Origin: an uncultured Pseudomonadota bacterium
GTDB taxonomy: Bacteria; Oederibacteriota; Muellerivitia; Muellerivitales; Muellerivitaceae
Assembly: GCA_963836235.1 (NCBI GenBank)
Contig: CAWIIP010000002.1
Location: 928,001 to 992,000, forward strand
Direction of reading: 5' to 3'
Length of the DNA: 64,000 nucleotides
The position numbers and the translations under genes are program-made. The notes beneath the pieces are model-generated. The model made no database searches and was not told where the DNA came from. It saw nothing but the letters and a program-made list of their open reading frames with translations. This document shows, in pieces, positions 1 through 64,000 of this stretch. Position 1 is the first letter of the stretch. The number at the start of each line of letters is the position of its first letter.

Positions 1-1
1 A

Positions 2-634
2 CGGTTCCGTTGTCGTGTATTCAGTTCAGGGAAGGTCCTTTTCTTCAACTTCCTTGATCCCGAAACCGTTCAATACCTTGGTATTGAAAACGATCCTCTT
101 TTTAAACTCATCGCCTATGACAAGGGTTCACAAATCCGTCGCTCCGCATCCTTTCAGCGCTTTTTAACCGAACATCCTCGCCGCCAACTCATCGAGGATT
201 TCTTCAATGCTACTCTTCGGTTCGAACTTAAGCTCGATTCCTGGCAATCAATCCGTTTCTTTTTCAGGCTTCCAATAGCCCCTGGCCCACCCCTTCTCTT
301 TGAAGTTTTAAATTCGGATAAGTATCCTCTGGCCGAGGCGTTCAACATCATCCGAGGTAACCAATCGGATGTTGTGCTCGATTCCTTTCCAGCTACGACC
401 CTATCAAAATCCCGTGGAGTTATTACTCAACAATGGCTCGATGCTCTAATTATCCGCCTCAACTATGACATCCAACTCGTTTTCGCCCACATAAGAGCCA
501 TCTTCAAAGGGCGTCCCACACGGCTTGAACGACTCGCCCGTGAACGAATCCGTGTTTTAAAGACAACCGCCTCCCAAGTCCAAGCACCACTGATCTTAAA
601 CGAAATTGATTCAATGCTCGCTGGAGGATTTTGA
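2..634 (+). CDS. Putative rolling-circle replication initiator, Rep_trans/Phage_CRI-like (5' truncated by window edge)
   Basis: Frame is open from nt 2 to the stop at 634 (the track ORF 374..634 is only its tail); manual translation gives KLIAYDKGSQI and TLRFELKL, resembling the YDK and RxE motifs of Rep_trans-family initiators. Confidence 0.55.
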   Translation, partial: RFRCRVFSSGKVLFFNFLDPETVQYLGIENDPLFKLIAYDKGSQIRRSASFQRFLTEHPRRQLIEDFFNATLRFELKLDSWQSIRFFFRLPIAPGPPLLFEVLNSDKYPLAEAFNIIRGNQSDVVLDSFPATTLSKSRGVITQQWLDALIIRLNYDIQLVFAHIRAIFKGRPTRLERLARERIRVLKTTASQVQAPLILNEIDSMLAGGF

Positions 635-876
635 TGAACGACAAGGAAAAAAGCCCCATACCATCCACGAGCCACAATACGAAACATTTAACAGTCAATG
701 AGGCGGCAACATTTCTGGGCATCGCCCCTGGAACTCTTCGGAATTGGGTTTCCCGTTCAAAATTCGTTGCCGACCCTTTGCCTTTTTCGAAATTCTCAGC
801 GAGATGTTTGCGATTCCCAGCGGACCAATTGAAGGACTGGGCCGAACGACGGAGCAACAGAGGCGGAAAATGTTAG
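631..876 (+). CDS. Excisionase-like HTH_17/AlpA-type DNA-binding protein
   Basis: LTVNEAATFLGIAPGTLRNWVS helix-turn-helix and LRF...LKDW tail; overlaps upstream Rep stop; near integrase. Confidence 0.85.
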   Translation: MMNDKEKSPIPSTSHNTKHLTVNEAATFLGIAPGTLRNWVSRSKFVADPLPFSKFSARCLRFPADQLKDWAERRSNRGGKC

Positions 877-1100
877 AGGTCTTTGAAGAGGTCCTGAAGA
901 TTAACTTTAAGAACCTTTGCAATTGCGGCCAGAACGTCTACCGAGGCAACCCTATGTCCCTGCTCAAGAAAACCCATATAGTTGGGAGTCAAGCCTACCT
1001 TGTCGGCCAACTCTGCTTGACTGAGACCCCGTTTGCGCCGCTCCTCCGCTATAGAAGCTCCAATTTTGCAATACAGAGTGTTTTTCTTGGGTGTTTTCAT
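873..1100 (-). CDS. XRE/HTH_3 family repressor (C-protein-like)
   Basis: IAEERRKRGLSQAELADKVGLTPNYMGFLEQG motif, 75 aa, divergent from integrase. Confidence 0.9.
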   Translation of the reverse strand: MKTPKKNTLYCKIGASIAEERRKRGLSQAELADKVGLTPNYMGFLEQGHRVASVDVLAAIAKVLKVNLQDLFKDL

Positions 1101-1133
1101 TGGGGAAAGTATATTTCCTATCTGAAATCCTTA

Positions 1134-1159
1134 ACACTGACTATATGTCAGTGTATAAT
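1134..1159. promoter_or_regulatory. Palindromic operator ACACTGAC-TATAT-GTCAGTGT abutting the TATAAT -10 box of the integrase promoter
   Basis: Perfect 8-bp inverted repeat 1134-1141/1147-1154 in the XRE/integrase divergent gap; TATAAT at 1154-1159. Confidence 0.7.
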
Positions 1160-1189
1160 AAATTTTAAGTTTCGGAAAGGCAGTGTCTA

Positions 1190-2467
1190 ATGGCAACATT
1201 TCAAACGAAGCCGGATAAACGAACAGGCGGAATTAGAGCTTTCGCCGTCACTTCTATTATGGAAAAAGGAAAACGCTCCCGTCAGTGGCTTCCCCTTGGG
1301 ACGTTCCCTACAACCAGAGAAGCAAAGTCAGAATTTAATCGTGTTTCGGAACGTCTGAATCGGTATAAAGTTCTGGAAATTCATCAAGAAAGACTCGACG
1401 CCAAACTTATTCCCATCCTCACCGAAGCAATTCCCCAATACTTTACAGCCGTGGAAGGGATCAAACTTAATTCTTCGAAAGGTTTGAAGCCCTATCGTAT
1501 TGCTTTAAGCCACACTTGTCGCCTTATGGGCGATCTAAAACTAAATGAATTAACTCCGATCAGAATCGAGGGTTACATAGCCACCCGGCGTAAGGAAATA
1601 ACCTATAAACACATTCCAGTTGGGATAAAAACTGTCATGAACGAAATCGCTCAGCTTTCCAGCCTTTGCGGTTGGGCAGTGAAAAACAAGATATTGAAAA
1701 ACCATCCCTTTACCTCCCCTCAACAACTCCTTAAAGACTATTTTCCAAAGGTCGAGAAAAAGCCTAAGAACTACCTTAACCAAGAAGAACAAATAGCCAT
1801 ATTGAAGGCCTCAGAGGAAAGTCCATACGCCCGCACCATAACCAGCCTGCTTTTATTCCTCGGAATTCGACAGGGTGAATTGGCCGGATTGCGCTCTGAC
1901 GACGTTGATCTTACCCGTCGTGAAATCACCGTTCGTGCAGAAAAAACCAATGACTACAGGATTATTCCCATAGCAGGGCCATTGGTCCCAGTATTGGAAA
2001 AGCTCAAAACTCATCGTCCCGCATTTCGCAATTGGTACCCCAGGCTGACAAAACATAAGGTTTATCTAATTTGTGACGAGGAAGGAAACCCTGTTGCCGA
2101 GCCCGGAAAGCAATTGTTCAAAGACCTAGCGGTTAAGGCTGGCATCACCAAGAAGGTACACCCGCACCTTTTCCGCCACACTTTCGTATCCAACATGAGG
2201 GCGGCAGGCCTCTCGCCCTATGAGATTCAGAGCCTCACAGGCCATAAGAACGTAAGTACCCTGGAAGGGTACGGGGTCAACGCCCCTATCGACCTATTGA
2301 AGAAAATAGAGCGGGCTTATCCTGCTGTGGTCGCAGTTGAAGCCAAGAAGGTAGAAGAAAAGGTAGAAAGCCGCATCGTTCGAATAGGAACCCCAATGAA
2401 TTGGGGTACAAAAATGGCTGGGGCGGTAGGATTCGAACCTACGAATGCCAGATCCAAAATCTGGTGA
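1190..2467 (+). CDS. Tyrosine recombinase / phage integrase
   Basis: GIRQGEL (R), HLFRH (HxxR), LTGH and terminal Y catalytic motifs; 425 aa; last 17 codons overlap tRNA-Gln antisense. Confidence 0.95.
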   Translation: MATFQTKPDKRTGGIRAFAVTSIMEKGKRSRQWLPLGTFPTTREAKSEFNRVSERLNRYKVLEIHQERLDAKLIPILTEAIPQYFTAVEGIKLNSSKGLKPYRIALSHTCRLMGDLKLNELTPIRIEGYIATRRKEITYKHIPVGIKTVMNEIAQLSSLCGWAVKNKILKNHPFTSPQQLLKDYFPKVEKKPKNYLNQEEQIAILKASEESPYARTITSLLLFLGIRQGELAGLRSDDVDLTRREITVRAEKTNDYRIIPIAGPLVPVLEKLKTHRPAFRNWYPRLTKHKVYLICDEEGNPVAEPGKQLFKDLAVKAGITKKVHPHLFRHTFVSNMRAAGLSPYEIQSLTGHKNVSTLEGYGVNAPIDLLKKIERAYPAVVAVEAKKVEEKVESRIVRIGTPMNWGTKMAGAVGFEPTNARSKIW

Positions 2468-2489
2468 CTTACCGCTTGTCGACGCCCCA
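2415..2489 (-). tRNA. tRNA-Gln(UUG)
   Basis: Reverse complement folds as a cloverleaf: acceptor TGGGGCG/CGCCCCA, anticodon arm CCAGA-TTTTGGA-TCTGG, T-arm GTAGG-TTCGAAT-CCTAC, encoded CCA; 75 nt. Confidence 0.97.
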
Positions 2490-2604
2490 ATCTGAAACAA
2501 AAGCGCTGTTCTGGGAGGGGTGTTAATTTAATTCGGTCCGAAGGCTTAATCAAGCGTCAAATGAGGCCATTGAGGCTCCGGAAAAGCCGTGCTAACCTGT
2601 TTTT

Positions 2605-2811
2605 ATGAATGAAGACCTAACCAACGGCGCCCCCATCATCAAAAAACTTCCTTCTCTCCTTGAATTCGGGCAAAAGATGAAACAAAACGCCTATACGAAC
2701 GAATCGGAGGAACTTTTTTACACCTGTCCCCAATGCGGCCATGGCATGGTGACGAAAAAATGCAAGATCGTCTGCTATCACTGCCATTATTTCATCGGAT
2801 GTGTCGAGTAA
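2605..2811 (+). CDS. Small CPxCG-type zinc-finger protein
   Basis: CPQCG...CKIVCYHCHYFIGC Cys pattern in a 68-aa ORF (true start may be an internal Met). Confidence 0.65.
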   Translation: MNEDLTNGAPIIKKLPSLLEFGQKMKQNAYTNESEELFYTCPQCGHGMVTKKCKIVCYHCHYFIGCVE

Positions 2812-2825
2812 CTCGAAGCGGACGC

Positions 2826-3881
2826 TTAATTCTGATCAGACAAAGGATCTTTAGGATGTTTTGAATGGTGCTTTGCTTTCGAACCCTTCTTTTTCCCAGC
2901 CCCGCTTGGCAACCCCATCCCATCATCCGGTTTCGGGAATCCATTTCTTAAATCCGTCAAAAATTCAGTGACCACCTTTTCGTAAATGACGGGGTATTTT
3001 TTGTAGGTTTCCTCATGCCCCGCCTCGGGGATATAAACCAGCCGCCGGTGATGGGAGGAGGTATTTTCAAAGAGTTTCCGGACTTCTTCCGGCTTCGCCA
3101 AATCGTCGTTTTCTCCCGTGATATAAAGAACCGGCGTTTCATGGAGTTGTCCGACGACCGGCATCAGGTCCAGATCCCCCGGGGTCAGGGTAAGGCCCGT
3201 GATCAAGTCATAGGCCGCCAGGCACCGGTCCAGGAAGCCGGGCATCGAGGAAAAAGTACCGCCCATGGTCCGCCGGGACACGTAGGATTTGATATTGGCC
3301 AGCGGGCTGTCGGCGATCACCGCCTCGACCTCAGGGGCTTTGACGGCGGCCCGAAGGGCGCTGATGGCCCCCAGGGAAAAGCCGAAAAAAACCACCGGCT
3401 TCCGCAAGGCGTGTCGACTGTCCAGGTAAGCCTCCGCCGCCAGGTAATCGCCGGCCTCCAAAAGCCCTCCCGAAACCGGGCTATTGCCGCTTAAACCCTC
3501 GCCCCTTTGGTCGAAAAGAAGCGTTTGATAGCCCAAACGGAAGAGAAAGGCGGCCCGGCTTAAAACTTGTTCCCGGTTTTTGAAGACCCCGTGCGAGAGA
3601 AGAACCGTTCCCAGGGGCTTTTGGGAAGCTGGAACGGGGATCCACCATCCGGAAAGGGTGATCCCGTCCGAAGTCGTAAAGGAAACGTCCTCGTAATGAT
3701 CCAACCCATAATCCTTGGGAGTTTCCGTGAGAGCTTTACGAACCAGGGATTTGGCGGCGATGGACCGGGCCACCTTTCCCGGCAAGATTTCATAGATAAA
3801 CCCCAACCCTCCGGCCAAAAGGGCCAACATCAGCAGGATCACCCATTTCAAAGTGGACAAAGGAGAATGGTTTTTTTTCAT
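2826..3881 (-). CDS. Membrane-anchored alpha/beta hydrolase
   Basis: N-terminal TM helix, LSHG oxyanion motif, GFSLG nucleophile elbow, GENDD and AGH. Confidence 0.9.
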   Translation of the reverse strand: MKKNHSPLSTLKWVILLMLALLAGGLGFIYEILPGKVARSIAAKSLVRKALTETPKDYGLDHYEDVSFTTSDGITLSGWWIPVPASQKPLGTVLLSHGVFKNREQVLSRAAFLFRLGYQTLLFDQRGEGLSGNSPVSGGLLEAGDYLAAEAYLDSRHALRKPVVFFGFSLGAISALRAAVKAPEVEAVIADSPLANIKSYVSRRTMGGTFSSMPGFLDRCLAAYDLITGLTLTPGDLDLMPVVGQLHETPVLYITGENDDLAKPEEVRKLFENTSSHHRRLVYIPEAGHEETYKKYPVIYEKVVTEFLTDLRNGFPKPDDGMGLPSGAGKKKGSKAKHHSKHPKDPLSDQN

Positions 3882-3897
3882 TAATGAACCGCCATCT

Positions 3898-4773
3898 TTA
3901 ATGGGCTCCTGTCAAAACGGTTTGAGTAGTGAACACTGAATAACCCTTCCCTTCCATGTCCTTACCTATCTTCCGCGCTTGGGACGGGTTTTCGGCCAGC
4001 CCGAAAACGGTCGGCCCGCTTCCCGAAACAAGGGCGCCTAAGGCCCCGGCCTGAAGCAGTTGTTTCTTAATCGCTTCCACTTCGGGCATCAGGAAAAAGG
4101 TGGCGGGTTCCAATCCATTGAACAAAGACCGGCCTATTTCCCCCAAGCTTCCTTCCCGCAAAATCGCCTGAAAATCACAAGCCTTCTCTCCTCCCGTTAT
4201 CTCCGCCTTACCGGATTGATAGACGGAGAGGGTGGAAAGGCCTTCGTTGGGTTTGACGAGGATCAAGGAAATTTCAGGCCCCGGCGGCCAAGGCGTGATT
4301 TTCTCGCCCCGCCCCGTGCCGAGGGCCGTTCCGCCGGTCAAAAAAAAAGGGACGTCCGAACCTAATTGGGCGGCTAGCCCGCCGAGTCTCGTTTCCCCCG
4401 CTTGCGTTTTAAAAAGCCTGTCCAAACCCAAAAGGGTGGCCGCCGCATCGCTGGATCCCCCGCCCAAACCCGCCGCCAAGGGTATTTTTTTTCTCAGCCG
4501 AATTTGAACTCCCCGTTCTTCTTTTAAAATTTCACTAAAGAATAGCTTCGCAGCCTTGAGGATTAAATTGGAATCGTCCGCGACCAAAGGGGCGGGCGAT
4601 TCCGCTATTTCCAGGCCGAGGCCTTGCCCCTCTTCGGAGAAATCCAATTCGTCGTAAAGTCCAACCGCCTGAAAAACCAAGGCAAGTTCATGGTATCCAT
4701 CGGTTCTTTTCCCGAGAACTTCCAAAACCGGGTTGATCTTCGCGGGGGTTCGAAGGGTGATCGAAGGGGTCAC
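3898..4773 (-). CDS. ispE: 4-diphosphocytidyl-2-C-methyl-D-erythritol kinase
   Basis: PAKIN, RTDGYHEL, KKIPLAAGLGGGSSDAA, VSGSG motifs; GTG start at 4773 overlaps the upstream TGA. Confidence 0.97.
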   Translation of the reverse strand: MTPSITLRTPAKINPVLEVLGKRTDGYHELALVFQAVGLYDELDFSEEGQGLGLEIAESPAPLVADDSNLILKAAKLFFSEILKEERGVQIRLRKKIPLAAGLGGGSSDAAATLLGLDRLFKTQAGETRLGGLAAQLGSDVPFFLTGGTALGTGRGEKITPWPPGPEISLILVKPNEGLSTLSVYQSGKAEITGGEKACDFQAILREGSLGEIGRSLFNGLEPATFFLMPEVEAIKKQLLQAGALGALVSGSGPTVFGLAENPSQARKIGKDMEGKGYSVFTTQTVLTGAH

Positions 4774-6518
4774 AAATTGGGGGAAGCGTTCTTTTGGATT
4801 TTGGCGGAATAATCCTTGTTGTCGGGATCCAGTTGAAGCGCCTTTTTCCACTGGGCCACGGCGTCATCTTTTTGGCCCAGTTTGATGAGAACCTGGGCTA
4901 AGTGGTCGTAAATGACACCATCGTCCTTTTGCGCGCTTTTAAGAAATTTGATGGCTTTCTCGAATTGGTCTTGGGCATCCTTATAAAGCCCTTTTTGGTA
5001 ATAAACCCATCCCAAACTGTCGAGGTAATAGGAATTGTTCGGGTCCAGTTTCAAAGCGCCTTCGCAATAATTTTTCGCGTCATCCAGTTGGATGCCCTTA
5101 TCCGCGTAAGAGTACCCGATATAGTTATAAGCGTCGGCGTTGTCGGGCTGAACCGCGATGACCTTTTTCATGGCGTTAATCGCGTCGTTGAACCGCCCCG
5201 CCTTGTCCAGGAGGGCGCCCAAATTGAAATAGGCTTGGCTGAGCGTTCCGAGGTTATATTCCGGGGCCTGTTTGTTTTTATAGGCCAACTCGAGATCGAT
5301 GACTTTTTGATAGGCGGGCTCGGCGTCTTTGCTGTCGTCTTTTTCGTGGTAAATCATGGCCTGAACCAGGAGAAGGTCCGGGTGGTTCGGAACGGCTTTG
5401 AGACCGTCCGCAACCGTTTTTTCAACGTTGGCATCGTCTTTTTGTTTGTCATACAGCATCGCCAAGCGGACCCAGGCATCCACGGATTTTTCGTCGTTGG
5501 CCAGAATGGCTTTAAGCTGTTCCTCGGCGCTGGCGTATTCCTTCAATTCCTCATAGGCCGCCGCCAAACGGTAGCGCAGGAGCGCGTTGGTGGGCTGCTT
5601 GTCCAAAAGTTTTTGAAAAGTCGCGATGGCGTCGGAAAACTGCTGGAGTCTGAAATAGCAGAGACCGATGTAATCGTCCACGCTCACGTCCGAGGGCTTC
5701 AGTTTGGCGTAATGCAGGAAAGCTTCCAAGGCCTTGGGGTCGTCCTTGCTGTTGTAATAAAGCTCCCCCATGGCCAAATAAACCTGGGCGTTTTCCGGAT
5801 TGACTTTCAAAAGGTCCTGGTAAGCCGCGATCGCTTCCTGGGGTTTTTGGTCAAGCTCGTAGATCAGTCCGAGGGAGGTATAGGCCGATTCCATTTCGGG
5901 GTCCATCTCGATGGCTTTTTTGAAGGAGGCTTCCGCCTTGGCGGCCTGGTTGGACCGGGTGTAAATCAGCCCCATGTTGTAATAAACCGCGGCGGCCTTG
6001 GGATTCAACGCGAGAATTTGCTGATATTGCTCCAGGGCGTCATCGATGCGGTTTTGGCTGGCAAGAACCCCCGCCAAGTAATACCGGGCTTCGATATTTT
6101 CGGAGTCGCGCTTGATGATTTCCGAATATTCCTTTTGCGCCTTGCCATATTCCCCTTGGCTGGAAAAAAGATTGGCCAGCATCAGTCGGGTACTGACATT
6201 ATTGGGCTGAAGCTCAATGGACTTTTGCAGTTCCTCGACGCTCTTATAATCCAACCCTTCCACGTAATAATGGTAGGCCAGGCGGTCATGGATGGCGGAG
6301 GACTTGGGATCGTAACGGGCGGCCTGCTCAAACTCAATGAGGGACCGGTCCACGTCGTTCGTATGCTGAGCGTAGAGGGCGTTGACGTAATGCCAATAGG
6401 CTCGAGGATCCATCGAGAGGTCTTCCCCATCCACGTCCGCCAAAAGGAAATGGGGATGGACGAGCCCTAATCCAGCGCCTAGAAATAAAGCGCCGAGAAG
6501 ATAAATTATTTTTTTCAT
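4770..6518 (-). CDS. Exported tetratricopeptide repeat protein
   Basis: Signal peptide followed by many TPRs incl. NYIGYSYAD...YYLDSLGWVYYQKG; common neighbour of ispE. Confidence 0.93.
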   Translation of the reverse strand: MKKIIYLLGALFLGAGLGLVHPHFLLADVDGEDLSMDPRAYWHYVNALYAQHTNDVDRSLIEFEQAARYDPKSSAIHDRLAYHYYVEGLDYKSVEELQKSIELQPNNVSTRLMLANLFSSQGEYGKAQKEYSEIIKRDSENIEARYYLAGVLASQNRIDDALEQYQQILALNPKAAAVYYNMGLIYTRSNQAAKAEASFKKAIEMDPEMESAYTSLGLIYELDQKPQEAIAAYQDLLKVNPENAQVYLAMGELYYNSKDDPKALEAFLHYAKLKPSDVSVDDYIGLCYFRLQQFSDAIATFQKLLDKQPTNALLRYRLAAAYEELKEYASAEEQLKAILANDEKSVDAWVRLAMLYDKQKDDANVEKTVADGLKAVPNHPDLLLVQAMIYHEKDDSKDAEPAYQKVIDLELAYKNKQAPEYNLGTLSQAYFNLGALLDKAGRFNDAINAMKKVIAVQPDNADAYNYIGYSYADKGIQLDDAKNYCEGALKLDPNNSYYLDSLGWVYYQKGLYKDAQDQFEKAIKFLKSAQKDDGVIYDHLAQVLIKLGQKDDAVAQWKKALQLDPDNKDYSAKIQKNASPNL

Positions 6519-6534
6519 GGGATTTGGTTCCGGT

Positions 6535-6987
6535 CTAGATTTGTTTGATGGATTCGTTGGCTTTGCGCACGCGTTCGTTGGCTATTTTCAGGAAGAAGAG
6601 CAGTATTTTCAAGGCGGTCGAGGGCTGTTTCTCCAGCAGGGTATTAAAGGCTTTCTTGGTCATCACGAGGAGGCTGGATTCTTCCGCCACCCGGGCCGTG
6701 GCGGTGCGGGGCCGATTGTCGATCAAGGACATTTCCCCCAAGAACTCCCCTTCTTTCAGGGTGGCCAGGACGATTTCCTGAGAGCCGGTTCCCTTCTTCG
6801 TGATGTTGACGGAACCTTTGCGGATGATATAAAGAATTTCCCCCGTCATCCCCTCGACAAATAAGGTGGAGTTCTTAGTGTAGGCTTTCTCGAAAAAAAG
6901 CGGGGCTATATTGGCCAACTCGATGGAAGTCAGGTCGGCAAAAAGTGGCAAGGGTTTTAAGGATTCAACTTCTAATGGGGCGGCCAT
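6535..6987 (-). CDS. Stand-alone cyclic-nucleotide-binding domain protein
   Basis: GEFLGEMSLIDNRPRTATA cNMP-binding signature; no Crp HTH. Confidence 0.92.
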   Translation of the reverse strand: MAAPLEVESLKPLPLFADLTSIELANIAPLFFEKAYTKNSTLFVEGMTGEILYIIRKGSVNITKKGTGSQEIVLATLKEGEFLGEMSLIDNRPRTATARVAEESSLLVMTKKAFNTLLEKQPSTALKILLFFLKIANERVRKANESIKQI

Positions 6988-7073
6988 ATTGCCTCTTCAC
7001 AGGTATTGATGGATGGGATTATAGCACCCATTTCGGCCTAAACAGGCCTCTTCCAAGGGACTTGGGTCTCTTT

Positions 7074-8387
7074 TCAATTCTTCGACAGTATCTCCTGGGC
7101 CGCTCCAATTCCCTGTTCCATAGCGGATTCCATACTTCCATATTCCCAACGGCCATAACGACCGACCGAGAGGACCCGATTTTTCCGGTAAAAGGAAAGA
7201 AGGTCCGATACGGTTTGATCCCGGTAATCGTCGTAGATGACGTAAGCGCCCGGCAAATCCAAATCCACTCTCGTCACGATTTCTTTCCGGTTTTTGATCC
7301 ATCCCAGTTCCATCAATTTTTGAATGGCGTGGTTCCCCAGCTTTCGCGGGTCCGGCCTGGCCCCTCGGTAGGAGAATTCCACGTAAATCGAGGCATGCCC
7401 TTTGGGCGCCACGGTCGGGACGCAGGCGCTAACCGAACCCGCCCGGTGAAACCCGAATTCCTTTTCCGGGAAGTAAACCCAGCTATAAGGAACCGGCTGC
7501 TTGCCCCGAATACCCAAATTGATGTTGTAGATCGAAGTAGCCTGGAGGCGCTTGGCGGAACGGGATAAGGCAGGTGGAAGGCCGGAAGTCATCGCCGCCA
7601 GCCGGTTAAGGGGAAGGCTGGAAACCAAGGTTTTGTATTCCACTTCAAGCCCGCTGGTCAGGGTAGCTGTCCATTTGGACAAGTCCAGTTTTTGGATTCC
7701 CGCGCCCGTCCAAAGTTGGGGGAGGTTCCGGGCAATAGCCCTGGGCAGAATGGAAATGCCGCCTTTGTCCGGGTAAAGGAAAGTGGCGTTGTATCCCGAT
7801 TGGGATGCCTGCCGGTCAAAAGCGCCTTGAAGGACTTCCATAATACGGGCCGAGGGAACGAACCGTCCCATCCAATGGGTGGTCAGTTTTTGAAGCGGAA
7901 CTTTCCAAAGCTTCCCGTTGTAAGGAAACATGAAATGCTTGGACAAGCCCGGCCCGAAGGCTTGGAGGCACCAGCTTTTGAAATCCCGGGCTTCCCCTGG
8001 CCGAACTCCGGAAAACCTCTGGTGCAAGACGGCTTCCAAATATCCCAATACATTTTCCCGAATGGTGCCCGAAGAAAGACCGGCGTTGTTTTCCTGGTAG
8101 GGATATTCGCTGTAAGTCCCCTGGCTGTAAATGACCGCATGGCGGGTCCGGGTCTTCAATTCTTTTCCAACGAGATTGAGCACCCATTTTTTTATCTCAG
8201 GCTCATGAAAATGAAGAAAATGGCCGGTGTAATCGAAGGTAAAACCCTTGTCCAAAATCGTCCGGCAAAGCCCGCCCGGATTTTCTTCCTTCTCCACCAA
8301 TAAATAGGGGCTAGAAGCTTGGTTGAGTTCACGAGCGCAAGAAAGGCCGGCCAGTCCCCCACCGGCGATCAGGGTTTGGACTTTCAC
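7074..8387 (-). CDS. FAD-dependent oxidoreductase (protoporphyrinogen oxidase/amine oxidase-like, polysaccharide-locus type)
   Basis: GGGLAG Rossmann motif, PGGLCRT, FDYTGHFLH, GRYGRWEY. Confidence 0.85.
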   Translation of the reverse strand: MKVQTLIAGGGLAGLSCARELNQASSPYLLVEKEENPGGLCRTILDKGFTFDYTGHFLHFHEPEIKKWVLNLVGKELKTRTRHAVIYSQGTYSEYPYQENNAGLSSGTIRENVLGYLEAVLHQRFSGVRPGEARDFKSWCLQAFGPGLSKHFMFPYNGKLWKVPLQKLTTHWMGRFVPSARIMEVLQGAFDRQASQSGYNATFLYPDKGGISILPRAIARNLPQLWTGAGIQKLDLSKWTATLTSGLEVEYKTLVSSLPLNRLAAMTSGLPPALSRSAKRLQATSIYNINLGIRGKQPVPYSWVYFPEKEFGFHRAGSVSACVPTVAPKGHASIYVEFSYRGARPDPRKLGNHAIQKLMELGWIKNRKEIVTRVDLDLPGAYVIYDDYRDQTVSDLLSFYRKNRVLSVGRYGRWEYGSMESAMEQGIGAAQEILSKN

Positions 8388-9475
8388 TTTCTTTTCGCTT
8401 TTCGTGTTTGTTTTTTAGGAGGGCCCAGGAATATCTGGAAAGGATTTTCCCTCAACTTGGTTTGTCCCTCATCGACCCGAATGGTGGAAACCGCCACGGT
8501 AAAAAGAAGGGCGGCGAAGAAAAACAAGACCATGAAAAACAAGGCACGCTTTTCCGAAAGCCGCACCAGCACACCGGCGCAGGCCACGAGCAGGAATGAA
8601 AGGCTCCAAAGCGACCAAACGATAGGCTTCACCGACATGCCCAGGGCCCTCAGCCTCAAGGCCAGGTGGTCGTTGGACCCCCGGAACATGGAACGCCCTT
8701 TCAGGAATCTCAAAAACATCACCAGCGCCGTGTCGTAAAGGGGAATCCCCAAAATGAAAAGCGGTGCGCAAAGGGCGACAACGTTCACTTGGGTATAACC
8801 GTGGCCCATAGCAATGCCCGCCAGGATGAAGCCCAGGAAGAGCGCCCCCGAATCCCCCATATAGATTCGGGCCGGTTGGTAGTTGTAGGGCAGAAACCCC
8901 AGGACACTACCACCCAAGGCCGCCGCCGTCATTGGGACATAGCTTTGGGAGCCCAGGAAGGGGACAAAGACGAACCCCAGGCAGGCGATCACCGCCACCC
9001 CGCCCGCCAGTCCGTCCATGATGTCGATCAAGTTGACCGCATTCGTCACCGCCACCACCCAAAAGACCGTCAGAACCTTGGCCAGCCAGGGGTGACTCGG
9101 AAGAAACTCCAATTGGACTCCGAAAAAGATGAGCAGTGAAGCGGCCAGAATTTGGAATAGGAACTTGAGCGCCGGAGAGAGCGAAAAGAGATCGTCCGTC
9201 AGCCCCAAAATGGCGACCACCGTGCCCCCGGCCAAAAGGGCCAAAACCCGAGGTGAATCGGAAGGCGGAGACAGGATGATGGCCGAGAGAACCCCCAAAA
9301 GAAAGGAAAAGTAGATGGCCAGCCCCCCCATATAAGGAACCGGGGCGGTGTGCTTTTTCAGTTGGCCTTGGGGGCTATCTAAGAAGTGAGACCTTAAGGC
9401 TATTTTCCGGAAGAGGGGGGTCAACCCCAAGGAGAGGACTAAAGTGACGATGAAGATGATCCAGTTGGCGTCCAG
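8384..9475 (-). CDS. MraY/WecA/TagO family undecaprenyl-phosphate alpha-N-acetylglucosaminyl 1-phosphate transferase
   Basis: PYMGG, LTDD, NAVNLIDIMDGL, YMGDSG, DHL motifs; probable CTG start at 9475 behind GGAGG (track start 9430). Confidence 0.9.
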   Translation of the reverse strand: MDANWIIFIVTLVLSLGLTPLFRKIALRSHFLDSPQGQLKKHTAPVPYMGGLAIYFSFLLGVLSAIILSPPSDSPRVLALLAGGTVVAILGLTDDLFSLSPALKFLFQILAASLLIFFGVQLEFLPSHPWLAKVLTVFWVVAVTNAVNLIDIMDGLAGGVAVIACLGFVFVPFLGSQSYVPMTAAALGGSVLGFLPYNYQPARIYMGDSGALFLGFILAGIAMGHGYTQVNVVALCAPLFILGIPLYDTALVMFLRFLKGRSMFRGSNDHLALRLRALGMSVKPIVWSLWSLSFLLVACAGVLVRLSEKRALFFMVLFFFAALLFTVAVSTIRVDEGQTKLRENPFQIFLGPPKKQTRKAKRK

Positions 9476-9580
9476 GGGCGTCCTCCAGGCAGCGGATGGC
9501 TAATGTTTGGCTGTCTTGAGGCACTATAACACAAAGGCAAAGGGTGCCCAATTGGCTTAAAAAACATGGAAAAGGGCAAT

Positions 9581-9610
9581 AAAAAAGCCCCGGTGGGTCG
9601 GACCGAGGCT
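9581..9610 (-). terminator. Rho-independent terminator of the putative sRNA
   Basis: AGCCTCGGT-7nt-ACCGGGGCT stem (one G-U) followed by T-tract on minus strand. Confidence 0.8.
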
Positions 9611-9666
9611 GGGAGGTGAGTGTTGATTTGTTTGAAAGCAAACCAGTTGTCGCTGGCCTACTTGCT
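9581..9666 (-). ncRNA. Putative sigma54-dependent small RNA (~86 nt)
   Basis: Bounded by a -24/-12 promoter and an intrinsic terminator; 5' hairpin plus single-stranded CACUCACCUCCC anti-SD segment; no ORF on this strand. Confidence 0.65.
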
Positions 9667-9676
9667 AACTATATAA

Positions 9677-9692
9677 GGCAATGTCCATGCCA
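9677..9692 (-). promoter_or_regulatory. Sigma54 (-24/-12) promoter
   Basis: Minus strand TGGCATGGACATTGCC = TGGCAYG-N4-TTGC with exact GG-N10-GC spacing. Confidence 0.8.
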
Positions 9693-9763
9693 GTCCTTGT
9701 GCGGTTTTTCATGGCCAAAAAGCCTTATAATTTGAGGTTTTTCAAAAAAACCTAAAAAGTTAA

Positions 9764-9811
9764 GTGTAATTTATATTTACACTCAAAATATATTGTACAT
9801 ATTATTTACAC
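9764..9811. promoter_or_regulatory. Tandem enhancer (UAS) sites for a sigma54 activator
   Basis: GTGTAATTTATATTTACAC (9764-9782) and TTGTACATATTATTTACAC (9793-9811), both TGT-N11-ACA, ~100-145 bp upstream of the predicted TSS. Confidence 0.7.
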
Positions 9812-9944
9812 TTTTTCAAGTTTAATTTTAAACCAAATTCTTTATCTATTTGGCATGCATAAAGCAAAAAGTGTATAGCTTATGGATATTTACTTGTCTC
9901 TAGATTGCACGCCTTACTTCGGACCAAAAGGATAGAATTTCCGC

Positions 9945-10781
9945 ATGGATTATATTTCTTCAATCAATTTTATGCTCATTGTTATTGGTTTGGGTCTTTC
10001 TGCGGTTGGGGGTGGTATGACCTTTCTACCGCAAAATCATTTTGATAAAGGATTTGGAAGAACAATAAGAATAGGTATGGGATGGTTACTTATACTTTGG
10101 GGGTTAAGCCTTTCTGGGTATACGACTTATATTTTAATTCAAGGAAAAAGTACAGAACAAGCAACCATGTGGTTTGGGGGGGCCGCTCATCTAGTCCCAA
10201 AGATTGTTCCAACTCCACGCCCAAAAGCCAGAAAAGAAACGGAAATTAAAAAGCAAAACGAAACCCAAGCTTCTTGTGAAGCTGTTTCAATTTGGTTTAA
10301 TGACTCTCAACCTCAACCAGAATTCAACATTTATCCAGATAGCAAGGATGGTGATACATTACAACCGAAATTAGAACTGAAGTTTTATGTTGATTGCTTC
10401 AATAAAACAAATGAAGAAAGAGATTTAACTTTTTTGCCATACCTTCAAGGAGGTAATCTCCCAGCAAATTGGAAAGTGATTGGTGTTGGGATATATCAAA
10501 TAAGCGGGGCGGAAAAAGATATTCCAGGCCCCAAAATTGTCGTGGCTCCGAAAACACACTTCTTATTCAATGCTCTTGTGGAGATTGGTACGGAAGATAT
10601 GAATACGCCCGCATTTTATGAATCTTTCAAAACGTTAAGTGAAAAAGTAACTTTTACTTTAACCGTTAAAACCGAGGAAGACGAAACTTGTACAACAGCT
10701 CAAACCATTTCTATAAGGGACGGGTTTCGAATAAATTTCGAACATAATCATCAAGACATTACGAAAAATTGGAGTAATTAG
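9945..10781 (+). CDS. Hypothetical AT-rich membrane protein (two N-terminal TM helices plus soluble beta-rich domain)
   Basis: 278-aa ORF with hydrophobic N-terminus; markedly lower GC than flanks; no recognisable family motif. Confidence 0.75.
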   Translation: MDYISSINFMLIVIGLGLSAVGGGMTFLPQNHFDKGFGRTIRIGMGWLLILWGLSLSGYTTYILIQGKSTEQATMWFGGAAHLVPKIVPTPRPKARKETEIKKQNETQASCEAVSIWFNDSQPQPEFNIYPDSKDGDTLQPKLELKFYVDCFNKTNEERDLTFLPYLQGGNLPANWKVIGVGIYQISGAEKDIPGPKIVVAPKTHFLFNALVEIGTEDMNTPAFYESFKTLSEKVTFTLTVKTEEDETCTTAQTISIRDGFRINFEHNHQDITKNWSN

Positions 10782-10863
10782 AATATTCATGCGTAAGGTG
10801 ATTATGCCTGCCTAAAGCTTTCGAAGGGCTCTTCGCAATGACTACCAAAGATATCGTTGGCTT

Positions 10864-12741
10864 CTACTCCACCCCAATCCCATACTTCCTTATCTTCTGA
10901 TAAAGCGTCGGGCGGCTGATACCCAACCGAGTAGCGGCTTGCTTTTTGTTGAAGTGGGATTCCTGCAGAACCCGAAAGATCAAATCCTTTTCCCCTGATT
11001 CAAGAACGCTGTTCGCCGGAAGCTTTTCCATCGTCTTAGAAGCGGGGTTCTTTGCGCCAGTCAGCTCCTCCGGGAGGTAGGCGGGCTTGATCAGCACGTC
11101 GTCGTTCAAGGTCACGATACGCTCGATGACGTTCTCCAGTTCCCGCACGTTCCCGGGCCAGCGGTGTTGCCGCATGATCGCCAGGGCTTCCTCGGAAATA
11201 CCCTCGAACCTCGTGGGCCGCTTGGCCTTCAAGCGGTCGAGAAAGTATTTCACCAATAGCGGAAGGTCGCCTTCCCTATCCCTGAGCGGCGGCATCTCGA
11301 TGACGATGACGTTCAGCCGGTAAAACAAGTCTTCCCGGAAATGGCCTTCCTTGATGGCCTGCTTCAAATCCCGATTCGTGGCGGCTATGACGCGGATATC
11401 GATCTTGACCGTCCCCGTCCCGCCCACCCGCTCGAATTCCCTTTCCTGGAGCACCCGCAGGAGCTTGACCTGGGTGGAAAGGGAGATTTCGCCGATCTCG
11501 TCCAAGAAAACGCTCCCCTGGTCGGCGGCCTCGAACTTCCCGATCTTTTGCCCAATGGCCCCGGTGAAGGACCCCTTCTCATGCCCAAAAAGCTCGCTTT
11601 CCAGGAGGGATTCACTAAGAGCCGAGCAAGCGATGGGCACGAAGGGCCTATCATGCCGCGCCGATTGCTGGTGGATGGAGCGGGCCACCAGCTCTTTCCC
11701 CGTGCCGTTTTCCCCCAAAATAAGCACGGTCGCGTCGCTGGCGGCCGCCCGTTTGATGAGGTCCTGAATGCGCTGCATGGGCGGGCTGTTGCCGATGAGG
11801 AGGCTTTCTTCCGCCGGGCGGCTTTTTTGCGCAGCGGCCACCGACACCATGGACTTGGAGAGGGCGAAGAGGATGGAGGCGGCGTTTTTGGAGGATTTCA
11901 CGAACTCCTCATAGTCTTCCTTCATGCGCCCGGTCAGCCCTTCGTTAAAATAAACTTGTCCCAGGTTATAGATGGCGTTCACATGGTCGGGATTTACCTT
12001 CAGCACATCTTTGAATTCGGTAATGGCTTTTTCCAGTTCCCCCTTTTTAAAATAACAAATCCCGAGGTCATTCTGGATGTTCAGCCTTTCCTCCCCCGCG
12101 GGTAATATCTTGAGGGCCTTGCGGTAAATCTTGATGGCTTCGTCGTACCGCTCCAAGGCCATCAGGCATTCCCCCAGGCTTCCCAACGCCGGGACGTTGC
12201 GGGGGTTGGAGTCGATGACCGATTGGTATTGCTCCAGGGCCTTTTCCAACTCGCCCCTTTCCTTGAACAGCGCCCCCATGTTCATTCGGCATTGGAAGGA
12301 CAGGCTTTCGGCCGTGTGGAAAAGCCCCAGGTAAAAACTGCCGGGCGTCAGGGGATGGACCAGGTGAAGGGTCTCCATGAAGGAAAACATGGCGTCATTG
12401 ACATGCCCCCTTTTCATGTGGATCAGCCCCATGTTGAAATGGACGTCCAGGAGCGAGGGATGGATTTTCAGGGCCTTTTCGTAATAGTCCAGGGCGGCGA
12501 CAAAATCCTGCAAATGAAAAGCCGCGTGGCCCGCGTCCCGAAGGGCGAAGGCGCTGAAGGGGTTTTTCTTGACCACCGATTTGAACAGCTTGAGGGCCTT
12601 TTCGTACTCGCCCTCCTCGAAGGCGGCCACCCCTTCTTCCGTGGCCTTCTCAATGGGCTCATGGGCGGCCCCACAAACCGGGCAAAAGCGGTGTTCTTCG
12701 TCCAGGGGATTCCCGCATTCGCGGCAGATGATGTCGGCCAT
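10864..12741 (-). CDS. Sigma54-dependent enhancer-binding protein with N-terminal zinc ribbon and TPR repeats
   Basis: CxxC-x10-CxxC, TPRs, GENGTGKE Walker [32 protein letters not shown]-terminal Fis HTH ([11 protein letters not shown]). Confidence 0.95.
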
Positions 12742-12744
12742 GCC

Positions 12745-13161
12745 TTAGCTCCCCCGTTTCTTCGTCTTGGGTGACGATTTTTGGGGAGTGCCTGGCTTTT
12801 TAACCGGCTTTCCGGCGGGCGCCGTAAGCTTTTCGATCTGGAGGGTGATCAAATGGTTCGCCTGCGGATGCTCGGCGTAACGCTTTTTCAGCTTGAGGTA
12901 CCAAGCCAGGGCTTCTTTGAGCTTCCCGGCCTTTTCCAGCTTATAGCCCTTGCGGAATTCCTTCTCGAACTCGATGAAACGCAGTTGGTCCGCCTCGGAT
13001 AAATGGGTGGTCCAGAGGAACCCCGAAGCGGTCAGAGCCGCCAGGGTCATCAAATAGATGAAGTAGGGAGGGAAAGCCAGGACGCCCAGGAGGTTGACAA
13101 TCGTCAGGCCGCCCCAGTCGACGTTTTTCAGCATGGTCTTTTGCAAGCGCGCTACCCCCAC
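12745..13161 (-). CDS. Hypothetical small membrane protein with TPR-like helical tail, co-transcribed with the activator
   Basis: Two hydrophobic segments then helical EKAGKLKEALAWY; ends 3 bp before activator start; start codon uncertain. Confidence 0.75.
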   Translation of the reverse strand: MGVARLQKTMLKNVDWGGLTIVNLLGVLAFPPYFIYLMTLAALTASGFLWTTHLSEADQLRFIEFEKEFRKGYKLEKAGKLKEALAWYLKLKKRYAEHPQANHLITLQIEKLTAPAGKPVKKPGTPQKSSPKTKKRGS

Positions 13162-13186
13162 AGACGGTCATGGTATGGTTCCAAAA

Positions 13187-13205
13187 GTGTAATTTTATTT
13201 TACAC
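13187..13205. promoter_or_regulatory. Third copy of the GTGTAA-N7-TTACAC site (probable autoregulatory operator)
   Basis: GTGTAATTTTATTTTACAC immediately upstream of the 13161/12741 operon. Confidence 0.7.
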
Positions 13206-13215
13206 CCAAGGGCAT

Positions 13216-13249
13216 AAAAAAAGCCCTGGTTCTTTCGAACCAGGGCTTT
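13216..13249 (-). terminator. pnp terminator
   Basis: AAAGCCCTGGTTC-GAAA-GAACCAGGGCTTT stem with T-tract on minus strand. Confidence 0.9.
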
Positions 13250-13262
13250 GGGACGCTAAAAG

Positions 13263-15374
13263 TTAAAGTTTTTTGTAATCGGCGATGTTCAAACCAAGGG
13301 CTTCCTTGCGGGAAAGCTTGATCTTCTTGGTCTTCGGGTCGATCCCGATGCACTTGACCAAGAGTTCGTCGCCTTCCTTCAGGACGTCCTCGACCCGCTC
13401 CACGCGGCCCTTGTCCAATTGGGAAATATGAACCAGGCCGTCGGTGCCCGGCAGGATCTCGACGAAAGCGCCGAAGTCCATGATCTTCTTAACCGTGCCG
13501 AAATAAATTTTTCCCTCTTCGGCCTCGGCCATCAGCCCGTCGATAAAGGCCTTGGCCTTTTCAATAGAGGCTCCGTTGGGAGAGGCGATATTCACCGTAC
13601 CATCGTCTTCCACATTGATTTCAACTTGGAAATCTTCCGTGATTTTTTTGATCATCGCGCCGCCTTTGCCGATGATGTCCCGAATCTTATCCACCGGAAT
13701 CTTGATGCTGACGATCCGTGGGGCATAGGGCGAAAGGGTCGTGCTGGGGGAGGTCATGGTCTTATCCATGATGTCCAAGATGGTCAAACGGCCCTGCTTG
13801 GCCTGCGCCAAGCCCTTCTCGATGACCTCGAAAGGCAGGCCTGTGATCTTGATGTCCATCTGGATGGCAGTGATGCCCTTGCGGGTACCGGCCACCTTGA
13901 AGTCCATGTCGCCAAAATGGTCTTCCAACCCTTGGATGTCGGTCAGGATGGCGTATTTGGTCATGTCCGCGTTGGAAACCAACCCTAAGGCCACGCCCGC
14001 GCAGGGGCTCTTCAAGGGCACGCCCGCGTCCATCATGGACAGCGAACCGCCGCAGACCGAAGCCATAGAGGAGGAACCATTGGATTCCAGAATGTCGGAG
14101 GAGACCAGGATGGTATAGGGGAAAGCGTCCAGCGACGGGAGCAATGGCTCCAGCGCCCTTTCCGCCAGGTTGCCATGGCCGATCTCGCGGCGGCCGGGGC
14201 CCGAGAGGCGCTTGATCTCACCCACCGAGTAGGGCGGGAAATTGTAATGAAGCATGAAACGCTTTTTCTGCTCGCCTTCCAGCTCTTCCAAAATCTGCTG
14301 GTCTTCTTTGGTGCCGAGGGTGGTGACCACCAGGGCCTGGGTTTGGCCGCGGGTAAAGAGGGCCGAACCATGCGTGCGGGGCAGAACCTTCACTTCGCCC
14401 GTGATGGGGCGGAACTCGTCCAGCTTGCGTCCGTCCTGGCGCTCGTGGCGGTCCAGGATGGCTTCACGGACCAGGTCGGACTCGATGCCGTGGATCAGTC
14501 CCGAAATATCCTTGTCCTTCTCGGGGAATTTTTCTTTCAAGGCTTCGACTGTTTCTTTTCCAACGTGATGGATGCCTTCTTGGCGCTTGAGCTTGTCTTT
14601 TTCGGCCATAGCAGCCTTCATCTTAGGCAAGGCGAAGGCCTTAACGGCGGCAGCCAAATCCTCCGGCGGCCTGACCAGGGTCAAGGCACGCTTGGGTTTG
14701 CCGGCTTTCTTGACCAGTTCTTCCTGCAGGTCGATGATCTTTTGGCATTCTTTATGGGCCAGTTTGATGGCTTCGTACAGGACCGATTCGGATTCCTCGT
14801 CGGCTCCGCCCTCGACCATCACGACCGCCTTGCGACTGGCGGCGACAACGAGGTCCAGGGTGCTTTCTTCCATTTGCTTGAAGGTCGGGTTGACGACCAG
14901 GTCGCCCTTGATGCGGCCCACGCGGACGCAGCCGAACATGTCGGCCACCGGGATATCGGAAACGGCCAAGGCCGCTGAAGCCGCGGAAACGGCCAGCACG
15001 TCCGAGTCGTTTTCTTGGTCGGACGAGATGACGGTGCAATGCATTTGGACTTCGTTGAAGAACCCATCCGGGAATAAGGGACGGATAGGCCTGTCGATCA
15101 GGCGGGAGGTGAGGATTTCCTTGGTGCGGGGACGGCCCTCGCGCTTGAACCAGCCTCCGGGAATGCGGCCCGCGGAAGAGGACTTCTCGCGGTACTCGAC
15201 GGTGAGGGGGAAAAAGTCTTTGCCCGGCATGGGATCCTTGGCGCCGACCACGGCCACCAGGACCACAGTTTCGCCATATTGGGCCAGGATCGACCCATCG
15301 GCCTGCTTGGCCATACGGCCCGTTTCGAAAGATAAAGTCGCTTGAGACAATTTACAGCTGACGCGTTCCATCAT
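13263..15374 (-). CDS. pnp: Polyribonucleotide nucleotidyltransferase
   Basis: FFPLTVEY, LTSRLIDRPIRP, RREIGHG, ESNGSSS, GDMDFKVAG, KH and S1 domains. Confidence 0.99.
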   Translation of the reverse strand: MMERVSCKLSQATLSFETGRMAKQADGSILAQYGETVVLVAVVGAKDPMPGKDFFPLTVEYREKSSSAGRIPGGWFKREGRPRTKEILTSRLIDRPIRPLFPDGFFNEVQMHCTVISSDQENDSDVLAVSAASAALAVSDIPVADMFGCVRVGRIKGDLVVNPTFKQMEESTLDLVVAASRKAVVMVEGGADEESESVLYEAIKLAHKECQKIIDLQEELVKKAGKPKRALTLVRPPEDLAAAVKAFALPKMKAAMAEKDKLKRQEGIHHVGKETVEALKEKFPEKDKDISGLIHGIESDLVREAILDRHERQDGRKLDEFRPITGEVKVLPRTHGSALFTRGQTQALVVTTLGTKEDQQILEELEGEQKKRFMLHYNFPPYSVGEIKRLSGPGRREIGHGNLAERALEPLLPSLDAFPYTILVSSDILESNGSSSMASVCGGSLSMMDAGVPLKSPCAGVALGLVSNADMTKYAILTDIQGLEDHFGDMDFKVAGTRKGITAIQMDIKITGLPFEVIEKGLAQAKQGRLTILDIMDKTMTSPSTTLSPYAPRIVSIKIPVDKIRDIIGKGGAMIKKITEDFQVEINVEDDGTVNIASPNGASIEKAKAFIDGLMAEAEEGKIYFGTVKKIMDFGAFVEILPGTDGLVHISQLDKGRVERVEDVLKEGDELLVKCIGIDPKTKKIKLSRKEALGLNIADYKKL

Positions 15375-15504
15375 TTTTGACTCCTCCAGAAAGTTTTAGG
15401 TTGGTGACGAGGTTGGGATGTTGAATGAACCGCTTTTGGCCTTGGGCTTTCCAAAAAAGTCTTTCTTGGTGCCCTTGGTGCCTTGGTGGTGAATTCTTCT
15501 TCCC

Positions 15505-15771
15505 TTATTTGCGGAGACCCAAACGATCGAGGAGCGAAGCGTATCTCTTCACATCGTGCTTTTTCAGGTAATCCAAAAGACGGCGCCGGTGCCCGACCAG
15601 CTTGAGCAATCCACGACGGGACGCATGGTCCTTGGGATGGGTTCTAAAATGCTCGGTCAGGTATTTGATCCGCTCGGTAACGAGGGCAACTTGAACTTCT
15701 GGGGAACCGGTATCCGTATCCTTTTGTTTAAAATCCTGAACTAACTGGGTCTTCTTTTCCTTCGTCATCAT
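15505..15771 (-). CDS. rpsO: 30S ribosomal protein S15
   Basis: [10 protein letters not shown]...[11 protein letters not shown]...LGLRK; ATG at 15771 behind GAGGAG. Confidence 0.99.
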
Positions 15772-15804
15772 GGTGCGACTCCTCAAATTGAAATTTTGTT
15801 GCCG

Positions 15805-15858
15805 GACTCCCCTGAAACCAAGCGATCGTCAGAGTGGACGAGGGCCGAGTAAAGGATC
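15805..15858 (-). promoter_or_regulatory. Putative S15 autoregulatory leader RNA
   Basis: Structured 5' UTR with UCGUC/GACGA hairpin and flanking complementary segments; position typical of S15 leaders. Confidence 0.45.
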
Positions 15859-16111
15859 ATTGCCTTGCAAACCTACGCTCCCAAAAATCGGGCGCAGGGG
15901 CAGTATTCTATGGACTTTGCCGGGGGGTGTAAAGGAGATAACCGGCCACAAACGCTTAAAAAGAATGAATTTCAAACGGTTTTCTGGAAAGGTCTTCCTG
16001 CTAAAGGGAGATTTCCAGAACATCAAATTCCACACAAAACCATTGGGTCAAGTAATGGAAAACCGGGAAACGATCACCCCCGGCGCTCATTTGGGTGGAT
16101 AGAATTTGTTT

Positions 16112-16150
16112 AAAAAAATAAAAGCGGTCCGGAATTTAACCGGACCGCTT
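16112..16150 (-). terminator. Terminator of the small secreted protein gene
   Basis: AAGCGGTCCGG/CCGGACCGCTT stem followed by TTTATTTTTTT. Confidence 0.88.
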
Positions 16151-16173
16151 GAATCCGACTTAAAAGGCTAGCA

Positions 16174-16359
16174 TTACTTGGTGGGAGCTCCCGACTTGGA
16201 AGAAGAACCGGGATTACCATTTTTCTTGCTGTGGTGTTTCTTTTTTCCATGCTTGGTGGATTTAGACGTCGGGGTGGCTGGAGAGTTTGCGGCCCAAACC
16301 AAGCCCGAAGTCGCCGTGACAAAGAACAACACCAAAACCATTGCCATTACTTTTTTCAT
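16174..16359 (-). CDS. Small exported Lys/His-rich disordered peptide (Asr-like composition)
   Basis: AAGGAGAG RBS, signal peptide ending VWA, mature part with KHGKKKHHSKK; own promoter and terminator. Confidence 0.8.
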   Translation of the reverse strand: MKKVMAMVLVLFFVTATSGLVWAANSPATPTSKSTKHGKKKHHSKKNGNPGSSSKSGAPTK

Positions 16360-16402
16360 TTTATCTCTCCTTTAAGGATTAAAACCAACTGGCTTCTACT
16401 TC

Positions 16403-16430
16403 TTAGACGACAGAATCGGAAAAAAAGTTA
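16403..16430 (-). promoter_or_regulatory. ECF sigma (RpoE-type) promoter
   Basis: TAACTT-N16-GTCTAA on minus strand upstream of 16359. Confidence 0.6.
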
Positions 16431-16460
16431 ACCTTCAGCCTCCGAATCTTCCCATTTACC

Positions 16461-19400
16461 TCAGTGAATGACCACAACCTTGCCCGTTTTCCGAAGAGAC
16501 TGGGGCCCGTTGCCGGCTTGGATGACGTAAATATACAAGCCGCTGGCCACCGAGTTATCCGATTGGTTCTCAAGATTCCAGATGATCTTGTTCAAACCGC
16601 TTTGACCTAAGATATCGGCTTGATAAACCAGCTCACCCGTGACGGTGAACAATTCCAATTGAACTTGTGAAGCTGAAGGTAAAGTAACCTCAAAATCAAT
16701 GGGAGTTCCATTCTTTGAGATGTTTGGAACAGCTTTGGCAAATGAAGCGCTCGATTGACATGCTGGAGTCGAGGTTGAACCTGCACTCAATCCGCTTCCT
16801 TCCTGTACCGCGGCCGCTACCAGCCGGGGTGTCGGGCTGGATGTTGGCGTACGAGTTGGCGTAGAGGTCCTAGTATTGGTGGGCGTTTTCGTGTCCGTAG
16901 CGGTGTGGGTGTTGGTAGGTGTCTTCGTCGCCGTCTTAGTATCGGTCGGCGTAGGAGTATTCGTCGGCGTACGAGTGGGCGTAGAGGTCCTAGTATTGGT
17001 CGGTGTCTTCGTGTCCGTGGCGGTATGGGTACTGGTAGGTGACTTCGTCGCCGTCTTAGTATCGGTCGGCGTAGGAGTATTCGTCGGCGTACGAGTGGGC
17101 GTAAAGGTACTAGTATTGGTCGGCGTATGGGTAGGCCTATGAGTATGGGTGCTGGTTGGCGTAATAGTAGCCGTCTCGGTAGCGGTGCTACTGGCCGTCC
17201 GGGTCGTGGTAAGCGTCGGCGTGGAGGTTGCGGTAGCCGTAGCCGAGTTTGTGGGTGTATTGGTCGCCGTATTGATAGCCGTGCTGGTGGCGCTATTCGT
17301 GACCGTGAAAGTTGGCGTCACGGTGGGCGAATTGGTGGCCGAAGAAGTAGGCGTAAGGGTTGCCGTTTTCGTCGCCGTGAAGGTAATGGTTGGCGTCGGG
17401 GTCAAGGTCGGCGAACCGATCGCGGAGCCGCCGGATGTGCAAGGGGCGAATTGATCCACTTGGTTCGCTCCCTGTTCCGCCACATAGAGGGTTCCGTTGT
17501 TGGTAGCCAAACCTTCCGGATTCATGAAGCCGCTTCCAGCGCCGGAGGTCACCCCTTCCAGGGTTCCCTGTTCGTTGTAGACCGCGACCAAGCTGACGCC
17601 ATCGGACACGTAAACCAAGCCCGTCACGTTATCCACCGTGATAAAGCCTGGGCCCTGGAGGCCTGAGGAAGTGGTGTTCCATTGGCTCAGAAGATTTCCC
17701 TGGTAATCAAACACGGAGACCGTTTCGGCGTCGTAATCCGTCACGTAAACGTTGCCGTTGCCATCCACCGACACGCCCGTGGGAGCTTGGAAGGCCGTGG
17801 GTGTCCCCGCGATTCCAGTGCTGCCCCATTGGTTCAAATAACCGTTGGTTGGGTTGAAAGACTCTATCCGGCCGTTGCCGAAGTCCGCCACATAGAACGT
17901 GGTTCCGGCGTTGTTTGCCCCGATACCCCAAGGTTCGTTGAACTGTCCGTTTCCGAAACCCGTGCCGCCAAATTGCGCGACTGGTGTGCCGTAAAGGGTG
18001 AACTCGTCGATTTGGTTGTCATAGAAGTCCACGACGAAGATGTCGTTCCCGGCGATGGCCAGGCCGTTGGGTTCGCCAAAGGCATAGCTGCCGGTCCCGC
18101 TCCAGGGCGTCAAAGCCGCCCCGGTGGCCGAGTAAACATCGATCTGGTTGTTGGTGTTGTCGGCAATATAGACATTACCGCTGGCGTCCAAAGCCAAGCC
18201 ATAGGGGCTTCCAGCCGCCAAGGTCTGGTTCTGGCCGCAAGCCAATGGGGCGTTGTTAGGCGTGGCGGTAGGCGTGGGGATGCTCGAGCAAGGAGCAATC
18301 AACCGGATATTATCCAGGTAAAAGTTCCCTTTCCCATTGGTGGAATTATTGTTGTAGATGAACCTGATTCCAGTCGTGGAACTTCCCACACCCGTTATAA
18401 GGAATGTCACGCTCTGCTGTCCTGCGACAATACCCACCGTATTTGAAATAGTCGAATAATTTTGGTCCACTATTTCCAGTTGGGAATAGGTCGACCCAGC
18501 CACCAAACTCGGATCCACATAGAGATCCATAACCAACTGGCCCACATTTGTCCAATTCGTGATCGGAATCCCGGACAGGATCATCGCCTGGTCGTTCCAA
18601 CCCGCGGCGGTGTTGATGTTTACATCCAGGGAAGTCAATCCTTGGGTCACGTGCGATTTGGACAGGCTGAAGGTCGCGTTCGATCCGCTCCAAGTCCCAC
18701 CCTGGGTCAAGCTCTCGCAACCGTTGAGCAGCTCGGGGCATGTCGCCACGAACACGGGGATGTTGATAGTCACGTCATTCATCCAAATAGTAACCGGCGC
18801 GGTGGCGTTCAGCACCTGTATACCCAATTGTTCAACATCGGACGGGGTCCCCGGGCTCATGGTGAAGCTGACTTGAGTCCAAGAAGAGGACAAACTGTTC
18901 TGGTAAGATCCGCCGTCCCATGAGTAACCCGACCCGCTTTGGTCGAATACCTGGAGGTTTCCTGAACCCGAGGCCTTGTACCAGAAGCTAATGGTACTTC
19001 CGGCGGGGATGGATACGGCCGATGGGAATTGCAAGCCGATGTCCTCACCGCCAGCACCCACCACGGGAAGAATCACTTCCAATGATCCCGTTCCACCAGT
19101 CAAAGGATAGGGATTGGCCGGGTCCACCTGAACAATCGCCCCGGCAGGTCCATTAAACGCTGTCCAACCCTGGGTACAGCCACCGAAGGTATAAGTGGGT
19201 TGTAAGGAAGCCACGCAAGCCGTCGGTGTGGCCGTAGGCGGCATGGTCGGCGAGCCGATCGGCGAGCCCCCGGAGGTGCAAGGCGCGAATTGATCCACTT
19301 GATTCGCTCCCTGTTCCCCCACGTACCAGGTTCCGTTGTTGGCAGCCAAACCTTCCGGATCCTGGAAGCCGCTTCCGGCGCCGGAGGTTACCCCTTCAAA

Positions 19401-22400
19401 TGTTCCCTGCGTGTTATAGACCGCGACCAGGCTGTTGCCATCGGACACGTAAACCAGGCCCGTGGTGTTATCCACCGCGATGAAGCCGGGTCCTTGAAGG
19501 ACTCCTTGGGCGCTCCATTGCCGAAGGAGATTACCCTGATAGTCAAACACCGACACGGTTTGGGCGTCGTAATCCGTCACGTAAACATTGCCGCTGGCGT
19601 CCACCGCGATACCCGTGGGCGCTTGGAAGGGAGTGGTTCCCGTAATTCCACTGGCTCCCCATTGGCTTAAATAGGTACCCGCGGGGCTGAAAGCCTCCAC
19701 CCGGCCGTTGCCGAAGTCCGCCACATAAACCGTGGTTCCGGCGCTGTTGGCCCCGATTCCCCAAGGTTCGCTGAATTGTCCGTTACCGCTGCCCTGGGTT
19801 CCCCATTGGGCGACGGGCGTACCGTTGAGGGTAAACTCGTCGATCTCGTCGTCATAATAATCCACCACGAAAAGGTTGTTCACGGCGACGGCTAGGCCGT
19901 TGGGTTGCCCAAAGGAATAGCTGCCGTTCCCGTACCATTGGCCCATGGAAGCTCCCGTGGCCGAGTAAATATCGATCTGGTTGTTCGTGTTGTCGGCGAT
20001 ATAGACATTGCCGCTGGCGTCTAAGGCCAAGCCATAGGGGCTTCCCGCCGCCAAAGTTTGGGTCTGGTTGCAGGCCAAGGGCGCGAAGGTAGGTGTAATA
20101 GTGGCCGTCGGCAAGATGGGGTTGGAGATGAGCCAGCCCTGCACATCGGCAGTGATCGTGCTCCAGCCATTGCCTGAACCGCCCGTGCCAATTTGGAACC
20201 CGATCTGAACCACTTGGGTCGGGTCAAAACCGCCTGACAAAGTACTGGGGACTGTCATCGTGAAGGTGACGCATCCCGAATCATTCCCCGTGGCCGATCC
20301 AAAGTAGGTGCCGGTTTGCTGATAAACACCGGCGTAGCCTTGAGCTGAACCGTCTTGTAAATAGATCTGGCCGTAATACTGGGGAGCGTTGGAATCGAAC
20401 CCGTTGCTGATATCGGCGACCATCGTGATCACCTTGCCCGCGAAGTTCGTGGGAACGCCGAAACCTTTTTCCACGTTGTAAGTTTGGTTGATCCCGGTGA
20501 AGGGAGGCTGTATTTCCAAGGCGCCGGTGGAGCCGCCATAGCAACTATCGGCGGGCGCGGGATTAAAGGCGACCGACCCGCTGATGATTCCTCCCGAATA
20601 TTGGTTGACGCTCCAGCTGCTGACATCCGCGGTGGAATTAAAGGTATAAGAGGAAAGTGGAACCGGGGTGCCGGTGGGGGTGGGGGTGTTTAAAACTTTC
20701 GGCGTGGCGTTGGAGAAAAGCCAGCCCTGAACATCGGCCGTGATCGTGCTCCAACCTGTGCCACCACCGCCCGTGCCGATTTGGAACCCGATCTGAACCA
20801 CTTGGGTCGGGTCAAAGGAACCGCTGATGCCGCTGGGGACCGTAAATGTGAAGGTGACGCATCCCGAATTGTTCCCGGAGGCGGACCCAAAGCTGGGTTG
20901 GGTGGAATAGGCGCCTGCGTAACCCTGGGCGGCACCGTCCTGTACGTAGATTTGGCCCCAATACTGGGCCGCGTTGGAGTTAAAGTTGTTGCTGATGTCG
21001 GCGATCATCGTGATGGACTTGCCCGCGAAATTCGTGGGACCCGCCAAACCCTTTTCCACATTGTAATTTTGGTTGGCCCCGGTGAAGGGAGGCATCACTT
21101 CCAATGCTCCGGTAGAACCGCCGTAACAACTGTCGGTTGGCGAAGCGTTATAGGCGACCGACCCGCTGATGAGCCCTCCCGAATATTGGTTGATGCTCCA
21201 ACTGCTGGCATCCGCGCTGGAATTGAAGGTATATCCGCCGTTCAGAGACAGGCGGGTGCTGGTGGGCGTGGGTGTGGAGGTGGGGCCCCCGCTGTTTTCG
21301 GTCAGGCACATCTGGCCGACCCAGAAGGTCATCGGTGAGGAATTGGCCGCGTCGGTCTGGAACTTGATGCCGTTGCAATTCGCCAAAGCCTGTGCCTCGG
21401 TGGGAATGGCATCAGGAGATCCCGTGGGCCAACTGCTGTACTGCCGGACAAAAGAAGAGTAAGGAATCGTCACCAATTGCCATGTGTTAGGCGTCGACAC
21501 TTGGATGGCGTAACTATAATCGGCGTAATCCCCGGTGGTAGCGTTGTCAATGATGGGATTGGCGAATTCAACTAAAACCGTGGTTTGGACGCTTGCCATA
21601 AAATAGAACTGAAGGTTGTTCAAGCCGCTGAAGTTCTGGACGCTGCCGAAAGTGGCCTCTTCCCCAAAGCCGCCCGACGAAGGGTTCGTTCCCGACAATT
21701 GCAAAGCGTAGGCGGGTCCATTCGCGACCGGGCTCACCACTCCCGTTGAAGCGGTGTTTGCGCCGCCGCCATAGTTGTAAGAATAGAAGGACGTTCCTAA
21801 ACTATCCGTCACAACTCCGTTCCCGAAATTAGAGGAATACACGCAGGAACCCGCCGGAATCGGTGTGGGAGTGATGAAGACGGTAGGCGTAAAGGTGGGC
21901 ACGGAGCCAGGGATAAGCCAATTCTTGACTGCGACTCCCCAAGCCGACGGGGCGAAATTCCAATTGGCCAAAAGGTCCGGCGGCGTATCGGTGTTCATGG
22001 ACCAAGCGGTGGCTCCTACCACACCCGTGGTGGTGACGGCCCAGCCCGAGGGACCGATCATGTTGTTGTCAAAGGTGCCGTTGTCGCTGTCGTTGCTGGC
22101 ATCTGGACCCATTTCACCAATGAAAACAGGAACGGTGGTAAGGACCGAAGACGGAACGCTGGCGTTCCAGCTGGAGGCTGCGATGCCGTCGTTGCTGCCG
22201 TAAAGATGCGCTGAATAAACCACGCCGTTGCCGGGGTTGGCCACGGGATAGTTCACGACGCCAGTCAAGTCCGAGCACCAGGCCAAGCCGCCCATCAAGC
22301 AAACATTGTTTGCGCCCGTTCCACGGACCGCGTTTAAGAGGGCCTGCATGCCTGGTGTCGTAAAGGAACCATTATTCGAGCCGCCATTGAACCAAGTATT

Positions 22401-24233
22401 CCAAGCATTGGTGTCATCCGTGCCGCTGGGGCTGGTGCTGTAAGGCTCGTTGTAAAGGTCGAAGAGAACTGCCGGATTGTTGGCGTAGGTGGAAGCCAAT
22501 GAGCTCCAGAAGGTGATGGCGTTGGCGTCCGCCATGAACTGTTGCTTGGTGTTGAGGTCGTTACCCCATCCGGTTCCGCAAGGCGCGGTGGCGGTCGAGG
22601 AAGTCCCGGACCAATGCAGGTCCAGGATCACGTAGACCCCGTGGTTGAAGGCGTAATCAACGATTTGATGGACCTTGCTCTGGTAAGCCGCGGAACCCGC
22701 GCCCGAACAGCCGAACCATTCATCCTGGTTCAGGGGGAAGCGCATGATAGTGGCGCCCCAGGCCGTGACCGCTTCCTGCTCGGTTTTCAAGATCGAGCCG
22801 CCAATCCCGCTCGGCGGGCCCTCGCCGATGTAAGCCGAACCGTCATACCATTCTAAGCTGTCGATGTCGACGCCCTTTAGGACGGCGGGAGAGCCGTTCG
22901 CCAAAAGGGAATTTCCGGAGACCGAAAGGGATGGCGGACCGCTGGTGGGAGTGCGCGTAATGGTGGGCGTGATGGTCGCCGACTGCCTTTTTGATAAATA
23001 GGCGGATTGGTAAACCCAACCCTGCACATCAACCGTGACCGTATTCCACGCCGTTCCGGAACCGCCCGTGCCGATTTGGAATCCGATTTGAACCACTTGG
23101 GTCGGGTCAAAGGATCCGCTCAAAGAACTCGGAACCGTAAAGGTAAAAGTGACGCATCCGGAATCATTGCCCGACGCGGAGCCAAAGCTGGTACCCGTAT
23201 TTTGATATACCGAAGCGTAACCTTGGGCAGGTCCATTTTGTAAATAAATCTGACCATAATATTGGCCCGCGTTCGAGTTGAATCCGTTGCTGATATCAGC
23301 CACCATCGTGATGGCCATACCGCTAAAGTTGGTCGCCCCAGCCAAGGCATATTCGACATTATAAATTTGGTTGGCGGCCGTAAAGGGAGGTTGGATTTCC
23401 AGGGCTCCGGCAGAGCCGCTGTAACAGCTATCGGCGGGAGAAGAATTAAAACCGACCGATCCGGTGATGAGTCCACCCGAATATTGGTTAATGCTCCATC
23501 CGCTGATATCCGCGCTCGAATTGAAGGTATAACCGGTGGAACCGGGTGAAAGTGGACCAATAGTCGCTGTCGGGGTAACGGTAGGAGTGGGCGTCAAGGT
23601 AGGCGTCGGTGTGTTGGTCGGATAGACCCAGCCTTGAACATCCACCGTGATGGTATTCCACGCCGTACCGCCGCTGCCGGTGCCGATTTGGAATCCTATT
23701 TGAACCACTTGGGTCGGGTCGAAGGATCCACTCAAAGAACTTGGGACCGTAAAGGTAAAAGTAACGCAGCCGGAATCATTTCCCGTGGCGCTCCCGAAGC
23801 TGGTTCCGGTGGACTGATAGACCGAAGCGTAACCTTGAGCGCTCCCATCCTGCAAATATATCTGGCCGTAATACTGGCCCGCGTTCGTGGCAAATCCGTT
23901 GCTAATATCAGCCACCATCGTGATTGACTCGCCCGCAAAATTAGTGGGACTCGCCAACCCATAATCCACGTTATAAATTTGGTTGGCCGCGGTAAAGGGC
24001 GGCTGCACCTCCAAGGCACCCGTGGAACCGCCAAAACAACCATCGGCGGGGGCGGGATTATAGGTTACCGATCCGGTAATCAAGCCACCCGAATAGATGT
24101 TAATCCCCCAATTACTGATATCCGCGCTTGAATTAAAAGTATAGCCGGAAAGACTTTGCGCCCATGTCCATCCCGGGCCTAATGCGATTAGGAGAAAGAG
24201 TAAGCTAGAATATTTTTTGAGATAAGAAGTCAT
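16461..24233 (-). CDS. Giant secreted modular GH5 glycoside hydrolase (4 repeated CBM-like modules, CBM11/CIA30-like domain, 2 NHL propellers, Thr/Pro linker, C-terminal sorting domain)
   Basis: Signal peptide after ATG 24233; GH5 motifs [25 protein letters not shown]; NHL repeats; CTD ending [10 protein letters not shown]...GKVVVIH. Confidence 0.88.
16850..17125 (-). repeat. 120-bp-period tandem repeat encoding the Thr/Pro linker
   Basis: 16861-16980 and 16981-17100 are near-identical. Confidence 0.9.
17410..20080 (-). repeat. Two similar NHL beta-propeller modules (~17410-18250 and ~19260-20080)
   Basis: Both begin [35 protein letters not shown] and end [23 protein letters not shown], with high DNA similarity. 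Confidence 0.9.
20127..24146 (-). repeat. Four ~175-aa repeated modules (~23622-24146, 23010-23534, 20715-21236, 20127-20651)
   Basis: Each spans YTFNS.AD...SGCVTFT...[16 protein letters not shown]...DVQGW. Confidence 0.92.
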
Positions 24234-24552
24234 TAGTTTTCCTTTGGGCAAAAGGTTGCAAAAATAATTCTTGGCGACAATAAAAAAAAATAAAAAAATT
24301 GTCAAAGAGATTTTATTGAATTAATTTTGGCGGGTTTAGAATGGTACTTTTTTTGACAGAATAATCAATAAAACTTTTTGTAAATCTTTCACCCGTTTTA
24401 AAAAACGTTTTTTGGTTTTCCGTTAAAGATATTTGTAGTTTTTTTGTCATTAACAAAAAACATTTTAGGGCGATTCCTTATTTTTACGAAGAACCAACGC
24501 CTTTCTTCGTTAAATCGAAGAGTCTAAAATTTAGACTTGTAAAAACAAAAAA

Positions 24553-24565
24553 TGAAACCGGTTCA
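24553..24565. promoter_or_regulatory. LacI-family operator-like palindrome TGAAACCGGTTCA
   Basis: CG-centred near-palindrome in the AT-rich region upstream of the giant GH5; near-copy at 50836-50848. Confidence 0.45.
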
Positions 24566-24850
24566 AGCTTTATTTTTAAAAAAATGGATTAAAGCCCACT
24601 GAGTCGAGAAAGGATAAACACAGAACAACAAATAATAAAAAAATTATCAAAACAGAAAATAAATATTTCCAATTTCGGGCGAGAACTTTCGAGAGGAAAC
24701 CGACATTAATATTTATTCAAGAGGGGAAGTTAAAAGGAACGAATCAAAAAAGTCGTCTTATTTTCTTCCCAAGCACTGAAATAAAAAAACGCAATAAAAA
24801 TACCTTCGGGAGTATCTTGAAAAGGCAGAAGAAAGAAAAAATACTAAAAC

Positions 24851-25747
24851 TTAGGCCCGCCACAAAGAAGTCTTACGTATCGCTGACAAGTCTTTGTGGA
24901 TTTGTTTCACCAACTTGGCGGAAGAGGAGAATTTCTTCTCCGTCCTTAAGTACTTCAATAAGTACACCTTCATCCTTCGTCCGTAAAGTCTTCCGTAATA
25001 GTGAAGCAGATGCACTTCGGCCTGGCGGTGGTGGTCGTCTTCTTTGAACGTCGGGCGCTTGCCCAAGTTCATTCCCGCCCGGTAATATTTCGAGCCCAGC
25101 TTCACCGAGCAGGCGTAAACCCCGTCCTTGGGAAGAAACTCATCGATATGCGCCAAGTTGGCGGTGGGAAACCCGATCTGGTGCCCCACATGTTTCCCGT
25201 GAACCACTTCCCCCTCGATGAAATACGGCTTTCCCAATAGCTGGTTGGCCAACTGGGTTTGGCCCCGGGATAAAAGCTCCCGGATCCGGCTGGAGGACAC
25301 CACCCTCCCTTTCACCCGGATGGGTTCCACCGCCCGGACCTCGAAAGCCGATTCTTTTCCCAAACGCCTCAAGAGCGCCACGTCGCCCCTTGCGCCACGC
25401 CCGAACCGGAAGTTCGCTCCCACCACGACCCCTTTTAAGGTTCCCAATCCTTGCAGCCAATGGACAAACTGTTCCGGGGTCTTTTGGGAGAAGGCTCGGG
25501 TGAACCGGAGCACATGAACCCGACCGATACCTTCCGCCCTCAAAAGCCGGAAAGTTTCCTGCCGCGGCAAAAGGAAAGGGATACGCGGTCCGCCCTTTAA
25601 CACATGCATGGGATGATCCTGGAAAGTAACGGCGACGGGAAGGGCTCTTAAGCTTTTTGCCATTTGGACGGTTTGACGAACGAGGGCCTGATGGCCCAAA
25701 TGGACACCGTCAAAGACACCGATGGTAAGAACGATTGGCTTTTTCAA
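24851..25747 (-). CDS. ribF: Bifunctional riboflavin kinase/FAD synthetase
   Basis: IGVFDGVHLGHQ, VSSSRIR, GFPTAN, EVHLL. Confidence 0.98.
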   Translation of the reverse strand: MKKPIVLTIGVFDGVHLGHQALVRQTVQMAKSLRALPVAVTFQDHPMHVLKGGPRIPFLLPRQETFRLLRAEGIGRVHVLRFTRAFSQKTPEQFVHWLQGLGTLKGVVVGANFRFGRGARGDVALLRRLGKESAFEVRAVEPIRVKGRVVSSSRIRELLSRGQTQLANQLLGKPYFIEGEVVHGKHVGHQIGFPTANLAHIDEFLPKDGVYACSVKLGSKYYRAGMNLGKRPTFKEDDHHRQAEVHLLHYYGRLYGRRMKVYLLKYLRTEKKFSSSAKLVKQIHKDLSAIRKTSLWRA

Positions 25748-26640
25748 AGCAGTCCTTCTATTCCAAATACTTTTTCGGGCGCCACTTCCCCATCGGGTGA
25801 GACTCTGGCAATGGCGCTGACCCTTCCCTGGCTGTTCACGACGCGGTAAAGGCCGGGAGCAAAACCGGGGATTCCCAATTTCAGGCCCTGGCAGAAACGC
25901 TGGAGCAAATGATTCTCCAACTTTAACTCCGGCAGATGCTCCACCAGCCGGCTGGGCGCAATCAAGATACCCGAAAGATTCCCCTCCTCCATATTTTTTT
26001 TAACCTCTTCCAAGGTCAGAGCGTCTTTTAATAAAAACGGGCCAACTTGGGTCCGTTCCAGTTTCTCCATGCATCCGCCCGTCCCCAGGGATTCCCCGAG
26101 GGTCTGGCAAAGGGAACGCACGTAAGTGCCGGGTGAGCAGACAACCCGGAAGGACACCCGTGGAAGGTCCACTTGGAGGACTTCGACGCTTTGGATTCGG
26201 ATGGGACGGGCCTTGCGCTCCACCTCGATACCCCGGCGAGCCAACTCATAAAGCTTTTTTCCTCCCTTTTTGACTGCCGAAACCATCGGTGGCACCTGCT
26301 CGGTTAAAGTTTTAAGTTGAAGAACCGCCTCCTTCACCCTTTCCGGCGATATGTTTTCCACGGGTTTCTCATCCAATACTTTTCCGGAAATGTCATAACT
26401 ATCGGTGGAGGTCCCTAGAAGGCAGGTTGCCGCGTATTCTTTAGGATAGGAAGCGAACTCGATAAGCCGCGTGGCGGTTCCCACGGCTAAGGGCAAAACG
26501 CCGGTAGCCAGGGGATCCAAAGTGCCTAAATGGCCGATGCGCCTTTCTTTCAGGATTCCCCGCGTTTTAGCCGCCACATCGTGGGAGGTCCAGGTGGAAG
26601 GTTTGTTTAAATTAAGAACCCCATCCATAGGTGGTTTCAC
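25744..26640 (-). CDS. truB: tRNA pseudouridine(55) synthase
   Basis: TSHDV, GHLGTLDPLATGVL, PPMVSAVK, GTYVRSL. Confidence 0.98.
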   Translation of the reverse strand: MKPPMDGVLNLNKPSTWTSHDVAAKTRGILKERRIGHLGTLDPLATGVLPLAVGTATRLIEFASYPKEYAATCLLGTSTDSYDISGKVLDEKPVENISPERVKEAVLQLKTLTEQVPPMVSAVKKGGKKLYELARRGIEVERKARPIRIQSVEVLQVDLPRVSFRVVCSPGTYVRSLCQTLGESLGTGGCMEKLERTQVGPFLLKDALTLEEVKKNMEEGNLSGILIAPSRLVEHLPELKLENHLLQRFCQGLKLGIPGFAPGLYRVVNSQGRVSAIARVSPDGEVAPEKVFGIEGLL

Positions 26641-26669
26641 TTTAGGATTTTTTAAGAAAAATGACTGGA

Positions 26670-27674
26670 TTATTTAAGAACCGATTGGCAGGCGGTTAGA
26701 ACGGACTTTAAAGCCTTGTCTAATGGCCCGTCAAGGACGGCTCCGGAGGCATAGGAATGCCCGCCGCCGCCGAACTGCTTAGCCACATTGGCCACATTGA
26801 TCCCGTTTTTGGACCGGAGAGAAAGTTTAATCCGTCCATCGGGCCTTTCCTTGAGGAAGGCGGCGATTTGAACCGTATCCAGGTTGCGCACCAAGTTGAT
26901 GAGGTTTTCGGTGTCGTCGTCGGAAGCCTTGGATTTGAGAAAATCACCTTGGGTCAGCGTCATTGATCCGATGGCGCCGCTGTTGGTGGTATGGATGCTT
27001 GCCAGGGCCAGTCGGGTCAACTCGAGGGCTTCTTTGCTGATGTCCCCGAAAATGCTCTCACTGATCTGGGAGACATCCGCACCCGCTTCCTCCAAGTCGG
27101 CCGCCAGCCGAAAGATCCGGGGGGTGGTGCTGGGATAACGGAACCGGCCGGTATCGGTGACGATCGAGGTATAAATCCCCTCGGCGATATCCTTATCCAC
27201 TTTGACCTTGAGGGCTTTGATCAGCTCATAAACGACTTCACCGGTAGCCGCGGCCTCCGGAACCACCAGGTTGTAGTCGCCGTAGCGGTCATTGGAATAA
27301 TGGTGGTCGATATTAACCAGCGTGGCGAACTCCTCGCGCTGGACCCCTTCGCGGATGCGGGTGAAATCCCCCGCGTCGAGGACAAAGCAAACCTCATGGT
27401 CCGGGATATCGTCGCTGGTTTGGTAGAAGGGGGTAAAGGCCAGGAAGTCGAACTTGTAAGGAAGGGGGTCATGGTTCACCACTTGTACTTTTTTCCCCAA
27501 CTTACGCAGGGCCATGAAGAGAGCGGATTCGGCCCCTAAACCATCCCCGTCCGGGTTGACATGGGTGGTGATGAGGAAGGACTTGTGCGATTTGATGAGT
27601 TTGGCGACTTCGGCGTAGGAATCTTTTTTTCGTTGGGAGGATGTTTTGGTGGCTAACTTCGTTTTAAGCTTCAT
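26670..27674 (-). CDS. nrnA: DHH family bifunctional oligoribonuclease/PAP phosphatase
   Basis: HVNPDGD, IDHH, TDTGRF, GGGH; between rbfA and truB. Confidence 0.95.
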   Translation of the reverse strand: MKLKTKLATKTSSQRKKDSYAEVAKLIKSHKSFLITTHVNPDGDGLGAESALFMALRKLGKKVQVVNHDPLPYKFDFLAFTPFYQTSDDIPDHEVCFVLDAGDFTRIREGVQREEFATLVNIDHHYSNDRYGDYNLVVPEAAATGEVVYELIKALKVKVDKDIAEGIYTSIVTDTGRFRYPSTTPRIFRLAADLEEAGADVSQISESIFGDISKEALELTRLALASIHTTNSGAIGSMTLTQGDFLKSKASDDDTENLINLVRNLDTVQIAAFLKERPDGRIKLSLRSKNGINVANVAKQFGGGGHSYASGAVLDGPLDKALKSVLTACQSVLK

Positions 27675-28032
27675 CGCTTGGTTTTTCCTCGGAGGATTTA
27701 ATCTGGTTCAAGATGCCTTTGATCTTCATCGCATGGTCCAGCGACTCGTCCAGCCGGAATTGGATTTCGGGGGTATATCGTAGCTGAAGACGGCGTCCTA
27801 ATTCACCTCTTAAAAAACCCTTGGCTCGCTCGAGACCTGCCATGGATTCTTGCCGGGTCTTTTTGTCTCCTAAAATCGATACGAATATCTTCACGTGGCG
27901 CAAATCATCGGCAGTTTCCACTCCCGTAACGGTCACAAAATGGATTCCGGGATCTTTAACTTCCTGAATCAGCATCGCGCCGATTTCCCGTTTAATCGCC
28001 GCCGAAACCTTATCAGCCCTTTTAAAACCCAT
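27664..28032 (-). CDS. rbfA: Ribosome-binding factor A
   Basis: VKDP..., LRYTPEIQFRLDES. Confidence 0.97.
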   Translation of the reverse strand: MGFKRADKVSAAIKREIGAMLIQEVKDPGIHFVTVTGVETADDLRHVKIFVSILGDKKTRQESMAGLERAKGFLRGELGRRLQLRYTPEIQFRLDESLDHAMKIKGILNQIKSSEEKPSDEA

Positions 28033-28048
28033 AAAGTATTCCCAACCT

Positions 28049-28329
28049 TTATAAAAACTCCGTTTGAACGCCGGTCACTTGTAAATCCGCCTCATCGTCC
28101 AAAAGTTCCAACACTTTGGACAATGTGGAATTGGCGTGAGAACGGTCAGTGTTAACCGTAGCCAGGGCCAAAACCGACCTTTGCCAGAGATTTTGGAATT
28201 CGACTTCGGCCACCGAGACGTTGAATTGCTTCGCAAACGGTCCGTAACGCTTTTCAAGCTGGAACGTTTCGTTTTGAGTGATCCGCTTTCGGGATAATGG
28301 ATTTCGACCCGCAAAAGACCTATCACCAT
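28049..28329 (-). pseudogene. DUF503 (YlxP) family gene with a 1-nt deletion frameshift (pseudogene or sequencing error)
   Basis: N-terminus SLKTKRSSLKSVTDRLRS continues in another frame as FNVSVAEVEFQNLWQRS...TEFL* after 28226-28227; adding one base restores 93 aa. Confidence 0.8.
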
Positions 28330-28368
28330 TTGATCTTGAAGTCCTCAGTCGAAAACCACGAACTGGAG

Positions 28369-30666
28369 TTATTCGAGTTTTTGGGCAACCGCTTCCATAA
28401 TATAAATTTCAAGCTGGTCCCCAACCTGGATATCATCGAAACCGTCGATGCCGATACCACACTCATAGCCGTTGGTCACTTCCTTCACGTCGTCCTTAAA
28501 ACGCCGCAACGATGAAAGGGCTCCCTCGTAAACGACTTCTTCCGCGCGCAGAACTTTCACTTTGGCTTTGCTTGTAATTTTTCCGGAAGTCACCATGGAA
28601 CCGGCAATTGCCCCCTTGGGAGTGCTGAATATCTGACGGACTTCCACCTTGCCGATGGTCAAAGGCCGATAGGTCGGCTCCAGCAGGCCTTCCATCGCCT
28701 TGCGCACATCCTCAACCGCGTCGTAAATGATCTTATAAACCCTTACGTCTACGTCTTCCCTTTCAGCCGTGGACTTGGCGTTGGAATCAGCCTTCACGTT
28801 GAACCCGACCACGATGGCGTTGGAAGCGGAGGCAAGAAGAATGTCGGAATTGACGATATTTCCCGTACCGCTGCGGATGACCCTTAAAACAACCTTGCCG
28901 GTTGAAAGTTTTTCCAGAGATTGGGTGAGGGCTTCCACCGATCCTTGCACGTCCGCCTTGACGACGACCTTCAGCTCTTTGATCTGCCCTTCCTTGATCT
29001 GCTCGAAAAGATTGTCGAGGGTAATGTGTTTCATGGCCCCGACGAGACGGTTGTCCTTCCGGGCTTCAGTGCGTCGGGCGGCGATTTCCCGGGCGACTTT
29101 GGCGTCTTCCACCCCGTAAAATACGTCCCCGGCCTGGGGCACGTCGTTTAAGCCCAAAATTTCGACGGGAGTCGCGGGAGTCGCGGCCTTCACCGGTTTA
29201 CCTAAGTCGTCATGCATGGCCTTGACGCGACCATAGGTGCTTCCCGCGATGATATCATCGCCGATTTTAAGGGTTCCCTTTTCTACCAGGAAGGTGGCCA
29301 CTGACCCCCGGCCCTTATCCAACCGGGCTTCCAAGACTACTCCCTTGGGAACTCGATTAGGATTAGCCTTAAGTTCCAGAACTTCCGCCTGCAGGAGAAT
29401 CATTTCCAGGAGCTTATCCAGATTTAGGCGTTTTTTAGCCGAAACATTAACAAAAATAGTCGTCCCGCCCCACTCCTCAGGAACCAACCCCCGCTCGGCC
29501 ACTTGGGTCTTCACCCGGTCCGGATTGGCTTCCGGTTTGTCGATCTTGTTGATGGCCACAATGATGGGTACCTTGGCTTCTTTGGCGTGGTCAATAGCCT
29601 CTAGGGTTTGAGGCATGACACCGTCATCCGCCGCGACTACGAGAACCACAATATCCGTTGCCTTGGCGCCGCGGGCGCGCATGAGCGTGAAAGCCTCATG
29701 GCCTGGAGTATCCAGAAAGGTGATGGATCCTTTTTCCTGTTTTACCTGGTAAGCGCCGATATGCTGAGTAATGCCTCCCGCTTCTCCCTCGGCCACCTTG
29801 GTTTTGCGGATGGCGTCTAATAGAAGGGTCTTTCCGTGGTCGACATGCCCCATGATGGTCACGACGGGCGGTCGGGGCTGCAGATCCTTGGGATCATCCG
29901 GTGTGTCCTGAAACATTTCGGCCCCAAAAAGGGGCACCACTTCCACTTCGGCGTCATGGGCGGAAGCCAGCGTTTCGGCGACGGGCATATCCACTCTCTG
30001 ATTGATGGTGGCCAGAATCTTGAGGTCTAGCAATTCTTTAATAAGAACACCAGCCTTGACATTGAGCTTTTGCGCTAATTCGGAAACCGTAATGCCTTCG
30101 GAAACTTTAATTTTCGTCAGGATCTTGGGAACGACCGGAGTCCCATCCGCGTTGAGTTCTTCAACCTTAGGTTTATCCTCAACAGTTTCTTTCACGACAG
30201 TCGTCACGCTTTTGGGACGGCCAGCGGCCAAACCGTGGCCGCCTGATTTGACCGGCATATGTTTCGATCCCGATCCGCTTTTACGCGGCACCATGGCCGG
30301 TCGGGGAGCGGTTTTAGTACCCGTGGGCTTAAGGGCCGGATAGGTTGCCGTAGGCGCGGACAAACCGGCTGTGGGTTTTACCATGGTACGGGTGGCCGTC
30401 ACGGGCAGAGGTGAGGCGGAAGTTGTCGCGGGTGTTTTGGGGGCTACCATGCGGGTGGCGGTAGTGGTGGAAATCGGCGCCGTAGCGCTGACGGATGCGG
30501 AATTTAGGTCCGCCATCCCCAAATCGCGGCGTATATCGGATTGGATTTTATCGTCAACAACCGTCAACTGGCTGGGAATGTTGTGGCCCAGCTTTTTACA
30601 ACGGTCCAGCACATCCTTGCTCGTTAGTCCCAGTTCTTTGGCGAATTCAAAAAGGCGTTTGCCCAT
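28369..30666 (-). CDS. infB: Translation initiation factor IF-2
   Basis: [40 protein letters not shown]. Confidence 0.99.
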
Positions 30667-30672
30667 GGTGAG

Positions 30673-31998
30673 TTAACCCTCCTGGCCTTCCGGCCCCGGA
30701 GCGACCGTGCCCAAGACCTCCGGTGAAGGGGGAATAGTTGGGATTCCCTCTTGATCTTTGGTCAGCTCGGGGGCCTCGGGGGCTGCTTCGCCCTTCACCG
30801 CGCCTTCGTCAATCTCATCGGGTGGAGCGTCTTTTCTTGTCTCGTCGGTCAGCGACGCCGCGGCACCCGCGGAAGGAGCCGCAATATTAGCTTCGGCTAG
30901 TTCCTGGGGAATTTCCTGTTGGATTTCCTGGAAGTGGGCGTCCATACGGGCGCGCTCTTCCTGTGTGTGTTGTTCCTCGTTCTTGATGTCGATCTTGATA
31001 CCAGTCAAGCGGGCGGCCAAACGGGCATTTTGCCCTTTCTTGCCGATAGCTAACGACAGCTGGTCGTTGGGCACGATCACCTCTGCTGAGGGAATCTCGG
31101 GATGGAACAGGATTCGAGCGATTTTAGCGGGTGAGAGGGCGTTGGAAAGATAGTTATGAGGCTCCTCATCCCATCGGACGATATCCACTTTTTCTCCGCG
31201 GATTTCATCCACGATATTTTGGACACGGATTCCTTTTACTCCCACGCAGGCCCCAACCGCGTCAATCCGGTCGTCACCCATGGAGCGGACGGATATTTTC
31301 GTGCGGGCCCCAGGTTCGCGGGCCACACTTTCGATTTTCACGGCGCCCTCGTAAATCTCGGGAACCTCCAGTTCAAAAAGCTTGCGGACCAGGTTGGGAT
31401 GCGCTCGGCTGACGATGATGGCCGGTCCCTTCAAGGTCTTTCGAACCTCGAGAACTAAAAACTTCATGCGCTCTCCCGTGGAATAACGTTCACGAGGAAC
31501 CTGTTCCTTGGCGGGCATCAAGGCTTCGGCGTCGCCAAGGGAAATGATGACGTTGCGGCTTTCATAACGAAGCACGCTTCCGGTGATAAGATCGCCTTCT
31601 TTTTCCTTGAACTGGTCATAAACACTCTGCCGCTCGGCGTCCTGGACACGCTGAACGATGACCTGCTTGGCCGTTTGGGCCGCGATGCGGCCAAACTGTT
31701 CGGCGGGAATGCGAACCTTGATAACACCGCCCACTTCAGCTTCTTTGTCGAGTTTGCGGGCTTCCGAAAGGGTCAATTGGGTATTGGGATCGGTGATTTC
31801 ATCCGCCACTTCCTTCAGGTAAAAAGCGCGGAACTCGTAATTGATCTCGTCGAATTCCACGTCCACTTCTTGGGCCGCGCCATACATCTTTTTGGCGGCC
31901 GAAGACAAAGCAGCTTGAATCGCCTCGACCAGTTTTTTCTTGTCGATACGCTTGGTATGTTCTAATTGGCTCATCACCAAGGCTAATTCGTTACCCAT
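30673..31998 (-). CDS. nusA: Transcription termination/antitermination factor NusA
   Basis: FGRIAAQTAKQV, AREPGARTK, LAIGKKGQNARLA; start at MGNEL (track 32013). Confidence 0.98.
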   Translation of the reverse strand: MGNELALVMSQLEHTKRIDKKKLVEAIQAALSSAAKKMYGAAQEVDVEFDEINYEFRAFYLKEVADEITDPNTQLTLSEARKLDKEAEVGGVIKVRIPAEQFGRIAAQTAKQVIVQRVQDAERQSVYDQFKEKEGDLITGSVLRYESRNVIISLGDAEALMPAKEQVPRERYSTGERMKFLVLEVRKTLKGPAIIVSRAHPNLVRKLFELEVPEIYEGAVKIESVAREPGARTKISVRSMGDDRIDAVGACVGVKGIRVQNIVDEIRGEKVDIVRWDEEPHNYLSNALSPAKIARILFHPEIPSAEVIVPNDQLSLAIGKKGQNARLAARLTGIKIDIKNEEQHTQEERARMDAHFQEIQQEIPQELAEANIAAPSAGAAASLTDETRKDAPPDEIDEGAVKGEAAPEAPELTKDQEGIPTIPPSPEVLGTVAPGPEGQEG

Positions 31999-32031
31999 GG
32001 ACCCATTCCTCATTTTGTTGGCGTTGAAAAG

Positions 32032-32505
32032 TTATAATTCCACAACCAGCTTGGCGTTTTTCACCGTCGAAAAAGGAACCCATAAGATTCTCTCTTTTCC
32101 GATTCTCACTTCCACCCGCTCACCTTCCGTCTCGCCCAATCGCCCCTCAAAGCTCACCTGGCCTTCCAAGGGCTCCCTTAAAATAAACTGGGCCAATCGG
32201 CCTTTGAACCTCCCGCAATCCTCCAGGCTCCTCAAGGGACGGTCCAAACCGGGAGAGGACACTTCCAAAACATAAGCCGTTTCGATCAAGTCCAACTCAT
32301 CAAGCCTTTTTTCCAACTCGCGGCTCACCGAGGCGCAATCCTCCAAAGTCACGGGCCCGCTTCTCTTGTCCAAGACCACCATCAAAACCAGCCTTTTGCC
32401 TTGAGGCCTGACACGAAGGTCAAAAAGCTCCAAAAAGTTGTCTTTGACCACGGCCTCGGCCAAATCCCGAAGCTGGGCATTCCTCGGTTCCTCCGGAAGT
32501 CCCAT
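32032..32505 (-). CDS. rimP: Ribosome maturation factor RimP
   Basis: YVLEVSSPGLDRPL. Confidence 0.97.
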   Translation of the reverse strand: MGLPEEPRNAQLRDLAEAVVKDNFLELFDLRVRPQGKRLVLMVVLDKRSGPVTLEDCASVSRELEKRLDELDLIETAYVLEVSSPGLDRPLRSLEDCGRFKGRLAQFILREPLEGQVSFEGRLGETEGERVEVRIGKERILWVPFSTVKNAKLVVEL

Positions 32506-32637
32506 TCTTTCCTGCTCCCTACACTATTCTTCTTGGGCATCCCCGAAAATTAAGGTAAATAAGGGCACAAACGACAAACGGCCTTTCGGCCGTCTGAAAT
32601 CCGACATTCCTTGCCCAACCTACAGCCAAAAAATAAG

Positions 32638-32724
32638 AAAAAAAAAGCAGGCCGGAAAGGGCCCACTTTTGGGGAGAACCTTAAATTGCGAGCTTTTTAT
32701 ACCAGAAAGAATCTAATTTGGCAA
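32638..32724 (-). promoter_or_regulatory. Sigma70 promoter and terminator-like leader of the rimP-nusA-infB operon
   Basis: TTGCCA-N17-TATAAA with extended TG (32724..32696), then AAGTGGGCC...GGCCTGCTTTTTTT hairpin resembling the rimP leader. Confidence 0.6.
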
Positions 32725-32768
32725 GAGTGGGCCTGGTAAAAGCCAATAAATAAAGGAATTTGTGTGGC

Positions 32769-33194
32769 TCAAGAACGAAAAGGCCCTTTTTTCATAGTGA
32801 GACAATATTCTTTAAACCCCACCGATTTCCAAAAACGGATAGCCCGTTCATTGCGAATGAGAACTTCCAATACAACCCGGCTTTTCCTGGGCCAGCACCG
32901 GGTAATAAGGAGTTTCATGGCCTTTTGGCCCCGGCCCTTGCGTCGATAGGGTTTGTCGATAAAGAACTGGCGCAGGTAAATATGATCTTTTTCTTTTCTG
33001 TAGAGGGCATATCCAATTGGAACTTGGTCCTCTTCAAAAAGAAGGGCCTTATATTCTTTTTTCAGCCATCCGGACATCCGCCGCTTGAGTTGGAGGATAT
33101 TCATTGGATTTCGATGCCGCTCGTCCCGAATGAGCTGATGGTTCCATCGAGACAACAAAACCAAATCAGACTTGTCCGCTTGGCGAAAATTCAT
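32769..33194 (-). CDS. GNAT family N-acetyltransferase
   Basis: FFIDKPYRRKGRG, NERAIRFWKSVGF. Confidence 0.9.
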   Translation of the reverse strand: MNFRQADKSDLVLLSRWNHQLIRDERHRNPMNILQLKRRMSGWLKKEYKALLFEEDQVPIGYALYRKEKDHIYLRQFFIDKPYRRKGRGQKAMKLLITRCWPRKSRVVLEVLIRNERAIRFWKSVGFKEYCLTMKKGPFRS

Positions 33195-33199
33195 CGAGA

Positions 33200-36100
33200 T
33201 TAAAAAAGAGTAGCCTGGTTGGAATCAGGAAGGGCTTTGAGGCAGCCGTGTTCTTTCAGGATTTCAATGACATTCTTGTTCACGCCGCAACGATCCACGA
33301 GGTCCTCAATGGTGACAAACTCACCCTTGGCACGTTCTTCCCGGATAAGATCGGCAGCCGTTTCACCCAAGCCCGCCAAACTGATGAGGGGCGGGCGTAA
33401 TTTTTTCTCACCGTCCTGTTCTTGGATGAGGAATTGGCGATTGTCGGATTGATAGAGATCCACCGGCAGGAATCTGAACCCTCGCGCATAGACTTCCTCG
33501 ACCACGTCCAGAACCGAAGCCTCGTCCTGTTCCTTATTCGTCGGCTTTTCTAGGGACCGGATCAGCTTGATGCGGTCCTTCACCCGGCCCAATCCGCCGC
33601 AGGCCACCGTGGCATCGAAGCCAAAAGCTTTGTTCGTGAAATAATCCGCGTAAAAAGCCAGTGGGTGGTGCACTTTAAAATAGGCGATGCGGAAACTCAT
33701 AATGCAATAGGCCACCGCGTGGGCTTTGGGAAAAATATATTTTATTTTTTTGCAGCTATCGATGTACCACGTCGGCGTTTTGGCCGCGATCATGGCTTGT
33801 TCGTACTCCGGCTTCAGTCCCTTGCCCTTGCGCACGTCCTCCATGATCTTGAAGGCCAGGGCTTCATCCATCCCCCGGGCCAACAAATCATTCAGCATGT
33901 CGTCACGGGTGGAGATGACGGTGGAAAGATTGGCGGTTCCCTTCTTGATCAAATCCTGCGCATTACCAAGCCAAACATCAGTGCCGTGGGCCAGACCCGA
34001 TAGCCTTCCCAAATGCTCGAATCTAGTGGGTTTGGTGTCCCGCAACATGTCCATCGCAAAATTGGTGCCGAATTCAGGAACACCCAATGTCCCCAGATCT
34101 TTATCTGTTTTTTCTTTTAACTTAAGTGCTTTCGTGGAGGAGAACAGACTCATCGTTTCCGGGTCATTCAAGGGAATGCCGATGGCCGAAACGCCGGTCA
34201 TTCCTTCCAATCTTTTCAGGCTGGTGGGATTGTCGTGCCCCAGGATGTCGAGTTTCACCAGGCAGTCATGCATGCTGTTGTAGTCGAAATGCGTGGTAAT
34301 GACGTCACCCTCTTTGTTGTCCGCCGGGTACTGAACCGGGCAGACGTCGGTGATTTCCATTTCCTTCGGCAGGATGACGATACCACCCGGATGCTGACCG
34401 GTGGTTTTGGAAACTCCTGAGCATCCCTTGACCAGGCGGTTAAGTTCGGCGTTCCTCGCCGTGCGCCCTGCTTCCTCCACGAATTTTTTCACAAATCCGA
34501 AGGCAATGCGGTCCTGAACCGCGGAAATAGTCCCCGCGCGGAAGCAATGGTCCTTGCCGAATAATTCTTCAACATACTTGTGAGCCACGTGCTGGTACTC
34601 ACCGGAAAAGTTGAGGTCGATATCCGGCATCTTGTCGCCCTTGAAACCCATAAAGACCTCGAAAGCGATGGAAAAACCGTCTCTCACCGCTTCTTTGCCG
34701 CATTTGGGACAGTTCTTTGACGAAAGGTCCACTCCCGCCATGGAAGCTGGATTGGGGGGAAACTCGAACCAGTGAGCTTCTTTACAGCGCCAATGGGGCA
34801 TCAGGGGATTGACCTCCGTGATACCGCAAAGGAAAGCCACGAAAGAACTGCCGACCGAACCCCTACTTCCCACGATATATCCGTCGGAAAGGGATTTTTG
34901 GACCAGCTTTTTGGCGATCACGTAAAGGGTGGAAAACTTATTGTTAATGATGGCGTTCAGTTCTTTTTGAAGCCGTTTTTCAATAAAATCCGGCAAGGGG
35001 GCTCCATAAAGCTCCAAAGCCTTTTGGGTGGCTGTTTCCCGAAGCTCCTCGTCAGCCCCTTCCCACATGGGCGACAGGGTTTGGGTGGGCAGGGGTTCCA
35101 CGTCCTCGACCATTTCCGCCACCATCCGAGGGCCTTTCACCACCAGTTCATGGGCGATTTCATCCCCAAAATAGGAAAAATCGCTTTTAAGCTCATCAGT
35201 AGTTTTGAAATAAAGGGGAGCTTGGCGCTCCAAACCGTAGCCCATGCCTGATTGGAGGATTCGGCGGTAAACCTCGTCTTGGGGTTCAATGAAGTGGGAA
35301 TCCCCCGTGGCCACTACAGGTTTTCCCAGCTTTTTGCCCGTATCGTAGATCACCCGGGTGAGTTTTTGGAGTTCTTCCATGTCCTTGACGATTCCGTCCC
35401 CGATCATGAACTCGTTGTTGGCGCAGGGCTGGATTTCGATGTAATCATAGAAGGCGGCCACTTCCTCCAGCGGACGACCTTTATGAAGGAGATTCTGCCA
35501 GACTTCCCCCTGTTCACAGGCCGAGCCCACAACGATTCCCTCGCGGAATTCTTCCAAAAGAGCCCGGGGGATGAGGGGCCTTTTATAGAAATATTTCATA
35601 TGGCTTTCGGAAACCATTTTGTAGAGGTTCTTCAGACCTTTCTTGTTTTTCACCAGAAGAATGATGTGATAAATATTCATTCCCTTTTCGCGCTTGAACT
35701 CGTCAACTAAGTAGCCTTCCATACCCAGGATCAGCTTGATACCGTGTTTTTTGGCGGCGACCCGGGCTTCCGGATAGGCCTGGACCACTCCGTGATCCGT
35801 GATGGCGATCGCCGAATGGCCCCACTTGGCGGCCTTTTCGATGAGCCGGTCGATCTTAGAAAGGCCGTCCATGCGGCTCATTTGGGTGTGGCAGTGCAGT
35901 TCCACCCGTTTCTCCGCTGCGGTATCCTGCCGGCTTTCGGGCGGGGGCATTTTCATGATGTCCTTGGCGGCTAGCGTCAGTTCGTCGTGGGAATATTTAT
36001 CCGGTCTCAGGTCGCCTCGAACCCTTACCCAATCCCTTTCCTTCAAGCCACCCTTGAACTTGCCGTCGTTCTCGTGGAAGAAACGCACGTCGAGGGAATT

Positions 36101-36868
36101 GTTGTAATCTGTGATGGTCATCTTCACGAGGAAACGCCCGCTGCGGGTTTGGATCTGCTCGTAGATGATGATCTCACCCTGGGCCACAAACCCGTTAACT
36201 TCTTCCTTCACATCCATGGACTGGGGCTCTTCCGCGATCTTGCGGCCAAGAAGAATCATAGGCTGGGGAGTCTTGGGAGCTAAGAACTCACCCGGTTTCT
36301 CTTCGGCCATCGGAGGCAGTTCCGGCAAGATAGCCGGGTTGATGGTCAATTCAACCTTGGCGTCCAAGCCGCAACGGCCTTTAAGAATATCCTGTAGATG
36401 CTTTGGAAAAAGCTTCCGGTCTAATTGCTGGCGGGCCAACTCATGGGGCACCTGGAAAGTAAGGACTTGGTCCTTCACTTGAATTTGATAATGGGATAGC
36501 CAACCCTCAGCAATTTCCGCTTCCTCCGTGACACAAAAAAGCAGGTCTTTCTCATGGGCAACCACGTAATCGGTAAGGCTAACGACGGTCGGTGCGTAGT
36601 GGACGTCTAAAACCACCCGGTTTACGTTGGGAAGGCTTTCTTTTAAATAGCGGGAAACATGGGCGTAGGTTTCGGGGGAAACGAGGCCGGCCATCCGGAT
36701 GCCCAATACCAAAACGCCTCGCTCGGGATAAACCTGGACTCCCAAAAGCTCGGATTGGAGGAATCTTTCCTGTTCGAAACACTGGAGGGGGATTTGCTGT
36801 AATAACTGGTAAAAGGGGGAAGAGGTTTGATCCGTATCGGCGTGAGCCGGGCTTTCTACGGGCGTCAT
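33200..36868 (-). CDS. polC: DNA polymerase III alpha subunit, PolC type, lacking the inserted exonuclease domain
   Basis: KRVELHCHTQMS, GSRGSVGSS, KMPDIDLNFSG, TTGQHPGG, KLDILGHD, CKKIKYIFPKAHA, N-terminal OB fold. Confidence 0.97.
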   Translation of the reverse strand: MTPVESPAHADTDQTSSPFYQLLQQIPLQCFEQERFLQSELLGVQVYPERGVLVLGIRMAGLVSPETYAHVSRYLKESLPNVNRVVLDVHYAPTVVSLTDYVVAHEKDLLFCVTEEAEIAEGWLSHYQIQVKDQVLTFQVPHELARQQLDRKLFPKHLQDILKGRCGLDAKVELTINPAILPELPPMAEEKPGEFLAPKTPQPMILLGRKIAEEPQSMDVKEEVNGFVAQGEIIIYEQIQTRSGRFLVKMTITDYNNSLDVRFFHENDGKFKGGLKERDWVRVRGDLRPDKYSHDELTLAAKDIMKMPPPESRQDTAAEKRVELHCHTQMSRMDGLSKIDRLIEKAAKWGHSAIAITDHGVVQAYPEARVAAKKHGIKLILGMEGYLVDEFKREKGMNIYHIILLVKNKKGLKNLYKMVSESHMKYFYKRPLIPRALLEEFREGIVVGSACEQGEVWQNLLHKGRPLEEVAAFYDYIEIQPCANNEFMIGDGIVKDMEELQKLTRVIYDTGKKLGKPVVATGDSHFIEPQDEVYRRILQSGMGYGLERQAPLYFKTTDELKSDFSYFGDEIAHELVVKGPRMVAEMVEDVEPLPTQTLSPMWEGADEELRETATQKALELYGAPLPDFIEKRLQKELNAIINNKFSTLYVIAKKLVQKSLSDGYIVGSRGSVGSSFVAFLCGITEVNPLMPHWRCKEAHWFEFPPNPASMAGVDLSSKNCPKCGKEAVRDGFSIAFEVFMGFKGDKMPDIDLNFSGEYQHVAHKYVEELFGKDHCFRAGTISAVQDRIAFGFVKKFVEEAGRTARNAELNRLVKGCSGVSKTTGQHPGGIVILPKEMEITDVCPVQYPADNKEGDVITTHFDYNSMHDCLVKLDILGHDNPTSLKRLEGMTGVSAIGIPLNDPETMSLFSSTKALKLKEKTDKDLGTLGVPEFGTNFAMDMLRDTKPTRFEHLGRLSGLAHGTDVWLGNAQDLIKKGTANLSTVISTRDDMLNDLLARGMDEALAFKIMEDVRKGKGLKPEYEQAMIAAKTPTWYIDSCKKIKYIFPKAHAVAYCIMSFRIAYFKVHHPLAFYADYFTNKAFGFDATVACGGLGRVKDRIKLIRSLEKPTNKEQDEASVLDVVEEVYARGFRFLPVDLYQSDNRQFLIQEQDGEKKLRPPLISLAGLGETAADLIREERAKGEFVTIEDLVDRCGVNKNVIEILKEHGCLKALPDSNQATLF

Positions 36869-36995
36869 CCTGCCTCCATCGACGGTTTATCGGGGATTGT
36901 AAGTGCTTGGGGCCTGCTTCAACGGACTATACAACCTGTGGGATGGAACTTCAAGAATTTAAAAAAGTAAATTTCGAATTTTAAAAACAAAAATT

Positions 36996-37841
36996 TCACG
37001 GATCAAAATAAATTCCGATCCCCCAATGATTGTCGTTGGTTTGATAGAACTGTCCGTACTCGTTGTTGCCATTGTAGTAAGAAAGCGCCGTTCGAAGGGC
37101 TTGAGACGTCTCCCTTTTCCATTTCCACTGAAAACCCCATTGAAAATTCTGGTTCACCACCCCGCCCGCTTCTTGCTTGATTTTGATATCGTAAGTGAAA
37201 TATCCACGACCAACCGTACCCAGCAGGAAATCCAAATAATTTGTGAAAAGCTCTATTCCGCCGTGAAGAAAGATGGGTTTTTCCTCTGGGGCAATGTGGG
37301 GGGAATAACCCGCTCCGGCATAAATCCGGAAACTTTCCAAAGGTTGAAAAGATGTGATCCAGCGAAAACTTTCACGCGTATAAATAATCCTTGGAATCTC
37401 GTCAAAAAGCTCGTCGCCTAAATGGGAACTGACATGGGTGTAATCCAGCCGGTGGGAGAAGAACCCGGAGGACTCGCTGAAATACATTCCCAGGTACCAG
37501 TCGCTTACCCTTTCGGGATAAACGAATTGGCCGAGCGAATCCAATTCAATAAAGCTCGCCCCTTGGATACCCCATCCCCAACGGCTTCCATCCTCCGGGC
37601 GCCATTGCAGGAACTCCAGAACGGGGCCAACCGCCCCCTCAAAGCGGGGATAAGTGAGGTCCGCAATCAAGGCATTCTGGGGTTCGCGGGGATCACCGAT
37701 CAAGCGGTCAAAAACCGGTTCCGGAGGCAGAAAACGCAGTTCATCCCCCGCCCTAAGGATCAAAGGCGCCAACCACAAAGACACGGAGACACAGCTAAAA
37801 AAAATAAATGGAAGAGTTTTTGTTTTCAAATGTCTTTCCAA
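36996..37841 (-). CDS. DUF1207-family putative outer-membrane beta-barrel protein
   Basis: LIGDPREP, HVSSHLGDE, YYNG...YGQFY, aromatic C-terminal strand. Confidence 0.75.
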   Translation of the reverse strand: MERHLKTKTLPFIFFSCVSVSLWLAPLILRAGDELRFLPPEPVFDRLIGDPREPQNALIADLTYPRFEGAVGPVLEFLQWRPEDGSRWGWGIQGASFIELDSLGQFVYPERVSDWYLGMYFSESSGFFSHRLDYTHVSSHLGDELFDEIPRIIYTRESFRWITSFQPLESFRIYAGAGYSPHIAPEEKPIFLHGGIELFTNYLDFLLGTVGRGYFTYDIKIKQEAGGVVNQNFQWGFQWKWKRETSQALRTALSYYNGNNEYGQFYQTNDNHWGIGIYFDP

Positions 37842-37890
37842 AGCTATCCCTCTGTGCGGCGTAAAACGCCGCTGTGGTGAAATGTTTTAA

Positions 37891-38757
37891 TCAAGGATCG
37901 AAATAAAGTCCGAAGCCCCAATGCTCGTCATGGTCGCGGTAAAACTGGCCGAATTCCGAATTGCCGTTGTAATAAAGAAGGGCCAGCCGGATGTCCCGGC
38001 TTTCCTCCTTCTTGAATTTCCATTGAATGCCTAACTGGTAAGCTTGGTCGGCGATTTCTGTTTCCTGGAGCCACTTCAAATCACCTGCGGCATAACCGCG
38101 CAAAAAGGTCCCTCCCACATCGGCAGCGGGTGAATAAAGTTCCAGTCCCCACGAAGCGAACAGGGCTTTACCTCTTGGATACATGTTTTCCCAGGCGCCC
38201 AAATCGGCATAAAGGCCATAGACATCCAGAACACGGTAAGAAAAAGTGTAATTAAAATTTTCCCGGCTGAAAAAGAAGGGTGACTGCAGGTATTGCAAGG
38301 AATCGCCCATGTGGGCGCTCTGGTGCTCAAACTCAAGCCGATGGGAAAAGTCGCCTTTGGTTTCGCTGACATACATTCCCGCGTACCAATCGGCCGCCCT
38401 CATGGGAAAAGTGGCGCCATTTTCATCCAACAAAATGAATCCTTGCCCGAAAACTCCCCATCCCCATTGGGTCTTGTCCGGGGGCAGATAACGAAGAAAC
38501 TCGAAGGTTTGGCCTACCGCACCCTCAAAACGGCTCTGGTTGCCATAGGCGGTAATACCCGTATAGGCTTCCCTTGGATCGCCGATAAAACCTTGGAAAA
38601 GGGGGGTCGACGGCAGGAATATCCACTGTTCTTGGTCCGCTAGAGCGAAGGAAGGAAAAAACACAGTTCCTCCACCAAGACACGAACATACCCAAAAAGC
38701 CAAAACAACCAAAAATAATTTTTTCTTCTCTGGAGACTTTGTGCCTGGATGGTTCAT
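37891..38757 (-). CDS. DUF1207-family putative outer-membrane beta-barrel protein (paralogue)
   Basis: FIGDPREA, HQSAHMGDS, YYNGNSEFGQFY, HWGFGLYFDP. Confidence 0.75.
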   Translation of the reverse strand: MNHPGTKSPEKKKLFLVVLAFWVCSCLGGGTVFFPSFALADQEQWIFLPSTPLFQGFIGDPREAYTGITAYGNQSRFEGAVGQTFEFLRYLPPDKTQWGWGVFGQGFILLDENGATFPMRAADWYAGMYVSETKGDFSHRLEFEHQSAHMGDSLQYLQSPFFFSRENFNYTFSYRVLDVYGLYADLGAWENMYPRGKALFASWGLELYSPAADVGGTFLRGYAAGDLKWLQETEIADQAYQLGIQWKFKKEESRDIRLALLYYNGNSEFGQFYRDHDEHWGFGLYFDP

Positions 38758-38758
38758 C

Positions 38759-39913
38759 TTAGTTTTTAAGTATCTTCTCGTAGGCTTCGAGCATTCGCTT
38801 GGCCATGGAAGTGGATGACCACTTGTCCGCTTCCTCTAAGGTTTCGGATTTCTTCTGTTGATAAAGGGCTTTATCGGTCAGCATCCGATAAACCGCATCG
38901 GCAAATTCATCCTCATTTAACTTTGTTACCAGACCTCCCTTGCCGGAAGCCATCACGTCCTTTATGCCCATCTCTCCAACGGCGACCACGGGGGTTTCGG
39001 CGGCCATAGCCTCAGTCACCACTAATCCTTGGGTTTCCGTAATGGAAGCAAAAACGAAAAGGTCGGACCCCGCATAGCAATCTCGCCAATCTTCTTTGCT
39101 TAAGTAACCGGCAAAATGGACGTAATCGACCATGCCTAGGTCCACAGTCATTTTTTCCAGGTTTTTCTTGGCCGCCCCTTCACCGGCGATCAAGAACTGG
39201 AGATTGGGAACCCGGGGTTTCAATCGATGGACAACCCGCATGAGAAAATCGATATTCTTCTCTTCCGCCACTCGCCCCATGAAAAGGACAACTTGGTCCT
39301 CTGGTTTATACCCCTTCATCTTGCGGAAACGATTCCCATCCTTTTCCTGGAAACGCCCCAACCTGATCCCGGTTGGGATGACTTCAACGGGTTTGGTGAC
39401 GTTGTAACTAAGAAGGACGTTTTGCATTTCAGTGGAAGGGGTTATAAGAAGGTCGCAAGAGTTGCAATAGCGGCGGCTGGCGCTCTTGGCGTACCAGATG
39501 CCAAAGGCCTTCGGAAGAAACCAAAGGTAATGCTCGGTATAGGCCGCGAATAAGGTGTGATAGGTATGTACGACTTTGGCGCCGCTCTGTCGCGCCCACT
39601 TTACCGCTGGCCCGCCGATAGTAAAGGGTGTTTGGGTATGCACAATGTCATATTTGGCGTCGATAAACTGTTGGACCAATTTCTTATCGGCCCAGGGCTT
39701 GCCCAGGCGGTCTTCCGGATCAAAGAAAAGATACCAGGAGGGAAAGCGGAAAATCTTGAGGTGGTCGCTCTCGTCGATGCTGTTGGGATAGGCCGGGGCG
39801 TAAATATGAACCTCGTGCCCCAGTTTTACGAACTCCTCGGCGAATATCTGGGTGGAAGTGGACACCCCGTTGATGCGGGGAAAGTAAGTGTCGGTGACGA
39901 GGGCGATTTTCAC
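38759..39913 (-). CDS. GT4 glycosyltransferase (diacylglycerol glucosyltransferase-like)
   Basis: TDTYFPRINGVSTS, HTYHT, GRVAEEKN, ETQGLVVTEAMA. Confidence 0.92.
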   Translation of the reverse strand: MKIALVTDTYFPRINGVSTSTQIFAEEFVKLGHEVHIYAPAYPNSIDESDHLKIFRFPSWYLFFDPEDRLGKPWADKKLVQQFIDAKYDIVHTQTPFTIGGPAVKWARQSGAKVVHTYHTLFAAYTEHYLWFLPKAFGIWYAKSASRRYCNSCDLLITPSTEMQNVLLSYNVTKPVEVIPTGIRLGRFQEKDGNRFRKMKGYKPEDQVVLFMGRVAEEKNIDFLMRVVHRLKPRVPNLQFLIAGEGAAKKNLEKMTVDLGMVDYVHFAGYLSKEDWRDCYAGSDLFVFASITETQGLVVTEAMAAETPVVAVGEMGIKDVMASGKGGLVTKLNEDEFADAVYRMLTDKALYQQKKSETLEEADKWSSTSMAKRMLEAYEKILKN

Positions 39914-39947
39914 TTAAAACCTTTCAAACAAAAATTCTACGCAGGAA

Positions 39948-40316
39948 TTAATCGCGGCCAGTGACGAGGCACCAACCGATATAAACCAAGGTGGCCAACA
40001 AAACGAACAACAAAGCTGAAACGTAAAAAATTAAAATACTTTTTTCTAACCTGTTCTTTTTATACCTCCACGCCATAAAAACAAAAACAGAAGCTATAAA
40101 CCAAGCTAAAGCCCACACAATATTTAAGTCAGAATGGACAATAAACAATATTGGAAAAACAAATAAATTACCAAAAAAAATAAACCCGATCACTAATGCA
40201 ATTGAGGTAATAACAAATGGTGAAACGAAAAGACTTGCCAATATAAAACTACTTTTTTTAAAAATAACAGTGCCTCTCGGGATATTTTTTTCAATTACGG
40301 CGTGCAAAGTTTCCAT
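39948..40316 (-). CDS. Hypothetical AT-rich small membrane protein
   Basis: 3-4 hydrophobic segments, very low GC; start uncertain (overlaps proS end). Confidence 0.5.
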   Translation of the reverse strand: METLHAVIEKNIPRGTVIFKKSSFILASLFVSPFVITSIALVIGFIFFGNLFVFPILFIVHSDLNIVWALAWFIASVFVFMAWRYKKNRLEKSILIFYVSALLFVLLATLVYIGWCLVTGRD

Positions 40317-42025
40317 TCCTCAGCGGCCATTTCCTTAACCTTTTCCAATACCTGAGCCACCGGAACCTTTGCCGGTTCCTTCTCTCGCCGGCGTTTTACT
40401 TCAATCAAGCCCTCTTTCAATCCCCTGGAACCAACCCGGACGGACAAGGGCATTCCCAAAAGATCGGCGTCCTTAAACTTAAATCCGGCCGAAGCGTCAG
40501 CGCGGTCATCATAGAGAACCTCATAACCAGCCTTCTTTAATTCCTCGTAAAATTGATCAGCAGCTTTGGCCACTTCAGGTTCGGCGGGATTGAGCAACAA
40601 TAGGTGCACCTGGTAGGGAGCGAGGGAGATGGGCCAAAGGATGCCCTCGGCGTCGTTGTGCTGCTCAATTGCCGCTCCCACGGTGCGGGTAACTCCGATG
40701 CCATAACACCCCATCACCGCCTCATGGTCCTTCCCATCCTCGCCTAAATAGACGCACTTCATGGCTTTGGAGTATTTCGTCCCTAGTTTGAAGGTTTGTC
40801 CAACCTCAATTCCCCGTACGATCTTCAGGGGTTTCCCGCATTTAGGACAACCGTCGCCGCTAACCACGCTACGAAAGTCGTTGTACCAAGGGGCGGCGCT
40901 GTCCCGGCTGATTTCCACATGGATTAAATGTTTGTCTTTAGCAAGAGCTCCAGTCACGTAATCATGTCCGTCTTTGAGCGCGTTGTCCGCGAGTATCTTG
41001 ACGCCTTTCAATCCTACCGGACCTGCAAAACCCACGGGAGCACCTGTCACTTCCAGCACCTTCTCGGCGGGAGCCAAAACCAATTCCGTGGCGCCCAAGG
41101 CGTTTTGGACCTTGACCTCGTTGACCTCGTGGTCCCCCCGTACCAGTACCGCCACGGGCTTTCCATCGGCCAGGAAGATCAGGGTCTTAATGAATTGGGA
41201 AGGAGGAAGTTTTAACAAAGCGCCGACATCTTCGACCGTATATTTGCCGGGCGTGTCCACGGTGGAATAGGCTTCCAGAGTGGCTTGGGAAACAGCTGAA
41301 GGCGAGGGAACTCCCACCGCCTTCTCCATATTGGCCGAATAGGAGCAGGCCTGGCACCAAGCGATGGCGGCTTCCCCGCTTTCGGCTAGCACCATGAATT
41401 CGTGGGTAAAGCTGCCGCCGATGAGGCCCGAATCGGCCTCTACGGGCGAAAAGTCCAGTCCACAGCGCTTGAAAATACGCTTATAGGCCTCGTACATCTT
41501 CCAATAAGTCTTGTCGCAGCTTTGTTCGTCCCGGTCGAATGAATAGCCGTCCTTCATGAGGAATTCCCGGCTGCGCATGACACCAAAACGGGGTCGTACC
41601 TCATCGCGAAACTTGGTGGCGATCTGGAAAAGGTTCATGGGCAGCTGTTTGTAGCTTTTGAGCTCCCGGCGCACCATATCGGTGATGACTTCCTCATGGG
41701 TGGGTCCCAGGGCGTAATCGCGGTCGTGACGGTCCTTTACCCGCATCAGCTCCTTGCCGTACTTCTGCCAGCGGCCTGTCTCCTGCCAAAGCTCAGCGGG
41801 CGTCATAATGGGCATCAAGACTTCCTGCGCTCCGCTTCGTTCCATTTCCTCACGGATGATTTGCATGACTTTGAGGATCACCCGCTGTCCCAAGGGCAGG
41901 TATTCGTAAAAACCCGAAGCTACTTTGCGCATGAGCCCGGCTCGGAGCATCAGCTTATGGGAGGGGATTTCCGCCTCGCCGGGGGTTTCCTTGACGGTTG
42001 GAATGAAGGCTTTAGACACTCGCAT
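40295..42025 (-). CDS. proS: Proline--tRNA ligase (with editing insertion)
   Basis: LGPTHEE, FRDEVRPRFG, RGIEVGQTFKLG, MGCYGIG. Confidence 0.99.
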   Translation of the reverse strand: MRVSKAFIPTVKETPGEAEIPSHKLMLRAGLMRKVASGFYEYLPLGQRVILKVMQIIREEMERSGAQEVLMPIMTPAELWQETGRWQKYGKELMRVKDRHDRDYALGPTHEEVITDMVRRELKSYKQLPMNLFQIATKFRDEVRPRFGVMRSREFLMKDGYSFDRDEQSCDKTYWKMYEAYKRIFKRCGLDFSPVEADSGLIGGSFTHEFMVLAESGEAAIAWCQACSYSANMEKAVGVPSPSAVSQATLEAYSTVDTPGKYTVEDVGALLKLPPSQFIKTLIFLADGKPVAVLVRGDHEVNEVKVQNALGATELVLAPAEKVLEVTGAPVGFAGPVGLKGVKILADNALKDGHDYVTGALAKDKHLIHVEISRDSAAPWYNDFRSVVSGDGCPKCGKPLKIVRGIEVGQTFKLGTKYSKAMKCVYLGEDGKDHEAVMGCYGIGVTRTVGAAIEQHNDAEGILWPISLAPYQVHLLLLNPAEPEVAKAADQFYEELKKAGYEVLYDDRADASAGFKFKDADLLGMPLSVRVGSRGLKEGLIEVKRRREKEPAKVPVAQVLEKVKEMAAEEWKLCTP

Positions 42026-42061
42026 TGTTGACCTTGTTCAAATGTTAGTGACGGATAAATT

Positions 42062-42089
42062 AAAAGGGCGGGTCAAATGACCCGCCCTT
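42062..42089 (-). terminator. Terminator-like hairpin between ispG and proS
   Basis: AAGGGCGGGTCA/TGACCCGCCCTT stem with TTTT on minus strand. Confidence 0.75.
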
Positions 42090-42121
42090 CAAGTGATGCA
42101 ATATACAATCAGAAAGACTTT

Positions 42122-43222
42122 TTAGGAAGTCTTGGCTTTATCGATCTCTGCGGCCCGTTTCTTAATCTCCCCGATCAAGTTAGGCACCAGTTCCTCTTCC
42201 TTCAGGCGGGTCTTAACCTCGCCCTTCTCGAAGATGACCCCGTGGCCTTTTTCAGCGCAAAGACCGACATCCGCCTCGGCGCCCTCTCCCAGTCCATTGA
42301 CCACACAGCCCATGATGGCAACCCGCATCGAAGTCTTCATGGTGAGAGTTGCCGTTTCCACGGCGTCCACCATGGATTCCAGGTCCACATGACAACGTCC
42401 ACAGGTCGGGCAAGCCACAATCTCCACGCCTTCCTTCCGGAAACCCATGGAACGAAGCAAATGGGTGGCAACCTTCACTTCCTCGACCGGATCGGCGGTG
42501 AGAGAAACCCGGATGGTATCGCCCAGACCGTCCGCTAAAACCGCGCCCATGCCAGCCGCGCTCTTCGTGATTCCCTGCATTTTGGTGCCGGCCTCGGTCA
42601 CCCCCACGTGAAAAGGATAGTCGCACTGCTCGGCCAAGAGCCGGTAGGATCGAATCATCGTCGGAACATGGGAGCTCTTCACCGAAATGATCATGCCGTA
42701 ATAGCCCAGGGACTCGATGAACTTAATGTGCCGCATGGCCGATTCCACGATGGCTTCGGGGGTTGGGTGACCATATTTTTCGAGCAAGTCTTTTTCAAGG
42801 GATCCCGAGTTGACGCCTACCCTCATAGCCACATTATGTTTTTTACACTTTTCAACCACTTGGGCCAGCCGATCCATTCCGCCGATATTGCCTGGATTAA
42901 TGCGAATCTTATCCGCCCCCTCGTCGATAGCGCCAAGCGCGATCTGGTAGGCAAAATGGATATCCGCCACCAGGGGAACCCGCATCTTGGCCTTGATCTT
43001 GGAAAGAGCCTTGAGGGATTTCTGGTTCTCGACCGTTACGCGAATAATCTCACAGCCCGCGTCTTCGAGGCGCTTGATCTGTTCCAGCGTCTCATCAACC
43101 TCATAGGTAAGAGTATTGGTCATGGACTGGATGGAAATAGGGGCATCCCCGCCCACTTTCACCTTCCCCACCATCACGGGGCGGGTCTTGCGGCGCTGGA
43201 TTTCGTAGAATTGTTCGGCCAT
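42122..43222 (-). CDS. ispG: 4-hydroxy-3-methylbut-2-en-1-yl diphosphate synthase
   Basis: IQSMTNT, PLVADIHF, RINPGNIG, GDTIRVSLT, CPTCGR, MGCVVNG; ATG 43222 behind GAGG. Confidence 0.98.
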   Translation of the reverse strand: MAEQFYEIQRRKTRPVMVGKVKVGGDAPISIQSMTNTLTYEVDETLEQIKRLEDAGCEIIRVTVENQKSLKALSKIKAKMRVPLVADIHFAYQIALGAIDEGADKIRINPGNIGGMDRLAQVVEKCKKHNVAMRVGVNSGSLEKDLLEKYGHPTPEAIVESAMRHIKFIESLGYYGMIISVKSSHVPTMIRSYRLLAEQCDYPFHVGVTEAGTKMQGITKSAAGMGAVLADGLGDTIRVSLTADPVEEVKVATHLLRSMGFRKEGVEIVACPTCGRCHVDLESMVDAVETATLTMKTSMRVAIMGCVVNGLGEGAEADVGLCAEKGHGVIFEKGEVKTRLKEEELVPNLIGEIKKRAAEIDKAKTS

Positions 43223-43328
43223 TTTGTCCTCTAAAAAAATATTAGCCTCAGGAAAATCAAAGGTTCCTAGATTATCCGGCACCTAGTCCCTTGTTTCAAG
43301 AACACAAAATCTCATTAAAATTGAGGCA

Positions 43329-45788
43329 TTACCGTTGTATCAGCAATTTCATGATTTGGTGGTTTTCCGATCCACCGGTCTTGATGTAAAGCGCCACGTA
43401 ATAAAGCCCATTCGCCAGGTTGAGGCTCGCCTTGCCCCAATCCAAGCTGTATTTCCATTGCCCGGCACCGATGGGTAATATGTCGTCCTCGTACACCTTT
43501 CGGCAGGCCAGGGTAAAGATCTTTACCTTCACCTGGTCAGCGGGGCTCGTCAGGTTGTAGTAAAAACTTAGGAGCGTGCCGTCCTTCAGCGGATTGGGAA
43601 AAAGGAGGCCAACATGTTCGGGCGTGGGAGTTGGCGTCGGTGAAAGGGTGGGCGTCGGCGTGACCGTGGGGGTGCAGGTATGACCCGCACCGTCGGTGCA
43701 GGGGGTGGAAGTCATGGTGGGAGTCGGGGTGGTCTGGCGGACGAACTGCAATACCGAGATGGAATAGGGCTGGAAGGTAACGGGGAAGGAACTGGAAGCG
43801 CCTGTGAAGGTGACAGTCGTCGGGGCGGTATCGGGGGCGGCGTGATAAGGCGTAGACCCAGTATTCACCCATTGATAATTCGTCGAATTAAAAGTCCACC
43901 CCTTGGCGTTGCCATTGGGCGTAAAGGGCAGTCCGGTGATCAAGCTATTGTAGATATTCGTGGGGTCCTCGTTGATGACCAGCATGGAAAAAATCCCGTC
44001 GGGCCGATAGTCCGAATAGGCGATAAGAAGGGATGCCGGAGCCCCCGGCCCGCTGATGGCGGTGGAAATAAGCTGATGGGCGTTGGTATCGCCCGGAATC
44101 GCCCAGTCGTTGGTCATCATCTGCATGGCCCAGTAAGTGGCGTGGGGCTGGTACTGATAACCATCGTTGTTGACGTTCAAGTAACCCAGATCGCCCCCGC
44201 CGGAATTGGTTTCATCGCTTCCCCCGTTCAGAGTGTCCCACAGGTTGCTATAACCCCGGCTTCCGAAATCGGCGATGAAATGCCCTAGTGCGTCGGCCAC
44301 CCAAAGCCCGTTGCCCAGTTGCACCTGGAAATTCTCGTCGCTGGGGTCCACGTTATATTCGCTCATCAGAACCGGCACGGTGGTGGGGCTGGCGACACCC
44401 GCGCCGGTAAGCCAGCCGTTTAACTCGCCTGGGTAGGCATCGAGAGTAGAGGTGCTGGCCAAGGCGCTGGCGGCGGAATAACTACCGTAATTGGGATACC
44501 AGTGGTAATCAACGGCATCCAGATCCCCAATAGCCCCTTTCGCGGCCAGGATGCTGATGAAATCCTGCACAACCGAATTCCCGTCGTACATATTGGAAGT
44601 GTCGTCAAAGCCGCCCGCTACTGGGCCGGTAATGATGATGGACACCCCATCGCTGGCGGCTTCCGCCTTCATGGCGTTGTAATATTCAATGTAACGCCGC
44701 ACATAATCCTGAGTGGGAATGGGCCCACCTGTTTCCCAGCTACCCTCGGTTTCATTTCCGATCTGCCAATATTTGATTCTGTATCCTTTGACCGCGTTGG
44801 CGTAATGCACCCAGGCCGCGGCTTCCTGGGGCGTGCCCGTTCCGAAATTGACGGTGATGAGCGGAACAGCACGCGTCGGGGTGAAGGCATTGATATAGGT
44901 CATGTAGGCCGCGAAATCCGTCATCCATGAAAGATTGGTTGTGGACTGGGTGGAGGCGGGGTCCATGCTGGAAACCTCGACTTGGGTCTGGTTCGATCCC
45001 GATGAATTGTTGACCGAAACCTGGGTGCCGGCGCCATAGAGCGTCGCCTCCGCGATGGCATAAGCCCCGCCGGCCCCGGCCGAACTAGCGGTCATCAGCA
45101 CCCGGAAGAATTGGGCCGTCACCCCGGTAAAATTCACCCCCTGGGTTCCCCCTGTGCCCGTCACAGTTGAAATGGTGATCCATTGGTTTGAGGAATTATC
45201 GTCCAAGGGATAGTCCCCGTTGATGGGCCAATATTGGATTTGAAAGGCGGAGGCATAGGGCGTTCCCCAGGTAATGGTAACGGCGCTCACGAAAGCCGGT
45301 CCCGAAAGGTCCAACTCGGCCCATTGCTGGTTGGGAAAATCGGTATCGACATTGGATAACCAAGTAGTGGCGGTATTGCCATCGGTGATCTGGGAAGGTG
45401 AACCGTTACCGGCGGTGGTACCCTCATAGGTCGCGTTATCCGGGAACCCGGTGGTGTAATTGGTATTGTCCGGCACCCAATAACCGCTGGCATTGTAGGT
45501 TCCCGTGCCGTTCCAGTGGTAACCATCCGAGGCGGAGCCGCCTGGGTAGCGTAAAAAATAGTTCCCGGCGGCCTGCACCTTGGGCCGGACATTCAGGTTG
45601 TCCGTATTGCCGATCCAATAGGCCGTATTGTTGCCGAAAATGCTGATGGGATAAAAAGCGGTGAGAGTCGTCGCGGCGTTCACTGTGATAGTGGCGGGCA
45701 TGGTTTGGGCGCTGGAGAAACCGGGCAGGCCCAACACGAAGGCGAGCGTCATTCCCATCGCGAGCGGAGTGGGCCTTTTAAATTTCAT
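43329..45788 (-). CDS. Secreted clan GH-A glycoside hydrolase (GH44/GH51/GH39-like) with inserted discoidin/CBM32-like module and C-terminal sorting domain
   Basis: Signal peptide, LRYPGGS.SD.YHW, YWQIGNE acid/base, YHWYP, LMSEYN nucleophile, ITDGNTATTW..QWAELDL, CTD. Confidence 0.8.
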   Translation of the reverse strand: MKFKRPTPLAMGMTLAFVLGLPGFSSAQTMPATITVNAATTLTAFYPISIFGNNTAYWIGNTDNLNVRPKVQAAGNYFLRYPGGSASDGYHWNGTGTYNASGYWVPDNTNYTTGFPDNATYEGTTAGNGSPSQITDGNTATTWLSNVDTDFPNQQWAELDLSGPAFVSAVTITWGTPYASAFQIQYWPINGDYPLDDNSSNQWITISTVTGTGGTQGVNFTGVTAQFFRVLMTASSAGAGGAYAIAEATLYGAGTQVSVNNSSGSNQTQVEVSSMDPASTQSTTNLSWMTDFAAYMTYINAFTPTRAVPLITVNFGTGTPQEAAAWVHYANAVKGYRIKYWQIGNETEGSWETGGPIPTQDYVRRYIEYYNAMKAEAASDGVSIIITGPVAGGFDDTSNMYDGNSVVQDFISILAAKGAIGDLDAVDYHWYPNYGSYSAASALASTSTLDAYPGELNGWLTGAGVASPTTVPVLMSEYNVDPSDENFQVQLGNGLWVADALGHFIADFGSRGYSNLWDTLNGGSDETNSGGGDLGYLNVNNDGYQYQPHATYWAMQMMTNDWAIPGDTNAHQLISTAISGPGAPASLLIAYSDYRPDGIFSMLVINEDPTNIYNSLITGLPFTPNGNAKGWTFNSTNYQWVNTGSTPYHAAPDTAPTTVTFTGASSSFPVTFQPYSISVLQFVRQTTPTPTMTSTPCTDGAGHTCTPTVTPTPTLSPTPTPTPEHVGLLFPNPLKDGTLLSFYYNLTSPADQVKVKIFTLACRKVYEDDILPIGAGQWKYSLDWGKASLNLANGLYYVALYIKTGGSENHQIMKLLIQR

Positions 45789-45816
45789 CTTGATTGAAAC
45801 TCCCGGTGAAAAAAGA

Positions 45817-45843
45817 AAAGCCGAATCTTATGGATTCGGCTTT
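45817..45843 (-). terminator. Terminator-like hairpin between the two GH-A paralogues
   Basis: AAAGCCGAATC/GATTCGGCTTT stem followed by T-tract on minus strand. Confidence 0.75.
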
Positions 45844-45880
45844 CGGGATTATAACCGCTATTGATTAAAGAAAACTCTCC

Positions 45881-48800
45881 CTATCGAATGACAAGCAGTT
45901 TCATCACTTGTTGGGTACGGGAATCGCCCGTTTTGATGTCGAGTACTACGTAATAAAGCCCGTTGGCAGCGTCCAGGCTATTTAATCCCCAATAGAAAGT
46001 GTAAAGATGCCCGCCGGGAGAGGTCTCCAGGTTATCGTCCTCAAAAATCTTGCGGAAGGCCAGGGTGAAAACCTTCACTTTCACCTCGTCCGTGGTTTCC
46101 GGAACTTGATAGGAAAGTTTCAAAAGCCCTCCGCCCGTGAAGGGATTGGGGAAAACCCCGGTAATGGCCGGAGTAGAAGTGGGGGTCGACGAAGAAGTCG
46201 GAGTGTCGGTGACGGTCGGGCTGCTTGTAGGCGTGTTTGAGGGAGTCGCGGTCATCATCGCGATGGCAATCGTGGCTCCAGCCACGGGCATATTCGCGAA
46301 GAGGACAGCCTGGCCATTCGTTCCAGCTCCGCCTGTTATGCTGAAGGAATAGCTTCCTATCGGCGCGCTATTCGAGAAGTTTGCCACTACTTGATAAGTC
46401 ACCGCCCCGTTACTGGGGGGAATGGTATCCGTGAAATTGAAGGTGGCGGCCGATCCGCTGAAACTGGCGGTGGAAATAACCGTTCCATTGCTTACCAGCG
46501 ATACGGAAGTGATTCCCGTCGGGGAAGTGCCCGACTCGGTCAGGGTCAAACTGCTTAAAGTGACGCTGTTGCCGCCCGGGTTAGTCAGTTGGATTTGCTG
46601 TACCGGGACGCCAACAGCCCCCTGGCCCTGGGTGGAGCCGTTCGGTGGACTGGATCCTTGTGAAGCTTGGACCGTCACAGGCGTTGGAGTAAAGGTAACC
46701 GTGACCGTCGCGGTCGGTGAATTTGTAGGTGTATTCGTGGGGGTAACGGTCGCCAGGGGCGTGGGGGTATAGGTGCAGGTGTTTCCAAAGCCATCCATGC
46801 AGACGGTATTGGTGACAGTGAGAGTAGGAGTGGCACTGGGTGTCGGGCTTGAAGTGGCGGTTGGTGAATCCGTCGGAGTTCCGGTTAAGGTTGGCGTCGG
46901 AGAATTAGTTTGAGAATTGGTAGGGGTTCCGGAGGAAGTGGCAGTAGATGAATTTGTCGGGGTGCCGGTAAGGGTAGCAGTCGGGCTATTCGTGGGTGAA
47001 GAGGTGGGCGTCCCCGTGAGGGTGGCACTCGGAGTATTGGTGGGAGTCTTGGTAGCGGTCGCAGAGGGCGTTCCAGTCGGAGTGCTGGTGGGGATACCCG
47101 AATTGGTGAATTGGATAACGTTGATGGAAGAAGGGCTGAAGGTTACCGGGAAGGAAGTGGAAACTCCCGTCAACAAAGCCGTCGTGGGCGCGGTATCCGG
47201 ATTGGCGTTATAGGGAGTCGTGGTAGTCTGCCAGACGTAATTAGTGGTGTTGAAGGTCCAGGAATTGGCGGTGGTGTTGGGGACAAAGGGGCCGATATTG
47301 AGGGTCGTAGCGTAGGAATTCGTGGAATCTTCATTGACCACCATCAAGGAAAGCACACCGTCCGGGCGATAGTCGGCATAGGAAACCAATGTTGCCGCGC
47401 TACTGGTGGTGTTGACTAATTCGTGGGTGCTGGAATCCCCTTGGATAGCCCAGTCCGTCGCCATCATCTGCATAGCCCAATAGGTGGCGTGTTGCTGGTA
47501 GGGGGAAGAATTGTCCAGGTAACCCAGGTCCCCATCGGTAGCAACGGTATGATCGCTGCCGCCGTTAATCACGTCCCAAAGGTTGGAAAAACCCGTACTG
47601 CCGAAACCTTTAATGAAAGCGCCCAGCCAATCCGCTAGCCAAAGGCCGTTGGCCTCCTGAACAGTGGCATTGGAAGCGACGGCGTTCGCGTTGGAGTTGT
47701 ACTCGCTCATGAGCACCGGAATACTGGAAAGGCTCAAGCCCACCGCGCTAAGCCAGTTACCAAGGGTCACGGGAAAATTGGCCAATTGGCCCGGCGTGGA
47801 AAAACCAGCTGGAAAGGCGGTCAACCCCGGATACCAGTGGAAATCCATCCCACCCAGGTCGGCAATGGCGTTTCCCCCGGGATTGTTGTAAAGCCTCAAA
47901 AGGAAATCCTGAATGTAGCTATTGCTGTCGTAGGCGTTGGACGCGGCGTTGGGGGAACCACTGACCGGTCCTACGATGGTGATAGGCACCCCGTCACTGG
48001 AAGCCTCGGCCTGCATGGCGTTGTAATATTCGATGAACCTTCGGCCATAGTCGTTAGCGTTCATGGGCCCGCCCGTTTCCCAGTTGCCGTTAGTCTCGTT
48101 CCCGATCTGCCAGTAATGGATGCCATAGCTCTTCACCGCGTTGGCGTAATGGACCCAGGAAGCCGCTTCCGAGGGCGTGCCCGTGCCCACGTTGACGGTG
48201 ATCAGCGGAATGCCCTTGGGGGAAAAGGAACTCACTTCGGTCATATAGGTATTGAAGTCAAAAGAAGGCGTGGAGTAGCTGGGGGCAAGAGGTTGTTCGG
48301 GATTGGTAGAGGCGCAGGTTTGGCTGGAAGCCGGATCCATGCTGGAGGCCGTCACGTTGTATTGGTTGGCTTGAGTATTGGGAGGACTGGCATTCTTAAC
48401 GTACTGGGTCGCACCGTTGAAAAGGGAAAGTTCGGCGATGGCGTAGGGGGCTCCCGCCCCGCCCGAACTGGCGGTCATGAGAATACGAATATAACGGGTG
48501 GAAACGGAAGTAAAACTGACGACCTGGGTACCACCGGTGCCCGCCACCGTTCCGGCGGAGGTATTGGTCCAGATGGTTTCGGTGGCGCTGGTATAGGGAG
48601 CGGCATTGGCATTGTCATATTGGACTTCAAAGGAGGTTGCGTAGGGATTTCCCCAGACAATGGAAACGGAACTGACCGCCGTGCCGGTGGCTCCCAGGTC
48701 TATGTAAACCCATTGGTGATCTGGCAAGTCGGTGTCGATATTAGACATCCAGGTGGTGGCGGTATTTCCGTCGTCAATATTGGAAGGATAGGCGTAGCTG

Positions 48801-49183
48801 GTGGAAGTGGTGCCCCGGTAAACAGCGCAGCCCTGCCAGCCAATGGCATAGCTGGTACCGCTTGGCACCCAATAATGGTTGGCGTCGAAGCTGCCGGAAC
48901 CGTTCCAGTGGTAGTCGTCGGAAGAGGAACCTCCCGGATAGCGCAGGAAGTAGTTCCCCGCCGCTTGGACCTTTGCCGCGACCGCGGAGTTGGTGGCGGA
49001 GGAAACCCAATAAGCCATATTGTTTCCGAAAATATGGATGGGCACGAAGGAAGTGATGGTAGAAGCGCCGTTCACGGTGATGGAAGCGGGAGTTTGCGCG
49101 CCGGTGGGGAGAGTCATTCCCAGCAAAAGACAACCCAGGCCGGCAACCAAGAAAATGTTTTTGATTTGGAATTTCGAATTCAT
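45881..49183 (-). CDS. Secreted clan GH-A glycoside hydrolase paralogue with discoidin insert, Thr/Pro linker, Ig-like module and C-terminal sorting domain
   Basis: Same catalytic motifs as 43329..45788 (YWQIGNE, SEYN); long T/P/S linker; CTD ending ANGLYYVVL...MKLLVIR. Confidence 0.8.
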   Translation of the reverse strand: MNSKFQIKNIFLVAGLGCLLLGMTLPTGAQTPASITVNGASTITSFVPIHIFGNNMAYWVSSATNSAVAAKVQAAGNYFLRYPGGSSSDDYHWNGSGSFDANHYWVPSGTSYAIGWQGCAVYRGTTSTSYAYPSNIDDGNTATTWMSNIDTDLPDHQWVYIDLGATGTAVSSVSIVWGNPYATSFEVQYDNANAAPYTSATETIWTNTSAGTVAGTGGTQVVSFTSVSTRYIRILMTASSGGAGAPYAIAELSLFNGATQYVKNASPPNTQANQYNVTASSMDPASSQTCASTNPEQPLAPSYSTPSFDFNTYMTEVSSFSPKGIPLITVNVGTGTPSEAASWVHYANAVKSYGIHYWQIGNETNGNWETGGPMNANDYGRRFIEYYNAMQAEASSDGVPITIVGPVSGSPNAASNAYDSNSYIQDFLLRLYNNPGGNAIADLGGMDFHWYPGLTAFPAGFSTPGQLANFPVTLGNWLSAVGLSLSSIPVLMSEYNSNANAVASNATVQEANGLWLADWLGAFIKGFGSTGFSNLWDVINGGSDHTVATDGDLGYLDNSSPYQQHATYWAMQMMATDWAIQGDSSTHELVNTTSSAATLVSYADYRPDGVLSLMVVNEDSTNSYATTLNIGPFVPNTTANSWTFNTTNYVWQTTTTPYNANPDTAPTTALLTGVSTSFPVTFSPSSINVIQFTNSGIPTSTPTGTPSATATKTPTNTPSATLTGTPTSSPTNSPTATLTGTPTNSSTATSSGTPTNSQTNSPTPTLTGTPTDSPTATSSPTPSATPTLTVTNTVCMDGFGNTCTYTPTPLATVTPTNTPTNSPTATVTVTFTPTPVTVQASQGSSPPNGSTQGQGAVGVPVQQIQLTNPGGNSVTLSSLTLTESGTSPTGITSVSLVSNGTVISTASFSGSAATFNFTDTIPPSNGAVTYQVVANFSNSAPIGSYSFSITGGAGTNGQAVLFANMPVAGATIAIAMMTATPSNTPTSSPTVTDTPTSSSTPTSTPAITGVFPNPFTGGGLLKLSYQVPETTDEVKVKVFTLAFRKIFEDDNLETSPGGHLYTFYWGLNSLDAANGLYYVVLDIKTGDSRTQQVMKLLVIR

Positions 49184-49264
49184 CAAAACCTTGTTTTTAC
49201 AAAAAATAAAAGCCGAAAATCAAATTTCCTTTTCGGCTCGGCTGCACAGTTTAACTAAAAAATA

Positions 49265-49280
49265 TGCAGAAAACATGCCA
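49265..49280 (-). promoter_or_regulatory. Sigma54-like promoter upstream of the GH-A gene
   Basis: TGGCATGTTTTCTGCA with GG-N10-GC spacing. Confidence 0.55.
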
Positions 49281-49489
49281 TTTAAAGACAGGCACTTTTT
49301 CAAGCCGAACCTTGAAATTATTCGGCAAGTTCTTTAGCACGAAAGCGCTTTTTTAATATTTTTTGACGAATTCGTTGGAAATTATTTTCGGACCACAAAG
49401 CGCGTTATTCAAACCGCGCATGAAGGAGAGTATCTAGGAATAAAAATAATAAATCCGTGGATAGAATCGCTTTGAAACAACCGAAACCG

Positions 49490-50725
49490 TTATCGTCGGA
49501 TCAGGACTTTCATCACCTTTTGATTCTGTTGGCCACCGCTTTTCGAAACAAACACAAAATAATAAAGCCCGTTGGCTAAATTCAGACTGGCCACATTTAC
49601 GACCTTGGTTTGAGGACCTTGACTGGCACCCAAGCTGTCATCCTCATAAATCTTTCGGAAGGACAGCGTGAATATTTTTAATTGAACCGCATCTTCCGCT
49701 TGGCTGTTTTGGTAATTAAAAGTAATGTCGTCCCCCGGGTTTGAGGCGTTCGGCCAAGGATTAGGATAGGCTACCAAAAGACTGGAAGGCGTAGCGGTCG
49801 GCGTGGGAGTGAAGGTAGGGGTGCACGTATTTCCGGGGTAACCACAAGGTGTCTCAGTTGGGGTCGGGGTGGATGTGGAAGTCGGAGTGAAGGTTGGAGT
49901 CCAACATGAATTGCTAACATAGGCACTGAATCCGCTGCTGGAGAAGGGAACTCCGCCGGTTCTGATTTCGATACCAGCCTCAATCGCCGAGAGATACCAG
50001 GATGGCTGGATATATCCGCGGTTCACGCAATCGTTGATGAAAGCCAGAAGATTCACATTATTGAAAGAGGTAATATTGGAATCCGCCATATAGGCAATGT
50101 AGTTCCAACCGACATTTCCCTCGTTAAGTCTCCATGTTGTGGTTGTATTACCAATAGTTAAACCGTCGGTTACATATGCTCCACCAGGCCCAGTCCCCGG
50201 CGTGAAATTTAGCCAGATCATCAATTCGGCGCTTTGAGTATTGAGTCCTGTGCCAGTGGATGTGGTAAACCAAATGTCATAGGCCGCGTCCCAAAGATCG
50301 CTACCCGTTTCGTTGGTAACGGCAATATTCCAACTGCTGGTTACACATTGAAGACTACTGACCAACATTGGAAGATTAGTACCGGAACTGCAAGACCCCG
50401 CGGGCTGGCATCCATAAACAATCGAAGGATAAGTCGCCACGTTATCCCCGCATGTAAAGTTCCCGCCTGTCACCGTGAAATCGCCGGTAGCATTGTTAAT
50501 TGTCATGCATTGCTGCGTGATGGGGCAAGGTCCTGAGTTCCAATAATTGGTCTGTACATAGTAGGAAGGGCTGCCAGTCGTGTTAACCGTAAGAAACTTG
50601 GCACATGTATTGGTGGTTTGGGCTTGGACCGAAAGGTTTAAACTTAAGAAATTCAAAGCGGCTAGCGCTAACGGCAAACCGGTTGTTGCTAAAATGGATT
50701 TAAGTTTTCTCAAATTTTCCTTCAA
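49490..50725 (-). CDS. Secreted GH12 endoglucanase/xyloglucanase with C-terminal sorting domain
   Basis: VQTNYWN, TYPSIVYG, DAAYDIW, AELMIWL, IEAGIEI GH12 motifs; linker; CTD. Confidence 0.9.
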   Translation of the reverse strand: MKENLRKLKSILATTGLPLALAALNFLSLNLSVQAQTTNTCAKFLTVNTTGSPSYYVQTNYWNSGPCPITQQCMTINNATGDFTVTGGNFTCGDNVATYPSIVYGCQPAGSCSSGTNLPMLVSSLQCVTSSWNIAVTNETGSDLWDAAYDIWFTTSTGTGLNTQSAELMIWLNFTPGTGPGGAYVTDGLTIGNTTTTWRLNEGNVGWNYIAYMADSNITSFNNVNLLAFINDCVNRGYIQPSWYLSAIEAGIEIRTGGVPFSSSGFSAYVSNSCWTPTFTPTSTSTPTPTETPCGYPGNTCTPTFTPTPTATPSSLLVAYPNPWPNASNPGDDITFNYQNSQAEDAVQLKIFTLSFRKIYEDDSLGASQGPQTKVVNVASLNLANGLYYFVFVSKSGGQQNQKVMKVLIRR

Positions 50726-50755
50726 TTCATTAATGGATATCGGTAGATTAAAACG

Positions 50756-50771
50756 TTCAGAAAATATGCCA
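50756..50771 (-). promoter_or_regulatory. Degenerate sigma54-like motif upstream of GH12
   Basis: TGGCATATTTTCTGAA, 14/16 identical to the 49265-49280 motif but GA at -12. Confidence 0.4.
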
Positions 50772-50914
50772 CTAAAAGTCGAAAAAGGAAATGAAAAGGT
50801 CCAATTTTAGGAACTTAAAAGCGCTTTTTCGGCATTAGACCGGTTTCAAACCTTTGGTTTACCCGATATGTTCCTTAAAAAATCTTTTCCTGGATTTCGT
50901 TTATAATCCAACCC

Positions 50915-51811
50915 ATGGATAAACCCCTTTCCTTGGTTTTAGCCGCCGGCAGCCTGGGTGATTCGATCCTGACCCTACCCGCGCTCCAGGCCCTTCAATC
51001 CAGATCCAAGGTCACCATCGCCGGAACTTCCCCCTACCTTGCCTTGGGCGCCCCGCTCCTGGGAGTGGAAGAGGTGGGCCCTTTGGATTCGCTACTCCAA
51101 GCCCTCCTTTATGACGGATCGCTGGACGAAAAGGACCGCCAATTTTTGGCGGGTTTCCATGAGGCCTTTATTTTTTTCAAATCAAAAGATACGAGGCTTC
51201 TGGAAAAACTCGCCGCCATCGGAAACCTTCGGGTACACCAACCCGCCAAACCTTTCGGGCAATTCCTGGCCGAAGGCCGATGGGCGGCTGAATATTGGCT
51301 AGAGACGGTTCTGCCGGGGCCCCTGCCAGACGATTCCCCCTGGCGCCAAGCCCGGCTTCAGGTGGACGAAGCTTTGAGGGAAAAGGGCCGTTGGATATTG
51401 CGTTGCTTGGGGCTTTTCACTCCCCTAGTCATGCACCCGGGAAGCGGGAGTCCCTCCAAGAACGCGCCCCTTTCCTTCTTCCGTGAGGCCGCCGAGCGGG
51501 CTGGTACTGAATCCCAAAAACAGGTGCTGGTGGTTTGGGGCGAGGCAGAGGCGAAAAACATGGGGGCCATCCGGGAGGCATTCGCCGGTTTGGAACATGT
51601 TCGGGTTCTGCCCGAACCCCTGACGCTGCGGGAACTAGCGGGGGTTTTTTCCGAATCGGCGGCCTATTTGGGAAACGACAGCGGTGTCACCCATTTGGCC
51701 TCGGCCTGCGGCTTGAAGACCTTCGCCCTTTTCAACGCGACCGACGCCAATATTTGGGGTCCCCGGGTCAATTCGATCGTTCTTTCCATGCTCAAGGGCA
51801 ACCTGCACTAA
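50915..51811 (+). CDS. GT9 family (ADP-heptose:LPS heptosyltransferase-like) protein
   Basis: GSLGDSILTLPAL, HPGSGSPSK, YLGNDSGVTHLA, WGP. Confidence 0.9.
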   Translation: MDKPLSLVLAAGSLGDSILTLPALQALQSRSKVTIAGTSPYLALGAPLLGVEEVGPLDSLLQALLYDGSLDEKDRQFLAGFHEAFIFFKSKDTRLLEKLAAIGNLRVHQPAKPFGQFLAEGRWAAEYWLETVLPGPLPDDSPWRQARLQVDEALREKGRWILRCLGLFTPLVMHPGSGSPSKNAPLSFFREAAERAGTESQKQVLVVWGEAEAKNMGAIREAFAGLEHVRVLPEPLTLRELAGVFSESAAYLGNDSGVTHLASACGLKTFALFNATDANIWGPRVNSIVLSMLKGNLH

Positions 51812-51843
51812 CGCTGCCTTTTCGTGCAAAAACCGGAGCGTTT

Positions 51844-52746
51844 TTACTTTTTCTTCGCTTTTTTGCCCTTCTTCCCCTTTAAGGCTTCCACCAAAGCGGC
51901 GCCGATCTCTCCGGGACTGGGGGCTACTGTGATTCCCGCCGCACTGAGCGCCTCAATTTTTTCTTTGGCTGTTCCTTTACCCCCGGAAACGATGGCGCCG
52001 GCATGGCCCATGCGCTTGCCCGGAGGAGCCGTGGCGCCCGCGATAAAAGCCGCCACCGGTTTCTTCATATACTTCTTCACATATTGGGCCGCTTCTTCCT
52101 CGGCGCTTCCGCCAATCTCGCCGATCATGATGACGGCCTGGGTATTTTTATCGGCGTTGTAGGCTTCCAGTGTGTCCAGATGGGTGGTTCCAATGATAGG
52201 GTCCCCACCGATACCAATACAGGTGGACTGGCCGAGCCCCAACTGGGTGACCTGCCAAACCGCCTCATAAGTGAGCGTTCCCGAACGGGAAACAATGCCG
52301 ATTTTGCCCGGTTTATGGATATAACCCGGCATGATCCCCACCTTCGCCACTCCCGGGGTGATGATGCCGGGACAATTGGGACCGATCAGGCGCACATCCT
52401 GGTGGCTTTTTAAAACCGCGCGGACCTTGGCCATATCATTGGCCGGAATTCCCTCGGTGATACAAACAATCAACTTGATTCCACCGGCGGCGGCTTCCAA
52501 AATGGCGTCAGCCGCGAAAAGAGCGGGAACGAAAATGAGGCTGGTGTTGGCGCCTGTTTTCCCCACCACTTCCTCGACCGTATCGTAAACTTTGAAGCCT
52601 TCGATCTCAGTGCCGCCCTTCCCCGGCGTCACCCCACCGACCATCTTGGTCCCGTAATCTCGGCAGGCTTTGGAATGGAAAAGCCCCGCGGTTCCCGTGA
52701 TGCCTTGGCAAATAACCTTGGCGTTTTTATCCAGATAGATACTCAT
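51844..52746 (-). CDS. sucD: Succinyl-CoA synthetase alpha subunit
   Basis: [28 protein letters not shown]; start MSIYL at 52746. Confidence 0.98.
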
Positions 52747-53915
52747 GCTTGCACCCCCTTGGCGGCCGCGACCACCGTTTTGGCGGCCGAATCCATGCTG
52801 GAGGCGAATTGGTATTTGAGAACCGATTGGGATAGCAATTTCTTTCCTTGCTCTACGTTGGTGCCTTCCAATCGTATGACGAGGGGCAGGGATAAACCCA
52901 CTTCCTTGGCCGCGTCCATGATGCCCTGGGCGATCACGTCGCATTTCATGATACCGCCGAAGATATTGACCAAAATTGCTTTCACTCGGCTGTCGGAAAG
53001 GATGATCTTGAAGGCCTGGGTGACGGCCTTGGTCGTGGCACTTCCACCCACATCCAAGAAATTAGCGGGGGACCCCCCGAAATGCTGGATGGCGTCGGCG
53101 GTAGCCATAGCAAGACCCGCGCCGTTCACCAGGCATCCAATATTTCCGTCCAACGAGATATATGAAAGTCCGTGGCCAGCGGCTTCCAGCTCCCTTGGGT
53201 CTTCCTCATCCGGATCGCGCCAGGATTCGTATTCTTTATGCCGGGCCAAGCCGTTATCCTCAAAGGCCAGCTTAGCGTCCAGACAATGGATGTTGCCGTC
53301 TTTTAAAACCACCAAGGGATTGACCTCGATCAGGGAAAGGTCCAACTCGAGGAATATTTTCACCAGGTCTTGGAATAGCTTGGCGCCCTGGTTGATCTTG
53401 TCGCGGGAAAGTCCCAGGCTTAAGTGCAGTTGCCGGGCTTGATAGGCCTGGAGCCCGGTCAAGGGGTCCACATAGACTTTTTGGATAGCTTGGGGCTTAT
53501 GGACGGCCAATTCCTCAATCTCGGTGCCGCCTTCGGCGGAGGCTAAAATCACCGGGCATTGACGGGAACGGTCCAATACCACGCTAACGTAAAGTTCCTT
53601 GGTGTAATCGGCGGCTGGAGTGATAAATATTTTTTTAACTAATTTGCCTTCCGGACCGGTTTGCGGGGAAATAAGCCTCATCCCCAGAATGTCGCTGGCC
53701 TTTTGCCGGACTTCGATCTCGTCCTTGGCCAGCTTTACTCCGCCGGCCTTGCCCCTGCCACCAGCGTGGATTTGAGCCTTGACCACCCAAGGGCCCGTTG
53801 GGAATTTTTTTAACGCTTCGTCGACTTCCGAAAGATGTTTCACCAGCACACCGGGCGTAACCGGCAGCCCATACTTAGCGAATATTTCCTTGGCTTGGTA
53901 TTCGTGAAGTTTCAC
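52743..53915 (-). CDS. sucC: Succinyl-CoA synthetase beta subunit
   Basis: [41 protein letters not shown]. Confidence 0.98.
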
Positions 53916-53989
53916 AATCACTCCTTTGAAAGGGATGAAACGCCCTACGGCAAAACCCGGCTGATGTCAGTATCAAAAGAATACCGGCT

Positions 53990-55402
53990 TTAATGAATGT
54001 GGTTGTGGTATTCCAGAAAAAGGCCCCTGAAGTCGTTGAAAATAACGAAAGCGAACAACCCGGCAATCAAGACAATCCCAACCTGTTGAAATGCCATTTG
54101 AACCTTGATCGACACAGGGCTTCTCTTAATGCCTTCAATGAGAAAAATAACGATCTGGCCGCCATCCACCAAAGGAATGGGCAACAGGTTCATCAAGAAA
54201 AGGATGAGGGAAATAACGGCCACCACGTTGAAAAGCTCCGCCAATCCATGGGAAGCCCGGTCATACATTAAACGCAGGATCACAACAGGCCCGCCCACGG
54301 CCGATTTTAAGGCAACCTTACCGGTGACCAGTTTGTATATGCCCCCCAGGTAGGTCTCGCTAAAATTGAAACAAAACCCGGCGGAGTCGGCCATGGCCTT
54401 GAACGCCGATATTTTGACGACTTCCTCTTTTTGGAGGTCCTCCACGGGTTGGACTCCGATTACTTTATATTCACCGTTATCAATGCGGTTAACGGCCACA
54501 TGATGTGTTTTTTGATCACGCATGAATTCAACTTGGATGGGATCTTGCTTCGCGCTGCGAACAAAATAGGCCAACTGGTTCCAATCCGAGACATTTTGGC
54601 CATCCACGCTTAATATTTTATCGCCGTCCTGAATACCCGCGTTGCGGGCCGGCTGGCCTATGGCGGCGAGAACCACCGGCGGGATAATCGAATTGATTCC
54701 TAAAATCGGCTCTTGCGCCGGAGGTGGGCCAAAATCCAGGGCGGCAAGAAAGTGCAAAATGACGTTGTCAGAGGAGGCCCATGAGCTGATAGGCTTGGCG
54801 GGACGCGTTAATGTGGCGTTAAAGTCTTTCCCCTTGCGATCCACTTCCACCACCACCGAATGGCAATAATCCGGCATCGAATCGGTAAGGGCGGTGAAAA
54901 GATTTTTAACTTCGACATTATTGACTTTCAACAAATGATCGCCGCTTTGGAGGCCCGCTTTATCGGCTAAGCTTCCAGGCGGAACGAAACCAATGATTGG
55001 GCTTTCCAAGGGTGTGATTTCACCTTGCGCCAATAATAGGCAGGTCATCACCACCAGCGCGGTCGCCAAATTCATCAAGGGCCCACCAAGCGCGATAATG
55101 ACCCTTTTCCACCAGGAAACAAAAAGAAAATCCCCCGGTTCGGGGGGCTTGGCGTTCATTTCTTCAACCGATTTACCACTCGCGTCTCCGCCCTTTGGGA
55201 GGCAAAACCCCCCGAGAGGCAAAGCCCTTATGGCAAAAACCGTTCTTCCCCATTTCCGGGAAATCAAAGTCGGCCCGAACCCGATGGCGAATTCGTCCAC
55301 TTCCACCCCGCAAAAACGCATGGCGACGTAATGTCCACCCTCATGAATAGTGATCATGAAACTAAAAGCTAGGATTGTCTCGATAAGATGCACTAGGTTC
55401 AT
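53990..55402 (-). CDS. rseP: RIP metalloprotease RseP (site-2 protease with PDZ domains)
   Basis: HEGGH, FAIGFGP, GGPLMN, NLLPIPLVDGG; follows dxr. Confidence 0.95.
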   Translation of the reverse strand: MNLVHLIETILAFSFMITIHEGGHYVAMRFCGVEVDEFAIGFGPTLISRKWGRTVFAIRALPLGGFCLPKGGDASGKSVEEMNAKPPEPGDFLFVSWWKRVIIALGGPLMNLATALVVMTCLLLAQGEITPLESPIIGFVPPGSLADKAGLQSGDHLLKVNNVEVKNLFTALTDSMPDYCHSVVVEVDRKGKDFNATLTRPAKPISSWASSDNVILHFLAALDFGPPPAQEPILGINSIIPPVVLAAIGQPARNAGIQDGDKILSVDGQNVSDWNQLAYFVRSAKQDPIQVEFMRDQKTHHVAVNRIDNGEYKVIGVQPVEDLQKEEVVKISAFKAMADSAGFCFNFSETYLGGIYKLVTGKVALKSAVGGPVVILRLMYDRASHGLAELFNVVAVISLILFLMNLLPIPLVDGGQIVIFLIEGIKRSPVSIKVQMAFQQVGIVLIAGLFAFVIFNDFRGLFLEYHNHIH

Positions 55403-55544
55403 TCAAAATCCTTGGATCAAACTTTATTCATGGTGGAGCGGGAAAAAGCTTCCATCAATTTAGGTTGAGGCCTTTATTTTTGGAAGAGCTCTTCTTCAAT
55501 TTGGATGTTTTCGAGCCCTTTTCTCTGATCCTTGGTTAAAAAGC

Positions 55545-56693
55545 TCATATTTTCGAAGCTTCTTCGCGGGCCCAACGGTCGGCACTCAATATACCATCCA
55601 GGGTTCCGTTTGTCAGGGGCCGGTATTTTCGCAATGTTTTTTCAATAATTTGAGGGATTTGGACAAAAGTTATTTCTTCTTTTAAAAACCTCCCCACCGC
55701 TACCTCATTGGCGGCGTTCAATACCGCCGGATAGGTCCCTCCTTTTTCACCCGCCTCGTAAGCCAAGTCCACACAGCGGAATTTTTTGCGATCCGGCTTT
55801 TCAAAATGAAGCCGCCCGATTCGAGCCAGGTCCAACCTGCTAACCGGCGAATTGGCCCGCGCCGGGTAGGTTAGGGCATATTGGATGGGAATTTGCATGT
55901 CCGTGGTGCCCAATTGGGCCAGCACCGAACCGTCGATATATTCCACCATGGAATGGATAATGGACTCGGGATGGATCACGATGTCGATTTTTTCAAAAGG
56001 GACGTTGAACAAGTAATGCGCTTCGATCACTTCCAAGCCCTTATTCATGAGTGTCGCCGAATCGATCGTGATCTTGGGCCCCATTCGCCAAGTCGGATGG
56101 TTGAGGGCTTGCTTCAAGGTAATCTTTGAAAAATGTTTCTGGGCCAAATTGCGGAAAGGCCCGCCGGAGGCCGTGAGAAGAATCTTGTGGATTTCATTCG
56201 AATGGCGAGAGCCCACCAGACATTGGAAAACCGCGCAGTGTTCGCTGTCCACCGGCAGGATCTTGGAGCCGGATTTTTGGGCGGCTTTCGTCACGACTTC
56301 CCCCGCCATGACCATAGTCTCTTTATTCGCCAGGGCGATATCCTTGCCCTTTTGAATGGCGGTTAAGGTAGGTTTCAACCCCGCCGCTCCCACAATGGCG
56401 GAAAGAACCAAGCTCGCTCCCGATTCCCCGGCCACCGCCGCCACTCCCTCCGGCCCCGCTGAAAGTCGGGTAGACGATCCTTTTGTCAACGCCTTTAACT
56501 GCGGAAAAAAGCTTTCATCCATGATAGCGGCCATCTTGGGCTTGAAAGCCTTGATTTGCTTCGCCAGCTCTTTCGCGTTCCGGAAAGCGGTTAAACCCAC
56601 CACTCGAAATGCGGGTTTTAGTTTTCCGACCACTTTAAGGGTTGAAATGCCGATGGAACCGGTCGAACCCAAAATGGCTATTTTTTTTGGCAT
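55545..56693 (-). CDS. dxr: 1-deoxy-D-xylulose 5-phosphate reductoisomerase
   Basis: LGSTGSIG, LANKE, PVDSEH, TASGGPFR, HPTWRMG, NKGLE, NAANEVAV. Confidence 0.99.
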   Translation of the reverse strand: MPKKIAILGSTGSIGISTLKVVGKLKPAFRVVGLTAFRNAKELAKQIKAFKPKMAAIMDESFFPQLKALTKGSSTRLSAGPEGVAAVAGESGASLVLSAIVGAAGLKPTLTAIQKGKDIALANKETMVMAGEVVTKAAQKSGSKILPVDSEHCAVFQCLVGSRHSNEIHKILLTASGGPFRNLAQKHFSKITLKQALNHPTWRMGPKITIDSATLMNKGLEVIEAHYLFNVPFEKIDIVIHPESIIHSMVEYIDGSVLAQLGTTDMQIPIQYALTYPARANSPVSRLDLARIGRLHFEKPDRKKFRCVDLAYEAGEKGGTYPAVLNAANEVAVGRFLKEEITFVQIPQIIEKTLRKYRPLTNGTLDGILSADRWAREEASKI

Positions 56694-56911
56694 GAAATGA
56701 AGGTCCTGAAATAGAGGGGGTAACCAAAAGCGGGAGATTATAACACCCGGCCTAAAATAAAAAAACGAGAGGATGAATCCCACCCACTCGTTTAAAAACC
56801 TCGAAATCGCTCACTTTAATTCTATCTACTGGCTTTTAGTTGGTTTCAACCCATTCAAAGAAGACTGGGAGTGGAGACTTAAATTTCATGCTTATTTAAC
56901 CCATCAAGGGA

Positions 56912-59900
56912 TTAACGCAGGAGGAGGAGTTTGACTACGGAGTGGTAACCGTTATGGTTTGAGATCACCACATAGTAAAGGCCACTAGCCAGAGGTGCCC
57001 CTGACTTGTCGTTCAGGGCCAAAGGAATATGCCAGGTCTTCGCTGTTGTACTCCCGCTCACCGAAGCCGTCACGCCCGGTGACGAGGTCGACACCGTGTT
57101 GTCCTGCACATCCCGGAAGGCCACCGTGAATATCTGCACACTCAATGTATCCGACGCTTGACTCAATGTCGCCGACACCGTAACGGGTCCTCCCGTGGAG
57201 GGGTTCGGGTAAACCACTGGTATCGAACTCGGTTGAAGGGTGGAAGTCGGCGTCAACGAAGCCGTGGAATTGGGCGTCGAGGACGGTGTAGAGGTCGCCG
57301 AGCTAATCGTGACGACAGCCCCGGGGACCGGCAATCCGCCGAAGCCAACAGCTTGGCCATTGTTCCCTGCTCCGCCTGTCACACTGAATGTGTAGGTACC
57401 CGTCGGCGCGCTAGTCGAGAAGGTCGCCACCACTTCATAAGTCACCGCCCCATTACTGGCCGGAATGACATTATTGGAAGTTAAACTACTCAAATTAAAG
57501 GTCGCCGTCGTTCCAGTGAAACTGGCCGTGGAAATAACCGTTCCATTGTCCACCAGCGATACGGAAGTGATTCCCGTAGGGGATGCACCTGACTCGGTAA
57601 GGGTCAAACTGCTCAAAGTGACGGCATTTGCTCCGGGATTGGTCAATTGGACTTGTTGTACGGCCACGTTGGAAGCTCCCGCCGGTTGAGTTGAATCGAC
57701 AGGCGGGCTGGACCCTTGCGAAGCCTGCACCGTTACTTGGGTGGGAGTCGGGGTCGGGGTGATCGTAGGCGTATTGGTCAGCGTGACCGTTGCCGTAAAG
57801 GTTGGGCTGTTGGTTAAAGTTTCGGTGGCCGTATTGGCCAGAGTATTGGTAGGTGTGGAAGTCGTTGTTTTAGTTTCCGTATTCGAAGCGGTAAGCGTCG
57901 GAGTGGTGGTGGCGCTATTCGCCAAAGTATTAGTGGGCGTGAAAGTCGTTGTTTTAGTTTCCGTATTCGAAGTCGTAAGCGTTGGGGTGTTGGTAGCGCT
58001 ATTCGCCAAGGTATTAGTGGCTGTCGCCGTGGCCGTACTGGTGGCGCTATTCGCTAAAGTATTCGTGGGCGTGAAAGTCGTTGTTTTAGTTTCCGTATTC
58101 GAAGTCGTAAGCGTTGGGGTGTTGGTAGCGCTATTCGCCAAGGTATTAGTGGCTGTTGCCGTGGCGGTATTCGTGGCACTATTCGCCAAAGTATTCGTAG
58201 GCGTCGACGTGGCCGTATTTATGGCCGTATTTGTCGTCGTACTGGTAGTCGTCGAGGTCGGGGTTTTGGTCGCCGTCATTGTCGTCGTATTCGTGGCTGT
58301 ATTGGTTCCCGTGTTCGTGGCCGTGAATGTAGCCGTACTCGTTCCTGTCTTGGTGGGAGTAGAGGAAGGTGTCGACGTCACGATTGTTCCCGTGGGACTC
58401 AGGGTCGGTGTATCGCTGATGGTGGGGGTGGCGGTGTCAGTCGTCGTGGAAGTGGCGGTTTTAGTCGCCGTGTTCGTCGCCGTTTGTGTAATGGTGGAAG
58501 TAGTCGTACCGGTAGTTGTGGAAGTCACCGTTCGGGTGGCAGTGGAAGTAGATGTATTCGTGGCTGTATTCGTCAGGGTGTTGGTGGAAGTGGCCGTCGG
58601 GCTGTTGGTCGGAGTTTGAGTAGCCGTGCGAGTGGCGGTATTAGTCGTTGTGCCGGTTGCCGTGTTGGTCGTCGTGTTCGTCGCCGTGCTGGCTAAAGTA
58701 CTAGTAGAAGTCGCGGTCACGGTTGAAGTAACCGTCTTCGTAGGGCTATTCGTCATCGTATAAGTTGGACTATTCGTAGCCGTAAAGGTCGGAGTTGCGG
58801 TAGATGTATTACCCACGGTATTCGTCGAGCTCGCGGTCGCTGTAAAGGTCGGGGTTCGCGTTGGACTGTTTGTAGCCGTAGCCATAGTTGTCCCAGTCGA
58901 CGTAAAAGTGGTGGTACTTGTCACAGTGTTCGTAAGGGTTGCTGTCGAACTGTTGGTAGGCGAGGCCGTGGTTGTGCGGGTGGCGGTACTGGTGGTCGTA
59001 GCCGTCGGACTGCTGGTTGGGGTATTGGTCGATGTGTTACCAACGGTATTGGTTGGAGTGAGAGTCGCTGTTCGGGTTGACGTAAAAGAAGACGTACTCG
59101 TCAAAGTGTTCGTGGGGGTGCCAGTGGAGGTGCGGGTAGGCGTAAAAGTAGGAGAGGGAGTCGGAGTGAAAGTATTGGTGGCGGCGACGACCGAAGGTGT
59201 GGCAGTGGGTGGGGCCGTTCCCGCTAGACAAACATTATCAATCCAAAACCCGAAAGTGGAGGGGGCCCCTTCGGTTTCCCATTGAAGGGAACTCACCCAA
59301 GTAATGGCTTGGGCCAAACTATAGGTCACCCCGCCAATGACCGGAGGACAGCTACCGCCACCCCAATCCTGGCACTCACAAGCGGTAACGGGAACGGAAA
59401 CATATTGCCAGGTATTGGCGGTAGTGACGTTGAAATCGAACCCATACTGGTTGTCAGTACCTCCACCGCCTACTAACGAACCCATCCAGCTTAAGGGCGC
59501 GACCGCAACGTGAGGGTTATTGAGGTTGAATCTCAAGGTAACCCCAGCAACGGTGGATTGGACATAAAAAGAGATGTTCGTCACCCAGCTTAAGTTGGAA
59601 TATCCAGTATTCATTTGGGTCGCCAAGGCGAAACCGGCGTAAGTGGTTACGCCCCCGTCCGTGACACAGCCATTGCAGGCCCAACCGCCGGTCACATGGG
59701 CCGAATAACTGCTGGGGGCAACAGCGGCGATACTATTGTCCATAATGACCGAACAAGGCACTCCGCCGGGACAACTGACGGTCGACATAGCTGGGGTAAC
59801 GGGTGTGTTCGAGGCGGTGGTCCAGTCATAGGTAAACCAGTCACCGTTTGTATTGTTGTAAAAGGTATCTTCAGTGAAGTTAGACACTTGCCAACAGGAA

Positions 59901-61102
59901 GCTGGGACCGGCGTGGCGGTCGGCGTATAAGTAGGTCCTCCGGGCGTTGGCGCACAGCCATATCCATTCGCGGCGGCCAGCCAACTGATGACCGAAACGC
60001 CATGGAAGGAAGTGCCCGTAAATGGTAAGGAAGTCAAACTCGTATTTATGACAGGGATTGAAGTGGATTCTCCTATAGACCAAGCAGTAGCGCTTAAGGT
60101 AATTCCGGCTTGATTTCCGCCATTCAACCAGGGAATAAAGCTTGTATCAAAAGCGATGCCGCCATCAGGCGCGGTATCGCTACCACCGGGGCCGGGACCG
60201 AATTCCCCAACCATGATGGCATAGGTACTGGCGAAGGAACCGACATTGGTATTCCAGGAGCTAGTGCTGATGCCATAATTGTCGTCATAAAGGTGGGCGT
60301 CATAAAGAATTCCATTGCCGCTTCCGGTATCCGTTAAGACATCACCGGGAAGTAAATTAGTGAAGGTTTGGCAATAATTAAGACCTCCGACGATGACAAC
60401 GTTGTTGGCGGTAGCAGTGGAATTGTTGGAGAGGGGTGTACCAAGCCCAGCCGCTGCTCTGACTGTAGCTAAAAGAGATTTGAACCCCGGGGTGGTAAAC
60501 CCCTCGTTCGCCGTTCCGCCATTCAGCCAAGTGCCGCCGGAACTAGGAAAGGGTTCATTGAAGAGATCAAAAAGCACGGCAGGATTATTGGCGTAGCGGG
60601 CCGCCACGCTGGTCCAAAAAGCTGTGCTGTTGCTGTCGGGCATGGAATATTGCTTGGTAGCTTGACCCGGGGATCCCTCACCAGACCAATGCAGGTCCAA
60701 AATGACATAAGCACCGTTTTCAGAACAGAGGTTGACGATGGAATCTACCAAATCCCGGTAGCTCCAAGTAAAGGTATTCCAACGGTCCTGGCTAAGGGGA
60801 AGACGGATGACATTGGCTTTCCAGGTGTTAATGGCATAGTTGATGGAGGCGGTGATTCCGCCACTCGAGGGACCATCATTATTACTAAACTCCAACCCGT
60901 CCACATCCACGCCCTTCAGGATGACGGTACAGCCGCCACTGGCTTCAACGATTCGGTTTCCAGAGATTTTAAGTTGGGGCGGTGCGGCCCATACTAAAGC
61001 GGGGAGTAAAATTCCAGAAAGGATGCCCAATTGAATGAAAAAAAACTTCGCCCGAAAAAAGCGGGGTTTGGTTTGAATCGATTTTTGGAACTTACTTTTC
61101 AT
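56912..61102 (-). CDS. Secreted modular GH5 glycoside hydrolase with CBM11/CIA30-like domain, ~490-aa Thr-rich stalk, Ig-like module and C-terminal sorting domain
   Basis: Signal peptide; ILDLHW, FDLFNEP, YDAHLY, MVGEFG; T/N/S/P stalk; CTD ending [10 protein letters not shown]...VKLLLLR. Confidence 0.88.
57830..58200 (-). repeat. Tandem repeats (120-bp period, TNTLANSAT units) in the Thr-rich stalk
   Basis: 57901-58020 and 58021-58140 are near-identical. Confidence 0.85.
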
Positions 61103-61296
61103 TTCTAACCTTTAAAAAAATAACGGCTTCAACCATATGAACCAAAAGATTCGTGAATACAAAGAAGTTTACCACTATCTTTAAAACCATGTAAAAAACT
61201 ATTAAAGTTTTTTCTCATTCCAATCAAAACCACTTTCACCTTAAAGCATAGACTCTCAACCAATTAAAATACAAACAGTCATCCGCCAGCTTTAAT

Positions 61297-61323
61297 AAAA
61301 AAAGGCGGCCTTTCGGCCGCCTT
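61297..61323 (-). terminator. dnaK terminator
   Basis: AAGGCGGCC-GAAA-GGCCGCCTT plus T-tract on minus strand. Confidence 0.9.
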
Positions 61324-61353
61324 CCACAACTCAAATTTAGAACTATTTGTTAA

Positions 61354-63288
61354 TTATTTTTTATCTTTATCGACAGGTTCGTACTCAGCGTCAACCGGGC
61401 CTTCCTTCGGCTTTTCACCCTCAGCCTGTCCACCATTTTCGGCTTCCGGGCCGGAAGCCGCGCCTTGCTTCTCCGCTGAAGCTTTATACATAGCCTCGCC
61501 TAATTTCATGGAAGCTTGGCTCAGTTCCTCTGACGCCTTTTTAATGGCTTCCACGTCATCCCCGGCCAGGATCTTTTTCAGTTCCTCGAGTTTTTCCTCA
61601 ATCTTCTTCTTAGTCTCCGCGTCCACCTTGTCGCCATATTCCTTCAAGGCTTTTTCGGTGGAATAGGCCAGAGTATCAGCGTGGTTCTTGGCTTCGATCT
61701 TTTCTTTCTTTTTCTTATCCTCTTCGGCATGCAGTTCAGCGTCTTTCTGCATCTTCTTTATTTCTTCCTCCGACAAACCGGAAGAGGACTGAATGCGAAT
61801 GGACTGCTCCTTGCCCGTGCCCAAATCCTTGGCTCCAACATGAAGAATACCGTTGGCGTCGATGTTGAAAGTCACCTCAATCTGCGGAACCCCGCGTGGG
61901 GCTGGCGGTATTCCTACCAGGTCGAACCGGCCTAGGGTGCGGTTGTCCGCGGACATTTCCCTTTCGCCCTGTAACACATGGACGGACACCGTGCTTTGGC
62001 TGTCAGCGGCGGTCGAGAAGGTTTGGCTTTTCTTGACCGGGATCGTGGTATTGCGATCGATGATCTTGGTCATGACTCCCCCTAAGGTTTCCAAGCCCAG
62101 GGACAGGGGGGTCACATCCAATAGAATAACATCCTTCACTTCCCCCTTTAAGACACCGCCCTGGATGGCAGCGCCCACGGCCACCACTTCATCCGGGTTC
62201 ACGCCCTTGTGGGGCTCCTTTTTGAAGAAATCCTTCACGGCCTTGACTACCAAAGGCATTCGGGTCATGCCACCGACCAGCACCACTTCATGAATGTCGT
62301 CCACCGTTAACCCCGCGTCTTTCATGGCCTTCTTGCAGGGTTCCAAGGTTTTATCCACCATATCCGACACCAATTGTTCCAGTTTGGCCCGCGTCAACTT
62401 AACGTTTAAGTGTTTGGGACCGGAGGCGTCCGCCGTGATGAAGGGCAGGTTGATGTCGGTTTCTTGCGTCGTCGACAAGTCGATCTTGGCCTTCTCCGCC
62501 GTTTCTTTCAGGCGTTGCAGGGCCATGCGGTCGTTTTTTAAATCCACCCCGGTGTCTTTCTTGAATTCGTCGATGAGCCATTGGATGATGCGCTGGTCGA
62601 AATCGTCACCACCCAGGTGGGTGTCCCCATTGGTCGATTTAACTTCGAACACGCCATCACCTAATTCCAGCACGGAGATATCAAAGGTTCCCCCGCCCAA
62701 GTCATAGACGACGATCTTTTCGTTCTTTTGTTGCTTGTCCAAACCATAGGCTAGGGCGGCCGCGGTTGGCTCGTTGATGATGCGAAGCACGTTGAGTCCC
62801 GCGATTTTGCCCGCGTCTTTCGTGGCTTGCCGCTGGGCGTCATTGAAATAGGCCGGAACCGTGATGACGGCCTCGGTGATTTCGCTGCCCAAATAGGCTT
62901 CCGCGTCGGCCTTGAGCTTTTGTAGAATCATGGCGGATATCTCGGGAGGCGAATATTCCTTATCGTCCACCTTTACTCGCAAGTCACCGTTGGAAGCTTC
63001 CTTTAAGGTATAGGGAACCAACTTTTTATCCATTTCCACTTCCCCGTCATGCAGCTTGCGCCCCATGAAACGTTTGATGGAAAAAATCGTGTTCGTCGGA
63101 TTGGTGATGGCCTGATTTTTCGCGACCCGGCCCACTAATCTTTCCCCGGTTTTGGAGAACCCCACTACCGAAGGCGTAGTGCGGGCGCCCTCCGCGTTGG
63201 CGATCACCTTGGGCTCTCCGCCCTCCATGATGGCCATGCAGGAATTGGTCGTTCCTAAATCGATGCCTAATACTTTGTTCGTTGCCAT
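61354..63288 (-). CDS. dnaK: Chaperone DnaK (Hsp70)
   Basis: [32 protein letters not shown]; ATG 63288 behind AAGGAG. Confidence 0.99.
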
Positions 63289-63364
63289 AACTTTAACTCC
63301 TTTTGGTTTAAACCTTTTCGTCACCTACTATAGATTTTAAGACGGCAGCTTTTTATGACGCCTG

Positions 63365-63967
63365 TCAGCTCCCAGCCTTTTGATGATTCTTCGCCACTTT
63401 CACCAAGGCCGGCCTCAAGACCCGCTCATGGAGAACATAGCCGCTTTGCAATTCCTCCAGCACGGTCTCATCGGGAGCCTTGTCCGTTTCTTCCTGGAAC
63501 ATCACCTCGTGAAACCGGGGGTCAAATTTTTCTCCCAAGACCTTGATCTTGGTCACTCCGTGCTTTTCGAGCAAGGATTGAAACTGTTTCAAGGTCAACT
63601 CCACGCCTTGTTTCAAAACCAAAAGCCCTTTATCCGTATCGTCCGGCGGCAGGGCGCTGAGCGCCCTTTCCAAATTGTCCACAACCACCAGAAATTCCTT
63701 GAGAAGTCCGGCCTGTGAGAATTTAAGGAACTCTTCCTTTTCCTTCAAGGTCCGCTTCTTGTAGTTGTCAAAGTCCGAGGCCATCCAAACGAGCTGTTCT
63801 TTTATATCGTCGTGCTTTTTTTTCCATTCCTCCAGTTCGGCCTGAGCTTCCTTGGAAAGAACCGGCTCGTTCGGAATCACTGAGGCGTTTCCCGCGTCGT
63901 CGTATGTTTCCGCCTGGCTGGAAAGAATCTCAATTTCGGGTTCGGATTTGGCGTTCTTGTCCTGCAT
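63365..63967 (-). CDS. grpE: Nucleotide exchange factor GrpE
   Basis: DFDNYKKR, VDNLERAL, FDPRFHE, GYVLHERVLRPALVKV. Confidence 0.98.
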   Translation of the reverse strand: MQDKNAKSEPEIEILSSQAETYDDAGNASVIPNEPVLSKEAQAELEEWKKKHDDIKEQLVWMASDFDNYKKRTLKEKEEFLKFSQAGLLKEFLVVVDNLERALSALPPDDTDKGLLVLKQGVELTLKQFQSLLEKHGVTKIKVLGEKFDPRFHEVMFQEETDKAPDETVLEELQSGYVLHERVLRPALVKVAKNHQKAGS

Positions 63968-64000
63968 AAGCTATTCTCCTCGCATCATCAAGGCTGATTC

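Follow-up and report, generated by a model that had tools for sequence, protein, structure and literature searches.

Downstream of a putative sigma54 activator gene, on the minus strand of the DNA analysed here (the window, a stretch of 64,000 nucleotides), lies a short unit that an initial annotation had described as a sigma54-driven small RNA (sRNA) of ~86 nt, with an exposed anti-Shine-Dalgarno (anti-SD) seed that would make it a trans-acting translational repressor. The locus raises the question of whether such an RNA is indeed encoded here or whether the unit is merely the leader of the gene that follows it and, if it is an RNA in its own right, which mRNA it would recognise.

Anatomy, promoter and conservation of the small RNA locus

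All elements claimed in the initial annotation were found on the minus strand where it had placed them (Table 1), and the predicted unit of ~87 nt has the short, ORF-less build proposed for it, with the 5' hairpin, an unpaired stretch following it (UUUCAAACAAAUCAACACUCACCUCCC, ending at 9611) and the terminator all present. The terminator stem-loop (AGCCUCGGUCCGACCCACCGGGGCU, 9610-9586) comprises 9 bp, six of them G-C, and is followed by a T run down to 9581. Folding of 94 nt gave a minimum free energy (MFE) of -28.1 kcal/mol (z = -2.84), with equally good folding in 3 of 200 shuffled sequences. The sRNA sequence contains neither ATG nor GTG; the sole listed ORF that overlaps it (9375-9641) has a TTG start and reads through the terminator, and the indels between sRNA homologues, including those in linker length, are not multiples of three. 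The proposed novelty of the RNA agrees with Rfam searches, in which a tRNA was the sole match in the 64-kb window at the gathering threshold, with no family matching the sRNA, while at E<=10 none of the four weak matches in positions 9300-10000 overlapped the sRNA body. BLAST against its own genome showed the element to be single-copy.

Table 1. Features of the sRNA locus and its surroundings, in window coordinates.
Feature	Position	Strand	Remarks
sRNA gene	9580..9666	minus	~87 nt, ends predicted
5' hairpin, loop CGACAA (GCGACAAC)	9636..9663	minus	from fold
Main seed UUUGCUUUCAAACAAAUCA	9624..9642	minus	complementary to pilin mRNA +2 to +20, 18/19 in this genome
Anti-SD stretch CUCACCUCCC	9611..9620	minus	includes UCACCUCC, identical to the 16S 3' tail
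Intrinsic terminator with T run	9581..9610	minus	stem co-varies; loop motif GACCC at 9599-9595
Extended -10 (TGTGTTATAGT) of GT4 (WecA/MraY-family) gene	9523..9533	minus	TG-TATAGT box; outside the sRNA
Predicted sigma54 -24/-12 promoter TGGCATGGACATTGC	9678..9692	minus	present in 31/31 homologues
A/T-tract region (…AAAAACC…ATAAGGCTTTTT)	9716..9753	minus	between enhancer and -24 box
Putative enhancer (UAS), two tandem palindromes GTGTAAA-N5-7-TTTACAC	9764..9811	minus	centred ~100-145 nt upstream of sRNA start
Presumed activator gene, 625 aa	10864..12741	minus	zinc-ribbon, TPR, sigma54-interaction AAA+ and HTH_8
Second enhancer palindrome GTGTAAAATAAAATTACAC	13187..13205	minus	just upstream of the unk138-activator operon, without a sigma54 box

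The promoter box TGGCATGGACATTGC has the canonical -24/-12 spacing (TGGCAC-N5-TTGCW), and its -24 GG (9691-9690) and -12 GC (9679-9678) predict a start near 9666, where the initial annotation had also put it. The feature exceeds what chance would give: the pattern TGGCA-N7-(T/A)GC occurs at the same place in all 31 homologues, ~9-12 nt before the start of the covariance-model match described below, and the stricter TGGCAYN5TTGC in 30 of them; the 3.97-Mb genome as a whole contains 23 copies of this stricter box, compared to ~15 expected from its composition. RpoN is encoded in the genome (Sigma54_DBD, E 2.1e-63, in a 510-aa frame).

Further upstream, the full palindrome GTGTAA-N7-9-TTACAC occurs at just two places in the 3.97-Mb genome, the putative sRNA enhancer and window position 13187. 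At least one palindrome lies within 220 nt upstream of the sRNA in 25 of the 31 homologous loci, mostly at -115 to -117. In 12 longer loci, the palindrome was confined to the places upstream of the sRNA and upstream of the operon, with a site like the operon-side one at the same place in three of them; this second palindrome points to possible autoregulation of the activator. In a 20-sequence promoter alignment, the region separating the enhancer from the -24 box has an invariant TTTTT and an almost invariant AAGG. T tracts like these precede several other sigma54 boxes of the genome by 20-30 nt, so that the A/T-tract region looks generic, and it probably serves as a bend or an IHF-type site.

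The 625-aa protein contains the Pfam domains Sigma54_activat, AAA_lid_14 and HTH_8, and in NCBIfam it matched generic bEBP models only, all below their cut-offs, with no specific equivalog. In the relatives, its gene is located immediately upstream of the sRNA, within a conserved one-strand order of PNPase, unk138, activator, sRNA, GT4, amine oxidase, cNMP-binding protein and TPR protein. In this genome alone, a 278-aa opposite-strand ORF separates the sRNA from the activator gene. The architecture, as read from the sequence, is that of a dedicated enhancer-dependent promoter, at which the neighbouring Zn-ribbon/TPR protein is the presumed activator and would bind and activate the sRNA gene.

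BLAST returned significant matches to the sRNA element in 19 relatives, and a covariance model built from 20 sequences (this genome and the 19 relatives) places it in this genome at G000:C2:937579-937667, corresponding to window positions 9579-9667. The model detected a single copy in 30 of the 31 genomes of the family and in 31 of the 32 of the class, the genome that was missed being 63% complete. Across the whole phylum, matches were obtained in 36 of 99 genomes, and the five matched genomes that lie outside the class all gave weak, terminator-type matches. Twelve weaker model matches, comprising five second matches within the class and seven in families f8 and f10, were rejected as plain gene-end terminators, with neither a sigma54 box nor a GACCC loop. 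A degenerate terminator pattern scanned against all GTDB species representatives retrieved 19 loci, all with the same gene neighbourhood and ten of them titled candidate division FCPU426, a group represented solely by metagenome-assembled genomes. The covariance-model scan, the pattern scan and the shared neighbourhood together show that the sRNA is a single-copy family limited to one class of candidate division FCPU426, an uncultured phylum.

In an alignment of 31 sequences, whose fitting to the covariance model biases it towards the structure, 96.1% of cells were paired, compared to 85.9% in shuffles, with none of 500 shuffles reaching the observed value. Double-sided changes were seen at 9 of the 14 modelled pairs, and slid controls collapsed. 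They affect all five modelled pairs of the 5' hairpin and four of the nine pairs of the terminator stem, in which 99.3% of cells were paired; the terminator stem co-varies in distant genera, and all 31 copies share the same loop motif, GACCC. Covariation among homologues beside orthologous activators, which the initial annotation had named as a check on its proposal, is thus seen in the structure, and the terminator is conserved, across the 31 copies.

The same gene order suggests a second reading, in which the RNA would be a sigma54-driven, cis-acting leader or attenuator of the GT4-amine oxidase-cNMP-TPR operon and its terminator a regulated attenuator. The sRNA always lies between the activator and GT4 genes on the same strand, so that synteny alone cannot separate a leader from an sRNA, and some read-through is possible. 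However, in 26 of 30 loci the terminator is succeeded by an extended -10 of the TGTTATAGT type, whose distance from it varies and whose surroundings are not conserved, which indicates that the GT4 gene has its own promoter, as had been proposed for this wecA-like gene, and that the sRNA is not its leader. The terminator is also strong (9 bp, then T6-8), no anti-terminator pairing appears in the MFE, centroid or consensus folds of the sRNA (general folds only), and the seed co-varies with an unlinked gene (see below), all of which makes a leader very unlikely. Comparative evidence instead supports a sigma54-driven, independently terminated sRNA of a new family, which would be transcribed from the conserved box.

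Complementarity to the start region of type IV pilin mRNAs

When the unstructured part of the sRNA was scanned for duplexes against 30,856 candidate starts in 3,490 ORFs obtained by crude gene calling, a pilin start ranked third at -25.3 kcal/mol, with two starts scoring above it. This start region, C2:716967(-), belongs to a gene 211 kb from the sRNA that encodes a 151-aa prepilin (MIRLKAKGFTLIELMIVVAIIG…) of the N_methyl family and adjoins a PilC-like T2SSF gene. BLAST of the sRNA also gave a 19-nt match (18/19) at this pilin site, G000:C2:716948-716966, and like matches in many relatives. The target mRNA reads GGGAGG-UUUUU-AUGAUUCGUUUGAAAGCAAA, where CCUCCC of the sRNA is complementary to the SD and UUUGCUUUCAAACAAAUCA to +2 to +20; in general form, UUUGCUUUCAAAC(G/A)AAUCA of the sRNA is complementary to +2 to +20 of type IV pilin mRNAs, and CCUCC to their SD. 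The pilC-adjacent pilin gene has a conserved sigma70-type promoter (TTGACA-N17-GATAAAAT) and a 5'UTR of ~50-67 nt.

We compared the sRNA of each of 29 genomes column-wise with that genome's own pilin-like genes. Taking the best paralogue per genome, in the controls likewise, 450 of 551 positions were paired (mean 15.5/19), whereas permuted genome labels gave 418 +/- 4.8 with a maximum of 435; none of 5000 permutations reached 450, in a test that ignores phylogeny and in which related genomes are not independent. Several positions have changed on both sides. At +4, the A:U pair is replaced by G:C in genus g3 and by U:A in G012 (pilin AUGUUUCG, sRNA CGAAACA), and +11 shows a double-sided change in g3. 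Position +12 is G:C in 16 genomes and A:U in 11 (five genera), and in g10 positions +15, +16 and +18 have all changed on both sides (pilin …AAGACUAAA, sRNA UUAGUCA). The seed has a C:A mismatch at +7 in this genome and four others (genera g1, g16, g17 and g5), and pairing at the aligned seed is weak (10/19) in G025 and G017. A different 9-nt match, at pilin +21 to +29, was noted in G017.

The divergent seed of another genome, G011 (CAUCCGAACCA), predicts the pilin start AUGGUUCGGAUG, and no usable G011 pilin locus was present in the initial set. An out-of-sample set was assembled from all prepilin-type genes of G011, G007 (85% complete) and G004 (80% complete), in which sequences alone were compared, 170-nt duplex folds having given meaningless long-range duplexes. 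The best prepilin gene of G011 reads GGAGG-N7-ATGGTTCGGATG, or at greater length GGAGG-uuugaaa-ATGGTTCGGATGAAA…; it forms an 11-bp perfect match with the G011 seed, in which three positions differ on both sides from the majority pair. The seed thus correctly predicted the pilin leader of G011. Among the prepilin-type genes of G007 and G004, no clear pilin partner was found.

Co-folding of the full sRNA with pilin -62 to +70 reproduced the seed contact in nine of nine genomes and pairing of the anti-SD stretch with the pilin SD in eight of them. The energy gain (ddG) was -15 to -27 kcal/mol in eight of the nine genomes, compared to means of -6 to -11 for shuffled mRNAs; the remaining gain, -6.5 in G010, was no better than that of shuffled mRNAs. 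The seed is thus conserved and predicted to pair with the initiation region of an unlinked pilin mRNA, with compensatory changes on both sides. The specificity of the sRNA is predicted to come from the A/U-rich stretch lying on the 19 nt that follow the A of the pilin AUG, with the anti-SD stretch on the pilin SD as the predicted second contact.

The initial annotation had assigned the seed function to the anti-SD stretch, with GGGAGGUGAGUG-type ribosome-binding sites as targets. The 16S end of this organism reads GGATCACCTCCTTTCT, and UCACCUCC in the sRNA is an 8-nt copy of its own 16S 3' tail; CCTCC is present in 27 of 31 sRNA copies and TCACCTCC in 21, and pilin pairing does not explain why CUCA, which lies 5' of CCUCC, is conserved. 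Such an RNA might be a general anti-SD mimic or multi-target sRNA that competes for strong SDs or titrates a factor, the pilin being one target of many or incidental. The identity of UCACCUCC with the 16S tail, its retention in 21 of 31 copies at a length beyond the 5-7 bp used on pilin SDs, and the presence of 64 genomic sites with at least 9 nt of complementarity to the anti-SD stretch would all be in line with this. However, a plausible start follows only 15 of these sites, another of the 64 sites lies on the antisense strand of the sRNA gene itself, and the longest, most specific and co-varying complementarity is that to pilin leaders. The best anti-SD-only candidate, a 417-aa ORF starting MAKEQKQDIVVGLD, was rejected after at least 9 nt of complementarity was found in just 8 of 29 genomes. 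By eye, the product of this ORF is FtsA/actin-like. With few anti-SD-only sites before starts and the best of them not conserved, a main regulon of GGGAGGUGAGUG-type sites is unsupported, and we consider a general mimic unlikely. What stands of the original proposal is a new sRNA family that most likely represses in trans; the part that fell is the anti-SD stretch as its main specificity determinant.

Two further contacts, through the loops of the sRNA, are only suggested by the data. GGGUC, the complement of the terminator loop GACCC, occurs in 37 of 67 pilin-like 5' regions, compared to ~8% expected, and clusters at -32 to -55; it is absent from the pilin 5' regions of six genomes. In ~10 of 14 folded UTRs it occupies the apical loop of a hairpin at the 5' end, the stem of which differs in sequence between genera. 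When the flanks of GGGUC were compared with the sRNA loop, 174 was observed against 161 +/- 4.7, a value reached by 17 of 5000 permutations, pointing to a modest co-variation of the flanks of the putative GACCC:GGGUC contact. The loop of the first hairpin, GCGACAAC, is complementary to GUUGUCGC at pilin +49 to +56. Of the 34 pilin-like genes for which the loop is complementary, 28 have this site, as do 18 of the 33 for which the loop differs, leaving the GCGACAAC:GUUGUCGC contact equivocal. All four candidate sRNA-pilin contacts would be collinear and antiparallel.

Proposed mechanism and evolution of the module

We propose, with a probability of roughly 0.7, that the locus encodes a sigma54-dependent, trans-acting sRNA that is a translational repressor of type IV pilins. 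The Zn-ribbon/TPR enhancer-binding protein, presumably in response to a signal sensed through its TPR part, would bind the tandem GTGTAAA…TTTACAC palindromes and activate the sigma54 promoter, and transcription would stop at the strong intrinsic terminator, releasing a ~87-nt regulatory RNA that acts in trans. This RNA would base-pair with type IV pilin mRNAs, in this genome with that of the distant pilC-adjacent pilin: its A/U-rich stretch on +2 to +20 would mask the AUG along with the first six prepilin leader codons, its CCUCC would pair with the pilin Shine-Dalgarno, and in many genomes the invariant terminator-loop GACCC may kiss GGGUC in the apical loop of the pilin 5'UTR hairpin. With both SD and AUG covered, 30S binding should be blocked and pilin synthesis lowered. 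The Pfam model for Hfq had no match in this 99.4%-complete genome, in which control models were matched, and this would fit a long-duplex, chaperone-independent mode of action.

It is the position of the predicted duplex that points to repression rather than activation. The same complementarity would equally be expected if pairing had a positive or non-translational outcome, such as mRNA stabilisation, remodelling of the 5'UTR hairpin or RNase III processing, and the conserved hairpin of the pilin 5'UTR could be engaged by the GACCC loop. A duplex over SD and AUG, as obtained in eight of nine co-folds, is however the classical geometry of repression, and the closest functional precedent, Arp, is described as a repressor (PMC12338739); we therefore hold a positive or non-translational outcome to be quite unlikely.

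The collinear, antiparallel order of up to four sRNA segments complementary to pilin mRNA is also that of an antisense copy, and the locus might be imagined as a decayed, inverted and functionless remnant of a pilin 5' end whose complementarity is historical. Yet the segments are condensed, with 28 nt of mRNA corresponding to ~5 nt of sRNA, and in 31 genomes an enhancer, a sigma54 promoter and a terminator are dedicated to the locus. Furthermore, compensatory changes with pilin leaders, as seen in several genera, would not survive in a relic. We regard such an origin as highly improbable, and the reading as a pilin repressor is followed below.

Many other families of the phylum have full-length orthologues of the activator (38-43% identity). 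A sigma54 box is present in 10 of 16 sister-class downstream regions (two shortened by contig ends), and a related palindrome, ATGTTAAC-N3-GTTAACAC, lies upstream of the box in five of these ten and also in three box-less regions. In all ten box regions, an SD and a ~61-aa ORF (MTYECVVKKGHTGAGK…GGVKKGR…) come after the box; nine of these ORFs came from the ORF call and one, in L171, from reading the sequence. Pfam has no family for this small protein, a search with one query did not find it in the 32 genomes of the sRNA-bearing class, and the 1-kb loci covered contained no GT4 gene downstream of the small ORF. Boxes in the sister classes thus lead to a ~61-aa ORF and those of this class to the sRNA, so that the output of the module seems to differ between classes, small protein in one case and sRNA in the other. 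A tentative and rather doubtful extension of this observation is that, under the same activator and a related enhancer, the 61-aa protein was exchanged for a pilin-pairing, four-site antisense RNA with an anti-SD copy, the four sites being the signal-peptide codons (with a 19-nt duplex), the SD and the two loop contacts. If up to four collinear pilin sites are recognised in this way, pilin leader codons and sRNA would co-evolve.

Should the proposed repression hold, a sigma54/TPR-sensor pathway would control the making of type IV pili at the level of translation, and thereby motility, adhesion or DNA uptake, and prepilin leader codons would be constrained by an RNA partner. The apparent swap of a small-protein output for an sRNA output under one conserved activator is in itself an unusual evolutionary observation. 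The locus also illustrates that the target of an sRNA can be assigned from genomes alone when seed and target co-vary, to the point of predicting the 5' end of an unseen gene, as in G011. No regulatory RNA circuit seems to have been proposed for candidate division FCPU426 before; a full-text literature search for FCPU426 had no sRNA paper among the matches listed.

Comparison with known sRNA systems

The proposed circuit resembles Qrr/LuxO of Vibrio, where short sRNAs under the control of a sigma54 activator inhibit the translation of a target mRNA. The Qrr RNAs are multi-copy and Hfq-dependent; unlike them, the sRNA described here is single-copy and has no Rfam match, Qrr included. In the OxyS-fhlA pair, sRNA loops kiss two separated mRNA sites, one of them at the ribosome-binding site, whereas the central contact predicted here is a long linear duplex, to which loop contacts are only suggested additions.

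In genomic layout, the locus is like Pxr/PxrR (Nla19) of Myxococcus xanthus, where an sRNA of multi-stem-loop architecture is described as directly following the gene of an NtrC-like sigma54 activator, its predicted sigma54 promoter and an enhancer region upstream of it both lying between the two genes (PMC5684412). PxrR is presented there as a response regulator (PMC5684412), in contrast to the Zn-ribbon and TPR input domains of the activator here; the binding targets of Pxr are reported to remain unknown (PMC11928866), and Rfam gave no sequence relation of our sRNA to Pxr. CrcZ/CbrB (PMC5113210) and NrsZ/NtrC (PMC4253122) of Pseudomonas share the placement of an RpoN-dependent sRNA directly downstream of the gene for its own enhancer-binding protein. 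CrcZ is described as antagonising Hfq/Crc (PMC5113210) rather than base-pairing, and the sRNA here looks like a classical antisense-type base-pairing RNA; NrsZ is described as being processed into shorter forms (PMC4253122), and the sRNA here is itself short.

The closest functional precedent is Arp (Acinetobacter repressor of pilin), an sRNA that, according to its description, represses pilin in A. baumannii (PMC12338739). Arp comes from an unrelated phylum and has no Rfam family in common with the sRNA; the likeness proposed is one of function. Its reported pairing spans 17 codons (PMC12338739), compared to ~19 nt of coding sequence here, and unlike Arp as described, the sRNA has a predicted sigma54 promoter with a dedicated presumed activator next door and possible loop-loop contacts. 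By Rfam, the sRNA is a member of none of the Pxr-, CrcZ- or NrsZ-type families. What is new here is the RNA family, and the kind to which it would belong, the sigma54-driven base-pairing repressor, is already known.

Layout of the interval from the activator gene to the RNA

Lying between the activator gene (a Zn-ribbon/TPR/AAA+/HTH_8 protein) and the enhancer of the predicted sigma54-driven sRNA, an ORF of 278 aa found no match in Pfam or NCBIfam and is present in the G000 genome only, being absent from relatives including the same-genus G001. In these relatives, G001 again included, the -24 box is placed ~80–170 nt from the activator stop codon. The 278-aa ORF looks like a recent insertion, upon which the enhancer stayed attached to the promoter.

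At the corresponding locus of another relative, G020 (L033 / L063), the last 28 residues of the activator are matched a second time, by a short stretch in the interval separating the activator gene from the RNA. This second match indicates that sequence was duplicated locally or inserted at the very junction that holds the extra ORF in G000.

Features located in the G000 genome
Feature	Position	Strand	Remark
GT4/WecA-like gene, proposed start	window 9475	-	conserved N-terminal region and candidate CUG
278-aa ORF	window 9945–10781	+	between activator gene and the RNA's enhancer
Second enhancer palindrome	window 13187–13205		between PNPase terminator and unk138-activator operon
Good sigma54 box TGGCATAACTGTTGCT	G000:C4:452902	+	outside the window
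Pair of identical sigma54 boxes TGGCATGCCGCTTGCC	G000:C4:294359 and C4:289999	both -	outside the window

A second enhancer copy and further sigma54 boxes

The enhancer palindrome has a sole other copy in the G000 genome, and a similar site was observed in 3 of the 12 longer loci. Since this lone second copy stands ahead of the operon formed by unk138 and the activator gene, with no sigma54 box found at the palindrome, its position suggests that the activator may autoregulate through it.

Elsewhere in G000, the TGGCATAACTGTTGCT box is followed ~25 nt on by a short G+C hairpin and then a run of T; no ORF is evident there, and the box may drive a second short sigma54-dependent RNA or precede an attenuator. 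The two TGGCATGCCGCTTGCC boxes, separated by 4.4 kb, are each followed by similar sequence with GACGGCCGTCAT-type palindromes; judged from sequence, the pair is a duplicated, predicted sigma54-dependent unit.

Start of the downstream gene and pilin leaders

In the GT4/WecA-like gene downstream of the RNA, the conserved N-terminal region of the protein begins before the TTG at 9430 that is listed as the start, in a frame that opens after a TAG at 9502–9500 and in which ATG, GTG and TTG are all absent. A conserved GGAGGAC(R)CCC-CTG, with ATG at the CTG position in the related genome G013, suggests that the gene begins with CUG.

Pilin-like paralogues number up to five per genome in the loci examined (L079–L148), where their 5' ends are conserved at the nucleotide level from the Shine-Dalgarno sequence to about codon 40, synonymous sites included. 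Paralogues with divergent leaders encode the same IVVAI residues with different codons.

The activator-adjacent slot in sister classes

Downstream of activator orthologues in sister classes of the phylum (L162–L175), we observed a conserved 61-aa ORF (MTYECVVKKGHTGAGK…GGVKKGR…) that belongs to no known family and lies under a sigma54 promoter, accompanied in some loci by a related palindromic enhancer. This ORF fills the activator-adjacent slot that is held by the sRNA in the RNA-bearing class.

Follow-up and report, generated by a model that had tools for sequence, protein, structure and literature searches.

Organisation of the locus

The window is a stretch of 64,000 nucleotides from the genome (3,967,731 bases) of an uncultured soil bacterium belonging to candidate division FCPU426, on which the literature, available in part, yielded nothing relevant. 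A sigma-54 activator (bEBP) of 625 amino acids is encoded at 10864..12741 on the minus strand, as assigned by Pfam and from the translation. It consists of Zn_Ribbon_1 (residues 6-25), a TPR array (~40-290), Sigma54_activat (315-481; PF00158, E 1.7e-71), AAA_lid_14 and a C-terminal Fis-type helix-turn-helix, HTH_8 (581-620; PF02954, E 8.5e-13), and the translation contains the loop GSFTGA. The four cysteines, the Walker A and B motifs and the G-x-FTGA loop are invariant across 33 orthologues. The first-pass annotation had described an activator that carries a zinc ribbon and TPRs in place of REC, GAF or PAS domains; Pfam agrees, since none of these three families occurs among the best 25 of 56 matched families, and by the same 25 families the protein has no receiver and is not a response regulator of the NtrC/LuxO type. 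Compared with the NCBIfam equivalogs, it scored below the cut-off for all of them. Literature on TPR-containing sigma-54 activators, likewise available in part, yielded nothing relevant.

A small membrane-protein gene (12745..13161, minus strand; ORF of 138 amino acids from GTG, or 129 from ATG at 13134) ends 3 nt ahead of the activator start codon. Residues 17-53 of its product are uncharged and hydrophobic and are followed by a basic tail, the C-terminal part holding 21 K+R against 9 D+E; W, G, FP-YF, FE, G, A, Y and L are invariant, and no family was matched in Pfam or NCBIfam. The gene had been proposed to share an operon with the activator gene, and its place directly 5' of the latter is kept in 35/35 genomes; the two genes overlap or are at most 6 nt apart in 31 of the 32 relatives in which both ends were called. 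On its 5' side the control region of this operon is bounded by the terminator of the upstream pnp gene (13220..13249, minus strand; pnp identified by Pfam). An AT-rich ORF of 278 amino acids (9945-10781) was considered as a further conserved part of the module and rejected: no relative of it turned up at any locus or in the rest of the genome, and the genome of the same genus lacks it.

Occurrence of the palindrome

A palindrome of the class TGT-N11-ACA was read from the sequence at all three places where the first-pass annotation had put it. The form GTGTAA-N7-TTACAC is present as GTGTAATTTATATTTACAC at 9764-9782; a degenerate copy with two half-site mismatches, TTGTACATATTATTTACAC, lies at 9793-9811, 29 bp away start to start, and the third copy, GTGTAATTTTATTTTACAC, at 13187-13205. 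With up to two mismatches allowed, the window contains 5 matches against 1.17 expected, a number reached by 0/100 shuffles. The motif might still have been common genome-wide, and this was checked by a mismatch scan in place of a weight matrix, by which weaker extra sites may be missed. The perfect palindrome occurs twice in 3.97 Mb, both times at the present locus, beside 2 matches with one mismatch and 37 with two. Among these 41 matches, only the sites of the present locus lie less than 400 bp from a sigma-54-like promoter.

The sigma-54 promoter and its upstream sites

A sigma-54 promoter, TGGCATGGACATTGCC (-24 GG, -12 GC), was read at 9677..9692 on the minus strand. It has the canonical spacing TGGCAC-N5-TTGC, the same element recurs in every related locus, and rpoN is encoded in the genome. 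Upstream of it, the promoter-proximal enhancer site (9764..9782; sequence and mismatch scans) is centred at about -107 and the promoter-distal, degenerate site (9793..9811; sequence and window scan) at about -136. Counted from the predicted minus-strand start at ~9666, these centres fit the distance of ~100-145 bp upstream of the RNA start that had been given earlier.

Synteny in relatives was compared as well: 30/30 loci of the family and order retain the sites, the sigma-54 promoter and the RNA. Each of these loci has one or two sites at a fixed, helically phased distance 5' of the promoter; they lie at -90/-119 in most loci and are otherwise shifted by about one helical turn. Measured from the T of TGGCA, the proximal site starts at -89 to -92 in 23 of the 30 loci, at -81 in two and at -99 to -103 in five, and the second site follows 29-30 bp from the first in 28/30. 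In one genome (G018) the RNA and the activator gene are on separate contigs, and both sites and the promoter are still found at the RNA. Between the enhancer sites and the promoter a conserved A/T-tract element (9716..9737, reading ...TAAGGCTTTTT on the minus strand) was recognised by ungapped comparison of 13 loci, which gives aagg.TTTTT as the consensus, located about -38 to -25 from TGGCA; possibly it is a bend or a site of the IHF type. Of a predicted ATP-dependent activation of sigma-54 holoenzyme from upstream sites, the anatomy is seen: the sites at -107 and -136, the -24/-12 promoter and rpoN.

The small RNA

A predicted small RNA gene of ~89 nt (about 9578..9666, minus strand) lies just downstream of the activator gene and is supported by its fold and by a covariance model. 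The RNA comprises a 5' hairpin, a single-stranded stretch that ends in CUCACCUCC, a sequence resembling the anti-Shine-Dalgarno tail of 16S rRNA, and a terminator hairpin whose loop, GACCC, is invariant and which is followed by a U-run. Its fold has an energy of -30 kcal/mol (z -3.25). The intrinsic terminator (9576..9610, minus strand) is a 9-pair stem followed by TTTTTTATT, and the stem is kept in 30/30 aligned sequences. Covariation supports the two hairpins: both sides change in 14 of 20 base pairs with 86.4% of cells paired, which 0/500 shuffles reached. The covariance model has a single match in the genome (window 9576-9668, E 1e-15) and matches in 29/30 other genomes of the family and 1/1 of the sister family; elsewhere in the phylum it found one genome only, weakly. 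In distant relatives within the phylum the same sensor pair would drive a protein of 62-66 amino acids and not an RNA. Rfam 15 gave no match over the small RNA at E<=1, and two sub-threshold matches, at 13214-13324, were its only others. A search for Hfq (PF17209) found no match in the genome, which is 99.4% complete.

Instead of acting in trans, the RNA could serve the downstream glycosyltransferase operon (8384-9430, minus strand) as a leader or attenuator transcribed from the sigma-54 promoter. This was considered, as a family-4 glycosyltransferase gene lies 3' of the RNA in the window and, on the evidence of a shared motif downstream, in most relatives too. However, the RNA is ended by a strong, conserved intrinsic terminator; an extended -10, TGTGTTATAGT, is conserved after this terminator and gives the downstream gene a promoter of its own; and it is pilA, rather than the downstream gene, that the conserved unpaired region of the RNA matches. 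On these three grounds the leader was rejected as highly improbable, and the RNA is treated below as trans-acting.

pilA as the predicted target

The small RNA has a sequence antisense to the start region of pilA, the gene for the major type IV pilin 220 kb away, and the complementarity spans the Shine-Dalgarno site and the initial ~7 codons; this likely target had not been named in the first-pass annotation. The encoded protein passes the cut-offs of PF07963 and TIGR02532 (prepilin N-terminal cleavage/methylation motif), and the neighbouring genes encode T2SSE (two genes), T2SSF, PilM, PilN, PilO and a secretin with an AMIN domain, in the order pilB-pilT-pilC-pilA-pilMNO-secretin. The promoter of pilA is of the sigma-70 type. 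When 11,890 start regions were ranked for pairing with the RNA, that of pilA came first (-34.7 kcal/mol; mean -13.7, sd 4.6), and the match is the sole genomic site of its kind.

The complementarity is kept in different genera. Across the family, GGAGG-N5-ATGATTCGTTTGAAAG was found with at most three mismatches in 26/31 genomes, against 2/31 for the reversed control. Each RNA was also paired with the pilA start region of its own genome: in 21 of 23 genomes this pairing beats all 200 shuffled start regions, and in the other two, G075 and G072, 1/200 and 12/200 shuffles were as good. Past the first base of the start codon, up to 18 of 19 positions pair. Compensatory changes in RNA and mRNA are seen at pilA +4 (A:U in 18 genomes, G:C in 3) and at +12 (G:C in 11, A:U in 9), and the pairs at +9, +10 and +11 also switch. 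Divergent RNAs (G011, G017 and G003/G019) match their own divergent pilA start regions. Among the exceptions are an A.C mismatch opposite +7, where the RNA of the present genome, G001, G016 and G075 has A and most have G, and an uncompensated change at +12 in G006. In G007 (85% complete) no pilA orthologue with a matching sequence was found; a candidate target in this genome was rejected, being no pilin and pairing no better than background (27/200 shuffles). With a looser pattern for pilA in G007 and others, the control gave as many matches as the real ones.

Two properties of the pairing partners bear on how this complementarity is read. The N-terminus of pilin is highly conserved as a protein, which accounts for part of the conservation of the nucleotides; and because CUCACCUCC resembles the 16S tail, every strong Shine-Dalgarno site pairs with it at least in part. 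The match to pilA could thus be a relic or a by-product of pilin conservation, with the RNA serving mainly as a general anti-Shine-Dalgarno mimic or acting on others such as ftsA, the start region of which (GGGAGGUGAGU) scores -30.7 kcal/mol. Against such an origin stand the first rank of pilA, the pairing of up to 18 of 19 positions that follow the first base of the start codon, the compensatory changes at five positions in several lineages, and the fit of divergent RNAs to their own pilA starts, and we consider it quite unlikely. As a second target, ftsA was rejected in its own right, since the pattern was too loose and was matched by controls too; it is a weak lead only. The RNA most likely blocks the translation of pilA; we infer this repression from the position of the complementarity.

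The probable binder of the palindromes

The activator is the inferred binder of the palindromes. Distant orthologues (39-43% identity) have TCTCA-N4-6-TGAGA or TGTCCG-N5-CGGACA at the same place and altered residues in the recognition helix; as palindrome and helix differ together, the motif follows the protein. The genome holds ~36 activator-like loci, however, so another activator could use the sites, and TGT-N-ACA-type inverted repeats serve several regulator families. One of these paralogues, or a CRP/Fis-like protein, might accordingly occupy the palindromes while the TPR activator acts elsewhere. This is improbable in view of the joint change of motif and protein and of three further points: the sites, the promoter and the RNA adjoin the activator gene in 29/30 loci, G018 being the exception; another copy of the palindrome precedes the operon of the activator itself; and no match elsewhere in the genome is close to a sigma-54-like promoter. 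Binding by the TPR activator is therefore assumed in what follows.

The third palindrome and proposed autoregulation

The third palindrome (13187..13205; sequence and genome scan) is a candidate operator for autoregulation; a -10-like hexamer, TAAAAT, lies across it. An autoregulatory site had been postulated here. Its existence is borne out to the extent that 25-26 of the 30 loci have a palindrome in front of the small-protein/activator operon; that the site serves repression rather than activation is an assignment of sign that we make from its position. TAnnnT is read towards the operon in 24/25 of the operon-upstream sites, against 23/58 and 19/58 (~36%) for the enhancer sites. In most of 25 loci, judged by eye, the site lies within ~10 bp of the upstream terminator, which places the operon promoter either across the site or downstream of it. 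For this promoter no -35 element was recognised, for which reason the -10 reading is tentative, and no sigma-54 promoter was found beside the third palindrome. The overlap with the -10-like hexamer suggests that the activator represses its own operon.

Alternatively, the third palindrome may act positively in autoregulation, have an architectural role (as a loop to the enhancer 2.4-3.5 kb off) or belong to another promoter. The missing -35 and sigma-54 elements would fit a site of this kind, as would its variable distance to the start codon, which is 45-129 bp among the filtered sites and reaches ~200 bp for one site dropped by the spacer filter. But neither the near-constant orientation of TAnnnT nor the closeness to the upstream terminator favours it, and autorepression is documented for LuxO in the part of the source available (PMC3130561). 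A non-repressor role is possible, if less probable, and autorepression is retained as the preferred reading.

Comparison with known systems

In cbrB-crcZ of Pseudomonas the small RNA gene, with its own sigma-54 promoter, lies directly downstream of a sigma-54 activator gene, and CrcZ is a protein sponge. According to the part of the source available, nla19-pxr of Myxococcus is arranged in the same way (PMC5568312). The present RNA gene resembles both in lying just 3' of the activator gene behind its own sigma-54 promoter. The activators differ: Nla19 and CbrB, as response regulators, have a receiver domain that the present one lacks. Pxr controls development and the present RNA is predicted to target pilA; the present RNA has no sequence relation to Pxr or CrcZ, and Rfam gives no match. 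In Vibrio, LuxO is phosphorylated through a phosphorelay, and the several Qrr paralogues depend on Hfq. LuxO is described, as far as the source was available, as a dedicated sigma-54 activator of the Qrr small RNAs that represses its own gene (PMC3130561). The present module is alike, by prediction, in having a dedicated sigma-54 activator of a regulatory RNA and in self-repression; it differs in its single RNA copy, the lack of an Hfq gene in the genome search, the Zn-ribbon/TPR sensor and the pilA target.

PspF, which is controlled by protein-protein contact linked to membrane proteins (PspA/PspBC), is a sigma-54 activator without a receiver and has no N-terminal sensor domain at all, whereas the present activator carries a TPR array and a zinc ribbon in fusion with its AAA+ domain. 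The pilin level is set in PilS-PilR by a sigma-54 activator acting with a membrane sensor; this sensor, PilS, detects PilA within the membrane, as stated in the part of the source available (PMC6058289). PilR activates pilA at a sigma-54 promoter; here, in contrast, the promoter of pilA is of the sigma-70 type, the sigma-54 arm would have a negative effect by way of the RNA, and the module has neither histidine kinase nor receiver. Arp of Acinetobacter baumannii is an unrelated RNA from an unrelated phylum; the source, available in part, names no sigma-54 promoter or dedicated activator for it and presents an experimental case, whereas the present one is predicted.

The module had been called previously undescribed. 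This is upheld insofar as no description of it was found in Rfam, NCBIfam or the literature available in part; it does not extend to the placing of a small RNA gene downstream of its activator gene, for which nla19-pxr is a precedent (PMC5568312, in part). What is new is the sensor part, a Zn-ribbon/TPR activator with a membrane partner, and the small RNA family; the layout is already known.

Proposed mechanism and significance

The following course of events is proposed from sequence comparison. The two-gene operon would yield the small membrane protein and the activator, with the zinc ribbon and TPR array as its sensor region. Once active, the activator would bind the two TGT-N11-ACA palindromes ~107 and ~136 bp 5' of the sigma-54 promoter and drive synthesis of the ~89-nt RNA encoded just 3' of its own gene. 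Pairing with pilA mRNA would involve the single-stranded region of this RNA and, from its first hairpin, the 3' arm, and would extend over the Shine-Dalgarno site, the start codon and the initial ~7 codons; because the ribosome-binding site and start would be covered, pilin synthesis would be shut off after transcription. At the third palindrome, placed over the -10-like hexamer, the activator would most likely repress its own operon. Taken as a whole, a sigma-54 module that leads from activator to small RNA to the shut-off of pilA, with autorepression, is in our judgement probable.

As for the input, the small protein might signal a state of the inner membrane, most attractively the pool of unassembled pilin, which PilS senses in Pseudomonas; its basic cytoplasmic helices or tail would touch the TPR array directly. 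The module would then be a phosphorylation-free pilin homeostat that acts through RNA, possibly in a form ancestral in the phylum. We put this forward as a speculation that is more likely wrong than right by some way; if true, it would be a route of sigma-54 signalling not described so far.

With this module, a complete regulatory path (sensor pair, enhancer, sigma-54 promoter, RNA and target) is proposed from sequence alone in a phylum without a cultured member. Sigma-54 activators would gain a type of input, a zinc ribbon and TPRs with a partner membrane protein, and a new family is added to the small RNAs. Pilin synthesis under an RNA that covers the ribosome-binding site would have a second, independent case, and the covariation between RNA and mRNA makes this a rare instance of a target argued from genomes alone. 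Each step of the module can be rebuilt in E. coli, so that the proposal is directly testable.

Predicted small RNA gene

The target RNA proposed in the first-pass annotation was recovered by sequence reading and comparison as a predicted gene of about 89 nt on the minus strand (about 9578–9666), with its own σ54 promoter, a terminator and a conserved fold. The near-consensus promoter TGGCATGGACATTGCC was read at 9692–9677 (minus strand), and the position of its −12 GC predicts a start near 9666; an intrinsic terminator on the same strand, with a stem at 9610–9586 followed by TTTTTTATT, places the RNA end near 9578. In the predicted fold (−30 kcal mol−1, z −3.25; 2 of 200 shuffles equally stable), unpaired sequence that ends in CUCACCUCC separates a 5′ hairpin from the terminator hairpin. 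No match at E≤1 was found in Rfam. A covariance model was built from an alignment of 23 orthologous stretches and identified a single copy in the source genome (E 1e-15; next matches E 0.23 and 0.87). When 99 genomes from the phylum were searched with the model, matches came from 29 of the 30 other family genomes and from the one sister-family genome, plus one weak match elsewhere; the sole family genome lacking a match is 63 % complete, and a full-length activator was not found there either. On 30 model-aligned sequences, a 20-pair structure was paired in 86.4 % of cells (slid controls, 64 % or less), with two-sided changes in 14 of the 20 pairs (reached by 0 of 500 shuffles); these figures are somewhat biased in favour of the structure, as the alignment had been fitted to a portion of it.

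Just past the terminator, an extended −10 element (TGTGTTATAGT; 9523–9550, minus strand), conserved in most relatives, is probably the σ70 promoter of a family-4 glycosyltransferase gene (8384–9430).

Enhancer palindromes

The palindrome GTGTAA-N7-TTACAC was confirmed by sequence reading at all three places claimed earlier: 9764–9782 (proximal enhancer site), 9793–9811 (distal, degenerate) and 13187–13205 (upstream of the activator operon). With up to two mismatches allowed, the window holds five copies versus 1.17 expected, a number reached in 0 of 100 shuffles. Nor is the motif common genome-wide: by mismatch scan, the perfect form occurs twice in 3.97 Mb, both times at this locus, next to two copies with one mismatch and 37 with two, and of these 41 palindromes only those at this locus have a σ54-like promoter within 400 bp.

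Synteny in related genomes agreed with the proposed arrangement. All 30 loci of the family and sister family have one or more palindromes upstream of the RNA promoter, and 28 have a pair 29–30 bp apart (counts that include L011, a locus taken from the first of two surveys). Measured back from the T of TGGCA, the proximal site starts at 89–92 bp in 23 loci; in two loci the distance is 81 bp and in five 99–103 bp, shifts of roughly one helical turn. Between the enhancer sites and the promoter there is a conserved A/T-tract element. In most genomes the enhancer sites begin 30–60 bp past the activator stop codon. Genome G018 carries the RNA on a different contig from the activator gene, yet both sites and the promoter are kept.

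An AT-rich ORF of 278 aa (9945–10781, plus strand; 37 % G+C versus about 51 % for the genome), with one N-terminal membrane helix, is inserted between enhancer and activator gene. Relatives of it were not found, and it is missing from a same-genus genome; other AT-rich inserts occupy the same spot in G020 and G018. The 27 nt before its ATG, unique in the source genome, recur almost identically ahead of an unrelated ORF at this place in G018. A σ54-like sequence, TGGCATGCATAAAGCA (9851–9866, plus strand), lies 78 nt before the ATG; since its distance from the proximal palindrome about equals that of the RNA promoter, the enhancer might act both ways, towards the RNA and the 278-aa ORF.

Activator operon and candidate operator

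The activator gene (10864–12741, minus strand) encodes 625 aa with Zn_Ribbon_1, a TPR array, Sigma54_activat, lid and HTH_8 (Pfam), and GSFTGA is retained in the translation. Across 33 orthologues there is no variation in the four cysteines of the zinc ribbon, in Walker A/B or in G-x-FTGA. The protein did not reach the cut-off for any named NCBIfam equivalog. Of 40 relatives searched, 29 gave matches covering the N-terminal region, two of them truncated at a contig end; identities ran from 93 % to 39 %. Residues 1–300 as query returned about 65 clusters (at least 54 % identity) with both TPR and σ54 domains, all under generic automatic names, and past these plain TPR proteins at 30 % or less. 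Judged from listings, no paper on TPR-type σ54 activators was found. The 4-Mb genome, assigned to candidate division FCPU426 (the name carried by relatives in public records), has about 36 loci with a σ54 activator domain, similar to its relatives, and one rpoN; an Hfq gene was not detected in it.

The small membrane-protein gene (12745–13161, minus strand) ends 3 nt before the activator start codon. Its homologue precedes the activator gene in 35 of 35 genomes with upstream sequence, overlapping or separated by at most 6 nt in 31 of the 32 relatives for which both ends of the two genes were called; the exception, locus L024, has a 130-nt gap. Residues 17–53 of the protein are hydrophobic and uncharged and include an invariant FP-YF, whereas its C-terminal part is basic (K+R 21, D+E 9); it belongs to no family in Pfam or NCBIfam. 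A very long ORF (2614 aa; 16461–24305, minus strand) lies close to the locus.

An autoregulatory site had been proposed upstream of the operon; the site held up under comparison, and repression through it stays tentative. If up to two mismatches are allowed, 26 of 30 loci have the palindrome there; if up to three are allowed and the spacer must be A/T-rich, 25 of 30 do; in most of these 25 it lies, by eye, within about 10 bp past the terminator of the upstream gene, which is pnp in the window. TAnnnT occupies positions 4–9, in the operon direction, in 24 of the 25 sites; the corresponding counts for the enhancer sites are 23 of 58 and 19 of 58. This points to a −10 element inside the candidate operator, through which the activator may repress its own operon, a reading that is tentative because no −35 element was found for the operon promoter. 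Autorepression is documented for LuxO (PMC3130561, excerpt).

pilA as predicted target

The genome was scanned for complements of the conserved unpaired region of the RNA. The outstanding one, GGGAGGTTTTTATGATTCGTTTGAAAGCAAA (G000:C2:716,9xx, minus strand, source genome), falls at the beginning of the gene for a 151-aa protein (N terminus MIRLKAKGFTLIELM). The prepilin N-terminal methylation motif of this protein (above cut-off) and the setting of its gene, with a PilC-type gene on one side, pilM-pilN-pilO-(pilP)-secretin on the other and PilB- and PilT-type ATPases upstream, identify it as the major type IV pilin, pilA; its promoter reads TTGACA-17-TAAAAT. Among 11 890 start regions (Shine–Dalgarno-like motif plus an ORF of at least 60 codons), that of pilA ranked first against the RNA (−34.7 kcal mol−1; mean −13.7, sd 4.6). 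GGAGG-N5-ATGATTCGTTTGAAAG with up to three mismatches was found in 26 of 31 family genomes (reversed control, 2 of 31). The RNA of each genome was paired with its own pilA start region and compared with 200 mononucleotide shuffles: in 21 of 23 genomes none of the shuffles reached the observed energy, in G075 one did and in G072 12 did.

With the register fixed over +2 to +20, RNA and mRNA both switch at five positions: +4 (A:U in 18 genomes, G:C in three), +12 (G:C in 11, A:U in nine, three misfits), and +9, +10 and +11, where the switch is seen in G011 or G003/G019. Where the RNA is divergent (G011, G017 and G003/G019), it fits the likewise divergent pilA start of its own genome (MVRM, MIRLKQK and MVRQ/MVRK, respectively). 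Against the pairing stand an A·C mismatch at +7 in the source genome and three others, and an uncompensated change in G006; in G007, pilA with a matching sequence was not found. In Acinetobacter, Arp provides an analogue, covering the Shine–Dalgarno site and first 17 codons of pilA (PMC12338739, excerpt); Arp was shown experimentally, whereas the pairing here is predicted from sequence comparison.

In nine of 20 genomes the pilA 5′ leader contains GGGTC, the complement of the invariant GACCC loop in the terminator hairpin, usually about 36–47 nt ahead of the start codon (locus L104 and others); it could provide a second, loop-mediated contact. The ftsA start region (G000:C2:457913–457936, minus strand) contains GGGAGGTGAGT, which matches the RNA seed over 11 nt (−30.7 kcal mol−1); similar sequences were found in several relatives, by a pattern so loose that its controls matched as well.

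Distant loci and known systems

Activator orthologues in other families (39–43 % identity) retain the small gene with the activator, and three of five such loci have a downstream σ54-type promoter. Their palindromes differ (TCTCA-N4-6-TGAGA; TGTCCG-N5-CGGACA), and in place of the RNA they carry a gene for a 62–66-aa protein with conserved C..MGH.GAGR...VR and no Pfam family (L025:1108–1296, minus strand; L027:6081–6269, plus strand).

The cbrB–crcZ locus is laid out as activator gene, enhancer, σ54 promoter and small RNA. The same order is described for nla19–pxr (PMC5568312, excerpt), and both match the present locus; the gene layout itself is already known. The whole reconstruction (RNA, activator, candidate operator and predicted target) is drawn from sequence, and what appears new in it is the putative sensor of zinc ribbon and TPR array that comes with an obligate membrane partner, the predicted RNA family, a candidate operator that contains a −10, and pilA as the predicted target, with covariation between the RNA and the mRNA.

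Follow-up and report, generated by a model that had tools for sequence, protein, structure and literature searches.

C-terminal tails on secreted enzymes of an uncultured FCPU426 bacterium suggest a reduced and diverged type IX secretion system

The window, i.e., the whole stretch of 64,000 nucleotides of DNA that was analysed, carries five minus-strand open reading frames (ORFs) with stops exactly at 16461, 43329, 45881, 49490 and 56912 in the ORF list, and the domain scan identifies them as a set of CAZymes, expected to be secreted and to degrade plant polymers, comprising two GH5, one GH12 and two GH-A/CBM32 proteins (Table 1). All five N-termini resemble signal peptides by eye, with basic residues and a hydrophobic run followed by AQ[ST] or AAP, as in the 819-aa protein (...GFSSAQT) and the 411-aa GH12 protein (...SVQAQT); for the 2614-aa GH5, translation probably begins at Met 25, and the signal-like stretch then ends in WTWAQS. 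Further, every one of the five tails is preceded by a T/P/S-rich linker. A sequence-only reading of this DNA had described these genes as secreted enzymes with a Sec-like signal, a T/P linker and a common tail, and both coordinates and motifs agree with that description.

Regarding their architecture, the 2614-aa GH5 protein also contains repeated modules of ~200 aa and ends in a class B tail, which follows a long T/P/S linker. In the 819-aa and 1101-aa proteins, an F5/8-type-C (CBM32-like) module sits within a domain weakly similar to GH51 arabinofuranosidases, and the latter displays an additional domain of ~130 aa without assignment, flanked by two T/P/S linkers, which is also found in the 1396-aa GH5. 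This last enzyme has a near-identical paralogue at G000 C2:1095777-1099922 with an identical tail (L037). Close relatives of the GH12 protein carry the name 'hypothetical protein', PF01670 being the sole precomputed domain.

Table 1. Enzymes and C-terminal tails in the window (HMM and TIGR04183 scores in bits; curated TIGR04183 cut-off, 23).
Feature	Position	Strand	Description	Five-tail HMM	TIGR04183
2614-aa enzyme	16461..24305	-	GH5 PF00150, 9e-31; two NHL beta-propeller regions, NHL 4.9e-40		
Class B tail of 2614-aa GH5	16464..16763	-	VPNISKN...KVVVIH-stop; HMM match reaches the stop; FlgD_ig 23.5 bits (cut-off 27)	114.6	25.5 six-frame, above cut-off; 18.1 in whole-protein scan
819-aa glycosidase-like enzyme	43329..45788	-	CBM32/F5-8-type-C module, T/P linker, class A tail		
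Class A tail of 819-aa enzyme	43332..43631	-	FPNPLKD...VKIFTLACRKV...ANGLYYVAL...KLLIQR-stop	151.8	20, under cut-off
1101-aa enzyme	45881..49186	-	Paralogue of 819-aa enzyme; class A tail at end		
Class A tail of 1101-aa enzyme	45884..46183	-	FPNPFTG...VKVFTLAFRKI...ANGLYYVVL...KLLVIR-stop	147.7	
411-aa GH12 endoglucanase-like enzyme	49490..50725	-	PF01670, 2e-18; T/P linker; class A tail		
Class A tail of GH12	49493..49792	-	YPNPWPN...LKIFTLSFRKI...ANGLYYFVF...KVLIRR-stop	142.9	18.9, under cut-off
1396-aa GH5 (PF00150) enzyme	56912..61102	-	Very long T/S/N/P-rich linker region; class A tail		
Class A tail of 1396-aa GH5	56915..57259	-	YPNPSTG...ASGLYYVVI...KLLLLR-stop; 14-residue insertion	111.5	18, under cut-off

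The five tails are 100-115 aa long and share 26-51% pairwise identity, and their translations follow a common layout: [VFY]PN[IP] near the start, V.[VL].[ILV]FT[LV] in the middle, then A[NS]GLY[YI], and K[LV][LV]..[RH] right before the stop. Four of them bear FTLACRK, FTLAFRK, FTLSFRK or FTVAFRD, and the 2614-aa GH5 bears FTVTGELV...IIWNLENQ; the FT[LV][AS][FC]R[KD] signature and the FlgD-Ig-like variant of the giant GH5 that had been pointed out earlier are thus seen in the translations. With TIGR04183, the four class A tails of the window reach 16-20 bits or are not matched in whole-protein scans, and Pfam yields nothing on them, or FlgD_ig beneath its cut-off. No sixth tail-bearing ORF was found in the window with either the five-tail HMM or the iterated model.

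Across the 3.97-Mb genome, the HMM built from the five tails, a check that had been suggested for them, matched 65 ORFs at E<=1e-3, once per protein, and all 65 matches ended 0-13 residues before the stop; among the genome ORFs, no internal tail copy was found by this first-pass model. The iterated model also matches internally: 17 ORFs contain tandem copies and 2 others a single internal stretch, and therefore related Ig-like domains are not restricted to the C-terminus. TIGR04183 itself has 92 matches in the genome, 41 of them above the curated cut-off. Consistent with the two classes previously proposed, the 113 terminal tails split into 39 of class A, 38 of class B and 36 others, and their end is conserved through to the stop as K-[LV]-[LV]-[VIL]-x-[RHK], with R, H or K as the last residue in 89. 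Class A, seen on four enzymes of the window and on at least 39 proteins genome-wide, is a lineage-specific type characterized by FTxAFRK, a basic nature and a location after T/P/S linkers, and it is not recognised by public models or annotation; class B (xxGExV), to which the giant GH5 tail belongs, is closer to the canonical form of the C-terminal sorting domain (CTD). As for the cargo, the cellulases of the proposed 'cellulolytic arsenal' are indeed present, but the range is wider: besides GH5 and GH12, it includes GH16, GH30, S8 peptidases, and binding or propeller proteins, with beta-helix, NHL, PA14+CBM9 and FG-GAP also among the cargo. Such a range is typical of secreted proteins, and the catalytic and binding architectures that bear the tails are unrelated.

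A profile built from 25 of the tails matched the solved T9SS CTDs of PorU (6za2, E 1.5e-8) and PorZ (5m11, 4.4e-6), as well as the SprA-bound cargo CTDs 8glj_D (1.3e-5) and 8glk_D (4.7e-5), and 24 of the 25 tails matched TIGR04183 at E<=0.01, which upholds the T9SS-CTD-like character initially assigned to them. Furthermore, the AF2 model of the class A tail at 43332..43631 is a beta-sandwich (pLDDT 87) whose top query-normalised TM-score corresponds to the PorU CTD (0.71), with many generic Ig-like and CBM-like folds returned by Foldseek at similar E-values. Judging from these comparisons, the five tails are homologous to the T9SS type A CTD and are probably diverged sorting signals. Alternatively, they could be ordinary Ig-like or FlgD-like structural or carbohydrate-binding modules that come last by chance, on enzymes that are periplasmic or exported otherwise, as FlgD_ig being the nearest Pfam family, the generic folds and the tandem internal copies might suggest. 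This we consider quite unlikely, given that the profile prefers T9SS CTDs over FlgD (3.5e-4), that first-pass matches lie singly at the extreme C-terminus with conservation running to the stop, that the architectures bearing them are unrelated, and that the tails co-occur with SprA and PorV-family proteins in every sampled lineage.

Within the window, the 1222-aa protein at 33200-36868 displays a PolC-type domain order, and relatives at 76-93% identity are named, e.g., candidate division FCPU426, which NCBI places in 'Bacteria candidate phyla', outside the FCB group. According to these names and this placement, the host belongs to candidate phylum FCPU426 and not to Bacteroidota, in line with the doubts already raised on the latter. 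Among the phylum genomes sampled, the tail profile was present in 81/81 (from 7 up to at least 60 copies per genome), SprA in 77/81, with conserved synteny across the phylum, and a PorV-like barrel in 41/41; all three, with CTD proteins numbering in the tens per genome, are phylum-wide. T9SS-tailed cellulases are known in Cytophaga. They are also described in Fibrobacter (PMC6851124), and the CAZyme genes of the window break up an array of otherwise housekeeping genes; both points would fit a recent horizontal transfer of these genes and their tails from Bacteroidota or Fibrobacterota, the tails being relics without a working pathway. We regard such a transfer as highly improbable, since the tails and a syntenic SprA extend throughout the phylum, the class A signature is lineage-specific and missed by public models, and the GC content of the CAZyme stretches (0.51-0.56) lies inside the window range (0.49-0.56).

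One SprA/Sov homologue (2028 aa) bearing N-terminal fn3 domains is located elsewhere in the genome and scores 226.6 bits with TIGR04189 (cut-off 200). Its single-sequence search against the PDB found no relative, and a profile of 13 homologues from the phylum matches F. johnsoniae SprA (6h3i_A) at 9.6e-51. Nine of the ten PorV-like ORFs tested passed the PorV/PorQ family cut-off, with only 59-73 bits against the PorV equivalog (cut-off 250); PorV-family paralogues are numerous, and some are fused to OmpA_C-like or TPR domains. For 13 of the 22 best PorV-like ORFs, the gene immediately upstream encodes a CTD protein, and 0 of the 39 class A tails have an adjoining PorV-like barrel gene. Complex prediction with a standalone PorV-like barrel and the class A tail of the 819-aa enzyme gave an ipSAE of 0.78 (best control, 0.00), a mark reached by 58/80 solved complexes and 2/110 mismatched pairs; the runs agree in at least 89% of contacts with a partner pLDDT of at least 78, and the predicted interface maps to the conserved PNP, FTLACRKV, LANGLYY and KLL..R motifs. 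Because solved PorV-CTD complexes exist, this pass may stem from likeness to them and not constitute independent support.

Other T9SS parts gave a different picture. The genome, which is 99.4% complete, lacks the GldK/PorK FGE-sulfatase fold, with controls above cut-off in three genomes; none of 41 phylum genomes reached the GldK cut-off, and weak FGE-fold matches are patchy (18/41, at most 88.6 bits vs 350). GldL, GldM, GldN, PorP and the PorU body/C25 peptidase were not detected in the genome, a weak negative for GldL/M/N, PorP and C25, as no control genome matched either, and the full-length PorU model aligned to its CTD part alone. One weak GldM match corresponded to a chemoreceptor. Either the host lacks the known energy source and sortase, or these have diverged beyond detection. 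A complete canonical T9SS could be imagined, with PorK/L/M/N, PorU, PorP and others too diverged for Bacteroidota-trained models and nothing reduced, and it would accord with the searches that lacked a control match, with an SprA too diverged for the single-sequence search and with the low PorV equivalog scores. We nonetheless find it rather unlikely, considering that the GldK/PorK fold is missing despite working controls and across the phylum, that models of the same origin do pick up SprA, PorV-family barrels and CTDs at such distance, and that PorU was matched in its CTD part only.

With the homology of the tail, SprA and PorV, the strict C-terminal position, the diverse cargo and the phylum-wide co-occurrence as observations, we consider it probable that a T9SS variant exports the tailed enzymes in the FCPU426 host, reduced and diverged because neither the PorK/N ring and PorL/M motor of Bacteroidota nor their PorP and PorU sortase were detected. 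Of the 'divergent T9SS-like or novel' pathway put forward by the sequence-only reading, the first part stands, and the wholly novel one does not, with an SprA above cut-off and PorV/PorQ-family barrels present. In the proposed route, Sec would carry the enzymes over the inner membrane, the Ig-like tail, once recognised either in the periplasm or at the outer membrane, would pass through the single SprA/Sov-type translocon, and PorV/PorQ-family barrels may take the shuttle role. Long T/P-rich stalks would then carry the catalytic modules, displayed or retained outside the cell, possibly after CTD removal, and the system might be energised in a way other than the canonical one.

The T9SS type A CTD (TIGR04183/PF18962) has been solved in RgpB, PorU and PorZ of P. 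gingivalis and in F. johnsoniae cargo on SprA-PorV. In Bacteroidota, Sec-exported hydrolases and adhesins carry it at their very C-terminal end as an Ig-like beta-sandwich of about 80-100 aa, which opens with a PNP-type motif, contains G-x-Y and closes with a basic K-x-x-x-[RHK]. The FCPU426 tails share these traits, show profile-level homology and likewise have SprA and PorV-family proteins alongside. In contrast, class A in the FCPU426 host has FTxAFRK in place of the canonical xxGxxV strand, is longer and falls under curated cut-offs; as no PorU sortase was detected, tail removal and A-LPS attachment are uncertain. The canonical Bacteroidota machinery comprises SprA/Sov, PorV, PorU/Z, the PorK/N ring, the PorL/M motor, PorP, PorT, PorW and PorE. 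The FCPU426 host resembles it in an SprA homologue above the NCBIfam cut-off and in PorV/PorQ-family barrels, and differs in its undetected parts (GldK/PorK fold, GldL/M/N, PorP, PorU body), in the N-terminal fn3 of SprA and in many PorV-family paralogues, some with OmpA_C-like/TPR fusions.

Type B CTD cargo of Flavobacterium johnsoniae has cognate PorP/SprF shuttle genes (PMC12618676), a cargo gene being followed by a dedicated outer-membrane barrel gene as for the linked PorV-like ORFs here; unlike in that system, the linked FCPU426 barrels are PorV/PorQ rather than PorP/SprF and go with type-A-like tails, and class A tails are devoid of such a neighbour. Cellulases of Fibrobacter succinogenes carry basic terminal domain or Fpm-1 tails that were reread as T9SS signals (PMC6851124). 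The likeness lies in the basic C-terminal tails, some matching TIGR04183, that numerous cellulases and hemicellulases bear in a cellulose degrader outside Bacteroidota. However, Fibrobacter lies in the FCB superphylum, and the class A motif and T/P stalks of FCPU426 are set apart from its tails as described there. Poribacteria, a candidate phylum outside FCB, have TIGR04183-like domains, and the study that describes them (PMC3909097) found none of the structural Por genes; in contrast, the FCPU426 host has an SprA translocon and PorV-family barrels, both present and conserved, so that a concrete route can be proposed.

Five long open reading frames (ORFs) on the minus strand of the window, recovered by ORF listing and translation, share one layout, in which the N-terminus is basic at first and then hydrophobic, closes with AQ[ST] or AAP, and is followed by a catalytic module, a linker rich in T, P and S, and a C-terminal domain of 100-115 residues, referred to here as the tail. 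Read by eye, the five N-termini are predicted Sec signals; a crude signal-peptide rule was positive in 58 of 64 tail-bearing ORFs, yet also in 500 of 1024 control ORFs (49%), and is too lax. Pfam and PDB searches identified GH5 modules in the 2614-aa and 1396-aa proteins and a GH12 module in the 411-aa protein; the 819-aa and 1101-aa proteins are paralogues, in which the same searches placed a CBM32-like F5/8-type-C module within a domain distantly resembling GH51 arabinofuranosidases. The tails are 26-51% identical to one another (n = 5) and all end in K-[LV]-[LV]-x-x-[RH], then stop; four display FT[LV][AS][FC]R[KD], and that of the 2614-aa protein (the giant GH5) displays FTVTGELV. The tail pattern that the sequence-only reading had described on these proteins was thus borne out exactly as written by the ORF list and the translations. 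The 1101-aa and 1396-aa proteins also have in common a domain of ~130 residues located between T/P/S linkers, just ahead of the final linker and tail (12 residues not shown here, then ...VQQ[IV]QLTNPG...SLTLTESG...ITSVSLV), for which no Pfam match was found. The 1396-aa GH5 has a near-identical paralogue, whose tail does not differ from its own, in a second cluster ~110 kb off; this cluster holds at least 12 tail-bearing genes, all of them class A (defined below).

Coordinates of the features discussed (C1, C2 and C4 are contigs of the window's own genome; L036 and the like are genomic loci)
Feature	Location	Strand	Remark
Whole window	C2:928001-992000		
Tail-bearing enzymes (n = 5), ORF ends	window 16461, 43329, 45881, 49490, 56912	-	
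1101-aa protein	window 45881-49186	-	
1396-aa GH5	window 56912-61102	-	
1396-aa GH5 paralogue	C2:1095777-1099922		
Second tail-bearing cluster	C2:1053591-1105407		
Tandem tail-like domains	C4:5503-9492; C2:260181-265415; C4:598729-604623		examples
PolC, 1222 aa	window 33200-36868	-	
Housekeeping array	window 13263-56783		
DUF1207 pair, then GT4	window 36996-39913	-	between polC and proS
Tyrosine recombinase	window 1190-2467	+	near window start
SprA ORF, 2028 aa	L036:7623-13709		on C1
SprA with poly-fn3 protein	C1:505870-516708 = L036:2870-13709		other loci: L068-L079
PorV-family/OmpA_C-like fusion	C4:87749-89962		
CTD gene, then PorV/PorQ-family barrel	C4:567871-575933; C2:1629205-1637168; C1:190337-193203; C4:365403-367604		examples
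Chemotaxis operon	C4:767341-778968		L067
Weak GldM_1st match	C4:774076-774279		E 0.056

[quoted passage not shown] As a profile, A1 matched the solved CTDs of PorU (6za2, E 1.5e-8) and PorZ (5m11, E 4.4e-6), followed by the cargo CTDs present in Flavobacterium johnsoniae SprA complexes (8glj_D, 1.3e-5; 8glk_D, 4.7e-5), with FlgD ranking after all of these (E 3.5e-4). When the 25 tails were scanned one by one, 24 matched the TIGR04183 model at E ≤ 0.01. In whole-protein scans, two window proteins obtained 18-19 bits, against a curated cut-off of 23, and the other three gave no match; the tails of the four smaller enzymes reached 16-20 bits or did not match, and that of the giant GH5 scored 25.5 bits in six-frame translation, over the cut-off, versus 18.1 bits in the whole-protein scan. 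Throughout the genome, TIGR04183 matched 92 times at E ≤ 1, and 41 of these matches exceeded the curated cut-off. Membership in the FlgD Ig-like family (PF13860) was considered and rejected: window tails scored 23.5 and 22.7 bits, below the cut-off of 27, and some other tails exceeded it, but all of these are on secreted enzymes and none on FlgD. The tail of the 819-aa protein was modeled by AlphaFold2 as a beta-sandwich of six long strands (pLDDT 87), for which the top query-normalised TM-score in Foldseek (0.71) corresponded to the PorU CTD, with many generic Ig-like folds at comparable E-values; the predicted fold is consistent with a CTD and not diagnostic of one. Taken together, these results assign the tails to the T9SS type A CTD superfamily as diverged members, and the four of class A in the window would not count as members by the curated TIGR04183 cut-off.

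To establish how the tail is distributed, all stop-to-stop frames of at least 60 codons in the genome (3.97 Mb, 5 contigs, 99.4% complete) were translated and searched at E ≤ 1e-3 with a first-pass HMM built from the five window tails alone. It detected 65 ORFs, and in every one the match was single-copy and ended 0-13 residues before the stop codon. The iterated model yielded 148 domain matches in 115 ORFs, 113 of them terminal; the remaining 35 were either additional copies in tandem, directly preceding a terminal one (17 ORFs), or lone internal stretches (2 ORFs), indicating that related Ig-like modules can sit internally, but that the tail proper is a C-terminal feature. Among these 17 ORFs, and with the iterated model only, are proteins that close with a tandem of three tail-like Ig domains, of which the last is terminal and class B-like and the other two are internal. 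Elsewhere in the genome, the 20 carriers sampled included GH16, GH30 (two), S8 subtilases (three), beta-helix, sortilin/BNR, NHL propeller, PA14 plus CBM9 and FG-GAP proteins; the same tail across many unrelated extracytoplasmic architectures looks like what is expected of a sorting tag.

The 113 terminal tails were divided by simple motif rules, with a few of those left as "other" being visibly class A variants. By these rules, the two-class split proposed earlier holds, with the four smaller window enzymes in class A and the giant GH5 in class B.

Features of the terminal tails according to motif class
Class	Motif	n	Median pI	Median T+P+S fraction of the 65 residues before the tail	PorV-like gene directly downstream
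A	[F/Y]Tx[A/S][F/C]R	39	9.1	0.63	0
B	xxGE/KxV	38	6.1	0.35	3
Other	-	36	7.6	0.42	11

Class A is unrecognised in current annotation, given that the close public relatives of the GH12 protein are labelled "hypothetical protein", with PF01670 as their sole precomputed domain, and that public GH5 proteins matching the linker and tail only (62-75% identity over 31-37% of the query) are labelled just GH5 or cellulase. As a consequence, the secretomes of these inhabitants of soil and peat are probably underpredicted. The best E-values of the A1 profile ranged from 1e-22 to 1e-35 in genomes of the same family versus 1e-11 to 1e-21 in those of other families, which suggests, without proving it, that class A may be confined to one family or order.

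The position of the host was assessed mainly through its 1222-aa DNA polymerase, which displays the PolC-type order (N-terminal domain II, OB, PHP, alpha, fingers and HHH) and in which Pfam found no 3'-5' exonuclease domain at E ≤ 0.001. The relatives that share 76-93% identity with this protein come from metagenome-assembled genomes bearing the names "candidate division FCPU426 bacterium", "uncultured proteobacterium" or "bacterium", and the next matches, which are the nearest named outsiders, are from Clostridia (41-50% identity). Of 41 genomes sampled from the GTDB phylum, 28 have a PolC-type gene (~1250 aa); in six families of the phylum, the window query detected none within the same sample. 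A search with PNPase was uninformative for placing the host, since past close relatives FCPU426, Hyphomicrobiales and Zixibacteria were all at 56-59% identity. NCBI files FCPU426 under "Bacteria candidate phyla" and not in the FCB group; thus, going by the names of the relatives and by NCBI taxonomy, the host is placed outside Bacteroidota and FCB. It encodes LptF/LptG and a heptosyltransferase-like GT9, and is probably an LPS diderm. The housekeeping genes of the window are ordered dxr, rseP, (CAZymes), ispG, proS, polC, a short ORF, nusA, infB, a DHH protein, truB, ribF ... pnp, presumably much as in Bacillus subtilis, and this array is interrupted by the CAZyme genes with tails. Two adjacent DUF1207 genes followed by a GT4 glycosyltransferase gene, and a gene for a tyrosine recombinase of the phage integrase family, are also found in the window.

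A single SprA ORF of 2028 residues was identified in the genome, scoring 226.6 bits against a cut-off of 200 with TIGR04189, which NCBI describes as "T9SS outer membrane translocon Sov/SprA". This ORF had no Pfam match, nor any in a single-sequence search against the PDB, where a 13-sequence profile was needed: the profile of 13 homologues from the phylum matched F. johnsoniae 6h3i_A (E 9.6e-51), with positions 538-1328 corresponding to chain residues 419-1404, and its N-terminus matched fn3 domains. An ESM Atlas search with SprA gave, as a lead only, a best score of 0.87, under the 0.9 line, with SprA_N on 12-20% of the members in two clusters that carry no taxon labels. In a sample of 81 genomes from 21 families of the phylum, SprA was detected in 77, including 55 of 57 of high quality; the four genomes with no match still carry 30-49 tails, so that assembly gaps are the likely cause. 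The A1 profile in turn found tails in all 81 genomes (7 to at least 60 matches each), and a standalone PorV-like barrel of ~320-350 aa is encoded in 41 of 41. With SprA, tails and barrels extending phylum-wide, the system is an old, conserved trait of the lineage rather than a recent import.

Regarding the surroundings of SprA, orthologues of one poly-fn3 protein with a CTD directly follow it in 8 of 13 loci, that of the present genome included, and the LptF/LptG pair lies inside the same 20-kb locus in 9 of 13. A role of the poly-fn3 protein (1545 aa in this genome) as a PorU/PorZ analogue was considered and is not supported: the alignment resolves it into serial fn3-like repeats and a CTD, and Pfam shows fn3 only; judging from its sequence, we treat it as a putative cargo or coat protein. 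In 3 of the 13 loci, within the family, genes for a LytTR response regulator and a histidine kinase are directly upstream of SprA.

The PorV equivalog model NF033710 gave 24 weak matches in about 18 ORFs of the genome (highest score 72.7 bits; cut-off 250), and the broader PorV/PorQ family model NF033709 (cut-off 90) was passed by 9 of 10 scanned ORFs (87.6-171 bits). Several of these barrels are extended at the C-terminus by OmpA_C-like or TPR domains; one fusion carries an OmpA_C-like peptidoglycan-binding domain. An iterated PorV-like HMM drifted to 97 ORFs, TPR proteins included, and gene adjacency was therefore counted on the best 22 (E < 1e-84): a CTD gene lies just upstream and on the same strand in 13 of these 22, with a gap of at most 150 nt in 11. 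Examples of such pairs are listed with the coordinates. By gene order, a subset of putative cargo genes is paired with apparently dedicated PorV-family barrels. This pairing is like that of F. johnsoniae type B cargo with PorP/SprF shuttles, as described in the available text of PMC12618676; the barrels of the present genome belong instead to the PorV family.

Furthermore, a complex between the mature standalone barrel (A4, an alignment of 22 orthologues) and a class A tail (A1) was predicted along with three controls. The ipSAE was 0.78 versus 0.00 for the best control, at least 89% of the contacts agreed between runs, and the partner pLDDT was at least 78; as a benchmark, the ipSAE mark was met by 58 of 80 solved complexes versus 2 of 110 mismatched pairs. 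The confident interface on the tail comprises residues 9-14 (LLFPNP), 39-46 (FTLACRKV), 70-78 (LNLANGLYY) and 95-100 (KLLIQR), which coincide with the conserved motifs. Given that solved PorV-CTD complexes exist, the prediction may amount to recognition of a known complex type; it supports a likeness to PorV-CTD pairs and does not demonstrate binding.

Other components of the T9SS were searched for in the genome. For GldK/PorK, no match to TIGR03525 or PF03781 (FGE-sulfatase fold) was found in it, with control genomes over the cut-off; among 41 genomes of the phylum, none reached the GldK cut-off and 18 had weak FGE-fold matches. Negative results were also obtained for GldL, GldM and GldN (no match at E ≤ 0.01), PorP/SprF, Peptidase_C25, and the body of PorU, where NF033707 matched a CTD segment only; all of these are weak negatives, as no control genome was over the respective cut-off either. 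A divergent GldM was considered and rejected, the only weak GldM_1st match being a methyl-accepting chemotaxis protein (MCP) in a che operon. That operon appears complete (CheA, three CheW, two MCPs, CheR, CheD, CheB and a CheX-like protein), and the organism is probably motile. In summary, the genome lacks the ring protein PorK, and neither the motor nor the sortase was detected.

The presence of SprA and of PorV-family barrels, the putative shuttles, throughout the phylum makes this pathway a T9SS variant and not a categorically new one. The initial interpretation was essentially right in seeing type IX-like sorting tails, divided into two classes, on the hydrolytic arsenal of a host outside Bacteroidota; secretion, surface retention and the energy source are what we infer. 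As a tentative proposal, to which we give somewhat less than an even chance, FCPU426 would possess a minimal, motor-less type IX system consisting of SprA and PorV-type shuttles, some of them single-cargo, without the PorL/M motor, the PorK/N ring or the PorU sortase. Were this so, the translocon and CTD core would be older and more widespread than the Bacteroidota machine, the SprA core could be energised or gated some other way, and this would be the route by which the phylum, with its reported binding and breakdown of cellulose, displays enzymes on glycosylated T/P stalks. SprA and PorV-type barrels coexisting with CTD matches (7 to at least 60 in each genome), without the PorK fold, constitute a natural experiment on which parts form the core, how SprA transport is driven or gated without the known motor, and how old the translocon is.

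By title, the FCPU426 literature among the papers listed consists mostly of community surveys. Cells of FCPU426/Goldbacteria have been caught bound to cellulose, and their cellulases validated (PMC7031533); the available text of that report makes no mention of secretion, signal peptides or the outer membrane, nor of cellulase export or display, and our results provide a concrete hypothesis for this gap. T9SS in FCPU426 is likewise not treated in the available text of PMC13277936 or PMC7031533, and no link between FCPU426/Goldbacteria and T9SS was found in main texts; supplementary tables (e.g., those of PMC4793230, PMC3909097 and PMC7031533) may bear on novelty.

According to the portions available of the respective sources, T9SS was found by TXSScan in Bacteroidetes alone (PMC4793230), is described in recent work as specific to the phylum Bacteroidota or as exclusive to the FCB superphylum (PMC12635249, PMC11205867), and depends on the PorLM motor and PorKN ring in reviews and structural papers. 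Two precedents outside Bacteroidota are contained in the same partial record: the tails of Fibrobacter cellulases, reinterpreted as T9SS signals (PMC6851124), and Poribacteria, with TIGR04183 domains but without Por structural genes (PMC3909097). The canonical host range of the system is, in this literature, Bacteroidota/FCB, whereas the relatives of the present host are named FCPU426, a division that NCBI keeps apart from the FCB group.
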